Shown: in pieces, positions 1 to 64,000 of the stretch
Position numbering within the stretch: the first letter of the stretch is position 1
Layout of the letters: every line of letters begins with the position of its first letter
Assembly: GCA_965235115.1 (NCBI GenBank)
Contig: OZ249447.1
Span: forward strand, 18,352,001-18,416,000
Direction of reading: 5' to 3'
Source: Laetmonice hystrix
Taxonomy: Eukaryota
Length of the DNA: 64,000 nucleotides
Notes under the pieces: generated by a model
The model's input: the letters and a program-made list of their open reading frames with translations, nothing else
What the model was told of the DNA's origin: nothing
Databases searched by the model: none
Program-made: the position numbers and the translations under genes

Positions 1-420
1 CGATAAGTTTCACTTATTCAGGGTCCAGGAGGTCCGAGTTGTTTCCAGTCATGTGTACCGTCATGGAGACACCATGATTGTACGGTAGGCCAAAGTTCAA
101 GGCTTGTCACTGAGGGATTTTTTAAAGCTAATTTTCATTTACCGCGCATCTGTACATAATAAAATGTATTATCAGCTTTAAAATTGCAACTTACATTGAC
201 GGAACGTTGGACGCTGCCAGAAGATGTTATGGGAATAGATTCGCGCCGCCCATAGCGTTGGTTGGTCTTGTGCAGACACTTGAGGTGGTGTTCACCAGTT
301 CCGGGAGTGTGCTCATCTAGAGAATGATATTTACATAATTCATCACACGCCTGTCCTCAAGATCTGATATCAATGACCATTGATTGGGTTGTCGGTCCTG
401 TTATCACATGGACCGTCACT

Positions 421-496
421 CAGTATGACGTAACATGTATCGTCAGTATGACGTAACATGCCGTATCATCAGTATGACGTAACATGACGTATCGTA
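421..496. repeat. Short tandem repeat, 3 copies of cagtatgacgtaacatg core (23-26 bp period)
   Basis: Direct inspection. Confidence 0.85.
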
Positions 497-3182
497 CTCA
501 ACAGCTTCCACCATTGTATATGGACAACTGCAGTGATAGGCAATGAGATATTCCATCACCAATTCATCACCAATTTAAATTTATGGGATTTTCTTCACGT
601 TGAATATATTGGTTATTCATTTTTGTAGGTCTCGATTTTTCAATCTGTATCACACCTTATCTTAGATATGGCGGTGGGGAAAACGATGTAGGAAACGATT
701 GAGGCCGTAAAGTAGCAGCCATCTGCAATGGTTGATTTGATGTCGTCTCGGGGCATGTGCCTGCCGATTGTTTGTGAGGTTGTGCACAGAATGCAGCAGC
801 TGAGACAACTGTAAGACGACTCTCAATCCATGCTGGGTAAACATAAAACAACAGTGGCGACTGGCCGACACGGGCGGGTGGGGCAGTTTGACTTGGGTGT
901 CAGTCACCCTGGGTCTGTACAGTAAGTGGAGTGAGGGGGTGGGGGGGCGTTCAGCTCTGGGAGTTCTTGGTTGGTGTTGGTTCCCAGCTGGCCACTTCAT
1001 GCAGCCAGGTGTTTTTAATTATGTAAGAGACGCTAGCCCCTTTTCCTTTCATGTCTTGGCCATTACTTTCTGAGATGTTTGGTAGATGTGAGTGGATAAA
1101 CAGCAATAGAACACGTTTCTCCACTTCATTTGGCTGATCGTATTTCCTCGTCAGACTGGTATGCTGTGTTGATTTCTTTGTGTCGATAATATTAGGAACC
1201 GGGAGTATCCAGTAATATTTAACAACCCGACGCTTGGTGCCTGTGATGAGGAACGTTGCAGTAATTTACACGAAATGTCGCAGATTTAATCAAATAGTGT
1301 AAACCTGTGGTTGTTTGATAAGAGAGCTCTTCACAGATGGCCCGCTACTCGTCATAGGGTGATGTCATAAATATTCATGTCTTATAGCCAGGTTTCGAGA
1401 GCAGGCTAATCGATGTTAGTATTCACATAGAAGTCCGCCCGTGCCATCTCCCTCGCCTCGCAGGACAACACTCGTATTGAATAGCAACAAATGGCATCAT
1501 TTTGTTTGGTTGGGGCCCTGAAACCTTATAGCTGCCGATTGCCTGGGGTTGCCATTGTCCAGAGTGTTTCTGAAGATGACAGAGCAAGTCCGGCACCTTA
1601 AAATACTGAACTCCCTATGAGAACCGTGAGACAGGAACGTGTCCCCCTACCTGTCAGACCAGATGTGGGCTGATATCGGGTCTCAGAATGAACCGTTGTC
1701 TTGGAAGGTCGAGTAGCAGATCTGGTCATACTGCAGGGATTCTGTGGCCAACATGATTTCATATAGTAGGATATGGAAGACTCGAGTAGGACGTGAACAT
1801 ACATGGCAGCGTGTTAGGGACCAGAGTGAGTCACATGATCACAGGTAGCGGTTAGCTCAGTGACGCTGCCCAGGCCTTTGCCTAAGCTCTTTCCAAACAA
1901 TCAACATTTTTAAGTGGATCCCTATATGATCCTGCGAGAAACAGTTTTGTGGAGAAAAAAAATATACCGCAAGCATACAGACTTGTTTGAGTAGGCCCAC
2001 GGCGTATGTAGTAGTCTGTAGCGCAAATTACAATAAGATTTTATGCAACCCCCAGTAGTTACTGAGGCTGGATCCATAGTCCTGAGCAATGAGTAGTACG
2101 GAAATAAAGAGTTAAGTTGCAACTGATTTATCATACTTAAAATAAGATTGAAGCCACCGTTGAAGGGAATGAATGCCTGTATAGAGCGGTAGGTAGTATT
2201 TAAATCTGCCGTTAAAGGTTACTTTAGAATCAGAAGTGTTTCACGTAAGCTACTTGTAACATCAGATTACCCAAGACGGCAGTGAGAGTGGTGATAATTA
2301 GTCAGGTATCAGAGACTGGTACAGGTGAGCTGCAGGTGCACAGCGTGTGAAAGCGGGAGGGCGAGCGATAAGTAGTAGAGGAATTGGGAGTGTTACTGTG
2401 TAGTTACGGCTAGAGCGGCGGATCCAGTAGCTTGTAAATGGAGGGAATATTGTAGGCCTTGAACCACTGCAGTAAGCTAACCGTCGGGTAAGGTGGGATA
2501 ACTACAAGTGATTTGGTGGCAGGATTACAGGTGAGTTACAACAAGTAGTAACGGAATCTGGGGTGTTTGAAGGCACTGCTCAGGTATGGTACCTGGAAGA
2601 GTCAGAATGTAGGTCAGTTCGTGAGTCATCACTCGGCTGGGTTTGACAATCAATGTTCGTTTAGTACAAGGAAGGCCAACATGTGTCACAAAGTACAGGC
2701 TCCCACCTGAGCACCATTTTTATACAGGTGTGACGCTCATAGGAAGAGCAGAAACATCAAAGGCTCGCAGTGCCTGGGTCAGTTCTTCTAATATTTTAGG
2801 AGTAGACATAGGACAGCTGTAGAAAAAACTTGTGATATGTGATGAGTCTTCCAGACTGTATGTGAGTGCGTTGGGGGAAGGGGGGGGGGGGGATTATGCA
2901 GCAATGTTTAAATCGGTCTCATATTAAAATATACACTTTTCACCACACGTTTGATATCTATTAATAATTTCTATATGTTGTATTAAGTGTTTTTCACTGG
3001 TGATATTATAATAACCATTATTCAACCATCTGTTTGAGAAGCTGTACGTTGGCGTAGCCAGTGTATACATGTACGGTGACTAATGCTCAACCAGAGCCGA
3101 TTATTATTCAACATGGACCCCTCGCATGAAGGCGAGTCCGACACGGCCAAGGTTGTGTAGATATTGGTTCACGTCTCTTTAA

Positions 3183-3217
3183 TCTAATTATCATCGTTCG
3201 TTTATTGCAGGGTGAGT
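3183..3217 (+). other. Fused 3'SS/5'SS with 1-nt exon (G at 3211), candidate recursive splice site
   Basis: tCTAAT branch-like motif, tcatcgttcgtttattgCAG, one G, then GTGAGT. Confidence 0.4.
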
Positions 3218-4165
3218 ACAGTATTCTCTGGATTACCGGAGGGGGCTGCAGGCCTTAGTGAATCCCTCAGGTGAGCAGCTCAATTCATCTCAATCTTAGA
3301 CGTTGGTCTCATGAGGTGGCGATCCCAGGATGATCCTCATGCGGCAGCACTGTGGATCACTGCACAGGATGATCCTTTAATGCGGCTTTACTCCAAGAGT
3401 ATTTCTAATGCTTCCCTATAATCTTGGACTTACGCCTAATTGGTCCATGCTTTTAAAGGGAAAGTAAAATACGTTAATGTGCAGAAAACATATATATTAT
3501 AACTCTTATTTTACTATGGATCTGGTTGTTGGTAAACATATCACAGATAAAATATTCATCTTTTACCTTAGGTACAAATATGATCGTTTTCCTGTGACTT
3601 TATTACAAAAAACAACAACAAAAAAACCTGGTAAAAGACGATCGTCCTTTTCAATTCATGGAAAAATATACCCAAAATGAATTTGTGTTTTAATGTGTTT
3701 CAAGACTGCAGATTTTTGAAATGTTTTTACTAGTTTGCCTTCTCTTAAGTCACCTTACCTTAAATAACTAGCTCTCTTTCTCCTAGATCGACCAAGTGAG
3801 CGACATTATTCGATATTTCGAATTCATCCAGTCAGTTTTAAACAGTTGGTATCAAGTCACAGACAGTTTGTATGATAATGATAAGATATACATTTGATGG
3901 TTACAACTTGGGACTTCAATTTTACTCAAGGAAAACAAATGGCGGAATTAGAATCTGGATGGGTGTGGGTCGATGTGCGGACCGGATGTTAGGACTTCCA
4001 CCTTGACCAGAGACTGGCCATAAGAGGTGACCCCGGGGTGCCAGGCTGATGACCGCTGGCCTGAGTGACTGGTGCCGAGAGGTGGACAGTGATGGTGACT
4101 GATGGGCTTCAGCAGGACGGTGACATGTAAACAGCTGCAGCAGCAGCCGTCGGGCGGGTGTGTTT

Positions 4166-4235
4166 GTGTACGCGTGCAGTGAGTGTACAGCTCCGCCGGG
4201 TGTGGGGGTGTACGCGTGCAGTGAGTGTACAGCTC
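4166..4235. repeat. Tandem duplication, 42-bp period, 28 bp identical core
   Basis: gtgtacgcgtgcagtgagtgtacagctc at 4166 and 4208. Confidence 0.9.
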
Positions 4236-4694
4236 GGCCGGAATGGGTCCACACTTTACCACACGGTGGCGCTGGCTGTCGACCAGCGCCCTCCGACTGC
4301 GAGAAACCCACACAGCATCATGGACTGGAGTAGGACAGTGGTGGATTGTGGAGGGAAAACGACATTTTAAAGGGGGTATGGGATGGAGATATATTTTTCT
4401 CTGTATAATATCTATGGGGAGTGACATGATCATTTCAGCCAGCATGTGCGCAATAGGTTTTAGTATTTATAATCACAATGCAAGCAAAAGCTAATGTTGG
4501 CTTGGCCTGGAGTGTCATACTGCAGGGGTAGCCCTAGAAGTGTATAGTGTTCCCCCACCCCGCCAAACTCGCGCTCTGCGGAGGACGCCCCTCCCGCCTG
4601 CCCCCAAACGGTTCTACCCCCCACCCCCGACCCCCACCCCCGTCAGCCCCCTTAGCCCCGGCCGGCCTGCCACCCAAGCCACACTATCTGTCAT

Positions 4695-5680
4695 ACCAAC
4701 GAGACTAGACAGACCGGAGGTCCAGCTCTCCCTGCCGGCAACATCTGAGAGAAATATGTACCTTATCAGGGGTAATAAATCTGACCAGGCCGCTGACCAC
4801 AGGCCAGTTCAGCACCACGTACCCTGCTGGGGCGGCACCCTTTGTACCCAGACCTGTTTTCAGACCAGAATAAAAATTTCCACATCCCCCATCAGACCCC
4901 TGACACAGTTAGAGATGGAGCTTGCCTTTTTCAGATAATCCAGCCTTTATTCCAGTGGTTTTTGTGTCATATATATTAAATCCTGACGTCAGCAACCTGG
5001 TTCAGATACTATATGACACCATAATCTAGCAGGAGATAGCTTAGTCAAGGGTTGTTAAGGGCAACTAGACGGGTGTTGGGCCACTTTTTGGCAAAGTAAG
5101 TAAATAGGTCAAGTTTTCCTTTCAAGATAACCTAAGTTTGTACCATGAAGCGATCAGTTTACGTCATATAATCGGGATCAGAATGAAGGAACAGGTAATT
5201 GCTTAACTCACTGCATTGGTAAATAAGACGTAAACAGATCGAAACACAGAGCAATTGTGCATTGATTTGAGAGTGTCTGAGAGGAGCTAACAAGGCGTGG
5301 GGGGGGGGGGGGCATAACAGAACTTCATGGCACTGCATCCTTCAAGGCCACATCACCAGTACTGATGCAGCACTATAGGGCCTAATAATAAAATAATAAT
5401 CCCTAATAGTACAAAAATCAGCAAGGATTGCAGGATCCACGAGGTGGACAGATCTGCTTCTATTGCCGTGGAGTGCAGATTCAGAATGAGATGCTCCCAT
5501 GTCATTCTGCTTGTGTAGAGGTTGTAACCTGAGCCTTGTTTGGTCCCTCCCAACCCCTCCTCACCCCTTTACTGGCGTTAGTTGGTAATCGTCTGTGACT
5601 AATTTGAAAACAAGCTCGGGTCTGGAGCCCCCAAAGAGGCCCAGCCGAGCTGGACCTCCGGTCTGTCTAGTCTCGTTGGT
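4695..5680. repeat. Perfect 34-bp inverted repeat pair (4695-4728 / 5647-5680)
   Basis: accaacgagactagacagaccggaggtccagctc and its exact reverse complement. Confidence 0.9.
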
Positions 5681-5799
5681 CATACGCTGAGCTGAAAGCA
5701 CAGGCTCACGGACCTTTCAGCCAGCTTGACGATGATGATAAGTTAGGAGTCTTTAAGATCAACGTCTGCAGTGTTGAGGATTCTGGTGGAAGGTCCGCC

Positions 5800-6330
5800 A
5801 GCATCTTCAGGAAGTAAGGTGTGTGCGCGGTGTGTGTGAGTGGCACAGCGTTGTGAATACCGTGGAGCTACCAATTCCCGGAGGTGAGCTTACAGAGCTC
5901 TACAAGAAGTGGTCTGGAAACTACCTAATCTACAGCAGTCAAGAGTTGAAGGTATTGGTCTATTGCTTTCATCAGGCACTAATATGAAACCCCGCAGTGT
6001 TCCACCGCGCAGTAGAGAACAGTTTGGTATCAGTTATGTTGCAGAAGTTGCCCAGAATTGGAGCACTGAATGATGTGTGAATTGTGTGTTTGCCAGTGTG
6101 ATCAGGAATCTGGTGGCAATGAGAGTCTGGGACCATCCCAGCAGTAATCCACCAAGCCACAGCCCGTTTTGGATCAGGACAAAAGGAGATAATTTCAATG
6201 ACCTCCAGCCCCACATTTATGGAGACAGAGGGGCGGGAGTAATATCCACTGACCATAACTCCCCTGGTTCCCCGTCAGCTAGCCATGTGACTAGGATAGG
6301 AATCACTGCTGGTTGGTGGGGGGTACTTTA
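5800..6330 (-). mobile_element. Degenerate LINE APE-endonuclease remnant
   Basis: Minus-strand peptides RGTRGVMVSGYY (RGGGV-like), VGLEVIEI, ILGNFCNI (GDFN-like), RPIPSTLDCC (PTR..TLDL-like) in the expected order with stops. Confidence 0.5.
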
Positions 6331-7218
6331 GCAATGGAGGGGTGGCTATAATATAACGGGTAGGGGGTGTGAGTGTGAAGGAGGGCAATGTTAGGATTCC
6401 AACCAGTATTTATGGCAAAGGGGTGCAGGCACCGGGCCAGTGGAGGAGGGCTGAAAACGTGGGTAGATCACTCACTCATTACAGGCTCGTTCCAAGTGGG
6501 GCAGCTGTCTCCTACCTGGACGCTGGCTACAGCTTTACCTGTGGATGGCCCCTTGCTGATGAGCTACAGATGTGGGTGGTTGGACCGGTGAGAAGGAGGA
6601 TGGCGGGATGGTGCCAGGGGAAGAAGATGAGGAGAGAGGAGAGATCAGGTGCATGGGTGTGGCCCACTGCCCCGGCTGCCTGGCTGGCTGGCTCAGTGGC
6701 TGCCCGGAGCAAGGCCAGTCCATCTACTACCTCATCAGTAAATTTAACAAACTAGGGGAAACCCACGATCTTGTTAACCTGAGACATCACAGGGAATGTC
6801 TTACATTACACCGGGCATGTCTTAGGGGCTGACTAACTGTTCATTTCAACACTCTCTCTCGCAAGATAAAAGGGTAGCAAACTGGAAAGATATGCTTCAC
6901 TCAGATCTTCAGCTACGGACACCCCAACGCCAAACCCAACCCATGACATATATATCCATGTGACCCTCATACACAGTGGGGCCACATGTATATGTCAGTC
7001 ACATGATGGGTTTCGCCCGGCCAGGTTAAAGCCTAAGGTCGTCACGCACAACCCGAGGTGCCTGGTTACCTTTGGGCTACCAGTGAACCCCACCCACCAA
7101 CACTGATGTCTATAATCCCCAGTTTGGATTGTTCTCGTAAATCGTAATTTGCAGATTTTAAATTCGGTGGCGACTTATCCATGCGCAAGTCGCCGTGGTG
7201 TGGAGGTGGGACGGCGAG

Positions 7219-7719
7219 CCCTCACTCTGTGAGATATGTGTCAATGAAGCCGGGGGGGGGGACTGGTGGCCCTCACTCTGTGAGATATGTGTCAATGAAG
7301 CCGGGGGGAACTGGTGGCCCTCACTCTGTGTGAGATGTGTCAATGAAGCCGGGGGGGAACTGTGAGATATGTGTCAATGAAGCCGGAGGGGAACTGGTGG
7401 CTCTCACTCTGTGAGATATGTGTCAATGAAGCCGGAGGGGAACTGGTGGCCCTCACTCTGTGAGACATGTGTCAATGAAGCCGGAGGGGGACGGGTGGTC
7501 CTCACTCTGTGAGATATGTGTCAATGAAGCCGGGGGAACTAGTGGCCCTCACTCTGTGAGATATGTGTCAATGAAGCCGGAGGGGAACTGTGAGATATGT
7601 GTCAATGAAGCCGGGGGGGAGAACTGGTGGCCCTCACTCTAATATGTGTCAATCCGGAGGGGAACTGGTGGCCCTCACTCTGTGAGATATGTGTCAATGA
7701 AGCCGGAGGGGAACTGGTG
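7219..7719. repeat. Minisatellite, 49-bp unit, about 11 full or truncated units
   Basis: Unit ccctcactctgtgagatatgtgtcaatgaagccggaggggaactggtgg. Confidence 0.95.
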
Positions 7720-8541
7720 TTGATGTCCCGCTGACGTGTGGGTGTGTTACCATGATCTGTTGTCAACAGGCCGGGAGTTTGGGTGGGGGGCCGGGACCCC
7801 AGGCGCTGGCCGACCGGCCTGGGGAGCTGGCCGGGAGCGGCGTCCTGAGGCCTGGCCCCGGGGACTTTTACCCCACGGCTCCTTTACCCAACCCCCTCCC
7901 CTAGCACAGCCCGCCCGCCAGACACCCATTCAGGGGGCTGCACAAGATTGTCAGGCATGCGCCATGTGTGTTAGTGTGTGCAGAGGGCCGCAGTTCCTGT
8001 GTCCTACATGATATTGATAACGCCTTTGAAATATAACGGGAAAGGGGTTATACAGGGGTTATAAAGGAGGAAAAATGGCGCTTCGTCGTGCTCACAATAG
8101 GATCATTACCAACTTAAAAGGTTACTTATTATGATGTCAGATCATGTCAAAGACATGTCAAAGAAATCAAGGCTCAGTTATTCCTGGTATCGAGTTTCTC
8201 ATTAAACTTTTGAAAATGTTAACATTTATGACACAGCATTGCCTTTATTAAGTTTAAAAAGAAAAAGATTAATGCAATGGGGTAATGTAAGTAAAAGAAG
8301 AAGTACATGTATATGCACACGATGTCAGCTTGAGGAATGAAGATGAAAACCTGAGTCAGAATTTGACATCTTAGCACAGAATAGTGAGTTGGAGAGGATC
8401 AAGATTCCTGAAACCCAAACTGACGGTATTGTATTTCTTTGAAGAAAAAAAAAGAGAACAAAAATAGTCAAAGTCATTCATGACATGGCAACACAAGTGT
8501 GGTTGAGTACATGTGTACTCGTTTCTAGCCGATAAGTAATC

Positions 8542-9323
8542 GTATTGTAACACACCGGTTGTAGCGGTATCCCGACATTTGGTCACAAGACATTTGGTCA
8601 CAAGACATTTTGTCACAAAGTGAAAGGGGCGACTTTTTGTGAAAGGGGGCGACATTTAGTCACAAAATTATTGCAGTAAAAATCTAGAAAAATAGGATTT
8701 TTGCAACAATTGAACTTTATTCAAGTGAAGAGAAATTACTGGCACAAGGTCTTCAGTCTCTGCTGAAGCTCAATGTCCAGTTTGCGTGTACGCTAATTCA
8801 TTTTGTCAACTTGTCAACTGTCACTTTTAAATGTTAAGTCTTCGACTTCAATTTTCGTGGTCAGTGTGGTTTACAATTCAATGCCCACTTTCAAATATTA
8901 AGTGGGCAAACACTCATCAATCTCTTCGAGTGATCTTCAATTTTACTGGTCAGTGGGTGGGTGGGTGGGTATTTGGGGTTTTACGCCTTGCAACAGCCAG
9001 GGTCATATCACGGCGGTGAAGATGAGATGAAAGTCAGTTTTTCTTGGTGGAGGAAACCGGAGTACCCGGAGGAAACCACCGACCTTCGGGAAGGAACTGA
9101 CTGACAAACCTTTCACACATGCAGCCCAGGCCGGGAATCGAACCCGGGTCGCAGCGGTGTGAGGCGATGGTCCTAGGTGTCATGATGGAGCTGGTTTACA
9201 GGTCTACAAATTATGCTGTGACCAAATGTCGCACCCATCACCTTGTGACCAAAGGTCCTGTGACCATGATGTCCTGCGACCTAGGACGTCCTGGGACCAA
9301 ATGTCGTCCGGTTGTAGCAATAC
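8542..9323. mobile_element. MITE/foldback-like element with inverted subterminal gacatttggtcaca repeats; contains a nested SINE
   Basis: Tandem gacatttggtcaca copies at about 8574-8670 and inverted tgtgaccaaatgtc copies at about 9215-9306; imperfect inverted ends gtattg..accgg. Confidence 0.6.
8953..9178 (-). mobile_element. tRNA-derived SINE with V/Meta-like central domain, 5' truncated
   Basis: Minus strand: box B gggttcgattcccgg, body ggtttcctccgggtactccggtttcctcc, (cacc)n tail. Confidence 0.75.
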
Positions 9324-9699
9324 AAAGTCAGTCCAGTGGTAACGCTGGCTCTGGCATTCAGCAATGTCTATCAGCAGTCAGGAACCACAAGAAGGGGCAC
9401 GGAAGGGAGGTGTAGTGTCGAGTACAAAATTCGCATGAGGAGTTACATTTGCCAGGCTGCCTCCTTCCTCATTCCATGCACGATCCCAGCGGTGACTGCC
9501 GGTGCCATCGTTGCCATGACAGTGTCCTCCCGTAACCGGTGCTGGGTCGGGATGATGGCGCCTTAATTTACAGCGTCACGTAATGAACACCCAACCTTCG
9601 GCACCTGCACACCCATAGGTGTCAGGGCACCATGTGCTTCCTGCCCAACCTATACTACCAATACATGGGTTCTGCTCCGCCAAGGTCATAATGAAAGTC

Positions 9700-10145
9700 G
9701 CCACACGCCTGCATGGCCTTGCTCAGTCCCGCATTAGGTACAAATTACCCATGTTGAGCAGCATCTTCTTGACAGAGGTCTTTTTTTTTTATCCTGTCGT
9801 ATACATCTGAGAGCCTGGGGTGATTCGGCTTCGGTAGGCGAGACAGGCGTCACCAAAGACCGTTATTATTGCAAGGCTGTGGTAAGCATCCCACAGAGCC
9901 CCTCTTTTCACATCAGGCCATTTCTCCAGGGATATCTGTAATACGGCAAGAATGCTGTAAGGTTAGGTAAGTGTCAATGGAGATGAAGCACCAATCTGAA
10001 GGCGTAATTCCTGTAATGAATGGCCAAATTCCCGAGGAAGATTGCAAAATGTGGTTTTTGGTTTGTATGGAGTATGAATGGATCGGAGTAACGTTCGAAT
10101 TAACGTTGTAAAGTTAGAAATACTTATACCTGATTCTGATGTCAT
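9700..10145 (-). mobile_element. Possible L1/Tx1-like ORF2 C-terminal remnant
   Basis: TLLRSIHT..TTFCNLPREFGHSL and IITVFGDACLAYRSR loosely resemble the zinc-knuckle C-terminus; interrupted by stops. Confidence 0.3.
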
Positions 10146-11046
10146 ATTTGGTTCACGGTTTCCGTTCTGACATCACGGAATTTTAGCTTTCATCGCGCTA
10201 AGTTAGGAATGTAGTCCACGGGTTTGGTTATCTCATTGATATAGGTCAGAGTATTCTACACTGGTTGGTCTGACATTGGTTTTAGTTCTCAGGGGGTCAA
10301 GTCACAAGGGGATAAACCCGCCATATTTTAGTTATTGTATCATGTTTCCCATCTGCCCATTATTTCTCCATTTGTTTATTTCGGATCATGATTTGCGATC
10401 TAGTTTTTCATGTGACCCTCTCTGGCATCACGGATTTAAGCTTGAAGTCTAAATGTAGGTTTAAAATGGTGGATTGCGTGGGCCTCCTTCTCTGGATGTG
10501 TGGCTGAATTTGATTGGGTTACTGGTGAAACCCTGCAGGCTACAATCAGCCGGGGCAAGGTTGGGCACGGCTTGAGAGGAACCATATGTTGTCGACCAGC
10601 CATTAGTGTTATGAGTTTCAAATCATGGCCGGTATATATACACATGGATGGGGTCCATAGGCCACCACAACCCAGCACCACCCCACCCCAGCAGCGCCAG
10701 CACCACCGCCAGCACCACCGGCCATGACCTGGCTGATGGCTGAGCAGGGGTCAGTGTTACGGCCCTGCAAACCCGAGAACGAACTGGCCAACCAACCAGT
10801 CAGTGTTGTGTTGGTGCTGACTGGCTCAGTCGTCTGAGGAAGCTGCTGCCATCCCTCACGGTACATTGAACAACCAGACGGCGATTGGGAAGAGCCAACT
10901 GGTTCAGCATCCATGCTGTTCGGGCGCTCACCCCGGTATATCCCCCCGTGGTAACTTAACCCCCACGAAATTTGGTCAGAAGTAAAGATCCATAGCCCTG
11001 ACCTTATCCCTTACCCCTAACCCGGACCCCTACACGTCCCAAAAAC

Positions 11047-11083
11047 ATATCCCTATCCTATCCCTATCCCTATCCCTATCCCT
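11047..11083. repeat. (TATCCC)n microsatellite
   Basis: About 6 copies, preceded by cccctaaccc-type motifs. Confidence 0.8.
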
Positions 11084-11699
11084 GACCTTTCTCATGCAAT
11101 ATCTGCGGTACCTATGGTCGAGTCGGAGTACTGTTTTGTTGGCTGCGCTCAAACCTAATTCACAGATTTCTCTAGGGTGCTTGGCAGGGTTCCTTCTCAC
11201 ACTCAGGGGGGTTCTGATAGGCCGTAATTACTGCCACCTGCCAGTTAATGCTGTGAGGTGCTGACTAAAGTTGATGAAGCACTGTAAGTAATAAGAGTGG
11301 CCACCAGGGGAGATTTGTATGGACTTAATATCTGACCCCCCCCCCTCGTGATTTTATAAGGTTTCTCGGTACTTTAGAGGATGCTGACCTGAAGGGGTTT
11401 GTTGATAAGGGCTCACAAGATTTGGGATGGATTTTCCAGATATTTGCAGTTCAAGTCATGTGGAGTCTCTGAAACTAGTGTGAAAGAGGTTCAAAATTTG
11501 CTTCTTTTAAAAATACTTTTAATATTACTGGAAGGAAATGAGGTCTTTGCAGTGTACCAGACAAAAAGGGAAGAAAAGGTCACGCTTTTGTAGGGAGAAT
11601 ATCGGTGTGTAGATCTCTACGCTTAACTTGGTGCTATAAGTGGCTCAGCTGGAAAAGTCCGATTTCAGATCTCCACTGACTGACTCAGCCAAAGGTAGA

Positions 11700-12330
11700 T
11701 TAGATATTGGTGCGGTGACCAACTTGTGGCGCCATGAGACGGTTTTCATGAGTCTCCTCACGGGGTGCGTACCGTCAAGATGGCTCAGATTGTGGTCATG
11801 GATACCGCCGCCTTACCAACACGAGACCGGGACCGGGTGATTGCTGGCCGATATTATCACGGGTATTGGGTGGATATAGTTTCAGCACGGTTTGGAGAAC
11901 TCTGTGAAGTGTAAGCAATGGCGATTTCATTGTCCTAAATTGAAAGATGATCGCCAGGCCTATTGGTGGTATCATGGCAAGCGAGAAAAAGACCTCTACT
12001 CACTTGTGAATTGTGAATTAAGTGTGGACTGTAGGCGGATTTATACAAGAAAGCTTGTTGTGAGGATGGCGGATGGGGGGTGTATTATAAATTCCATAAT
12101 TTGAAAGCCATTCTCAATCTCCATTTTTGTAGCATGTTGCGAAACTGTTATTAAAGCTAAAGCCCTTTAGGTATATGGCAGCGTACCACTTCCTTCATTA
12201 TTACAATTTTGCTGCATATTGTGGAACCGTTCTGTCAAGCGATTTTCCATCAAGTACACATTATGACTAAACCGTTTAGGGAAGCCACTCGCCATTATCA
12301 GTTGGAAGCTGTTGTGAGACTGTTTTAGGG
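11700..12330 (-). mobile_element. Possible Gypsy integrase remnant
   Basis: ENRLTERFHN (NGLVERFHR-like), YNTPPSA (YNSTPHS-like), PGPGLVLVR; highly degenerate. Confidence 0.3.
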
Positions 12331-14299
12331 TTCCATGCTCCATCATTAATTTAACATTGTCACCAATGGTTGCAGGTTACTGTTAACATAGCACCCACCT
12401 CCTGATGACTCACCCACTCCACGCGACTCTATCCTCCATGGTAGATTTATTACCATATTTAGACCTGGTTTTCGCAGGGTGAGGTTAACGAAGATTTAAG
12501 TTGTTCCATGTTTCGCTAAGAGTTAGAAGCGCTGGGAATCGACTCGAGTCACGAACAGTCCCTCGTCATGGCTGTTGCTATCACACATGGTTATAATCAA
12601 TGCGGCTCTCAGCCTAATCCCGAGTGTCAGCCGTGTCATATACAATGTACAATAATAACCGGGGCAATTGAAGTTAGACTAAATAGCCATTTGTCGGTCA
12701 AACGGCAGACCTGGCTGCCTCAATTTGATGGGAATGATTATTGATTGAAAATTTATAACACTATTAATAATGCGCGTATTTTGATGGAGTGTTATTACTA
12801 TAGGAGGCGAGTTTATAATTTGCGAATTCGCATTAGTTTATGTCTATTTCATTGCTTTTAAGACGTATACGTACGTACATAAGGTAGGGAGGAAGACTGG
12901 CAAGTGAAAATAATTGAGTTAGTAAATCAAAAATTGACCCACCTCTGTCAGCTCTATGATGACCGCATCCCAACCATGATCATGATAGGATCTGGGCGAA
13001 TAAAAACGGTACCCAGCATTCAAGGGAAGCGGGTGGTAAATACAAAATTGAAACATTTAAAAGAGCAACAGCTACAGTTTCAGTTTGCTAATTATACCAA
13101 AGGCTTGGAGAAAATGGTATTTTGTATTATAACGTTGTTGAATGGATGAATTCTTGCGTAAAGGGCGCAGGCGTAATTTAAAAGAGTTAAAGAGATTCCC
13201 ACGTATATGCAAGTAACCAGAACAGATACAAAGGGCAATTTCACATGTCTAACTGTAAGGGTTGTCCTTTAAATAATTTTGAGCCACAAGAGTCTGGTTA
13301 ATCATTAAACTGTTGTATCCTGCTATAACTTTGTTTTTCCGGGACTCAACCCATTTCAGATTCCATAAGCGATGTACATACATGGCGAATATATGCACCC
13401 CCAGTGTCCCCTCCGAGGGGAGATTTACTCAGAGGGTTGTTAGTGAATTAGCCAAGGAAGATTGATGAAGCCAGGCCGATATTGGGTGAGCATCAGGAGA
13501 GGACTGGCTGTAGGGGACAGCCTGTAATAGACCACGTGATAAATGACCACGGTCTAATGAATAAATGGGCAGAAATGGACTCCAACTGTTATTGGTTGAA
13601 GGAGGGGAAAGGGAGGAAAAAAAGAGAATAGTCTGGCGCGTTAATTAATGGAGCCTGTGGAACTCTTTCTGGCGAACTATTCGTTCAGGTTGCAGTCAGA
13701 GGTCCTGCTGTTGCAGAGGTATGATGGCAGTTCAAGATGCGTCAATTTCTTTTAGCCTATGATTTTGTGTTTACTTTTCCCCCGGAAAACCAGAGAAAAA
13801 CTCGTTGCACTTATTATTGGCGTACATGTTTGAATTGGATGGGTTCCACGTGTAGCGGCTTGCAGTCGTCAAATAAACTGGATGATTAATCGCTCCATCA
13901 GTACAAAAGTAAAAACAGACATAGGCTTGTAGGACGTTTGGGTCTCTTCCTGGCTGTTAGATACCGCCGTGATATTGAAGAGTCCTTTAATTTTTTGATA
14001 AGTCTCATCCCTCCTCCCCAGACGTGTGGGGAGTGGCCAAGCTCTCATTGTTTACCTCGTCCTGGAGTTTAGGAAGAGGTTCCAGACCATGCAGGACAGC
14101 AAGGTAAAGCTTGGAGAATCTAGCGAGGGAAGATAAGATAGTTTCGTATTCCTTGTACTCCACACGGGTGGGCGCTCGGCTCAAGGCCAGGGTGGTGCCC
14201 AGCGATTTATACGCTGTCGGAAACCTACCTTGGAATCGGTATTAAAAATGCAAGAAATAAAAGGACAATGTTAGATATACTCGAAAAAAAAGCACCTTC

Positions 14300-14960
14300 C
14301 AGATTTAAAACAATACCATGAGATTGGATCTCTGAGAAAAAGTGGAAAGGAGTCAAGTTGAAAATTGGGAGCACAAATGCGCCCTCTCCCCCAGGAACAG
14401 CACATTGGGAAGGTGTTTGAGGTAAAAGATTTGGTAAGACCGACTAAAGATGGAGCGTTGTAACAAATTGAGCGAAATCCAGTACATAAAGTAAGTGGGC
14501 AGCTTCATGGAGCCACGGTAGAAGATGCCGGCAGAAATGATATCAAAGGTGGCAGCGCTGTACGCAAAGCAGCAGGTGGCATTGAGGGGCAGGCCTGGGT
14601 CAGAGTTGGGGTCAGGTCATGACAGGACTGACTGCCAGGGTCAGCCAGGAATTTGGCCATTCCTCACGTTGTGTTTGTTTAATGCGGACTCTTGAGTCGG
14701 TTTGCTTGGATGGATGGTACTGACCCAGGAAAACCCTGGGGAGGAGGGGTCCGTGACCAGAGGTCTCTCTCTCTGGAAGCTAGAGCACGTATCTCTGCAT
14801 CTCCAGGCCAGACCTAGGACGCTGGGGGTTGTCTCTTCAGGACCATAGGCTGTCCATGAGCAGGGGGTGGTTGGGGTGGGGTAGGGGTAGGTCATCAGGT
14901 ACTCCGACAGCTGACTGCAGGTCGAGTCCTCGATCAGGGGGAAGAAGTTCAGGCCAGCAT
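14300..14960 (-). mobile_element. Possible Bel/Pao pol remnant (RT-RNase H junction)
   Basis: NAGLNF...SVLGLAWRCRDT...KPTQESAL matches the order AGFNL...KVLGLxW..D...PTKR; frameshifted downstream. Confidence 0.4.
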
Positions 14961-15777
14961 TATTACAAATTTACTTGCTGTCTCTGTTGGTATTAATATC
15001 ATTTGTCTGGTATATCTATAACGTTGGTGATCTTGTTGAAGTATAAACCCCTACTCAACGGAGAATTGGGATGCCGGTAATTTTTCATTGTCAGGTACTG
15101 CAGTGAAGGTAGTGTCTGGTGGCTGCTGTGATAACATGGGGCGGGATTCCCGAGTCAAGAGGAGTCCCATCTGGGAGCAGTGCTTGATTTTAATAACACT
15201 GAGACATGACTCAGCTGGTGGCAATGTTAGGGACACGATGACACAAGTACAAAATACATACAGTAATATCTCAAGTTGCGCTACGGTTCCAAAAGATGCT
15301 TTGAGATAGTGTGGGTTGTTAATATGGGCCTATTTCGTGAGGTGTGTTCCGAGAAAAGAGTACTACTCTTCAAGTGACTCACTGTCGTAAAGCTCAGCCC
15401 AGCTGGAGAGAAAGAGCGAATGAAGTTCAGATTTCCAGTGACTTGAAAGGAAACGCATCGATTAAGTCGGTAAAGGGCTGTAGGATGGAGCGTTTACGAA
15501 ATGTCTCTTGTACCTTGTACATCCATATGATGCATCTAAGAAACATTTCGTCGATATTAAACGTTGGATTGCACCAACTATACGCGTATGTGGGCCGTAA
15601 ACCTTGCAGTCGGTGTTTAGACCAGATTGTCCCAGAGGAAATTGTTAAACTATAAACACACGTGTAGGGGTGCGTGGGGCTGCACTGCATGCTGGCCGGT
15701 CGGGCTCCTGCTGCCCGCCATCCAGGATGTACCCGGCCATATGCTGGGCATAACAACCCGCCCACTTCTGACCTCTC

Positions 15778-15888
15778 GGGCCGTTTTTAATTTTTTTTCT
15801 TAAACTAAAGCTTAAGTTTCTGATTGGCTAGTAGTCTGCTGCTACCAGCCAATCTGAAGTTTTAGCTTGAAGTTTAAAAAACGGGCCC
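15778..15888. mobile_element. Small palindromic MITE (gggccc-type ends)
   Basis: gggccgtttttaa...ttaaaaaacgggccc with self-complementary interior (ctgattggct/agccaatctg). Confidence 0.7.
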
Positions 15889-15957
15889 TGGATTTTTTTT
15901 CTTCACAAATATCCAAGTTGACCCAATAAAATGCTGTGATTAAAGTGACGACAGAAG

Positions 15958-16083
15958 TTTGTTGAAAGAAGCGAGTCTGTGAGCGTACACTGATAACCTT
16001 CACGAGACAAACCTATATACTTTGTTGAAAGAAGCGAGTCTGTGAGCGTACATTGATAACCTTCACGAGACAAACCTATATTT
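15958..16083. repeat. 63-bp tandem duplication
   Basis: Two near-identical copies of tttgttgaaagaagcgagtctgtgagcg...aaacctata. Confidence 0.9.
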
Positions 16084-16739
16084 TACTGTCACTTATTTTT
16101 CTTGACGTTAATTCCATGACACACACTTATCAGTAAGAGACTTTAAGAAAAAAACCCACTTATTTGTTCGTTTGTTACCGGCAGTTTCAGCTTTCTTTGT
16201 GCAAGGATAATATTTAGGCTAGCTGCTACAATTGTAAACGTTTAATGATGTAACTGTAAGGTCTACTTTGTTAATGAAATATCAGGGCAGACTTTGATAT
16301 TCAGCTGAGACTTTAAATACATGTACTACTAAATTCTCACAATGTAATTTCGGTACCCTATGAGAAAGAAAGTTAGCACTGTAAGTCTGGTAATGCGATT
16401 CTGAGTTTGCTGTCTTTCACCACGATATCTTTCATGCTAAGATCCACATGGATATTATGTGAGTGCTCACTTGAGGCCTGATATCCCCAGGTATAGAACA
16501 GGTGAACGGTAAAAGTCGGTGAGGTTCATAATAAATCCTTTGGGACAGCATTGGGATCCATCCAAGTGCTTGCACATGGGAAGTAATCAGCTAGGCACGG
16601 TACAAGTTGTCTGCCGCACTCGGAGATAGGGACGTTACTTTCTGAAGTAAGACAAGTCGAAGGGCCTGTAACAAGTCTGGTTCAGTACACTGATATTTCA
16701 AGTGTTTTTACGCGGGAACTTCGCCAGTATGAGTCACGT

Positions 16740-17545
16740 TGTAGATTGTTACCAAGGCGCCAGGGATACCTCTCCAGCAGCTTGGGTGATGTTTTTCTAG
16801 CCAGCATCCCTGCTTGAAAATTATAATCATAGCTCAAATGCTTGCACCCTGTGCTGGGTTGTGCCCCCTTTTTTTCGAAGTGGTGGTTTGGTAAACTTTG
16901 GATAGTGTCGCCACGGAAAAGGCAGAGGTAGTAGTAGGAGAGATGCTTCAGAATTTGGACAAAGTGCAATTTATAGGTTGTGGAAAATGATGCCACAACT
17001 GACATTTAAGGGGGCGTTGGCTGGTTAGGCAAGGGCAAGAAGACAAGCTGGAATTCGAATGTCGACGTGGTAGTACATTTGTATATATGGGTTAGCGGGA
17101 CAGCAGGAGAAACTTGGGAATCCTACCAATGAAGCAGTGCAAATGATATTATAATTGATTGACTTAGAGTGGTGTTTTTTTTCTCTCGCCTTTATCGAAG
17201 ACATTGAAAACATGCACCAACAGACAGCATGACAGAGGATTTGATGAGTCTTGTGGGAGTGTCAGTCAGAACGATCCTTTCCCATCAGCGAGTTACCAAG
17301 TCAGCTGGGCTCAGCAGGTTACAATGTGGAAGGCATTATAGCAGCCGCACGCATTGTCACTCAGCACAAGACATGTAGGTCTTCCCGTACGCCATCGTGT
17401 CCCAACTGCTGCGACCTGTTCACTGGACCTCCACACCAAGGGTCCATGTCCCGCCAACTCCAAGCAGGCCCCACTGACTCCAACCAACAACCCTTTCAAT
17501 CTTCATTACATCCAACCAAACTCCACCCACCACTGAGCAACGTCT
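16740..17545 (+). mobile_element. Degenerate CR1-like RT remnant
   Basis: GIPLQQLG (GVPQGSVLG-like), FVYMG, RRH*KHAP..SLVG, VEGIIAAARIVT (LEKVQRRAARFV-like) in correct order. Confidence 0.5.
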
Positions 17546-17825
17546 AAAGAGCTGCCCTGCAGATTTAAAGGTCACTATTGCTGGGTTTCCTTGGGTCTAC
17601 AGGCAGTTGGTTGAGTACATGAGTACTTGGATGGTCTTCAGTGGTATAGTGCAGGAACTGGCTTCCTTCTCCTCTTATGGAGGAAGGGGAAAAGACAGGC
17701 AAAATGATGAACACTGGTTTACAATCAGAATCCCAATTTAAACGTAGCAATTGGGAAATCGTAGGGAGAACCTTTTTCTGCTTTAAAAAAAGTAAAGCAT
17801 GTATATTTGATGCTAGAGTTTCGTT

Positions 17826-18308
17826 TTATTCTTCTGGTACCATGTGGGACACTTGAGTATCAATTTGTCCGTGTTTTTTTTTCAACATACGTGTTTTCCA
17901 ACACTCCAAAGAAGTGTGTAAACGGTGTGATGTCAAAATATATCGTGCGTACAATGTGTACCAGCTTGATCCAGTAAAAAAGGGGGGAAATGTCTCAAGC
18001 AACCTCAATATGTTTGGAAGGTTCCTTGACACCTTGTCAAGTCTGTCTTGAGTACATCTCTCTCTTGACAAAAACAAGAATTGTTGCAGCTTGGGGAAAC
18101 AACGCTGTCGGATCGCATTCAAGGAGGCCAGTAAACCACTTACTATAGACTTAACTTCCACAGTGACAGACTTTATAGTAAGATCCATGCCAGATTGGAA
18201 ACGCTCTACATTTTTCATCGGATTCCCACAAGAAGCTACTGCAAGCCTCCGGCAGATAAAGCACCATGACAGGTTGAGCTGACTTGGAGAAAGAGGAAGC
18301 AGTGTCAT
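17826..18308 (-). mobile_element. Possible P-element/THAP9-like transposase remnant
   Basis: 160-aa ORF contains FLFLSRERCTQDRLD, similar to the L(S/T)..F.QD.LE motif; single motif only. Confidence 0.2.
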
Positions 18309-18378
18309 AGTGTCAGTCTACTTACAAGTTTGAATCCTTGGAGTGTATCAATCATTATAATTAATTAGAATTTGGAAA

Positions 18379-19600
18379 TCAGGGACAGTGACATCGGTAG
18401 GAGTGTCGCTTGTTTGTCTGTCGACGCAAGTGCTGCAAGGCTTGAGGGGCAGCTGCTGGGGGCGGTATGTAGGTTACCGCGTTATATTTGGCCCAGGGGT
18501 AAAAACTTGGAGCAAAAAATGTTTCTCTACAAGTTGGAGAAGAGCCAGGGCATGGCATTGACCAGACGGTGAGACTTGTAATGCTCATGACTACTTGTTC
18601 GGCAAACAACTTAATTATCCTGTATATAATACCTAACGACATAGACTAAAAAGTCGAAAAGTGCTTTGTTTGAGAATAGTCAGGAACTATTGAAGGTAAT
18701 GCTGTGGAAAGTTTAGTTCCTTACCCTAAGAATTGTTTAAATCTGTTATATTTTATAATCTACCTTTCTCCGTCAGAAACATCTATTCTGTGAATGTTAT
18801 GCTTTTCTGGGGGTTTTTATCATTTATTTTAAAATAAACTCTAAGATCGCCGATGTTCGAGGTCATCTAGAAGCACCAGGATGTTTCCCCACTTTAAAAC
18901 AAAGGAAATATTTGAAGTGTAAGAAAAAAATAGAAGGAAGATAGCAGATGACTATGTAATTACCGGCAATACTTCCTGATAATAAGTTTGCAGACACCAG
19001 CGGACTCGAGGATATTTTTGTTGTAGATGGTCACGTGATGTGTGTTTGACAGATGATAAGTGCTCTGTGGTTGGATCGGACTGACCCCTGGTGGACATGA
19101 TGATGGCAGGGGGCAAACAAGGATGTACCACACTGCCAAAAATTGGGAAATTGTAGCCACCGGGAAGATGGTGTTATGACAACTACCGGGTATATAACAA
19201 TAACTACACAAAAGCGTTGTAATGCTGTGTTTGCTGAGCATTACTTAGCAAACACAACATTAACGTTCGCCTGAATCCAATTTTAAGAAATGGCTCACCA
19301 CCTTACTTTGAATCCTGTTCATATTTAGACGTTCTTCGGGATACAGATCACAGCCATTCAATCCGTCAGAAGAGGGAGTTACTTTCTACTTTGAAATAGC
19401 TTGATGCTTCTTCCAGAGTTGTACTGTCAGTGCCATGGTATCATTCTCAGTGTATCACAGTATCAATGTCGAGGCTCCGGGCCACAACAAACAACTGAGA
19501 GATGTGATACTCTGTTTGTTGGTCCAGCTCAACCACACGCAGATAGGGCCGTATTAATGCAGGAAAGTTGGACCTAAAATCCAATGTATGAACCAATATA
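18379..19600 (-). mobile_element. Degenerate CR1-like RT/3' remnant
   Basis: GPTFLH* (GPLLFL-like) near 19570; SPTCRETFFAPSFYP (CRT..F..SFFP-like) near 18500. Confidence 0.4.
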
Positions 19601-21120
19601 CGACCCAAATGGCTGCGTCAGAATCGATCAGGAAATTACCATGGGCAGCAAAGTATTGTCCCCATCTAGTGTGGAATGCCAGATCAGGAGAATGGTAGTG
19701 GTTTATTGGACAAGTGGAATCATGCTATTGGTTACTGCACAAATGCAGTATTTTTCGTACGTACGTTTCGTACCCTGATAGGGGACAACCATGGCCGTCG
19801 AATAGGAAGTTTGGTAATCGGGTCAAAACAATTTCATTAGAAGGAAAAGCAAGGAGTTATCGTAAAACTTGAAGGCGCTCAGTACCTTTTCTGTTTCAGT
19901 ATTGATCACAGGGACGGCTAGGCCTAGCATGGTCGTGGAGGGCCCCGGGGCGGAAGCGACCTTTCCAAATTACCTACGTCTGGAACACATGTTAGAAAAC
20001 ACAGGGCTGAGGTGATCCAGACTCAAGTAAACTAATGGGTGTGTGTGTGGCTGGGGAAGTGTTTAAAGTGGAGGTTTACTTGTCTGCCCACCTCGCTCCA
20101 CCCCGGTTGTAAAGTGGGGGTGGTACTGGGAGCTTGGTGGTGCTAAAGTGGGGGTACAGCACGGAGAGTGGTCAAAGCTCCACTTGAATCAGAGGAAACA
20201 AAGTTCAAAGCTTCACTGTTCTGTTCTTACCGAAAACCTGTGGTGTCTATAATGCCTCTTGTGTAGGCATAACTGTGGTACGGCCGCCTTTTGGTAGATG
20301 AGACATAGAATGTTTTACAAGTATGAGAATTCGATGAATCTGCAAATATTGTTCTAGGTGTATTTTGATTTTATAAGTGCATAAGTACCATTGTGCCAGA
20401 GTCCCTGAGGCCAGAAACGAGACTTAGGTCATTCCAAATGGAGTACCACTGTTTCAGCCGGCCGAAGCCGTTCCTCCGCGATGTCTGGGACAGATACCGG
20501 AGTTCTTGAATAGAATACTGCAATAGTCGAGCTCACGTCGTCCTCTAGCAGAATTGTGAACGGATCTACCACGTATCTCTCATAGTGGCAGCAACCAGTT
20601 TGTAGGAATGCAAGATTCCAGAGTTCAGACCTCCAACCTGTAGAGTCGAAGGTCCTTCATGACAGGCAAAGTGTGTTTCCATCTGTTCAGCTGCCTACAT
20701 CGGTTTACAAATTATGCCCCAATACCTCCCTCCACCCGTGCCTTTCCTATACCCAGCTGATCTCGCTCAGAGATTGTTGAGACTGAGGATGTAGAAGGAC
20801 GTTTGGGGAGGTCGAAGCAGGTCAAAAGGTTGTGACCTAATCGCCTACGTCAAGTAGTGTAGGTTTGGGTTGGGTTGGTGCCAAGTAGTCTTTCAATGAA
20901 GAGTGTGAGTGTTTGGAATTGGGGTCCATACTCGTGGGGCAATAACTGTAGATAGTCTGTAAATTGGTAGATAATTATAAGAGACAGGTAATGGAGACAG
21001 GAACGATGAGGTAAGAAAACCCTGCAATTCGCTCACAAACGTCTGGAGGTTTGATGATTGGGAAGTTCTAATGATTACTAATTGGTGTAATTCTAACGGT
21101 ACACCAAGTTTCAATCTGCC

Positions 21121-21240
21121 AGTGAGCGAGTAGTTGGTGTTTAACGCCCAGTCAGCGGTATTTCAGCTCGAATTTCAGCCGTGACTCGAACTCAGAACCT
21201 TTGGATCAAAGATCCTGTGCTCCAACCACTGTGCCACCCC
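21121..21240 (-). mobile_element. Short tRNA-derived SINE (head joined to tail)
   Basis: Minus strand box A tggcacagtggttggagc, box B gagttcgagtc, 3' end ggcgttaaacaccaactactcgctcact. Confidence 0.7.
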
Positions 21241-21456
21241 TAACCCGCTTTAATCTTCTAAAAATGATGTTCAATAATATTGTCTGTGTTCTTACAAGGG
21301 GAAGGCAATGTGCAGTGCAATTTACAAACAAACAAAATTTATTTGTGGAAATCTAATGATATAGGCAGTGATATTATATCAATGATGTAATACATCATCA
21401 CCGTAGATTATGTTGCCATGGGTACAGTGATAAAGAATGTTCATACTTTGAAACAT

Positions 21457-21497
21457 CTGACCTGACTTAACTGTTTGTTTCTTTGTTTCAGGTATGT
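21457..21497 (+). other. Zero-length exon / candidate recursive splice site (AG 21490-91 | GT 21492-93)
   Basis: CTGAC branch-like motifs, long tract tgtttgtttctttgtttCAG immediately followed by GTATGT. Confidence 0.5.
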
Positions 21498-21949
21498 TAC
21501 TTACGGTTTAGACCTGCTGCTTCACTCTCAGTTAGAGGTAGGAACCCACACAACTATTCTCACATATTTGAAAGGTATTGCATCACGTTACAGTGTCTAG
21601 TAGATTAATAAAGCTTGTAGATCCAGCACAACAAGATCACATACCAGTGAGGGGGACGTTTGGAAATCTAATGTTATCGGCGTCTCGGTGTTTTATTTTG
21701 ACAAAGCCTTGTCAAAATATGGCGTCACATGAAGCTTGAAACATGGTGCCGTTAAAGCCGCCATTGTCAGAGGCACCGTGCCTTTGTGGGAATCCTCTGA
21801 CCCATAATGGTTTCCATTTCATGTGCCTGGCAGGAGGACATCTCAACGACATGCAGAATGTTGATGGATGTCCCAAAACATGATGCTTGCAAAGTCTTAT
21901 TCAGCGTGATACCAGTTGTCGCATGAGACGGCCAACTGATGGCATGTGA

Positions 21950-22330
21950 TAAAAACACTGATGGGGCCGATCTTTAACTTCCCAGTGCCACCCTACAAAC
22001 CCGTTATCATCGTTACAACTGCTTGCAGGCAGTGTTCACAAACTGACCCTTTCCAGCAGTGTCTGGCCCTACTGCAAGAGGTACCATCAACCCCACCCAC
22101 GCCCCTTCTAAAACCAGTTGTTGTCAGTCTTGGTGCCACTTTTCGTCTCCAGCCCAAGTCTCCGTACCAATCTGCTCATCCTTCAAATATTCCACTCAGA
22201 CCATTTCCAGACGATCCCCTTTACGCCATACTGAAGGATATATTGAACTCTACTTAGGGTTCTTGCCTTGGCAGATCAGGCTTTGAAATCTCGCCGATAT
22301 TTTGGCATGGTCAGCACCATAGAATTACCA
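21950..22330 (+). mobile_element. Degenerate LINE RT remnant
   Basis: STQTISRR...YIELYLG (KT..ISR...YLG-like); PAVSGP upstream. Confidence 0.35.
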
Positions 22331-23404
22331 TTTCCTGGATTGCTAACATCAGCTTGCGGATATGAGTCGTTTTAAGTGTCAGCCTTGTCGTTAAGGGAAG
22401 CAATCTAGGCTCGATCAATGGAGCGCCGACCACGCAAATTATAGCCTGCTGCTGGGATGGCATTCTGGCAATGAAACCTTCCAATTGGAGGCTTGGAGTG
22501 AAGGCAGCGGGGATGGAGTTAACAGGTTCTTCAAGTGCGTGGTTGGACTTTGGCGCCCGCCATCATCTCGCAGGTATTCTACCCAGAACCATTGCGGGGT
22601 CTCGGGAGACAAGGCAAAGCTGTGATAATGAGCGACGTCGCTGTGTTCAATGCGTACGCTTTGATTAAAAACGGCGACAAAATTCATACCACGTGATCAG
22701 CGATCAGCCAATGGGTGAGTGGGTAATGAATGGCCGCCGACATCAAAGGAGGCGCGTCCCGCAGACAGGGTAAGAAACATCAGTGGAGTGTGGCAGTCAG
22801 AGTGTGGGGATATTCAACCATCTCTCCAGGGGCCTGGTTGAAAGTATTGTGGAAATGGGGAAAAAATGATTTACTTTGAAATCAGAATTTACTTTGAAAT
22901 AAAGCTGATACAGTTAATTAGAAAATTGAATGACATTAATACCGACATTGTTGAAGTTTGTCAGCTGCGCGCTTAGTCAAGATTTGGAGAAATGGATGGA
23001 GACATTTTCAGGGTTGGATCCCACTGTTGTTGAATCAGCTACATAATGAACTGGAGTTCAAGCACGGAATAATTTCATTCCTGTGCCCAAAACAAGATTA
23101 TGTTTAGAAAACGGAGGTTGATGTTTTCAAGCAGTTTTAAAAGTGTGTTAAGAACCTCAAGTATGTCGTATGTAGTATGAGAGATGTTATTTTAGGTGTA
23201 AAGTGAAGCGTTTGTATGGTTTATCTGGGTTAACGACGATACGTGATATATGGCCTCATGTTACACGCATGTTCTCATGTGTTCTCTGTTAGAGTGTACG
23301 ACTCGGTGCTGTAAGGTGTTTGGAGAGTTCAGCTATGTGTTACACATTATGGCGAGCTAGGTGTTGAGGTGGTGAGCTCGGTGTTATTATGCTGGTTGGT
23401 AATT

Positions 23405-23575
23405 CACGGACGGATCCAGGATTTCGGAAAATGGTGTCGGTGCCAGGGTCCAAGGGGGAGATCTGGCAAAAGGGGGTCCAACATGGCCAATTCAGAAAGT
23501 TCTATGAGAAAAATTGGCACAGGGAGGGGGTGGGGTGTCTTTACCATCCTAACACCCCCCCTGGATTGGCCACTG
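23405..23575. mobile_element. MITE of the CAGTGGCGGATCCAG...CTGGATCCGCCACTG type (copy 1)
   Basis: cggatccaggattt left end, ccctggattggccactg right end. Confidence 0.65.
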
Positions 23576-23811
23576 AGTATGGTGGTAGGACAGGGTGATT
23601 GTTGCTGTCAGTGGAGGTCCACTGATGACAGGGCTTGTTTGTGATGGATGGCAACAGAATGTGTTCTAACTGTGGCAGGGCGGCTGGCAGGGCTGGGCGT
23701 GCTCACTCCCAATGTAGCAACACTGCCCCGCCCACCTCAGTCAGCCACGAGGTGAAGGACAGCGACAGATCAACTGTAAACATTGGCTGACGCAGCCAAC
23801 ACCTAGATATA

Positions 23812-24666
23812 TCGGGTGGATAAAAAAAAACGCCCCGAACTTTAAACTTCAATATTTCAAGAAGTAATGATTGTAATTTAATGAAATTTTTCTTAATATC
23901 AGTTCATGATGTTGTCTCTTAGTTGTTAATGTTACAACTCAATAGCTTGGATAATATTTCCGTGGGGCTAAAAACAAAAATCATTGTACAAAAGCGCAAT
24001 GCCGGCCTAAAGCGAGTGGTAGTCGCACCCTGGCCACTGGCCTCACACTAGAGTAGGTGGTCAATCGGTCCCCCGTTTTCGCTCCATACTGTTCTCAGTC
24101 TCTTTTTTCCATGAGCCAATGCATTTCCTGATCTCTGATAGGGAAATATCTTCCCAACATTGGGAAATACGCAACGTTCTGAACGTGTTGCTAAACGTGA
24201 TAATGATACGATTTCCCTAGAACTTCTCGTTACAGTCACGTCGTCCTAATGTTGCAGTTTCTCTGTAGGGTTTGGCACATTAAACATCTGTTTTTCTCTA
24301 AAAGTACTAGGAATAGCACATATTTTATTATATCTAGTGGTCCAAAACATGATACATATTGTAAAACATGAAAAAACTAAATATTGAATTTTCCTTTACC
24401 CAAGGTACAATGCGGTGAATCAAACAGGTATCAAATTGGACACCTGGCAGCGGCATGATATTTGACCTAATTCCGGCATTGCATTTTTAGACACTGATTT
24501 TAGTTTTTAGCGCCACAGGATTAATATCAAAGCTATTGAGCTGAAACTTTAACATACCAGAGATAATATGATGAAGTGATATTAAGAGAAATTTTGTTGA
24601 ATTATAATGCATAGTTTTTGGAATATTAAAGTTTAAAGTTCGGGGCGTTTTTTTTTATCCACCCGA
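23812..24666. mobile_element. Non-autonomous Tc1/mariner-like element, 855 bp, with about 200-bp imperfect TIRs and TA flanks
   Basis: TA|tcgggtggataaaaaaaaacgccccgaactttaaact...agtttaaagttcggggcgtttttttttatccacccga|TA; homology continues to caatgccgg on both arms. Confidence 0.85.
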
Positions 24667-24795
24667 TATATCTGTAATTATCTGCCGGATAGGTGAGCCG
24701 AACGATAAACCTGCGGAACCAAAGTGTACAATGGTACGTTTCTGGAGGTTTGGGGAGGAAATACTACATGAAGTCAAAATACCTAGTTTTACACT

Positions 24796-25284
24796 TTATG
24801 GAAAATCGGTATATTGCGTCCTTGTCAGAACATGTGGTAGAACAAGTCCAACATGACGTTCGGGATAATATCTATCCGAACGGAATATTAGATTTCTCAT
24901 TGGAGTACATTCACTGTATTTACAGCTCTGTGTCTGTTTCACCAGTAGAAGCCAGAATACTTTCTGTACAAACAGGGCGGGCTGAGTAAGAGGGTGTGGT
25001 TTTTGGTCACCTGCCACAAGCCTAAAAACCAACCCCGCCTGGAAAGGGCAGCGTTGGGCGTGATAGCAGTAAACTGACGGTGGCGGTGAGGGTCTGACAA
25101 GTTCTGATGCATCATCAACATTTATCATTCGAAAGGTGGAACAAAAATGAAAAATTTGAGGGGGGGAGGCGTTGATCAGCAGTAACGACGTCACATCTTG
25201 GTTTGGGAGTTGGTAAAAGTACGTTGGTAAACTGAATGCATCGGTGCAGTAACCATATGCATTTGAGTACCGTGAATGTATCAT
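24796..25284 (-). mobile_element. Degenerate CR1-like RT C-terminal remnant (explains the 162-aa ORF)
   Basis: ASELVRPS (AY..LVRP-like), ALFVQK (LE.VQR-like), YYPERHVGLVLPHVLTR (SY.ERL..L.LP.L..R-like). Confidence 0.5.
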
Positions 25285-27309
25285 TTCGTTGCACCTGTTA
25301 TACTATTGATCATTTTTGAATAAAATTGATAAATTATATAGAATTTGATGTGCGTTGTAAAACGTGAGCTCTTGCCCAAGTTTGACGCTTCTGATTAGCT
25401 GATCTAAGTAGACCAGGCAATCAGAAGTGTTAAAGTTTAAGCTTGAATTAAATCTTCAATTTTGAAAGACAAATATCGCAAGAAAGTAATATGTGATCAA
25501 ACAGGGAGAATGGGTGACATGATCAATAGTCGAATTTTAGCGCAATGATTTCAACTGGACACGATATTAGAGTAGTAAATATCGCGATAATAACCTTAAA
25601 GTAAGCAGGTCATATCAATTGAATTTTCGGCAATGCACAGAAATGTTGCTGGTTCCGAGGATTGATGCCGATCATAAATTTGAGTTCACTTGACGTTCAA
25701 GAATCGTGAAAAGACCATGGGCAGTAGATAGTATCCACAAGAATACGGCAGAAGTTATTAGGTTCTTGTCCGCTGGGGTATCAGCACAGATCACCATGTA
25801 CTCAATACGACAGTCTGGGTCACAGACTGTATCAAACCATTCTGATGTATGTTCAGAGCTGGGCCAAGTCAGAGTCTTTATTCTTGGCTGGACAATTTGT
25901 CATCCAGTTCAGACGTGATTCTCACAGATGTAGAGTTTTGTAGAACGGGACAGTTTAAGTCTTCAGGAAGCAATATTTCTAGGATACTGCAATATAACGG
26001 AGATATCGGATTTTGGGGGGCTTAGAAAGTTGACCCACTTTAGTTGATACGACTTCTATACCAGAAAATAAATTGATAACTATTCAAAAGATGATGAGAA
26101 ACAACATTTGCAGATTCTGAGAAGTGGTCTTTGTTTATTTATTTTGTTTTGTTTTGTTGACGTCCTACTCAGAAGGAACAGCAGGGTCCATTCGAGGGAA
26201 TCCGTTTGACTATTTGCAGAAACCATTGTACCATGATTGATAAAGACACCAACCAACCTTTCAGAAATTCGCTGACTCCCAACATGAGGGACAAAGGACA
26301 TTCCGGCTGCAATCAATAGGCCTTGTGGCCCTGTGATCACCAGCAAGAAACAAACTCAGACCACTAAAGTAAACCGCTTCGAAGAGTGTTGTTGGTCGTT
26401 TCTGGCCAAAGTAACATATTTTCCAAATGCATTAAATGCAATGCAATAAATTAAATAGAATTCGAATAACACTAAGCTCAGGGAAGATGGTTGGAAGACG
26501 CTTTCTTGGAATAATCTGCTAGTTAAGAACATTGAGATTGTCGTAAATCTTACTGCATTTATATAGAGGATGTATTTCCATTAAAACAGTCCCCTTAATG
26601 AAACTGCCATCTATATTGCTTCACTTAGCACCTCTTAAGGTTTTTAAAAGGAATTGGATCACGCCTTCAAAGATGAGACAAATTAAGTTTTAATTTGTTA
26701 AAACATAATTGCCAAGAGTGGAGGAGATTGTGGTTGGCATTTGGAGCCTGATGTTTTCTGTGCTGGAGTTTCAGTTCTGCTCTCTACAAAACAGTTTAGC
26801 ACAAAGTCTGCCACTGGTGAATCCATCCTTCTGATGAATTGGCTTATGAGAAAATTAGTCCCATTTGGAACTATGCCAGCAGTTGATGAATTGATTCTCT
26901 TCTTTATCTTGATAATACTAGTATCATTCACTCAAAGATTGATATTTAAGTCAAGCTTAAATCTAAGATCCATTGATAGAAAAAGAAGTTTATATATTGA
27001 TTCATGCTGGATTTATTAAGATGAATTTGTAATTTTGAAATTTCTCGTGACCTCGTAAAGTTGTGTTAACCAGGGGAGATAACACCTCAGATGATGACTT
27101 GATGATGTATTTAAATTAATACATTTTAAAATAACACAAATTTGGGAAGGTACCATGGAGTGGGAGATGGAAGGTATAGACCAGAAGTACCGTTGCATTC
27201 ATACCGGGAGCTATAGTGTGATATACAGGGTTACTACCATGGATTTACATATTATAGTGTGCAGGTGTACAATAAAAAATAAGTACAATGTATATGATAA
27301 GCTTTGTGC

Positions 27310-27700
27310 TTAGATTGGAGAAAGAAGAAAAAACGAAATGGGGGGAAAAACTATGCACACACCGTCACAGCTGGTGGGCAAGGAACAGGCCATTGATGGA
27401 GGGAAGAATAATGCGATTCCTAAGCTACACACTTGTACACCAGATGGTCGTTCATGACACGACTAGTTTTGCAGGGTGAAGATACAAGCCATGACCCTCA
27501 GTAGTAGTACATGGTTCGGCAACAGTAGGGGAGGCGTTGGTATGGATACACAGTGTATTATGGAAAGGTTGCGTGTGGAGAAGCAATGACTGGGTCTGGT
27601 GCGTTACGGAAGCAGGGACCGATCCACTCTGACGCCAGTCGCAACCATCCTGTATACCCACCAAGCCAAAGCACCCTACGGAAACCATCAATCAATTCCC
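27310..27700 (-). mobile_element. CR1-like 3' end remnant
   Basis: LPYCCRTMYYY and LFFPPS..SLP on the minus strand. Confidence 0.4.
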
Positions 27701-28152
27701 TTCGCCAGCAGCAAAGCTTATTTTGCCGTGTTCATGTATGGAGAATAATGAGAAATGCATCTAAATTAGAAATGGAATCAGGAATGGATGTGTAATGAAT
27801 TGCGTTTTTTTCCCTGCGGCTAGGCGGCATATATAACGATCCAAACGTACACGCGAGTCACTGCAATCCTGGCCCGAATTTCATATATCGTGGTCATATT
27901 TCTCCCTTTAAGCTTGGGGCATTTTTCTTGGCTGCTCTTTTCGTTTTTAATAAGCTAAAAATCTTGATACAAAAACATGGTCATGTAAGTCGCATAACAT
28001 TATTTCCGTATGCATAGGAGGCAAAGCGGGAAATTGTGGTTAGGCCAGTGGTGGGGGTATTAGTAAGGAATATTCACATTTTTCTACCGTGTTGTCTTTG
28101 CATTATTTGATGTGAAACAGAGAAGCGTTTCAGACTGGCCTTTGTGAGGAAT

Positions 28153-28351
28153 CGATGTGTTATGGTCGGATTCGATGTGTTATGGTCGGATTCGATGTGT
28201 TAAGGTGGGATTCGATGTGTTATGGTCGGATTCGATGTGTTATGGTCGGATTCGATGTGTTATGGTCGGATACGATGTGTTATGGTCGGATACGATGTGT
28301 TATGGTCGGATACGATGTGTTATGGTCGGATTCGATGTGTTATGGTCGGAT
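28153..28351. repeat. Minisatellite, 20-bp unit x about 10
   Basis: cgatgtgttatggtcggatt units. Confidence 0.95.
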
Positions 28352-28379
28352 AGAGCAGGCAGCGGCTCACATCAAACTC

Positions 28380-28850
28380 CGTCTACACTAACAGACCTCA
28401 CCATCTCCAGTTCTATTTACCAGTCCTTCCTCCATCTCGGCCCAGTTTGTTTGCAGTGGGCTTTGGAGTCTGTGTTCATTGATTCCTCGCCTCCTCAGCC
28501 CTTGGCGATGTTCTACAGTGATGCAGGTACTGTGGGCGGCTCACACAGATTGAGGCCAGTGACGGGGAAAGCAACACGTGAAATTTATGATAAGCCAAAG
28601 GACATAATGTTGGGCTATGCGACATGGCAGCTGATCCATGCTGGAGCAGCAAGCCGTGACTCAAACTATCGCTGTGTCCTTGGACATCAGTGTCATTCCG
28701 GCCCGCTGCCATATTGAACCCCTGGGAGGTGGCATTATACACTCAGCTCCACGACCAGTAATCGGGTCTTGAGCGCGATCAGACAAATCCCTTGGCAGGT
28801 TCCTGTCGCGGCAGCAACGACCCCAAAAAAAGAAGTTGTATTACAGAATT
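28380..28850 (+). mobile_element. Possible DIRS/Ngaro RNase H remnant
   Basis: ESVFIDSSPPQPLAMFYSDAG (F.D.....L.LYTDAS-like), TTSNRVLSAIRQ (S.S..IM.LLR-like). Confidence 0.4.
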
Positions 28851-29601
28851 GCAATGTGATGTTGTACCAGCATTGGTACCTCGTATCACCATCTCTTGTT
28901 GTACTCTTCGACGTGGCCCAAGTGGCCAATTAAACGCGTAGTGTGGAAGTTCTAGGATTGTGTCTGCCCACGCTGAGAATATCGGCTGGAGCGATGCAAG
29001 CAGCAGTCTGGAGCCAGCAGCCGTGATGTTTACAGGATGCATACGGAAGGAGAGGTTTGGTCATGTTTTATGGGTCTGTGGCACGGAATGTGACTGCTGC
29101 GTGTAGAGTGAGAGAGAGAGAGAGAGGCAGTCAGTTGATTTAGCCGTCGGTGGTCGGGAATCGGCAGTCTCGGCTAGCCGCCACTGATAGCCGCTAATGG
29201 CATATGTATGTATGTGAATATGTGGACTCGACCACTTATGCGCCGCCTTAACCAAAAAAACGAAATTTCTCATTTCGCAGTGCATGGTGATCGACGGTCA
29301 AACAGAGCTATCCACCAACGAAGAGGATGGTGATATGCAGGAATTGAGGGGGAAAAACCTGCTGTCTGCCTCGGAACAGAATTATTATTGAGATTTTTTT
29401 GTTATCAAATACACAGTGTAATGCAATTCGTTGTTGAGTCGCAGCAATGTGATTGATGCCAACAGAAATATAGCGCTATCTCCGAGGATTCAGATTGCTC
29501 TATTGACAGTATGGGTCAGACTGTAAGTAGTATATACCAAGGAGAGTGACGACCGCGAAGGGCAAGGTAAAATTGTCAACAGTGACAAACCTTCTTTAAA
29601 A

Positions 29602-29756
29602 ACTGGGGGATCCAGAGGGCAGAGAGCCCAGGCCCCCCTTAGATTTTCATTTTTTATGAAGATGCATTAGTACCGCCACAATCAAAGCATGCCTAGCGTA
29701 GCAAGGCTAACATTTTTTTAGGTGGCCCCCTTATCGAAAGCCTGGCTTCCCCACTG
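29602..29756. mobile_element. GGATCCAG-type MITE (copy 2, diverged)
   Basis: ctgggggatccagagg...cctggcttccccactg. Confidence 0.55.
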
Positions 29757-31060
29757 TTAAAATATCTTTTCCTGTTGTCAATAGACTATTTAAATTAGAT
29801 CATCAGGTGATTCCTTATTGTATGTCTTTGTAGGATGGGGTTGGGGGAGAATCGACTCAGGACTAACTGAGTCCCAGTGATTGTCCCGATATCGGAGTTT
29901 CTGGTGGAACTGATCTGGTGTTTGTTGATCCACGAAAGGACTGCTAGAACTGTTGACTTGTGCCCCTAAACAGGAGCGGTTGGCTCAGCTGTGCTGCTTG
30001 TTCTGTGCTAAGCCATGGAGGGTCTAGTTCTTGTGCTCAGCAATCGCTGGCAGAGTTGGTCTGGTTTCCGCGCTCCTCAGAGTGGGATACGCTCCTTTGG
30101 ATTGACTGGTACTCAGCCGGAAAAGTGTTCCAAGAGCCGCTTTTTGAAGCAGCTTAACGGGCAACTGTTGATGATCAGCCTTTGATTGACTGGAATGAAT
30201 GAGTCACTGACTCTTAAGCCACAGGTCCTCGAGTCCCCTGAGCCATTCACCCAGCGGGCCGCCAGAGCCAGGCAGACAGACAAACAGGCAGGCAGGCGGG
30301 CCGAGGGGACATTGATTTCGGAAGTGACATGATGCAGTCGCCAGCCAGCTTTGGTGAGGTGGAGGGAGTCGAAGGGAAAGCCACGACATTATCTCACTGC
30401 TTGGCCTCGACATCATTGCTGGTTATGGCAGCAAGAGAGATTAAGGAGGGACTTTTCATTATTTATATTCGCCGACATGTCCCCAGGGTCAGTCAGAGGT
30501 AAAGATTACTCCAGCGACTCCGGATAGCAATAATTAGGTTCGTGTTCTGATTACTGGGATGTGTATATGTGACCAAGCTAAGTCAGTGTGGATGCCGAGC
30601 AGGGTCCTGCCTTAGTTCTGTTAATTGTTGGGCACTTCGAAAATGTCTATCATTGATTCATATTATCTACTCTTGTAAAAAAGACCGTATTGTGATGGTA
30701 GTACTAGTACGCACGTAACTTGACATGTCCCTTGCGTGATTTACAGTATTGATCTCAGGGGCCAGTGGAAAACAGGTTAACATTGACCACAGTCAGTGAA
30801 TCAGCGTGGTAGACTGTGCCAATGTTCGTGGGGTGGAAGCTGGTGTGACTGCCACTGTGGTATCGATGGTTGTAGGAGAAATTGAGGCCGATCCTTGCAA
30901 GTTAATAGAAACCATTAATCCATTTAAAATTGAGGTTGAGTGTTCTTCAAAAGCATACATATGTTACCATTAAAAGTATGGTTTTGTTATTAAATTTGTT
31001 TAGACCTGTAGTTAATACCAGCTTATATATGACGACTCTACAGATCAAATAATTTCATAC

Positions 31061-31400
31061 CTATACCCTAAGTTTTAAATGCGTGTTTTTACGGAATTTT
31101 ATTCTAGAATCTTGATATCCTTCTATGAAAGCGATAGAAAGGATTATCAAAAGGAAAGACGAAGAGGCTGCATAAATACTAGTAGTGAGCAGGCAGTGGG
31201 CATGAACCCTGAATCCATTTGCAGCGAGTTGTTTTGCTATCAGCGTGGGTTTTATTTTATAGCTCCACGCTAAATATGCAGGAACAGTAGGCACCAAGCC
31301 ATAATTCATCCTTGGCGTCGGGAGTTCATGTGTGGTCTGGTGGCTGAGTGGCTGTCCGTACACGTCTTACACAGTCTGCCTTGTGGGGATCTTCGGTCAC
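31061..31400 (-). mobile_element. CR1-like 3' end remnant
   Basis: MNYGLVPTVPAYL (VNGLV.IP..YL-like), TSIYAASSSF. Confidence 0.4.
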
Positions 31401-33080
31401 TCTCAATAGGCCTTGGTGCCTCCAACGCCTGCAGAGAGACTGCCCAGTCGTTATCCACTTCTAGACAGCCTTTTATATCGAGGTCACACGTGTTCAGGTT
31501 AAATACGTGAATTAGAGAAATCGGATTCTACGGAACCACTGTGAGGAAGGGCAAGAAATTCCGGGTGATTTTGGCCTGAACATGCCCCAGCCGCCACCCC
31601 CCTGGGCGGCTCGATAGATAATCAGGTGTGATCTGTTTGATGTAGACGGATGTGCGATCCATCTGAATTAGTTTGAGAGGGTGAGGACAGCAGTTGGTGG
31701 TGCTGACCCGATGTGAGGGGAGAAGATGGGTACACGGAGGGTGGACGTGATGGATGAGGTGTAGAGGTTGGGGCCGGAGTGAGAGTTTCTGGGGTCCGGC
31801 GGTACCTGCCGAGGTACAAATACCTGCCAGCAGGGGTAGTGACTGATGTCAGATACAAGTGGGGTGGAGTCGTTGTGAATGTCGAAACACTCAATCGAGT
31901 AGCAGCGGAGCAGATCCCAGAGTAACCCGGCTCACACAGAACGTCATAGAAACGTTTTATTCGTACATTATGACGTTCTAGTGACGGTTTACAACATTCT
32001 TTGCTATATAGCTTGGAAGTCCCGCGAATGTATCTGTCATTAAGAATCAATCTTTTATATGTTGAACGGGTAGGTATGTAAGTACAGGTGAGGGCTATTT
32101 GTGAAGATTTATAAACATAACATATAGCTATGTACACAGTTGACGTTCAGCAGTGTTGATGGCCGTGGCGGAGGGCGCTGGCAACATGTAACGAGTACAT
32201 AGTTGTGGAGGGCGTGGTGGCTCGGATTCAGACTGGAGGCCGCCGGGTCGGAGTGGGTTTGACGTAATACTGGTTATTACGTGGGGAGCAGAGCTGGAGG
32301 AAGAAGGAGAAGAGTGCAATAAGAAGTGGTGGATGGTAGTTTTTGCACGACTCGAGCTGGACTAGACTGGGTGGGAATATGGTGAAGAACTCCCCATGGT
32401 GTTTGACACATTCTGTAGGGTAGACGATAACGGACCCAACAGGCCTTGGCGTTTTTATCGCTCCACCGTCCTCGTAGATAAAGAGGGGTGAGGAAACAGG
32501 CCTCCCGTATAACACCCCCACCCCACACCACACCCACCCCCTGTGGATGAGCCACTGGTCCCTCATGTCAATCCCGACCTGGTGGGGGCTCCTGTCCAAC
32601 GTCGTGCACTGCTCACAATTTATCATAGAGAATTGCTCATCGGGAGTGGTCATAAGATAATATGTTTAGTAAGGGCATACTCTATCATACTGACTGCGTC
32701 AGCTGCATGTTGGGGCCCATATCTCTGCCGAGCTGTACGTGCAGACCAGGCTTTAGGCATACCCGTGGTATCAGCCGGGTGAAATACCGGGGTTGATTCT
32801 TATAGGTGAAAACCAATCCAGGAATCCAGATATTCACTTGGCAGCTGAGGCCCAAGATTATATTAATGTTCATATTTGCAGTTATTATGATTACTTGCAG
32901 AATTCTCAGATTCTCCCCATCTTCTTTCATTCAGCATGTGATTATCATGTAAAGTAAATTAATCATTTATTTACCACTTTCATTTCTAGTTTTAATCCTA
33001 AAACTGCATACACTATTTGATATTTATAAGAATGTCTAATCGCCAATTGAGTTAGACGGGTGACAGTTTGAGCGAGCTCT

Positions 33081-33631
33081 GAGATTTGGCTGCAAGTTAA
33101 CCTTGCCCGGACCGACACAGTGAGATTTGGCTGCAAGTTAACCTTGCCCGGACCGACACAGTGAGATTTGGCTGCAAGTTAACCTTGCCCGGACCGACAC
33201 AGTGAGATTTGGCTCCAGGTTAACCTTGCCCGGACCGACACAGTGAGATTTGGCTGCAAGTTAACCTTGCCCGGACCAACACAGTGAGATTTGGCTCCAA
33301 GTTAACCTTGCCCGGACCGACACAGTGGGATTTGGCTCCAAGTTAACCTTGCCCGGACCGACACAGTGAGATTTGGCTGCAAGTTAACCTTGCCCGGACC
33401 GACACAGTGAGATTTGGCTGCAAGTTAACCTTGCCCATTTGGCTGCAAGTTAACCTTGCCCGGACCGACTCAGTGAGATTTGGCTCCAAGTTAACCTTGC
33501 CTGGACCGACACAGTGAGATTTGGCTGCAAGTTAACCTTGCCCGGACCGACACAGTGAGGTTTGGCTGCAAGTTAACCTTGCCCAGACCGACACAGTGAG
33601 ATTTGGCTGCAAGTTAACCTTGCCCGGACCG
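33081..33631. repeat. Minisatellite, 41-bp unit x about 14
   Basis: gagatttggctgcaagttaaccttgcccggaccgacacagt. Confidence 0.95.
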
Positions 33632-36600
33632 AACATCTAACACGGCCTCCCCAGTCGCGGCAGGCTCGATCAGGCCGCCGGAAGGGAGAAAGGGCGTCAA
33701 TATTGGTGCTCAATCAGCAGCAGTGAAATCAAGAGGAAACATCCAGGAAGATTTATACCGTCTCCAGCCCGTCCTCAGAGACCAGACCGAAGACCAAGAC
33801 CCGACACACAGCTTTTATAACCTTTGTCAGCAGTCGTCAATCTAGGGCCCAAAAAATAGCAGAACCTTTTTGAGAACGTGTCAGAATCAAAGTCGTAAAC
33901 TATGGACTTAGACGGGAGATGAAGCAAAGATTCATCTTTATCAATCCAGTAATCTTTACAGATCGGACGGCTTGAGACCAGAGAGTCGAACTCAAGGTCC
34001 CTGATCAATTACGGCAGAAATCGCGTTCTCATTCTCCACTGAGAGAAATATGAGATCTTAGTCGGATGTGGGGATTCGGGAGCGAGTAGAGGACAAGTAG
34101 TTTCCATATAGCAATCAATATTGCATGAGTTGTATTTAATTAGTTATATATAAAAAAGATTAGCGTATCTGCATATATCTGTAATATATTATTCAGCAAC
34201 TTCAAGGTTTAATGTGAAATATCCGTGTGTCTTGTGTCCATGACGAAGAGAACTATACACCTTGGCTTCTGACCTCAGTTTCTGGCAGCAAAACTCCAAC
34301 ATATACAGAATTTTTGTTCCTGATAGCCAGAGAGCTCGCATTACATATCAGTTAGAGATAAACAGGAGCACAGCTGTTGGTGTGCTGGCCTTAATTTGAG
34401 GTAAACTTGGCCCTTGGAGCTCAAAACGCCCTGTGGGGGTCGCGTGCCGCACTGACGGTCATCGTAGCCGGGGGTCAGGGGGCAGTGGCAATCATTCAGC
34501 CGACGGCGGGGGTCAGTTGTCTGAGGGGTACCGTCTGAGGCCCTGTCGTAATTATGATGGACACCAGCGGAGGAATTTTTTGATGTACCGATCTTGGTTT
34601 GGTATTGGGAGGAGGAAGTTATAACGCAATCAAAGTGGCAGATATGAATGCCAAATGGCGGCCTTCAAAAGGTGTCCGCGGCGGATCGTAATGGAGCGAT
34701 GGTAGGGGTTATTGGATAGGGGTCAGGAAGGGGCAGATTAACGAAATGCTTCTCACAATCCGGGATCGGGATTTAAGTGAAGCTGGTGCCGGTGACTTGA
34801 ATCTTCCCGTGATCTCGCGGGTGTCCAGGAAGGATGGATGGAAAAGGCGGCTTGCTGTCAACCTCTCAGCTCGTCAAGGTGCCGACAGCTCGGAGACCCT
34901 GTGAAACATCTCGGGGACCCTCCGTATCGGCCACCTATCGTCTTACTACGGATCGACTCCAGCTGAGACCGGCCGCATTTAGGGCACAGCACAATGCCCT
35001 CATTCTGTGGCACTGTGCACCAGGGGGTTTATGACAGTACAGTGGTACTGGAATGGGGACTACCATAAATAATTGTATTTACTGCTAGTGCTGCAGCCCT
35101 GACGCACACAGTGACTCATGTAAGCTTCCAGATAGTGGTGGTGGATGATGGGCACAGACTCTTCAATGTAGCGTTCAGCATGACGTGAACATATTCCGTG
35201 GGATTATTTTGGGGGATGGTCTCACAGGGATGCCCAGACTGGAGACTCATTGCTACCCGTCCCTGTCCTTCTCCTTCTCCTCCCTCCCGGCTGATGGATG
35301 TGGGAAATAAATTCTGCACTCCCTATCTCTGTAATTCAGTCGTTGGTGGCACCCGAGGGATTTGAAAGGGGCCTGGCACCAGAACCTCCAGTTACATGTT
35401 CGTCAAGTAGGGACTCACCAGGAAGCTTGCTTCAAGACAAGCAATTCCCAGGGTGGACTTCTTTCCCCGTTCTGCCTCGTTTTCCTTTCTGTGCTAAAGC
35501 TGCAGCAGATTCGTTTTGCTCTTCAGAAATGTTAGTAGATGGCCAAAATAAGATGAGGGAAAGGCATGAGCTATGTGGGGGATGTCTCAGGGCTCACCCC
35601 GTGAGCGGGCCACCTTTTAGGTCGCCACGAGTCTGGAAGACGGCCCTGGAAGGTGCCGCTGACGGCAGGCCGTGGAGTATGTCCAGAGTCGGAGAATGTC
35701 TGTGCCCAATCTCTGGGGCGTTGCTGACATGGTGATTATGGCACAGAATACAGGCGTTGATAGCAGTCTGCTGTACATCTGGAATGATTCTCTCATAAAG
35801 TGATTAGCGATGGAAGTGTTAATGCAACCCCACGCAGGACGCACCACTCTAACCATTGATCTGATGAGCACATTCCACGAGGACATCTAGACGAACCCCT
35901 GCAAGGTGGCTTAGATTAAGGCAAAGATTATGGACTGATTAAGGTGACCCCACGCTGGCTCTGTTACAGATACGGAGAACCCGATAATCTCTAAGGGAAT
36001 GCTGACCGACTGGTCAGTGTATGAAGGCATAGAACGAGAGTGACCATGGTTTAGTTCCATGATGAAGGCAAGATGTTTGCTCAGCCGGGGACACAATCAA
36101 TGAACACACAATCATGCACACACAGATCGGAGTGGAGCTCGTAGAAAATGTTGGTGCCGGTGTCACATAGAATACCTACCCCCCCTCCAATATAATACTC
36201 ACCCCCAGTAGGTATTATCTAGATATAATAATGACCTCCCCAGTCAATATTATGTAGATAATAGAGTCCCTCCTTATAAATCTACCCCGCTTCGTATTCG
36301 ACGGTCCGTTTCAGCAGCAGTATCAAGCAATCTTTCCCTTTCAAAAGTCCTCTCAAAATTATGTCAGAGGGTGGTTATTATCAAGATAATAATTATCCCC
36401 GGGGTACATATTGAAATTGACCGGTCGGTATGTTTGTGTCAGACCGGAGTGTACCAGAATAGGAGGTTAGATATTACATGGGACACCGGTACAGATGCCA
36501 GACATTAAAGTCTAAATGATAAATTGCTGTTGGTATCTCTTGGTTCTGTCCCTTTATTTCACAGAATTATTTAAATTCCATAGAAATTCATACCAAGGTG

Positions 36601-36679
36601 TTTTACAAACAAGATAGTGTAAGAACGCCTACCGTTTCTCACAGTACTTTATCAGCCCCATTTTATTCGTCGCTCTCAT

Positions 36680-37240
36680 TCACTGAGTCCTATATTGCAA
36701 CTTTGTGACCGACCGTGTGACATTATAGACAAATAACAGGTCTTTGATTCCATGTGGCAGCACGCCCCCAGAGTATCCGGTCCATTTGCTGGTTTCCAGT
36801 GTGAATATCAACATTGTTCGGGTGTCGGATGGTCCAACGGGAAGCACAAGAAAAGCTTTGTGTGAGCGGATACAAGACACTCAAATGTCCGATTCACTTG
36901 AGATAAATCTAATGTCAACAGGATCGGACCGACCACACCACCTTGTATGCTGCCTTCTGTCACCGTCTGAGTGGCGTTAATCGTACTCCCGACAGATCCA
37001 GCCTGAAGGCTGCCTGCATGGGCTCCTTTCCTGGTTCTATATGTAGCGTTTTTAAAGCGATGTTTGTGTTTATAAGAATTGCGAGGACATAGGACGGGAC
37101 ACAGTGACATTTCCTGTGGGACAGTGTTTGGTCCAGAGAAGTTGGGTGACCGAGGTCTGACACCAATTTTAGAAAATGGGCATTTGGGTGTTGGGTGGGA
37201 TGTTTTGGTCGACAACTTGGAAAAAGCAGGTCACTCTGAG
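36680..37240 (-). mobile_element. Degenerate CR1-like RT core remnant
   Basis: FSKLSTKTSH (FSKAFD.V.H), FLKLVSDLG, LSHRKCHCV, VTEGSIQGGVVGPIL (VPQGSVLGP), SAHTKLF (ADDTKL), ATWNQRP across frameshifts. Confidence 0.65.
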
Positions 37241-37482
37241 GGGACAAAGGATTGGTCTTTTTGATGGACAGTTTTTATTCAATGTATCACAATAAAGTCT
37301 AAGTACTAACAAACGAAGCCAAGAAACTGATCAATAAACAGAAGTTAAGTTTATTAGCTAAGACGAAAAGGCTGGTAAGAATGATGGAAAATTCATTATT
37401 TACGAAAGAGTCTGGTTATAATAAAGAAACGGCAGCAAAGGAAGTGGGAGTATTGAGAATGAAATAAATGCTGACAATTTAC

Positions 37483-38912
37483 TACATGTACATACCAGGA
37501 AGGGGTGAAAATGTCTGTTAGCAGTCCAGTAAGCGTGGCTTTGCCTTTGATGATGTTGAAGTTTCTACATGTACATACCAGGAGGGGGTGAAAATGTCTG
37601 TTGGCGGTAAGTGTGGCTTTGCCTTGGATGATGTTGAAGTTACTACACGTACATACCAGGAGGGGTGAAAATGTCTGTTGGCGGTAAGTGTGGCTTTGCC
37701 TTGGATGATGTTGAAGTTACTACACGTACATACCAGGAGGGGTGAAAATGTCTGTTAGCAGTAAGTGTGGCTTTGCCTTGGATGATGTTGAAGTTACTAC
37801 ACGTACATACCAGGAGGGGTGAAAATGTCTGTTAGCAGTAAGTGTGGCTTTGCCTTGGATGATGTTGAAGTTACTACACGTACATACCAGGAGGGGTGAA
37901 AATGTCTGTTAGCAGTAAGTGTGGGTAAGTGTGGCTTTGCCTTGGATGATGTTGAAGTCACTACACGTATACATACCAGGAGGAGGTGAAAATGTCTGTT
38001 AGCAGTAAGTGTGGGTAAGTGTGGCTTTGCCTTGGATGATGTTGAAGTTACTACACGTACATACCAGGAGGAGGTGAAAATGTCTGTTAGCAGTAAGTGT
38101 GGGTAAGTGTGGCTTTGCCTTGGATGATGTTGAAGTTACTACACGTACATACCAGGAGGGGTGAAAATGTCTGTTAGCAGTAAGTGTGGGTAAGTGTGGC
38201 TTTGCCTTGGATGATGTTGAAGCCACTACACGTACATACCAGGAGGGGTGAAAATGTCTGTTAGCAGTAAGTGTGGGTAAGTGTGGCTTTGCCTTGGATG
38301 ATGTTGAAGCCACTACACGTACATACCAGGAGGGGTGAAAATGTCTGTTAGCAGTAAGTGTGGGTAAGTGTGGCTTTGCCTTGGATGATGTTGAAGCCAC
38401 TACACGTACATACCAGGAGGGGTGAAAATGTCTGTTAGCAGTAAGTGTGGGTAAGTGTGGCTTTGCCTTGGATGATGTTGAAGCCACTACACGTACATAC
38501 CAGGAGGGGTGAAAATGTCTGTTAGCAGTAAGTGTGGGTAAGTGTGGCTTTGCCTTGGATGATGTTGAAGTTACGGTACTACACGTACATACCAGGAGGG
38601 GGTGAAAATATCTGTTAGCAGTAAGTGTGGGTAAGTGTGGCTTTGCCTTGGATGATGTTGAAGTCACTACACGTATACATACCAGGAGGGGTGAAAATGT
38701 CTGTTAGCAGTAAGTGTGGGTAAGTGTGGCTTTGCCTTGGATGATGCTGAAGTTTTTCTACATGTACATACCAGGAGGGGTGAAAATGTCTGTTAGCAGT
38801 AAGTGTGGGTAAGTGTGGCTTTGCCTTGGATGATGTTGAAGTCACTACACGTACACATACCAGGAGGGGTGAAAATGTCTGTTAGAAGTTAGCGTGGCTT
38901 TGCCTTGGATGA
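37483..38912. repeat. Minisatellite, about 17 units; 77-bp units on the left, about 87-bp units (internal 10-bp duplication) on the right
   Basis: gtgaaaatgtctgttagca(gtaagtgtgg)1-2ctttgccttggatgatgttgaagttactacacgtacataccaggaggg. Confidence 0.95.
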
Positions 38913-38919
38913 TATACTA

Positions 38920-39700
38920 ATATGTGGAGTGGTAATTAGTTTTTGGATGACGTTATTGCTATGCGAGCATCCTGCCAGGTTTTATATACGAACAGTGGTG
39001 GATGACAATGTTGTTCAGGACCGCTATCCTAATGCTTGCCAAACTGGCTGCCACCAGGAGGCGGGGCGGACAGATACACTCAGTATTAACAAGGCATTGC
39101 GTGGTGGGTGTATGGGGTGTTTGTTACCACGGATCAGGGAGCATTATATAGGTCCCTGTAACCGCGTAATTGTATTATACAATCACGCGTCATCTGAGGA
39201 AATAGTTCGGCTTTTTTAAATAACTACATCCCTACATAGAAATATGCGTTACGATGGAACATTACATGTGAAAAAATAGATTGTTGATAGATATTTAGAA
39301 TGCACGCTGGTATATTATAAGTAAATGTTGCTCCCCCAAGTATAGTGCACCGTCCGTTGACATGAGCTTCTCCCAGCTGGCTGTTTGTACTGAGGGACTT
39401 TTTGGAGCTGTCAGCGTACTTCTAATTGAGATTTATTATGTCGTAATGCCCATGGTATCATTATCCACCATGGGGGTCATTCTGTCCCGACATGGGCGGT
39501 AACGGCATCATAGGCCTACAGATCCTCGGGAGTATCAGTGGCAAGAGGCTGAGACTGAACGTGGAGGCACAGCGAGGTGATATACGCTCTTTGTCGTACG
39601 CCTTCTTATAGTGTCGTGCGCAGAAAGATTTTAAGTGCCAGGGTCATGGAAAAAGAGGTAGGGGTCATTGGCCCTTATCGGTGGGGTAGGGACCCCTAAT
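38920..39700 (-). mobile_element. Possible CR1-like C-terminal remnant
   Basis: LKIFLRTTL*EGVRQRAY (LG.IRR.L...VK..AY-like); weak. Confidence 0.3.
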
Positions 39701-42700
39701 GGATTGAGCTGTATGTGTACCCATGTTGCCTAATATATACATGTAGTAATAAATCAAGATCTAGGAGACGATCTGCTATATTCGAGGTTGTAGGGAATGG
39801 GGCAGTTGTTTAACAACATAGAGACAGGAAAGGTACCAAGGTATAGGAAAGGAAAGGTACCAATACTGTACGTTAAAAAACATTCTATGTAGTTTCCAGT
39901 GCCAGGAGTGCCGCCCCTATCCACTGAAATCTGGGGTGAAATACATCTGGTACATATATCATAGTCCAGCATCAACAATTTAACACAACCGTCTGGGTTT
40001 TTTTTTTCAATCAAAAATCTAGCAATATAATAACTAGTAGTATTAACAATATGACTATAGAAACCCGATCCTGGCTGTTTCTGCTCTGCGATGCCTCATG
40101 GCCATGGGAGTGGTATTTTCAGACTAAGGAATCGCCCATTTGATCTTAGCGGTGCCCGAATAGCAGGCTGAGGCCGTGTCGTTGATGATGTATTTTGTAG
40201 ACACTCAAAGTCTCAAGAAGGCACCACCCGCTTGTATTAAGACGTCAGGAAGGCAGAGACTCAGTTTACATCGGAGCCGTCCATGACAAGTTCACTTTGT
40301 GGCGAGAGGCCTGCTTTCATAATATCCTGTCACTGAACAGTTCCTCTCTCTGGTATAATCGTCAGCAACCCCCCCCCCCCCCCCCCCCCCATAGCCACTT
40401 AGACTTAAGTGTTGTGTAAATGTTATCACGCAAGGCATGGTAATTAGGGGCCCTCGACGAGGGTGGGGAGGGTGTGGGGGTCGCTAGCTGGGGACAGAAC
40501 AGAGGAGAGAGAAAAAAAAGAGGACCAAGAGTGGGTGCATGATGTGGCCGTTAATCTGGTTGATTGGCGTCAGGTTCAGTGATCTCAGTGTGGACTGGCC
40601 CGGTCACAACGATAACCGTGATAATTGTAATGATAACCTAGGTAATGTACCACTAACCGCCCACAATGAGATCCTCACCAATGAAATCAGGTCCTGACAA
40701 AAGAACCAACATGTCGGGGTGTATAATTGCACGAATCGTGCTACGTAATTGTGGGTTAGTCTGATGGGGTGATGAACTGAACGAGTGCGGGGTTAAGTGC
40801 ATGTGTGCCTTGTCATTTTGAGGAATCTGGACTATATATGAAACATTAAACTCTTAATTGAATATCACTTGTTTCTTCAGACTGCAGTGATAAAAAACGG
40901 GGCTCCTTTTGAACAATGTTTCCTAGACTGAACTGACACGATGCACTTGTATATTATACAAGTAGGTTACGGTGTCAATTCTTGCCACTCTCAGTATCTA
41001 GAGAACCCTAAAACCAGTGGGGCCATGAATGTGGATCTCATCATTTAGCAGTTTATGGTTCAGTAGTCCAGTGATAGGGTTTGAGGGGATGTATTGGCCT
41101 TTTGTTGTTAACCTCCGCACAGCATGGGAACTCTTCCTAAGTACAAAGGGGTGATTGGCGGCGGGAGAAATCAAAGAATTCCAAATATGTTTGTGATGGG
41201 AACCATGGGGCATTGTCCATGGCATATGTGCGAAACATCTTGAACCCTGGATTGTTTCTGCTCTGGCCGAAATGCAGCGAATATTTCGTCTGTGTGGAAA
41301 CGAAATCATCGTCTCATTTTATTCAGAACAGACACTATATCCAGAATGTGGATCGTTAATAAAAATAAAGTGTCAATAAAATCGTAACCATTGGATTATT
41401 TGTACAATTCCAAATGATCTTACTTAGGGAAATAAATGTTTCCATTTATGAGATTTATGTGTGCTGGGAAAATTGAAAGAATGCATGTCGCTCTGTCCTT
41501 AGTCCTTTTAGTAGGACATTGACCGCAGCCGAATCAGGACAAGGAAATGGAATGGTTGTAAGGCCTGGCACTTATGTGGCTGACAAGACGGCTTGACCCT
41601 GCGGACTGGTCGGCCTGTCAGAGTGTTACTGGTTTACTGAGGCCGATCGGCGAACACAAGATTAATGGTTGTGCTCCGTCTGTCACGGCGTGGTGATGGA
41701 CAGTCGGTGGGGGTCAGCTGGAGGGCTGGGGGATGGTACTGGTACAGGGGCACATGGGATCCTATAGACCCTAGCGGTTACTGGGGGTTGGTATACTGAG
41801 GGCTTATTGAACCACCAGCGTGAGCAGGCCCCCAGGTGACCTCAGCAGGTCAAGTTGGCACTCTGCACTTTGTTTTGGCCCAATTTGGTATGGCCAGGTG
41901 CAATCAGCGTCATTCAACAAATCTCCGCTTGACTTCTGATGACCTCAGGATAGAAGACCTGATAGGGGCAGCATACGGGAGAGTTTTGGGTGGTGGGTAG
42001 ACTTGGAATAGGTTTAGGAATATTGGCTTTACATGCTAAATACTACATGCGATCAGTATTGAGTTAAAGAAAGTAGAATGATTCTGAGGCGGTTCGAGTC
42101 CGTGCCAGGCTCTCAATCCTTTATTGGACGGAGGGCTGCCGTGGAGAACTTCATTACTGGGTCATAATTCAGGACCTGTCGGAACCCGCCAGGTTTATAA
42201 TAGTAATGTCATGTGATGGCAAGCTATGGAGTGATTTGATAGTCGGGCCTCAATGGGCAAATTGAGGCAGGAGGTTGAATGTTGCGATCAATATCATAAT
42301 GGTCAGTTGAAGTCATGGAATACTGACCAGCAACATGTCCCCCTCCCCAGGCTGTTGACCATAGGGCACTCCATCACCGTCCCAGATTCTTTGCTATGTA
42401 TTTGTCGAGGGGTCTGGGCAGGCCAATGCATTCAGTGTAGATTTGGAGGGAAGGCAGGCGCGGTGGGGTGGGGGGGGGGGGGGTAAGGCGGGGGCTGGCT
42501 GGAGTTTAGGGCCACTTCACATGCAGGGCAGGTTTCCCTGTCCACTATGCAGTTAGATGTAGATGACATGGGGGGAGATTATGGATAGCAGGTGCCCACG
42601 TCAAGCCTTGAACCGTTCCGGGTATGGTCTTAACTGATAGGTGTCTATTTTTAGGGATTCGCCTTGAGCCGGTAATTTTAAAAGAAGATTAAATTGGAGC

Positions 42701-42802
42701 TTAAAGGTAATGGTCAATTGATGCATTGTTCCTAACACTGCCCTGTTCTGTGCGGCTCGGTAGAGATTCGGTAGCGTTCCAAAATCAGTCATAACAAACA
42801 AT

Positions 42803-42838
42803 AATATTTTGTTCTTTTCACCTATGTTTCAGGTGAGT
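42803..42838 (+). other. Zero-length exon / candidate recursive splice site (AG 42831-32 | GT 42833-34)
   Basis: attttgttcttttcacctatgtttCAG immediately followed by perfect donor GTGAGT. Confidence 0.5.
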
Positions 42839-44311
42839 ACCGGTATCCCATATCGCAAGACTACATATTGGATACTTTCGGTTCAAGGTAAAAGAGATGA
42901 CGGGTTTCTGCTTCAAGCTTCCTTTATTCAAGTAGCATTATTCAGGAAAGGCTGATGGTGGAACAACTCGTCCAAGGAGGGAATAAAATCATTATAATCA
43001 GTATACATGTAATCGTCAGGACCATTAAGGTAGCTTCCGGTAGGATGAAAAAATAGAAAATCAAAACGGTTCCAGATTGAGACCTCGGCATTAGTCGTCA
43101 GTGAGATGAGGAAAAATTGAATGTGGACAGGAGAGACTCGAGTAAAGCTGCTGTGTATACAAGTTAGGGATATGGTATGAAAACATGGCAGAAATACGGC
43201 TCACTCTGATCACTGGGTCTCATGACGATGGCATGCAGTCACAAAAACCTCGGATTTGATAAAGACATTGGCTTATTTCGTTGATTGACTGCTGTCACCC
43301 ATTAAGGAGAGCTGGTCTGAGCTGTTAAAAAGCTGCCCTTTGCGACCACAGGAATGGGAGCTGTGGTGCTGGCCGACACTTTGATGGAAGATGGCGAGTC
43401 AGGAGAGAGAGGTGAGACAGGTTGTGAGATACGTGGGAGACGGCTGGAGAACGGCGCACTGCGGCAGTGTGTGACCGTCCGTCCGTCCACCTGAGACCAT
43501 ATCACATCAGGCTCCTCTAGACTCACGGCCGTCTCCAGTGATCCCACCCACTGCCGCATCCTGATGGTCAGACAAGGGAAGGAAGCCCGGCCACTTAAAA
43601 TGTCTCAAGTTGCCGCATCTCAGAGAACGATCAGGCCCCAGAGACAATTTCCAGGACACTGCATACCAGATCAATAGTGCCGCACCTGGGGAGGGGCTGG
43701 GGGTGGGGAGGGGTGGGGAGGGGCTGGGGGTGAATAGGGGTGGGGTGGTGAACAGAAGACGGCGGCGGCAGCGGCCATGTTCGCGATGGTCTTCATTTGA
43801 CAGGAAATCAGACAAATACCTCCAACCAATGACTCATGTCGTGTGAAGCATGTACTGTAATTGGAGAGGTGTCAGATAGAGATACGTATACAGAAGGGGG
43901 TGCATTCACTGATTGCAAAGAATAGTCTTTCAAGGAATGGTAGGTCATGTAGATTAGGGGCGCGACGTTTTTGTCTTCTGCAAATGTCATATTGAGGAAT
44001 GCTCAATGAAGTCATTGGAATAGAGCTTTTTTCAACAATGAATGCTTTGACGTCCACGTTATTAGAAAAAAAACTAGGCGGGTGGGATTGAAATTGTATT
44101 GGTGTATTGGTGCTACTGATAACTGATAATAGAGATATTTATATAGAATATTTTGATGATCTTATTATACACCAGACGCACCAATCAGTAGACTGATCTA
44201 AGACGCAAAGAAACAATTCCAACCGGCCGTTGAGACTAAATGACCTTTTTTTAGACGAAATGGTGACTATAGTCCTACCGGCCGAGTTGATTGATTCATA
44301 ATCTGAGACCA

Positions 44312-44430
44312 GGGCCCAGTTTTCAAAAATTCCCATCTTGAGTAAAGCTTAAAACAGGCTTCTGATTAGCTGGCCTGATAGTTAAAAGTACGCTTTACTC
44401 AGGTTGCGAATTTTTGAAAAAACTGGGCCC
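44312..44430. mobile_element. Small palindromic MITE (gggccc-type ends), related to 15778
   Basis: gggcccagttttcaaaaattc...gaatttttgaaaaaactgggccc; internal agtaaagc/gctttact. Confidence 0.75.
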
Positions 44431-45186
44431 AGGTGAAGCATAGAAGACAGGTTGGCGGTGTGTACTCGAGTGACATCTTCCAACAAGTGACAAGTGTGAT
44501 GACAGGGTGAAGTCAGCCATGGCCCCATCAGGCAGGAGCCCGGGGGCCACCACACTGCAGGCACTCGCTGCAGGCACACCAGCCAAGCCGCACTAACGTC
44601 GCGTAAAATAAGAGGCCGATAAGACTTGATGACGACCCTGTCCTGCCTAACCAAGGGAACCCAAAGGGGGTGACTGATCGCTGAATGTTTCCCACTTAAA
44701 ACAACAACTGGTTCTTCCTCCTCCTTCCGGGAGCAGCTGGTCGTCCCTGCACTTCACAGAGTTTTCACATGTTGAGGGGAGAAATCGTAATGTCAACACG
44801 ACTTTGTTCGGGAGAGTGTGAAAGCCACCATGTCAGTGGCCATGAGAACTTGTTTCCTGGTGATCTTGTTTTCACTGCCAGCACCCGGTTCTTCGAAAAT
44901 GAAGTTCTTGCTTTTTTGAGAAACCGGCGCCCAGACGTTAATTAATCTTCCCACGTTGGGAGACTCTAGAGTGGTTTACAGGTATTCTGACCTGGTTCGG
45001 CAAGGGCGCAGCGGGTATTTGTAGGTTGTCATTCATCTTCGGAGTCTGGGTGGACCTAGGGCTAGCTGTGAGCTATTTAGGGATTCCAAAGGGGTAGTAT
45101 GGTGTTAACTGGTAGAAATGTTGAAAGGTTTGCAGATTGACCCAAAAGTTTGGAGATTCTAGACTAATGTGGGTCTAGCTGTCTTG

Positions 45187-45600
45187 TCAGTTGTAATGTA
45201 CCAGCAGTGAGTCGAGGATAGCAGTGAGCCGAGAAGTGCTTGGCTTGGTCTCGGAGAGCCGACCCCCAAGGACATGAACCGTTTGACCTCTGTGAAAAAT
45301 GTCGCCAAGGATGAACGTGGAGGATACGGCGGGAATGGAATTCATTCCATAATCATAACTTACAGCTAGTATTTGATGGATGTGCGCAAGGAGTGCTCCT
45401 CGCGACCAGCAAATATTGATAAAGACAACAGGTTTTATTATGCTGCTTTGATAAGACGATACCGGCCGTCGGTTAGGAGGGAGGAGGGTGCTCGATAGAA
45501 TCTCCACGCTCCCAGTATCGCAGTGCTGTTTAACGCATTGAATTCTCCAGGGCTTTTTTTTAGTCGATAAGGACATTTTAAAATGTTCTTGGAACCGTGA
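45187..45600 (-). mobile_element. Degenerate LINE APE-endonuclease remnant (explains the 148-aa ORF)
   Basis: CDTGSVEIL, VVFINIC, FILGDIF (ILGDFN-like), KPSTSRLTAILD (PT.R..A.LD-like). Confidence 0.55.
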
Positions 45601-46581
45601 ATGTTGGCCATCGTGCAATTTGTAGGCATTCATGCATGCATTTCTTCATGTTTCATATTGATTTAAAGTGGGACATTTTTCTGTGGGTTTATTTTTTTCA
45701 TTTAACAGTTGCCGTTCCTGCTCTTCAGATGAATGTACTGCAATACTGTAATAGTATGCACTTTTCAACAAAAGACTAAATACATCCAGCTATTTAAATC
45801 AAAAGGGACAGTATGGTTTTGTTCCTGTAAACATATAGGATTCCGTGAAATAATTGGCACTACCTTGAGTTGAGCATAGTCTTGATTGTTGTGGGGGGCG
45901 TTTTCACATCAGCTTCAGTTCCTGGAATGTTCCTGATGTTTTTAGCTGGTCCAGGGGCCTCCAGCCAACCCGCCCACCCCCTACCTGTTTTTACCCTGTA
46001 CACACACCCAAACATTCACAAACTCCCGACTTCAGTGGGAGTAGGTGACGAGAAATAGCGTTTCAGTGGTGAGCTGATGCAGGGCACAGCCAGGAGGGTG
46101 ACAGGCAGTACGGTAATAACTGTGAGGTGCTGTAGGGTGACAGGTCTTAGCAGGCGCAGTTGGCAGGTTACAGGCAGTACAGTGAATGTCAACTCTAGGA
46201 CATACAGGCAACGTGAGGACGTGTATAATAAGTGAGTAGAGTTATGGCGAAAAAGGGCATCCTGTTTTCTAGACTCACGAAACAAAGTCTTAAGTTGTTG
46301 TTCAGGTGCGTGTCTACACGCACTCAAATGTCATTTCATGAGTTTAGTCTGTGTGTCATGAAATGACACACTGACTATGGAATGTCACGCTGACTATGGA
46401 AGGACACACTGACTATGGCATGACACACAGGTGTGTCATGGTTGGAGCTCCAGTTCGAGGGGCAAGTCCAGATCCAGACCCACCCAGGGAGAGGAGCAAG
46501 ACAAGTCCTGGCAGACCCTGGCCACCAGGGTACGACATGACACTTGGTCCCGGGGGCGCTGCTGAAATCCGTCAATAAACC

Positions 46582-46726
46582 TGTGCCTTCCAGAACCGTT
46601 TCCGTTTTCAGTTTCAGGCATTCATTATAACGTTCCTGAAACGTTTGTTATTTATAACTGTGCCTTCCTAACAGAACCGTTTCCATCATTCATTATAACC
46701 TTCCTGAAACGTTTATTCTGTATAAC
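46582..46726. repeat. Imperfect tandem duplication of about 70 bp
   Basis: gtgccttcc..agaaccgtttcc..cattcattataac.ttcctgaaacgttt..tataact twice. Confidence 0.75.
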
Positions 46727-47892
46727 TCGTATAATAAGCTCTGTAATCTTTGAGTGTGGCTGCATGTTGTATTATACTTTGTGCCCTCCAGGCTCCACAG
46801 TATCCTCTGTTCCTGAGGGTACAAGTGGCGGCCTGGAGGTAGCATCACCAACCTGCCCACCCAACCGACCAAGTCTTGAACAGATTCCTTCATGGACCCC
46901 CGCGTTTCCTGTTCAGGGTCAGGGGTGAATCTAGACGTAGCATCATCTCCCAGGGTACGACCCCAGGAGGCCGGCAGTGGTAGTACTACCTACCCTGGTT
47001 GGATGGTAGGGGCGGGGCTGGGGTTGAGGGCGCCCAGTCAAGGAGAGCTTTGTGTCTGTGTTAGTGTTTCCGTGATAGCAGAGCTTCCCCTTGTTTATAG
47101 TTCAGGGCTTGCAGTAGTCGGCCTGCTATAGCTGACCCCGTCGGGACAGAATCTCAGCACCCACAAACTTCTTCTCTCCCCCAACTCAGGGACGCCGCAG
47201 TGGCCCATCCCCCACCCGTTAATTTACGCACAGTAGGGTCTAAATTAGAGCCTCTTTGATTATGTTATTGAATATTTGAACCATCATCCGGAGAGGAGAG
47301 GTCGGTTCGGAGTTTTAAACCTCTGAGTGGACTCTGCGGTAGTGTGGAGAGCATCAGTTGTCGTCAGATACGCATACATCAAGTAAGTTGTTTGGTTTTA
47401 CAGTCGAGAGACCTGGTAGAACAGACAGCGTCAAGAACTGGCATAGTTTCCACACTTAAAACCAGGAGAACCCCTGCCGCTGGGGCTCTGGCAGGGAACA
47501 CCGCCAGAACTTTATCGGTGGCATACTTAGGTCGGGTCCGTATGCGTTGAATGCAGGACAAGTAAAATGTCAACTGCATCGTTAGGAACATCGGAGAAGG
47601 CCAGTGATATTGACAGTAGATGCTGCTGCGGTTACAGTTATTTATTTAGACTGGTAAAATACCTGCTGTTAGTCTGATTGAATAAACAATCATGCCGTTA
47701 ATACACACCAGGTGTCACCACCCGTCCCGCGTCCAGGGGGGACACCGGGTTGTAGTGACACACAAAGCCGGAAAGAAGCACAAGCGAACAAAGCCTGACT
47801 GAGAACTTGCCATAGCTTGTTTTCTCAAGGGACTCTATGTATTGATTGTGAAAGCCGCAAGATTATTTAATAAAAGTAAGTTTTTGAAAACT

Positions 47893-48150
47893 TCAACGCT
47901 CCACATCTACAAGGATCTGTTTTGGTGCTAACGCACGCCACCAGAGGGCCTCAGTGAGAGAACCGGCCTCTTGGATGGAGTCGGCGAAAAGGCGGCATGG
48001 AGCTAGAGCCGACATGAAGATTCGGCCTGTCTCAGTAGGTTTTGATATCCGTAGGTACACAAGATAGAACACCATTGCTTTAGCAGGATTGGTTTCTAAA
48101 GCAGTAACACTAACAGCTTCTTGTATGAAATTGTAACGGCAAGTTTTCAG
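47893..48150 (-). mobile_element. Possible tyrosine-recombinase (DIRS/Ngaro) remnant
   Basis: LKTCRYNF..VSVTALETNPAKAMVFYL..GRIF..IQEAG loosely follows SKTD..V.I..CPV.A..YL..LF..L..AG; no catalytic motif seen. Confidence 0.25.
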
Positions 48151-49421
48151 TTGCCTTTAGAATGTTGATTTCGCGAAGTGCTCCGCACGGTCTACCATCC
48201 GAGTTTTGTCCCTGATGATGTATTACCATATCGAGTGGGTAAAAAGAGCCCTTTATCAGGACAGTAACAGGGAATGGGCATCAGGCAAGCTGTGCGTATA
48301 TACAATACTGAGCTCAACTGGGGTGATATGGTTGGATCACAAAATGGGTATTTTGTATTCAGCGTGCTGTCTGCGTGGTCTGAAATAGGGATAGGCTCTG
48401 ACAGGCCATTTATTCCACTTGGTTAGAATAGATGGTACCCGTTCAGTTTGGGCTTTCATTCCCATAAGCAAAGGGATTTTGTGACTTGCTGATGTCCTGC
48501 TACCAAAAATTTCAAGCGATACGGGGAAGCGTTACAGTCCCCATAGCTCAGTTATCTCTGTGTGGGCAATGGGACATCATGCTCAACTGCAGATAATGCA
48601 CCTTTGGTTGCTGCATGTAGAGTTTGTATTTCTAAGCAAACTCTCTTGAGAAGGTATAAATTGACTGATTTCCTAGTGTACACGAATCACAACCTTAAGG
48701 AATAATGTGCAACTCATGGATGCGGGATCGCGTGATGTCACAACATCACCACAGCTATTACATATTCAGTGGATGTTCCCAGAAACAAAAACCTATCAGA
48801 GGAACCAAAATACATTGAAAAAAACAAATTAACATTCCACTGATAGTGTAGGTTTCGGTTTGTGAATATGAGGCGGCAGTGCGTCTAACTGGTTCAGTAT
48901 TAATTTTGATGCAGTACCAGATTCTTTGATGACCTTCCCTCAATGGACACAATAGAGGTTGTTCTTTCCATGTTGTGTTTTCTTGCCATATCACTCTGCT
49001 TGCTACAATGAGTGTTGACAATATTTAGAATATTTTAATGCTTGTTTAATCCTGTGAATGGCAGACATACCCGGTAATGTGGCGAGGGTTGGGATTATTA
49101 TGAAATGGAAAGATTTTCTTCTTTGTGAATGACTGACTACAATTCTTACCAGAAAAAAAGTGCCATGCTGCAGGCCGGTTGTGCTAGAACCCCCAGTTGG
49201 TGGCCAGGCTAGTGATCAGGGCCTAATGGTAACCCCAGCAACAATACAATAGTAGTATACCCAACAGGAAACAGAGACGGAATCCATCACCACAACCCCG
49301 GGGATATGTCCATCAGTCACTGGGGGTCAAAGGTCATACCCGACGATGGGAAACAAAGGCCAGATCTTTGTGGTATATCCACGGAAACGGAAACGAATTT
49401 CACTGCGAGTCCCGCTGCTCA

Positions 49422-49874
49422 TTAAAGGGATGGAAAACACACACGGCAAATAAGGTTTCGTAGACCAAATGAAACACCAGCATTTACCTCAGGGCAATAA
49501 ATGCCATAATTACGTTGTCTGAATGAAGTAATTAACGTGTAACTGCCCGATGTGTGACGCCACTGGTTCTGCTTGTGTGTTCGTTCAACACCTCGGACGT
49601 TTACAAACGTTGGGACTCCAAACATCATGTAGACAAGGTCTGTGAGCAGAGTAACACGTAATGTTACGCAATATGCCGTGGTGTGCAGCATTCGGCTCTG
49701 ATGAATACACAAGAAGGTCAAGGTAAGAACCAGCGGCGTCACACATCGGGCAGTTACACGTTAATTACTTCATTCAGACAACGTAATTTTGGCATTTATT
49801 GCCCTGAGGTAAATGCTGGTTTTCCATTTGGTCTACAAAACCTTATTTGCCGTGTGTGTTTACCCTCACTTTAA
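49422..49874. mobile_element. Kolobok-like MITE: 149-bp inverted arms, TTAA flanks, 155-bp spacer
   Basis: TTAA|AG.. left and ..CT|TTAA right; arms 49422-49570 and 49726-49874 are near-perfect reverse complements. Confidence 0.8.
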
Positions 49875-50799
49875 TTCATGTGTTAGGGAGACGGGGGAAT
49901 CTTCAGGTGAAACATTTGTTTGGGCACGCCATAGCCTCAAGCATAGATGTAGAAATAAGTCCCTATCTATACGTCTATGGCTGCAAGTCAAGATCTTAGA
50001 AAAAGTCGCTTTGTCTTAGGTGTTTGTAAGAACATGGATTTATTTTGTCAGACACACTACGTCAGGAGACGCCATGATGTGACACAAGTAGACTCCTGTG
50101 ACACAAGTTGTTAGGAGACGGCCTGACTCCACTAGTGCACCCTTTGGTTTATAGTTATTACTAGTTCATTTGGCCTTCCTCATTGGTAATGACACTTTCT
50201 CCGGACAGATCTGACTCATTCTCAGTCGTGAACTAGAATAAATCATGATACTTTGTGGTAGAATCTCTGTTGGTGGGATAGGATTCGAGAACTATCGATC
50301 ATTACTTCTGAACTTCAATATTTATAGAGGGAAGGGATCATTGGACCAAAGAAAAGTGATAGCGCAAGTCCCAAATTAAGATTTAGGGTGGAAAGTCGAG
50401 AGGGGGACAGTGTAGTGAGTCAGCCGAAGTGTTATAAGTTATAGGACGTATCAGTGTCATATGATGTGGAAACGTATACAGACTGTAGAAGTATTTAGTT
50501 TGTGAAGTGAAACAGCATTCAAGGGTTGCGGGGAACTGGTGGTAGGTTTACGGGAAGTGTCTGTGGTTTCAGGATTTGACTCCCAGCTGACTGTCGTTAC
50601 TGGGTCAGATCTGTCCAAGTATATAACAGTATCAACGAATTAAGACAACATTTTGGTAAGTGTTGAAATATCTACGATGTGATGATATCGACAGTGCCCA
50701 GGTATCATGTGAACGCCTGTTAGTCTCGTTTCATTAAACAAGCGGCTGGTGATAGGGCCAGGCGGTGAGAGTTTTATGTGTAATCCTGGAAACTGAGGA

Positions 50800-51020
50800 A
50801 ATATCAGAGACTAGTGACAGACTGAGGAATGTTTGGCGGGTCTAGTGGGGAGGGTAGGGTGGAGGTACTCGTGTGGTCCTGAGGTTTAGTCGGCCCGCTG
50901 ACTGATCTGCTCACACTTGATGACTCTGTCGACCATCTCAGGTCCACTGAGCCGTGTGCGGTTTGGCTGTGACGCTCAGATGTTGTGGCATTCCTGTGGT
51001 CTGAGACATAGTGCAAGTAT
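50800..51020 (-). mobile_element. Possible CR1-like C-terminal remnant
   Basis: HYVSDHRNATTS...LRWST (FV..DY...TS...L.W.S-like). Confidence 0.3.
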
Positions 51021-53085
51021 TGCCGGCCTCTGTGATGGGATGGAAGGTATTGGTATTCAGGACATTTAACAACAATGATTGTCTCAGGGGTTGTTTAAAG
51101 GCCTTAGTGCTCAATGTCAGAGGTTTTATTTTAGATTAGACAAATATCTGATTAATGTACCTGGACCATGGTTATGATATAGTTGTCGACGTATTTGATC
51201 AGCTATTTAGGTGAATTTTTTTAATTTGATTTAATGATTTGATTGCAGTATGGATGAATGTAGAATTGCGGGAACCCTTTGTTTCCGTTTTCCACTATCT
51301 TGTAACACTGAGTGCAGTGGACCTGTTTTTACCAGTAGAGATCCACATGGACAGTACACTTGGCCGGACCTCATGCACTGACACAGTTTGGAAAATTACC
51401 CAGTAAGTCATCTTCTGTCATTATCTCTCAGAGAGATACAAAACACTACATAATGTATATGCGCAACAGGAATATGAGTGGAAGCCGCTGGAAACCAGCC
51501 TGCAAGGTTACACGATGATTTGACATTTTGTTTTCAAACAACAGCTTTTTTTAAAGCAGGCAGACCAGCCATTGGATTCTGAATACCATGAGGGGCTGTT
51601 AAGTCCCTAGAACGGAGTCTAGCCATACAAGCGAGAAACGGAAACGTGGAAATCAATTTGTGAGTTCCATAGATTTCTTTAGTTTGATCCAGTTTCTGGA
51701 TTTCCTGGTACATGGGGAAGCCCCAAAACTCCCGGTCTTACGCGACTCCCATAGAAATAGCCCCACCCCCACCAACAGTCTCTCGCTGTCAGTGATGAGG
51801 AGCTCACCTGCGTACTGCTGTCGTCATCCACCAACAGGAGAGAGTAGGAATCACAGCTGAGACAGGTTTTATTCAGGTAATCCCTCACTACAGCAAATCA
51901 GTTACAGTTACAGGAAGGTTTCTAGAACAACCGGAACATTAATTGGAGTTACAGATAGAACGAGGCCACATTAATGAGTTTTGGACTAATGCAGTCAACG
52001 AAATTGGAAATTATTCAGAACCCTCTATAATGTAACTTGAAACGCTTTCTAAATCGATTCAATTCTTCCACTCTTCGTAACTCAATTATGGATGGTGTTC
52101 TTCTTGTCGGATGTTTATTGGTGCACATTAATGACACACTCATCAAGCAGAATACTGAGGCTGCATGATTGAGAATGTTAAAAAATGTACTTTTGTCATG
52201 CAAGTGAGTTTCTCGGTCAAATTTCTTCACTGTCAATAGTAAGAGTGTGCCCGCCTTGACCTTCATTGTGAGGAGAAGGCCTATTGAAGTCATATGGCTA
52301 AGTGTGATGTAATCATATAAGTCCGCCTTTCTATACCAGCTAAATGGAATATCTACAAGCGGTTCGATTTCCTAGCTTTGGTCCAGCATCAAGTGTTGAT
52401 TGTTTACAACCAGAGTGTGTTATTGTGCAGCATGCCTGGAGCAGTGCCACCTGGAGTCACTGGTGGATTCTAAGGCACACCTGGAAGGAGTCAGCTGCAG
52501 ACATCCCATCAACCCACTCTTCCGTCCATCTCACTGTTTGTTGATTTCTTTGTGTTGCAAACAGTGATGACACCCTTCTATTCCCGGCTCAAGCTCTTAT
52601 GGGTGTGCATTGTTCACCCAGAATATTGTCTGCGCCAAATACAAGAAAACATTTTGAGGAGGGGGGGGGGGGGGGGCTTTGGAGGCGTGTTAGTGTTTAC
52701 AGTTACTGTATGTGTAGGAGGTTGTAGGGATGGAACCTAAATAAAACGTGATAGGGTCACGGTAGGGCGCCAGCTGGCGGGGCGGAGGACTTTGTCACGA
52801 GCGATTGGAGGAATGAGGGGAGCAATCTGATGAAACAGAATTCTTGGTCTTCATCCTCAGAGGAAATGATTTAGCCTCAGGCACTAAATGAAGTTGTTTT
52901 TTTTTGGGGGGGGGGGTTGTTTAAATTAGTGAGCTCTTTCTGGAGTTATCAAGGCAGACACCTCCATGGCCTGGATCACAGATTGAGGCAGGAGGAGCAT
53001 GTATGAGAATGTTTACACCTTGTTCACCCTTGCACATTGCCGGGTCAGCTGGCGGCCCCCACGGTGGGCACGGCGAGGGATGCAG

Positions 53086-54470
53086 AAATCATCCAGTCTT
53101 GTCCGCCTTGTACAGTATGTGAGTGTAGGATCTGGTACCAAATCATCCTGAGTGTTCTGGAGTCCGCCTTGTACAGTATGTGAGTGTAGGATCTGGTACC
53201 AAATCATCCTGAGTGTTCTGGAGTCCGCCTTGTACAGTATGTGAGTGTAGGATCTGGTACCAAATCATCCTGAGTGTTCTGGAGACCGCCTTGTACAGTA
53301 TGTGAGTGTAGGACCTGGTACCAAATCATCCTGAGTGTTCTGGAGTCAGCCTTGTACAGTATGTGAGTGTAGGATCTGGTACCAAATCATCCTGAGTGTT
53401 CTGGAGACCGCCTTGTACAGTATGTGAGTGTAGGATCTGGTACCAAATCATCCAGTGTTCTGGTGTCCGCCTTGTAAGTATGTGAGTGTAGGATCTGGTA
53501 CCAAATCATCTAGTGTTCTGGAGTCAGCCTTGTACAGTATGTGAGTGTAGGACCTGGTACCAAATCATCCTGAGTGTTCTGGAGTCTGCCTTGTACAGTA
53601 TGTGAGTGTAGGATCTGGTACCAAATCATCCTGAGTGTTCTGGAGTTCGCCTTGTACAGTATGTGAGTGTAGGATCTGGTACCAAATCATCCTGAGTGTT
53701 CTGGAGTCCGCCTTGTACAGTATGTGAGTGTAGGATCTGGTACCAAATCATCCTGAGTGTTCTGGAGTCCGCCTTGTACAGTATGTGAGTGTAGGACCTG
53801 GTACCAAATCATCTAGTGTTCTGGAGTCCGCCTTGTACAGTATGTGAGTGTAGGATCTGGTACCAAATCATCTAGTGTTCTGGAGTCCGCCTTGTACAGT
53901 ATGTGAGTGTAGGATCTGGTACCAAATCATCCTGAGTGTTCTGGAGTTCGCCTTGTACAGTATGTGAGTGTAGGATCTGGTACCAAATCATCCTGAGTGT
54001 TCTGGAGTCCGCCTTGTACAGTATGTGAGTGTAGGATCTGGTACCAAATCATCCTGAGTGTTCTGGAGTCCGCCTTGTACAGTATGTGAGTGTAGGACCT
54101 GGTACCAAATCATCCTGAGTGTTCTGGAGTCCGCCTTGTACAGTATGTGAGTGTCGGACCTGGTACCAAATCATCCAGTGTGTTCTGGAGTCCGCCTTGT
54201 ACAGTATGTGAGTGTAGGACCTGGTACCAAATCATCCTGAGTGTTCTGGAGTCCGCCTTGTACAGTATGTGAGTGTCGGACCTGGTACCAAATCATCCAG
54301 TGTGTTCTGGAGTCCGCCTTGTACAGTATGTGAGTGTAGGACCTGGTACCAAATCATCCTGAGTGTTCTGCAGTCAGCCTTGTACAGTATGTGAGTGTAG
54401 AACCTGGTACCAAATCATCCAGTGTTCTGGAGTCAGCCTTGTACAGTATGTGAGTGTAGGATCTGGTACC
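53086..54470. repeat. Minisatellite, 61-bp unit x about 23
   Basis: gtccgccttgtacagtatgtgagtgtaggatctggtaccaaatcatcctgagtgttctgga. Confidence 0.97.
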
Positions 54471-54532
54471 GGTGGCTCGGAGCCCTAGTATGGTCTCACA
54501 AATGACTCGGTTGTTACGGTCAACACCAGTAA

Positions 54533-54545
54533 CGCCCTCTAGTGG
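54533..54545 (-). promoter_or_regulatory. CTCF-like motif CCACTAGAGGGCG
   Basis: Matches the bilaterian CTCF core; similar CCACCAGAGGGC at 47938 and 58885 (+); sequence match only. Confidence 0.3.
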
Positions 54546-55945
54546 ACACTGGTGGCAACCAGATGTGGAGGATCACGTTCAGATACTCTGGGGAAGGTCC
54601 GGAGGGTTTCCCCTCCTCAGACTTATATTTGTTTTACTGACTCCTGGAACAAGTAAGGAAGGATGGCCGGGGTGCAGTTTCACCAACGTAAAGGGGGGTT
54701 AAACACCTTCAGATGGGCCATGAACTGTAAGCAGATGAGGGTTACTGGCGATATACCCTTTAATTACATACAAGTTTCATTTGTTCAGTTTTATAAAGAT
54801 ATTGAGAAAATAATGATAATTCTACTGTACATATTTTTGAACCACACTATATGGAATACTGGGTTAATGTTTGAAGGACCAGTCGATATCATCCTACAGG
54901 AGCGTCTGGTCTATACCAGTGTCATCCTCTGCTCCAGGCTCCTCTAGTCTAATATTTCAACTGGACGGTATTATCGTGAATATTTCCAATTCATCCCTGA
55001 TATAACGATGGGTCGCTCATCCATCACGCCGGTCCCTAATGTTGATATCGAACCACGCTCTCGTTTTTTGCCCATCAAGATTTTCCCCGCACATATAACT
55101 TGATCATGTCTACCCAAGTCTCCAGAGTATTAGGAACTCGCCTTTGGTCCGTCGTAACCATGTATTTTAACGACGACTGAAGCAGACATGTGGTAAGAAG
55201 GTTCTGGCAGTCGGGTTAGGGAGTTCAGTGCGATATGGGTTCGTCCTGGTTTGGAGTTGCTAGTCCCGCCACCTGATGTACGGGACTCAAGATGCTGACG
55301 GTCTCTGCTGTAACTGTAGAGGGGGAGGGTGGGGAGGGGTGCGGGGGGGGGGGGGGGTGCAGCCGGGGTCATGAATCACGAGCTGTGAGTAACAAGCGTA
55401 TGTATAGTACGGTAATACATGTGGGTGGAGACCTCAGTAGTCACTTTGAGTACACTGACGAGGTTACACTCGCCACTTCATTGGCAGCTTCTAACCAACA
55501 CACAGTCCCGGTGTTTAGTGTTGTCGGGTTCATGATACAACCAATAGTTTATACACTGGGAACAGCTCCTGTTACATTTACTGCACATGTCGTGAATACC
55601 GAAAGAAAAACCTCGCTTGATATTTAACCAGAGATTCAAGCGACGGCGGATTATAGACAGAAAGGATTACCAGTCCAGATTACCCGATATATTAGGGATT
55701 TATCCGTAATTACTCCGGTAAGATCGTTTAAGACTCAATATGCATCAAGAGTTGTTCATCCCATTGTATTTTTTTAAACTTTCACATTTAACTTTGATGA
55801 GGTCCAACAGAAATCAATGGACGGCGATATTTGCTCAGTTATAAATTGAACAATAATTCTCTTTTTTTCAGGGAGACGTTAGGAGTTCCCGGTACCAGAA
55901 AAGTATAGGAGGGACAGAGGAGATAAACTAAGAACAAACATCATC

Positions 55946-56024
55946 ATGTTGCTACGGATACAGCTTCAAGTTATTTTACTAGTGGCCACAGTAACGTGTC
56001 TTCTAGCAAGAAAACCACCCAAAG
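55946..56024 (+). CDS. First coding exon (exon 55872-56024) of an unidentified secreted protein; encodes signal peptide MLLRIQLQVILLVATVTCLLA + RKPPK, phase-1 donor; rest of CDS not resolved
   Basis: Acceptor aattctctttttttcag ending 55871; in-frame TAG at 55880-55882 upstream of atcATG (55946); basic/hydrophobic/small-residue signal-peptide pattern; donor AAAG|GTAAGT at 56025. Confidence 0.7.
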
Positions 56025-57458
56025 GTAAGTCGGATTGTCATTTTTTAGTCAAACGTTTCACTTTGCTGAACTTGTGTCAGCATTGAACCTTGAATTGAAA
56101 TGATCTGCCTCAATTTTAGGACAGAAATCGGGTCAGGACCAATCATTGTACCTTGGAGAATATATACGGTACCTCATTCAGGAACTATGTTTGGTATGGG
56201 CGTTTGAGCTTAAAAAGTTTCAGTAGTATGGTTTGAATTGATACTGTGACTTGAACTCACAAAGTTGTGTTCCTCCAACTCTCTTATATACCTGTACGCA
56301 CCTTCATAAGAATCACTTAGATGTGACCCCACATCTTGCTCTGGCTTTTGGTGGGCTGTGTTTAATGCCTAGTGTGAAGGTACATTTGTACTGAATGACC
56401 TTTGTGAATTTGTACGAAGTTATGATTCGTACGTTCCGCATCAACTATGAATCAGAGCGCTGGTCTTGATTTTGTTTGGGGGTATAAAGAAATAGGGCGC
56501 TAAGTGCTGGAGTTGTTAGCTGAAAAATTGCTTCTTTTTTACAACTATGGCGGCATGCAACATGAAGTCAAGTGAAATTATAAATTATGTCAGGTTATGT
56601 GTATTCTAGCCTGTACCTTTGAAAATACCATCGTAATGGATACGGTATACTAAAAGTCAATTCAGGAATCAGCTGTTTCTGTTGATAACACATTGAAAAG
56701 CGTGTGTGACGGAATTTGAAGATTTAAGTAAGCCTAGCACCATCCGCGGAAACTCTCATGGGAACACTGACAAGTAAAGAACAAACCAACCAACCAGCAT
56801 GGCTGTGATCCCCGTGTATATTGACCCAGTTTAACTGAGGAACTGGGTCAGGTGTGGATCCAAGTCGCCTTGGGTGAAGGATGGAGAAGTTAGTGGTATA
56901 CACTTACTGGCAACCCTGCCCTGTAACATATCGCACTGGTAGCCGTCATGTCAAGTATCGAACCCTCCTCCTGGCAGACCCAGTCAGGACAAGTCATACC
57001 AATCAGGACAAGTTCAGGGAAACCTGGGGAAAAAACACGTAGACGGAACTAACGGAATGATGAACAGAAATAGAAATGTATTTTTGATTAATGGAATGTG
57101 TTTGTATCCTACTGGCTCCTAGTCGCGGATGTAAGCTAGTTGCCACACCCAACGATGTTGTTATGATACCTAGCTCTGACGCTAGGTGTAACTTCAAGGA
57201 AGATATTACAACTACATAATGACAAGCTTCCGGAACCTTCACAGTACACGGTGTAGGATGATGACAAAAGTTGGAAAGAAAAAGCGAATTTCATGGAAGG
57301 ACTTTGTACTGGCTTGATTGTCCTATTAACTCCCATCCTATATTTAGGATTTCCAGACACAGGGACATGTGCACTGCCATGGATGACTCACAAACCGATT
57401 CATAGAAAATAGGTCTCAAATAATACAATTCAAATTCTCAAAGTATTATAACTCGAGG

Positions 57459-57551
57459 GCATGCAGATCCAGGATTTTGTCTCCCCCCCCCCCAAAAAAA
57501 AAAAAAAAATGGTGGGAATTATGGGTGGTACTCTATATGGATCCGCCACTG
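57459..57551. mobile_element. GGATCCAG-type MITE (copy 3, internally deleted)
   Basis: cagatccaggatttt...tggatccgccactg. Confidence 0.6.
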
Positions 57552-59339
57552 TGACCATGGTTTAAGACAATGGTTATAGACGAAAGTGTTTCACGTAGTC
57601 ACAGATAATATTGAAAAACTACTAATGAGAATTTACGGTTAGGGCCTATTCTCAGTTTTGCAAGTTTTAGGCCTACCTGTAATGATCAAGTTTTAATTAG
57701 AAAGACTTCAAAGAGCATTTTACACCATGTTGATAGTGATACAGTCTTGACAGAACTCTAGCCAGGGGATGAGAACAGTTCTCCCCACAGCTCCTACAGT
57801 AGCGTCTACTAGTCTATACCAGTGTCATCCCTCAGGCCCATCATACGGAAGCTGTTCCCGCGGCCCGCCGGCCGGCCGTGGCGGACAGAACCTGTGAGTG
57901 TTTGTGCCGTCGGAGCCGTTTGATGCAGTAACATGATGATGATTGAAACAGCCTGACCTGTTTCAGCACACAGCAAACATCAAAGTCTAGCCGGGGTGAG
58001 TCTGCGATCAGCGGGAACGATGATGGGTCCCATGATTGCGGAGTTAATGCCTGGTAGAGATATGTGGGCCGCGGTACCCGTGAGACAGTCGTCATGTGGG
58101 AGTCGGTCATGGTACCAGCCTCAGCCGTCAGACGGCAGCACCTAGCCAGAAGTCAGCTCAGTGGCCTGCAAACGTCGAGGGATGACACGCGGATCACTAG
58201 ATAACATTGAGCTCACGTCTCCGTGTAATTATAATGATTCACATATAACAAAAGTATGTTATATTATAAGTTTTCAATCGAACTTTCACATCAAGGTTGT
58301 GGGACTGCCTGGAGAACTAAAGGCGTTTTGATGTTAGATACGTAGTTCCGATACTTGTCACTAGGATTGACAGAAACGTAACCCAGATGGCACCACTGTG
58401 TCAGTTCCTGACTAGGTCCATTCAGTAGGTCCACCTGGTGGCTGATGAAAGAATTGCTCAAAGAAGCACTACTTGAAACGATAAGAAATTAATAAAAAAT
58501 CAGTTTGGGGAGAATGTTTTAGGCCTCTGGCACTAATCTAAACATGACCAGATCAGTACTTTGAATTTGATCTTACTGGCCAGCTCTCAAGTTGAGAGGG
58601 GTAGGTGGGGTAGTTACCAATGATTTGACATAGGGTGACTTATATTGGACAGCTGTATTCTTGTAAAGCAGTTAGCTTCTGCCTTGTTTTCTCATCTGTC
58701 ATATGGTGGATGGCTAATTAGGTGGTATTGCTAATTACACTGAAGGCCAAAATAAGGTTAGAGACTTAATGATCTGAGAAGGGGCTAACAAATGTATTTA
58801 TCACATGACATGGATGACTTCTCGCTTGAAGGTTACAATGTCAGAAACTGACGAGCCAGCGGCCCTGTGTACTTCTATACGAAACCACCAGAGGGCTCTG
58901 GGAGGGGTCTGTGTGTGCTGTGCGTTATGCTGTAATTCGGTCGATGAGGGAGACAGCACGTCGTCCTGGTTGAGATATTAGTGTCACAAAATGACATGCC
59001 AAACTCCCAGGCCACAATGAATCACACATTCGTGATGGAGTTGTGTTGGTCAGAACCTCACGGGTCAAGGGTCATTAATCATTGCTGTGGAATCCTTGTC
59101 ATACATGCCAAGCAAGGCACAGCTGGGGTGGGGTGAGTGGGGGAGGGGGGTTGATGGGGAGATTCGAGGGCCCAAAACTAACGGCCCCTGGTGGGTGTGG
59201 TGGAACTAATTAACTTGTACCTTCTGCAGCAACTGGTTGATTATACTGACGGGTGTCGGGGCTGAATGTATTACGGAGTTGGTCTTGGCGGGGTCAGGCT
59301 GGGCTCGAGGGTATGTGGCTGGACGCCTGAGGACAACTG

Positions 59340-59630
59340 ATGTTTGGCTGGGAACCCGGAGCGCTTATCATGGCGTCTTATCCTAACAACGTGGTCTCAT
59401 TTGTGGGCTTATTTGCAAGCGATGGAATTTATATGTGGAATCAATTAAAAAGGTGGAAGGGTTTGAGTGACGGTCTCAATCTTGTTTTGGTTTCCAGGAC
59501 TATTCTGGCCAATGCTGCGGTCATTTTAAACATTGTCCAAGTTGGCCCATATGGTTTAGGTATCATTACTGACTGGAGCTCTGCACCAACTGTCCCCAAC
59601 TCTCTTGTAATCTCCATCCTTCAGCCTTAA
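59340..59630 (+). mobile_element. Degenerate CR1-like RT remnant
   Basis: PGALIMASYPNNVVSFVGLFASD (GPLLFL.Y.NDLP..V....LFADD-like), YGLGIITD (YLG..I.-like). Confidence 0.5.
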
Positions 59631-61179
59631 TCCGCCATAGCCCCTCCCCCTCTCTTCAATCCCAGTGATTCTGTTTTACCGTTTAGTATAACTCAGTCAC
59701 ACTGTAAGCCAAAGTTCTACTTCACCCAACGACAGAAAGCCTGGGTAATGCCACCGTAATTGTTTATCAAAGCCCCTTGCAAGAAAGACGATGACCTGGA
59801 AAAGAGAACTGAGCAAGGAAAAAACAACAATGTTGTGTGTGTTTCCACGTCCTCCCCCTGAATATGATGCTGCACAAATATTGACGTTTGATCAAGGAGG
59901 ACAGGGGTCAACGTTATGTTGTGTTCAAAAATCTGTCTTCAGTGGGGAACCTTGAACTGTCCATGCGATAAGACTTGGGGCGAATACAAATGTGTATCAA
60001 ATTCTGCGCAGACCCCGTCTGTCTCTGTCAGTGGCCTTCGTGGGACTGAACCCAAGGCAGGGACTCAATGTGACGCCATCTCACTATCTGTCCTTAAGGG
60101 ATGAAGTTGAAAAGATCCTCCTGCATGAGTAGTTATAGTAACTGACTGTTTGTTTGTAGACGGCATTTACTTAAAAAGATTACGATGTCGGCTACTTGAT
60201 TGAGACAATAAGGCGACATCTGGTCATATATACAGTCAAAGACGTCAGAGCGCCACAACGTGATGCATATAGCACCGGGCAGGAAAATGTAGGCAGATTC
60301 CAGCTGCTCACTATAGCAGCTTACAAGTGGAAATCTTTGTTTAAAAAAAATCAATAATAGAGAATGTCAAAAAGGGCATCCCATGCAAATATAACTTTGT
60401 GGTTCTTTGTACGGGATGTATTCTTTTACTTGGATCAATTTGTTCTTAACCAGTGACGGTATGGCGTAGGGATCCCGCGACATGATAGATCTGGTCTGCC
60501 TGATCCGTGATTAACTACCGTTTAAAGAGCGCCAGCTTTGAGGTGGCTTCAAGGTCCTTACGGAGCGGATCTATGGGGTGCCGGGATCAGGTCCCTCCGG
60601 GACGACGAGTGCCAAGCCCTGCCATGTTGGGGCCATGTTCTACCCGTGTCGGGCCCGACACTTGGCATCCCGGGCCCCATTCAGCCATCAGTCAAACCGC
60701 CGCTGTATAATTGAATTATGCCAGCCTCCACTGCCGGGGTGTGGAAGGTCGGCTGAAGATGGGCCAGGGCATTTGTTTGTGTGAGGGAAGGTCCTGTCTC
60801 GGTGGAGTTAGGGCCTTGTCCTGAGGTCCGCCGTCTTTTATTGATATCCGCTCTCTATACCAATCAGGGCGTTAGAACACAAAGTGTTTGATGGTGATTC
60901 GGGACCGGTGTTATCTTACCCCGACAACGTTGTCGGGTTGTAATGTCAGAGACAAACCTGGGAGGCTGTCATGGGTGGGTTGGAACAACCCCAGCGTGGT
61001 CTGCTTTGAGAACGACCTGACAAGGGGAAGCGGGAATGCTGAGGTCAATAGGAGGGTTGGGTAACATACCCCCAGGGTCGTAACCCCCGGCAACAGCTTT
61101 CATCTGAGTTCTCCATAGAGAATACGAGAACAAAGCCGTTTGCTGTAGGCACATCAAATGTAGATCTCGATCCCCCTAA

Positions 61180-61560
61180 AAAAAAGACCGAGAGGTTTAG
61201 GACGAGTTTGGCATTTGCGTAGATTTTGTAATTTTGGAAGCAGGTGTTATGTGAAAAAGACGTTTACGCGTGCCTGTATAGGGAAGGTGTTAATGCTCCT
61301 GTGTTTATTTCTACTTCTGTGCGCTAGTGTCAAAGACTTTCAAGAAGGAAGATGGCAAGTAGAAAACAATCCATTTACAGGAAGGTGTATGACGGGACAG
61401 AAAGGCACTGTGCTAGCCGACAGTCACTGTGGCTGGGACCAGACGGGCGTATATGTACTTGTAAATCTACGGGCAATTGCTTCCATCCCCGAAAGGTGAG
61501 AGGATCACGTGGAGAGAAGGATGATGCCGGCTAGGGATGGACCTTAGGCCTCCTGCCCCC
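61180..61560 (-). mobile_element. Probable CR1-like C-terminal remnant
   Basis: ST*SSHLSGMEAIARRFT (SVWSPHL..LE.VQRRFT-like), VNGL, IQARVNVF/TSF in the correct order. Confidence 0.4.
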
Positions 61561-64000
61561 CGTCCCTGGGTATGGGAGGAATGTGGGTGTAAGCTAGAAC
61601 ACCGCGCCCGCTGCCCTACCCTGACATTATCACACCAACCCAGGACACCTTGTCACAATTAGTGTGGACGGATTATCTTGTCATACGCACAGTGCAACCC
61701 CCTCCGCAATGCCTGAATCACAACAGAAGATGTTTTATTTTAGAATAATGCATTCTGAATTTATAATGAGAAACAGCCAAAGCGTTAACATGAATAATGC
61801 GTTATTCAATGAAGAAAGTTCTTGTCATTAACGGAATAAAATGAAGTGTTTGGTAGGAGGAGTTAATAATGCGCGGTCTAATTATTTTTTACTTTTGATT
61901 ATTGTTCATTTAAACACGAATCGATTTGCGCCAATTGCGCCAAGGTTGAAGCGGCATCAGCCCAGATAGTTCACCATTTGGTGACTTGGGTGTGCGACAG
62001 AAACATATGCGATAATAATTAGTGTGATACTTGGCCAGTTCCCAGACCCGCCATGCAAAATTGATCTAACTGGCATGACTCTTACCGCACATCATGGTGG
62101 CTTGAAGTCTGTAAGAGTTACGAGTGTTGCACTCGCCCGGTTTTTGCACCGTCAACCGTGCACCAGGGTGCAGCGATAAGTACCAAGTACATGTACACAC
62201 GGTGGAGTGTAAACGAGCAGCGCCCCGTTTTTCTGGCCTTGATACAGTGTATGTTTTATTTGAGGAAACTGGGCGTCAGGAGGGGCACCCTGAGCGTCTT
62301 GTGGAAAGCTGGCCCGAGAAATTGCATTTTTGGCGGTGGGGTCTCCTTGGAGGACATCTCAGCACATAGTGCAATCAGAGACATGCCATCGTCGTGATGC
62401 TGAGGCTCGCCGGGGCACAATTTGGTTATTTTGGCGGGGGAGAAGTGGGGCAGCGGGTGGTATGGGCGGGCTGGCGGTATGGGCGGGTGGGTGGGCTGGG
62501 TGTAGGCCCTATAGTGTTCAGCGGTAGGTGTGGAGCTCCAACAACCCGCTGTATAAGTATGGAAGGGGGGGGGGGGGGGAGTCAGGGTGGGGTCAGGAGG
62601 GAGGATCATACCATCAGTCAGAGTACTCCCAGCTGTAGGACATCATCCCCCCTGATCTACAACTATCGTCAGTCTGAAACAGAATGAAAATGGACAACCC
62701 AGGACAAGGGTTTCCCGGCCAAAGAGGAATTGAATATTTACCACTGGACACACATTGGAACTTTCAGTTTAATCGCATTTTGTTTTAGCTCTCCTTAAAA
62801 CTGACATAGCCTACATAACTTGATCAGGATAGACATATACCCGACGGTCAACTCAAAGGATAAGTTGATGGGAGCCTCTTCTACACGGTACAGAGGTTTG
62901 GGAGAGGAAAAAAGGTTGGAGTAGCCGAGAGATTATGATAATCTGAGATGAGAGGATGATGGATGAATTATATAATCCCAGAGGGCAATCCTCCCTGGGA
63001 TCAATCCACCCATTAAATGCAGGTCAAAAAGTGTTCGTTCTATGGACTCTGAAACACTGCCGCGGGTAAGAATACCCTGGGGTTGGAAGACCTCCGTCTT
63101 TCTTCAGATCATCATCCTGTCAAAGAAATCGGCAAAAAAAGGTGCTCATCTGGCTGGTCTCTCTGTGATACGAGAGAGGTTTAACCCTCAAGGAAGGCTC
63201 AGCCTTTACCCCCTCCCCCACCTCGAACACCCATCCCCTCGGAGCTCCCCCCCCCAAACTTCTCTCACTCGTCACATACTAAGTGTGGACGCTTGCCATT
63301 GCCTCAGAAATACCTGCTAAAGTATGTAATGGCCGACGTTTTTTCTTTGTTGACGAACTTTGATGTTTTTCATCCGAATTCTAGCAATTTGTTACATACC
63401 TATGGAGTTTCCATGACAACGGGGAAGTATGCACCTAAGATATCTGATGGTATGGGGACTGAACTCTTTATGAAGTAAGTTGGTGGTGGATGAAGAAAGC
63501 CAGCTGCCTCTAAGAGTGACGCTGATATGAGCGTGGGGTCATTTTTATATGTGGGAGGACCAAAGGCTTTTTTGCGATTGTTTTTGTTAACGAGAGTTTG
63601 GCAAAGTTTAGTTTCTGCATAACACTGATAACATTTGCTCTCATGTTGTAAGACGGAATATATGGGCCTGTATTTTTCTTTTGAAATGCACGGGCATCAG
63701 GGGTAACCCAATTACTTTGACAATGTCCCTAAAGAGAAAAGTTGTATAGTCCTCTACAGGAATCGAACCTCGGCCCTAAGATTACTGCACCCATTCGCAT
63801 AGCATAAGGTGTCGACATCCATGGTGTTTAGGCTCAGTGCATACATGCTGAGGGCATTGGGGTGGACTATAGAACCATTCATAGTCAGATTTTGAGAGTC
63901 AGTAATTAGATTAAATTGTGGAAAATTTAAAGCAAGCTAACCGTAGTAGTTTAGCTGCAGGGTACTCGAATCATCTTTCAGAGGTTCACGTCCCTGTAAT

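Follow-up and report, generated by a model that had tools for sequence, protein, structure and literature searches.

Two AG|GT junctions on the + strand of the window (the whole 64,000-nucleotide stretch of Laetmonice hystrix DNA analyzed here), at positions 21491 and 42832, fuse a 3' splice site to a 5' splice site with a quality that is far beyond chance. We consider it reasonably probable that both act in recursive splicing, as sites of the ratchet point and cryptic RS-exon type known from flies, and are located in a first intron of probably ~102 kb in a contactin-like gene; their use in RNA is predicted from the DNA letters. Stepwise removal of this intron is the best reading because the two sites possess every defining sequence feature and because the class to which they belong is enriched and laddered. 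A sequence-only reading of the window had proposed such stepwise removal through three + strand sites, at 3211, 21491 and 42832, the positions and spacings of which (18,280 and 21,341 nt between sites, and 13,040 nt from the last one to the exon at 55872) proved correct. The proposal is supported for 21491 and 42832, which display all of the fly-type sequence features, but not for 3211, for which a 60-nt exon is the better reading.

The first of the two candidates, RS-A (21465..21497, + strand), consists of a pyrimidine tract followed by tttcag|GTATGT, with the AG ending at 21491 and the GT starting at 21492. Its combined score of 10.6 is the second best of any AG|GT on both strands of 344 kb; its acceptor (9.5 bits) ranks 2nd among the ~9,500 AGs of the sense strand, over which all acceptors were ranked, and its ratchet donor (5.9 bits) ranks 33rd on that strand. 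The site is single-copy, has TT at -5/-6, an AG-free zone of 54 nt and branch-like motifs (CTGAC/TTAAC) at -35 to -25. The sole donor of at least 2 bits within 200 nt, GAG|GTAGGA with its GT at 21538, is weaker than the ratchet donor (3.7 bits versus 5.9) and ends a putative cryptic RS-exon of 46 nt (21492..21537, + strand), a length that is not a multiple of 3. The second candidate, RS-B (42811..42838, + strand), likewise presents a pyrimidine tract followed by tttcag|GTGAGT, with the AG ending at 42832 and the GT starting at 42833; no other AG|GT junction, on either strand of the 344 kb, reaches its combined score of 11.9. Its donor (8.4 bits) and acceptor rank 3rd and 7th, respectively, on the sense strand; TT is again found at -5/-6, the AG-free zone spans 42 nt and the site is single-copy. 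The putative cryptic RS-exon of RS-B, 55 nt in length (42833..42887, + strand), ends at the donor AAG|GTAAAA (GT at 42888), which scores 3.0 bits versus 8.4 for the ratchet donor. A repeat origin of the sites is ruled out as all of them are single-copy. We note that the only three public runs containing this DNA, which come from one sample and of which none is recorded as RNA, behave as genomic DNA over 40500-45499, with even coverage of the intron at a depth of 26-60, and that the core of RS-B is free of variants in these DNA runs while SNPs occur approximately every 27 nt nearby; the variant-free gap at 42823-42861 has a chance probability of ~0.24.

The matrices used to score splice sites represent an approximate metazoan consensus, not trained on this species, and the real coding exons of the contactin-like gene score much lower under them. 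When the 2,609 AG|GT sites present on the two strands of 344 kb were scored, no more than four reached 9.7, all of them on the sense strand indicated by GC skew. Within the gene region, the third-best AG|GT scores 9.7 and the fourth 5.7, and the best - strand AG|GT near the gene scores 3.9; in the window itself the next best + strand site after RS-B and RS-A remains below 5, in agreement with the earlier observation that other such junctions are weaker. The comparison with a weight-matrix background that the sequence-only reading had called for also favors the two sites: when the sense strand is simulated with Markov models, 0.03-0.04 sites scoring at least 10.5 are expected per 104 kb, against 2 observed, and 0.08 sites scoring at least 9.5, against 3 observed. 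The pattern TTTCAGGTRWGT, picked post hoc, occurs twice in the window versus 0.05 times in dinucleotide shuffles. An AG-free zone of at least 40 nt is found upstream of only 5.6% of AGs, and a donor of at least 3 bits at +25 to +100 is expected by chance at 0.12 per site.

This class of sites is enriched and laddered across the L. hystrix genome. Matches to TTTCAGGTRAGT number 378 genome-wide versus 155 for the reversed control and those to TTTCAGGTATGT 161 versus 62, such that zero-spacer 12-mers exceed their controls 2.4- to 2.6-fold, with ~40-45% of the exact 12-mer matches representing expected background. A downstream AGGTRA is found 28-58 nt away in 35 cases (30 non-tandem) versus 9 (6 non-tandem) at 128-158 nt, a ~5-fold difference, and RS-B is among the ~30 non-tandem loci matching TTTCAGGTRAGT-N(28-58)-AGGTRA. 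On contigs C1-C3, 14 neighboring sites lie within 50 kb of one another versus 4.8 expected (P=0.0004), and 16 of the 17 neighbor pairs within 100 kb share the same strand (P=1.4e-4). The 1-nt-spacer class TTTCAGNGTRAGT, in contrast, shows no enrichment genome-wide (209 versus 195 for the control). Enrichment of the zero-spacer junction but not of the 1-nt spacer is a pattern indicative of selection for the junction as such.

The long intron ends at a predicted signal-peptide exon (55872..56024, + strand) comprising 74 nt of 5'UTR, an ATG at 55946 and 26 codons, which is preceded by the acceptor ctctttttttcag|G (7.7 bits) and followed at 56025 by the phase-1 donor AAG|GTAAGT (8.2 bits). This exon is the best of only three candidates in 144 kb that combine a methionine, a hydrophobic stretch and a donor, and its phase fits that of the Ig1a exon at 95820. 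The Ig exons, located at 95.8-103.7 kb on the + strand, were found only with Ig-motif regular expressions; neither strict splice thresholds nor translation from the top acceptors yielded any exon between 56 and 104 kb, and real exons therefore score modestly here. Pfam I-set/Ig_3 matches were obtained on Ig1b and Ig3, and Pfam and PDB searches with the 44-aa Ig2b exon gave nothing useful. The best solved relative is contactin-2 (axonin-1/TAG-1), residues 47-104 (E 1e-21) and 243-286 (E 2e-7) of which are collinear with the order of the signal peptide, Ig1, Ig2 and Ig3 exons; neurofascin is nearly equal on Ig1 (5e-21), making the L1/neurofascin family the next-nearest after contactin. Contactins combine six Ig and four FN3 domains with a GPI-anchor signal, whereas members of the L1 family are transmembrane proteins; the DNA analyzed, to +104 kb, reaches as far as the third Ig domain and showed neither FN3 repeats nor a GPI signal. 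On the evidence of the signal peptide and first three Ig domains, the host gene is predicted to encode a contactin-family IgCAM, which corrects the 'secreted-protein gene' of the sequence-only reading.

GC skew is positive without a break between -48 kb and +104 kb at the least, which suggests that transcription starts ~48 kb upstream of the window. The donor CAG|GTAAGT found 46,521 nt before the first base of the window ties for the top rank on the sense strand. Given the start of transcription suggested by GC skew, and with this donor as its 5' end, the intron is probably ~102 kb long and not ~53 kb as first estimated. The part of the intron contained in the window (1..55871, + strand) is marked by GC skew and by the lack of any Pfam-supported ORF. 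None of its ten longest ORFs gave a Pfam match above cut-off, consistent with the earlier claim that no coding exon separates the sites, and a separate + strand protein-coding gene between -48 kb and 0 was rejected as the eight longest ORFs of that region are without Pfam support. The two segments leading up to the exon at 55872 would measure 21.3 and 13.0 kb, with the sense strand and the extent of the intron deduced from GC skew, the + strand contactin exons and the lack of ORFs.

The window would accordingly be placed inside one long + strand transcription unit encoding a contactin-family neural IgCAM, the first, non-coding intron of which would start at the donor ~46.5 kb before the window and run up to the exon at 55872. 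At each of the two sites, the strong acceptor and the weak donor 46 or 55 nt downstream would define a short cryptic exon to which the upstream exon would be joined, and this joining would turn the junction back into a strong 5' splice site (CAG|GTATGT or CAG|GTGAGT). Since the rebuilt site would outcompete the weak downstream donor, the following step would remove the cryptic exon along with the 13-21 kb segment after it.

Site 3211 differs from RS-A and RS-B in its organization. Its AG ends at 3210 and is followed by a single G at 3211 and by GTGAGT from 3212; the sequence-only reading had taken it for a ratchet point, a view that fails at the level of the class: with its 1-nt spacer the site is no AG|GT junction, this spacer class lacks genome-wide enrichment, and the site's score of 10.2 is equaled at control spacings of 2-3 nt, among them that of an antisense site scoring 10.1. 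The acceptor, ttattgcag|G, has TT at -5/-6 (ttgcag), an AG-free zone of 48 nt and is single-copy. Together with the donor CAG|GTGAGC at 3271, it delimits a 60-nt exon-like unit (3211..3270, + strand) whose acceptor (6.6 bits) and donor (6.9 bits) rank second only to the signal-peptide exon among the exon-like pairs in the 142-kb gene region. Because this downstream donor outscores the internal donor G|GTGAGT, which has a 1-nt offset (5.8 bits), the reverse of the order seen in RS-A and RS-B, site 3211 is better read as an exon-like unit, probably a real 60-nt 5'UTR exon whose inclusion is optional or which is re-spliced with one G left behind. Upstream of it lies a cluster of sense-strand donors without acceptors (2325..2590, + strand; strong donors at 2325, 2488, 2531 and 2584), which includes TTACAG|GTGAGT at 2530 with a donor at +53 and without a pyrimidine tract. 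This cluster may represent an alternative first exon, and there may be an internal promoter near 2.3 kb.

These features bear on three other explanations. It could be that 21492-21537, 42833-42887 and 3211-3270 are all ordinary alternative 5'UTR cassette or 'poison' exons whose 5' GTRAGT is never re-used as a donor. Such a view accommodates the fact that every site has an acceptor and a downstream donor at 46-60 nt, as well as the donor strengths and exon-like rank of 3211-3270; it is nonetheless unlikely in that the downstream donors of 21491 and 42832 are weak, that two exons both opening precisely on a consensus 5' splice site would be very improbable by chance, and that enrichment genome-wide is confined to the zero-spacer junction and does not extend to the 1-nt spacer. 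An origin of the sites, chiefly the 2325-2584 cluster and 3212, as donors that end short alternative first exons transcribed from internal promoters appears very improbable. While the 2000-4000 bin is the densest of 76 2-kb bins, with five donors of at least 5 bits versus a mean of 0.87 per bin, and the donors at 2325-2584 are devoid of acceptors, the top-ranked acceptors and long AG-free zones of 21491, 42832 and 3211 would be needless for a first exon; moreover, CpG o/e shows no rise at 2-3 kb, its only peak being at -53.5 to -51.5 kb, and GC skew is already positive over the 48 kb upstream.

Finally, the sites might be functionless juxtapositions arising by chance in a long, G/T-skewed intron. 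The background share of the exact 12-mer counts, the choice of some patterns and thresholds after the sites had been seen, and the existence of a third outlier at -26797, which has neither TT at -5/-6 nor a downstream donor, all speak for this possibility. We regard it as quite improbable in view of the 2-3 sites observed where 0.03-0.08 are expected per 104 kb, of the independent features that 21491 and 42832 add (downstream donor, AG-free zone and TT at -5/-6) and of the same-strand laddering that holds genome-wide. The outlier at -26797 (atacag) was not accepted as a confident ratchet point since, besides these two lacks, its pyrimidine tract is weak and it falls within a 24-nt palindrome; it is retained as a further, weaker candidate site upstream of the window. 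No clear site was found in the 5' half of the ~102-kb intron, and none of the RS-A/RS-B kind in the 40-kb second intron.

Experiments have demonstrated recursive splicing in Drosophila and in vertebrates, and it is mentioned for a locust gene. Our full-text literature search brought up no description of it from annelids or molluscs; the mechanism is already known, and what would be new is the animal group. Fly-type sites lie on the sense strand of very long introns, splitting them into segments of roughly 3-60 kb. Fly ratchet points have TT at -5/-6 in 99.5% of cases and delimit segments averaging 17,953 bp (10.1101/006163), and their cryptic RS-exons are ~50 nt long with a donor weaker than the ratchet donor (Joseph & Lai, PMC8605326). 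Ratchet points with cryptic RS-exons are known from Ubx, kuz, Bx and luna, the last of which has five sites in a 108-kb intron (Duff et al. 10.1101/006163; PMC8605326). The L. hystrix candidates resemble them in their strong pyrimidine tract, (T)TTNCAG|GTRAGT motif with TT at -5/-6, inferred sense strand and probably very long intron, in the presence of several sites per intron separated by segments of 13-21 kb (~18 kb in the fly), and in their putative cryptic exons of ~50 nt, out of frame or non-coding, with a donor weaker than the ratchet donor. They differ in that the host is a non-insect invertebrate, that one site uses GTATGT and that clear sites are missing from the 5' half of the intron. 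Human recursive sites have been described in CADM1/2, NCAM1, OPCML and ROBO2 (PMC8758631), and the vertebrate RS-exons share with the present candidates a host that is a neural Ig-superfamily adhesion gene, a giant 5' intron and a mechanism relying on exon definition of the RS-exon; there, however, a single site per intron is usual and RS-exons are often annotated or included, whereas the motif and ladder spacing seen here are fly-like. A report on Arabidopsis describes a single-nucleotide exon (PMC4674806), to which 3211 would be comparable insofar as a single G would stay in the mRNA upon re-splicing at G|GTGAGT, with the differences that the 1-nt-spacer class is not enriched here and that the 60-nt exon reading is simpler.

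A broader proposal, which we hold with roughly even confidence, is that fly-type recursive splicing is not restricted to insects and that same-strand ladders of complete ratchet points, with TT at -5/-6 and cryptic RS-exons of ~50 nt, are at work throughout the genome of this animal, which is not an insect and is probably a lophotrochozoan, the 3211 unit being a variant that leaves a single nucleotide. If true, the RS-exon mechanism for giant introns of neural genes would already have existed in the protostome or bilaterian ancestor, the enriched, strand-coherent and laddered fly-type sites placing it deep in animal evolution. Such a genome would also supply a ready list of testable sites, and the locus itself yields predictions as to how a ~100-kb contactin-like intron is handled and where mutations would push a cryptic exon into the 5'UTR.

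Two tandem arrays in the intron also carry donor-like motifs on the sense strand. An 87-bp array of ~17 copies (37479..38913, + strand) contains 26 GTAAGT, some of which score 4.6-5.5 bits as donors, and a 61-bp array of 22.6 copies (53101..54470, + strand) has a GTGAGT in each copy, 23 in all.

We favour, with some reserve, recursive use of the two + strand junctions at 21491 (...ctttgtttcag/GTATGT) and 42832 (...ctatgtttcag/GTGAGT), in which an acceptor AG is fused to a donor GT with zero spacer. A sequence-only reading had proposed these sites, together with a third at 3211 (+ strand; ...gtttattgcag G GTGAGTAC, the AG ending at 3210 and the GT starting at 3212 after the single G at 3211), as a ladder for the stepwise removal of a >50-kb 5' intron ending at a signal-peptide exon that starts at 55872 (+ strand; acceptor ctctttttttcag/G). 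Inspection of the sequence reproduced exactly the positions of the three sites and their spacing, 18.3, 21.3 and 13.0 kb from 3211 through 21491 and 42832 to 55872; stepwise removal is retained here for 21491 and 42832, and both the role of 3211 and the extent of the intron are revised. The 55872 exon carries an in-frame stop, then ATG 55946 followed by 26 codons (MLLRIQLQVILLVATVTCLLARKPPK) and the donor AAG/GTAAGT at 56025.

Every AG/GT juxtaposition, on either strand, was given a score from a single acceptor matrix (-20..-3) and a single donor matrix (+3..+6), both made of approximate metazoan consensus values rather than values trained on this species. Scoring 11.9 and 10.6, respectively, 42832 and 21491 were the two best of 2,609 AG/GT on both strands of the 344 kb around the window, and likewise in 144 kb. 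A third + strand outlier (9.7) is found 26,797 nt before the window begins (-26797; negative positions are counted upstream of window base 1) and the next AG/GT in the gene region scores 5.7, in line with the earlier impression that other juxtapositions were weaker. In first- and third-order Markov simulations of the 104-kb sense strand, 0.08 sites scoring at least 9.5 were expected and three observed, and 0.03-0.04 scoring at least 10.5 were expected and two observed; 42832 and 21491 thus exceed the chance background that had been named as a check on the ladder. The pattern TTTCAGGTRWGT, picked post hoc, has two matches in the window, both on the + strand, versus 0.05 in shuffles. As a 1-nt-spacer junction 3211 scores 10.2; spacers of 2 and 3 nt, tried as controls, scored as high as 9.1-10.1, antisense strand included. 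Each of the three sites is single-copy in the 627-Mb genome.

TT occupies -5/-6 in all three sites (3/3), as in 99.5% of fly ratchet points (10.1101/006163), and each is preceded by an AG-free zone of 42-54 nt, a zone of at least 40 nt being found at only 5.6% of gene-region AGs. Each is also followed within the next 100 nt by exactly one donor-like GT of at least about 3 bits, at +60 for 3211 (6.9 bits), +46 for 21491 (3.7 bits) and +55 for 42832 (3.0 bits); by chance, a donor of at least 3 bits would fall at +25..+100 with a probability of 0.12 per site. In the fly, the cryptic RS-exon is ~50 nt long and its donor is outcompeted by the regenerated ratchet donor (Joseph & Lai, PMC8605326); the putative short downstream-donor units at 21491 and 42832 match this description, and the ratchet donor exceeds the downstream donor at both (5.9 versus 3.7 bits and 8.4 versus 3.0 bits, respectively). 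Fly segments average 17,953 bp (range 2.6-63.6 kb), and luna holds five sites in one 108-kb intron (10.1101/006163). Mechanism and anatomy would be those of the Drosophila ratchet-point/RS-exon system. Searches of one literature library turned up no paper that reports recursive splicing for annelids or molluscs.

The order of donor strengths is reversed at 3211, where the internal donor (5.8 bits) is weaker than the downstream one (6.9 bits), and among the exon-like acceptor/donor pairs of 142 kb the unit 3211-3270 is surpassed only by the signal-peptide exon. Because of this reversal and this rank we read 3211-3270 as a probable 60-nt 5'UTR exon; re-splicing at 3211 with one G left behind is only a possibility, and the 1-nt-spacer class (TTTCAGNGTRAGT) shows zero excess genome-wide (209 versus 195). 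The outlier at -26797 is single-copy and has one of the top donors. It lacks TT at -5/-6 and a downstream donor, has a poor pyrimidine tract and lies within a 24-nt palindrome (cttacctgtatctatacaggtaag; flanking piece L003:3185-3208, 26.8 kb before window base 1); its standing as a ratchet point is doubtful. In this single-copy palindrome the consensus CAG/GTAAGT donor faces its own complement, and a hairpin could mask it.

Across the genome, TTTCAGGTRAGT occurs 378 times versus 155 for the reversed pattern and TTTCAGGTATGT 161 times versus 62 for the control. Enrichment is 2.4-2.6x for the bare 12-mers, among whose matches a background share of roughly 40-45% is expected, and 5x for the RS-exon architecture. 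AGGTRA follows 28-58 nt downstream of 35 sites, 42832 included and 30 of them outside one tandem array, and at the control distance of 128-158 nt it follows nine (six non-tandem). Among the 130 matches listed on contigs C1-C3, 14 neighbours lie within 50 kb of each other versus 4.8 expected (P=0.0004), and 16/17 neighbour pairs within 100 kb share a strand (P=1.4e-4; gaps 5-94 kb). By the 12-mer excess, the downstream-donor excess and the strand clustering, a selected class of sites exists in this genome that is marked by a zero-spacer junction, a putative cryptic exon of ~50 nt and laddering on one strand; the 21491/42832 pair, on one strand and 21.3 kb apart, is a typical member.

GC skew is +0.04 to +0.21 per 4-kb bin over the entire window and both 40-kb flanks, and it stays positive for >150 kb, starting at -48 kb and reaching +104 kb or beyond. 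Upstream (240 kb scanned) the stretch between -112 and -48 kb has negative skew, with a cumulative minimum at -47.9 kb (about 18,304,100 on the contig, G000:C13) where the sign turns positive, and CpG o/e reaches its highest value in the 344 kb shortly before this switch (-53.5 to -51.5 kb). Skew sign and coding strand agree: the negative domain holds a - strand exon bearing the phosphatase motif DYINANF (Pfam Y_phosphatase, E 1.4e-3, short of the curated cut-off), and the + strand Ig exons fall in the positive one; skew looks usable as a predictor of strand and TSS for long genes in this genome. Ig-motif searches located five complete or partial Ig exons at 95.8-103.7 kb, all on the + strand: Ig1a (95820-95943), Ig1b (96332-96507), Ig2a (about 96845-97039), Ig2b (98784-98918) and part of Ig3 (about 103545-103744), Ig1b and Ig3 also matching Pfam I-set/Ig_3. 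The closest solved structures are collinear: contactin-2 residues 47-104 (E 1.1e-21; neurofascin 4.8e-21) and 243-286 (E 2.3e-7). In its host gene the case resembles the human recursive-splicing genes CADM1/2, NCAM1, OPCML and ROBO2 (PMC8758631).

The phase-1 donor at 56025 is compatible with the Ig1a acceptor, and the 55872 exon ranks first of only three candidates combining Met, a hydrophobic stretch and a donor in 144 kb. A weaker phase-1 start-exon candidate lies 7.2 kb past the window end (71223-71295; L006:7223-7295); it is signal-peptide-like (MRFNTLELTLWGLIVTVCALVAEG), has a phase-1 GTAAGT donor without an upstream acceptor, and may give the contactin-like gene an alternative start of its coding sequence. 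No comparable AG/GT was found in the 39.8-kb second intron. The top sense-strand donors of 152 kb are -26796, -46521, 42833, 2531 and 56025, of which the CAG/GTAAGT at -46521, 1.4 kb beyond the skew switch, is the candidate exon 1 donor, so that exon 1 would end 46,522 nt ahead of window base 1 (G000:C13:18305478). Given the skew switch, this donor and the lack of Pfam support for any ORF between -48 kb and 55.8 kb, the simplest model would be a single 5'UTR intron spanning about 102 kb and ending at 55872 as proposed, of which the earlier reading would have seen only the last 53 kb. Strong sense donors that lack acceptors cluster at 2325-2584, where CpG o/e is not elevated; among them is TTACAG/GTGAGT at 2530, followed 53 nt later by another donor. 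This region (2325-2590) may represent a first exon inside the intron or else a ratchet point that has degenerated.

A search of public sequencing runs for this DNA matched three, all from one sample and none of them RNA; they cover the intron around 42832 evenly and are therefore taken to be genomic DNA. Variants occur about every 27 nt near 42832 in these runs, with a C>T at -11 inside the pyrimidine tract and none in 42823-42861, a gap of non-significant length (P about 0.24). One DNA contig (run X2) departs from the reference at 42843, 11 nt past the junction, and another contig omits 1,205 nt (42482-43688) around G-rich tracts; heterozygosity is high, and these divergences look like haplotype or assembly-graph differences.

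GTRAGT is found 135 times on the + and 50 times on the - strand across the gene region. Two satellite-like tandem arrays within the intron, of 87 bp x about 17 copies (37479-38913; 26 sense-strand GTAAGT) and 61 bp x 22.6 copies (53101-54470; 23 sense-strand GTGAGT), may be U1-binding decoys or simply repeats. Farther upstream, an open frame of 490 aa that matches nothing in Pfam (- strand, L025:7611-9080, about 81-82 kb upstream) shares the negative-skew domain with the phosphatase exon, and four intronless ORFs arranged in tandem, 211-283 aa long (- strand, 135 to 126 kb upstream, flanking pieces L012-L013), have hydrophobic N-termini and a common motif (…EILYKADIVVYG…), and appear to form one secreted-protein family.
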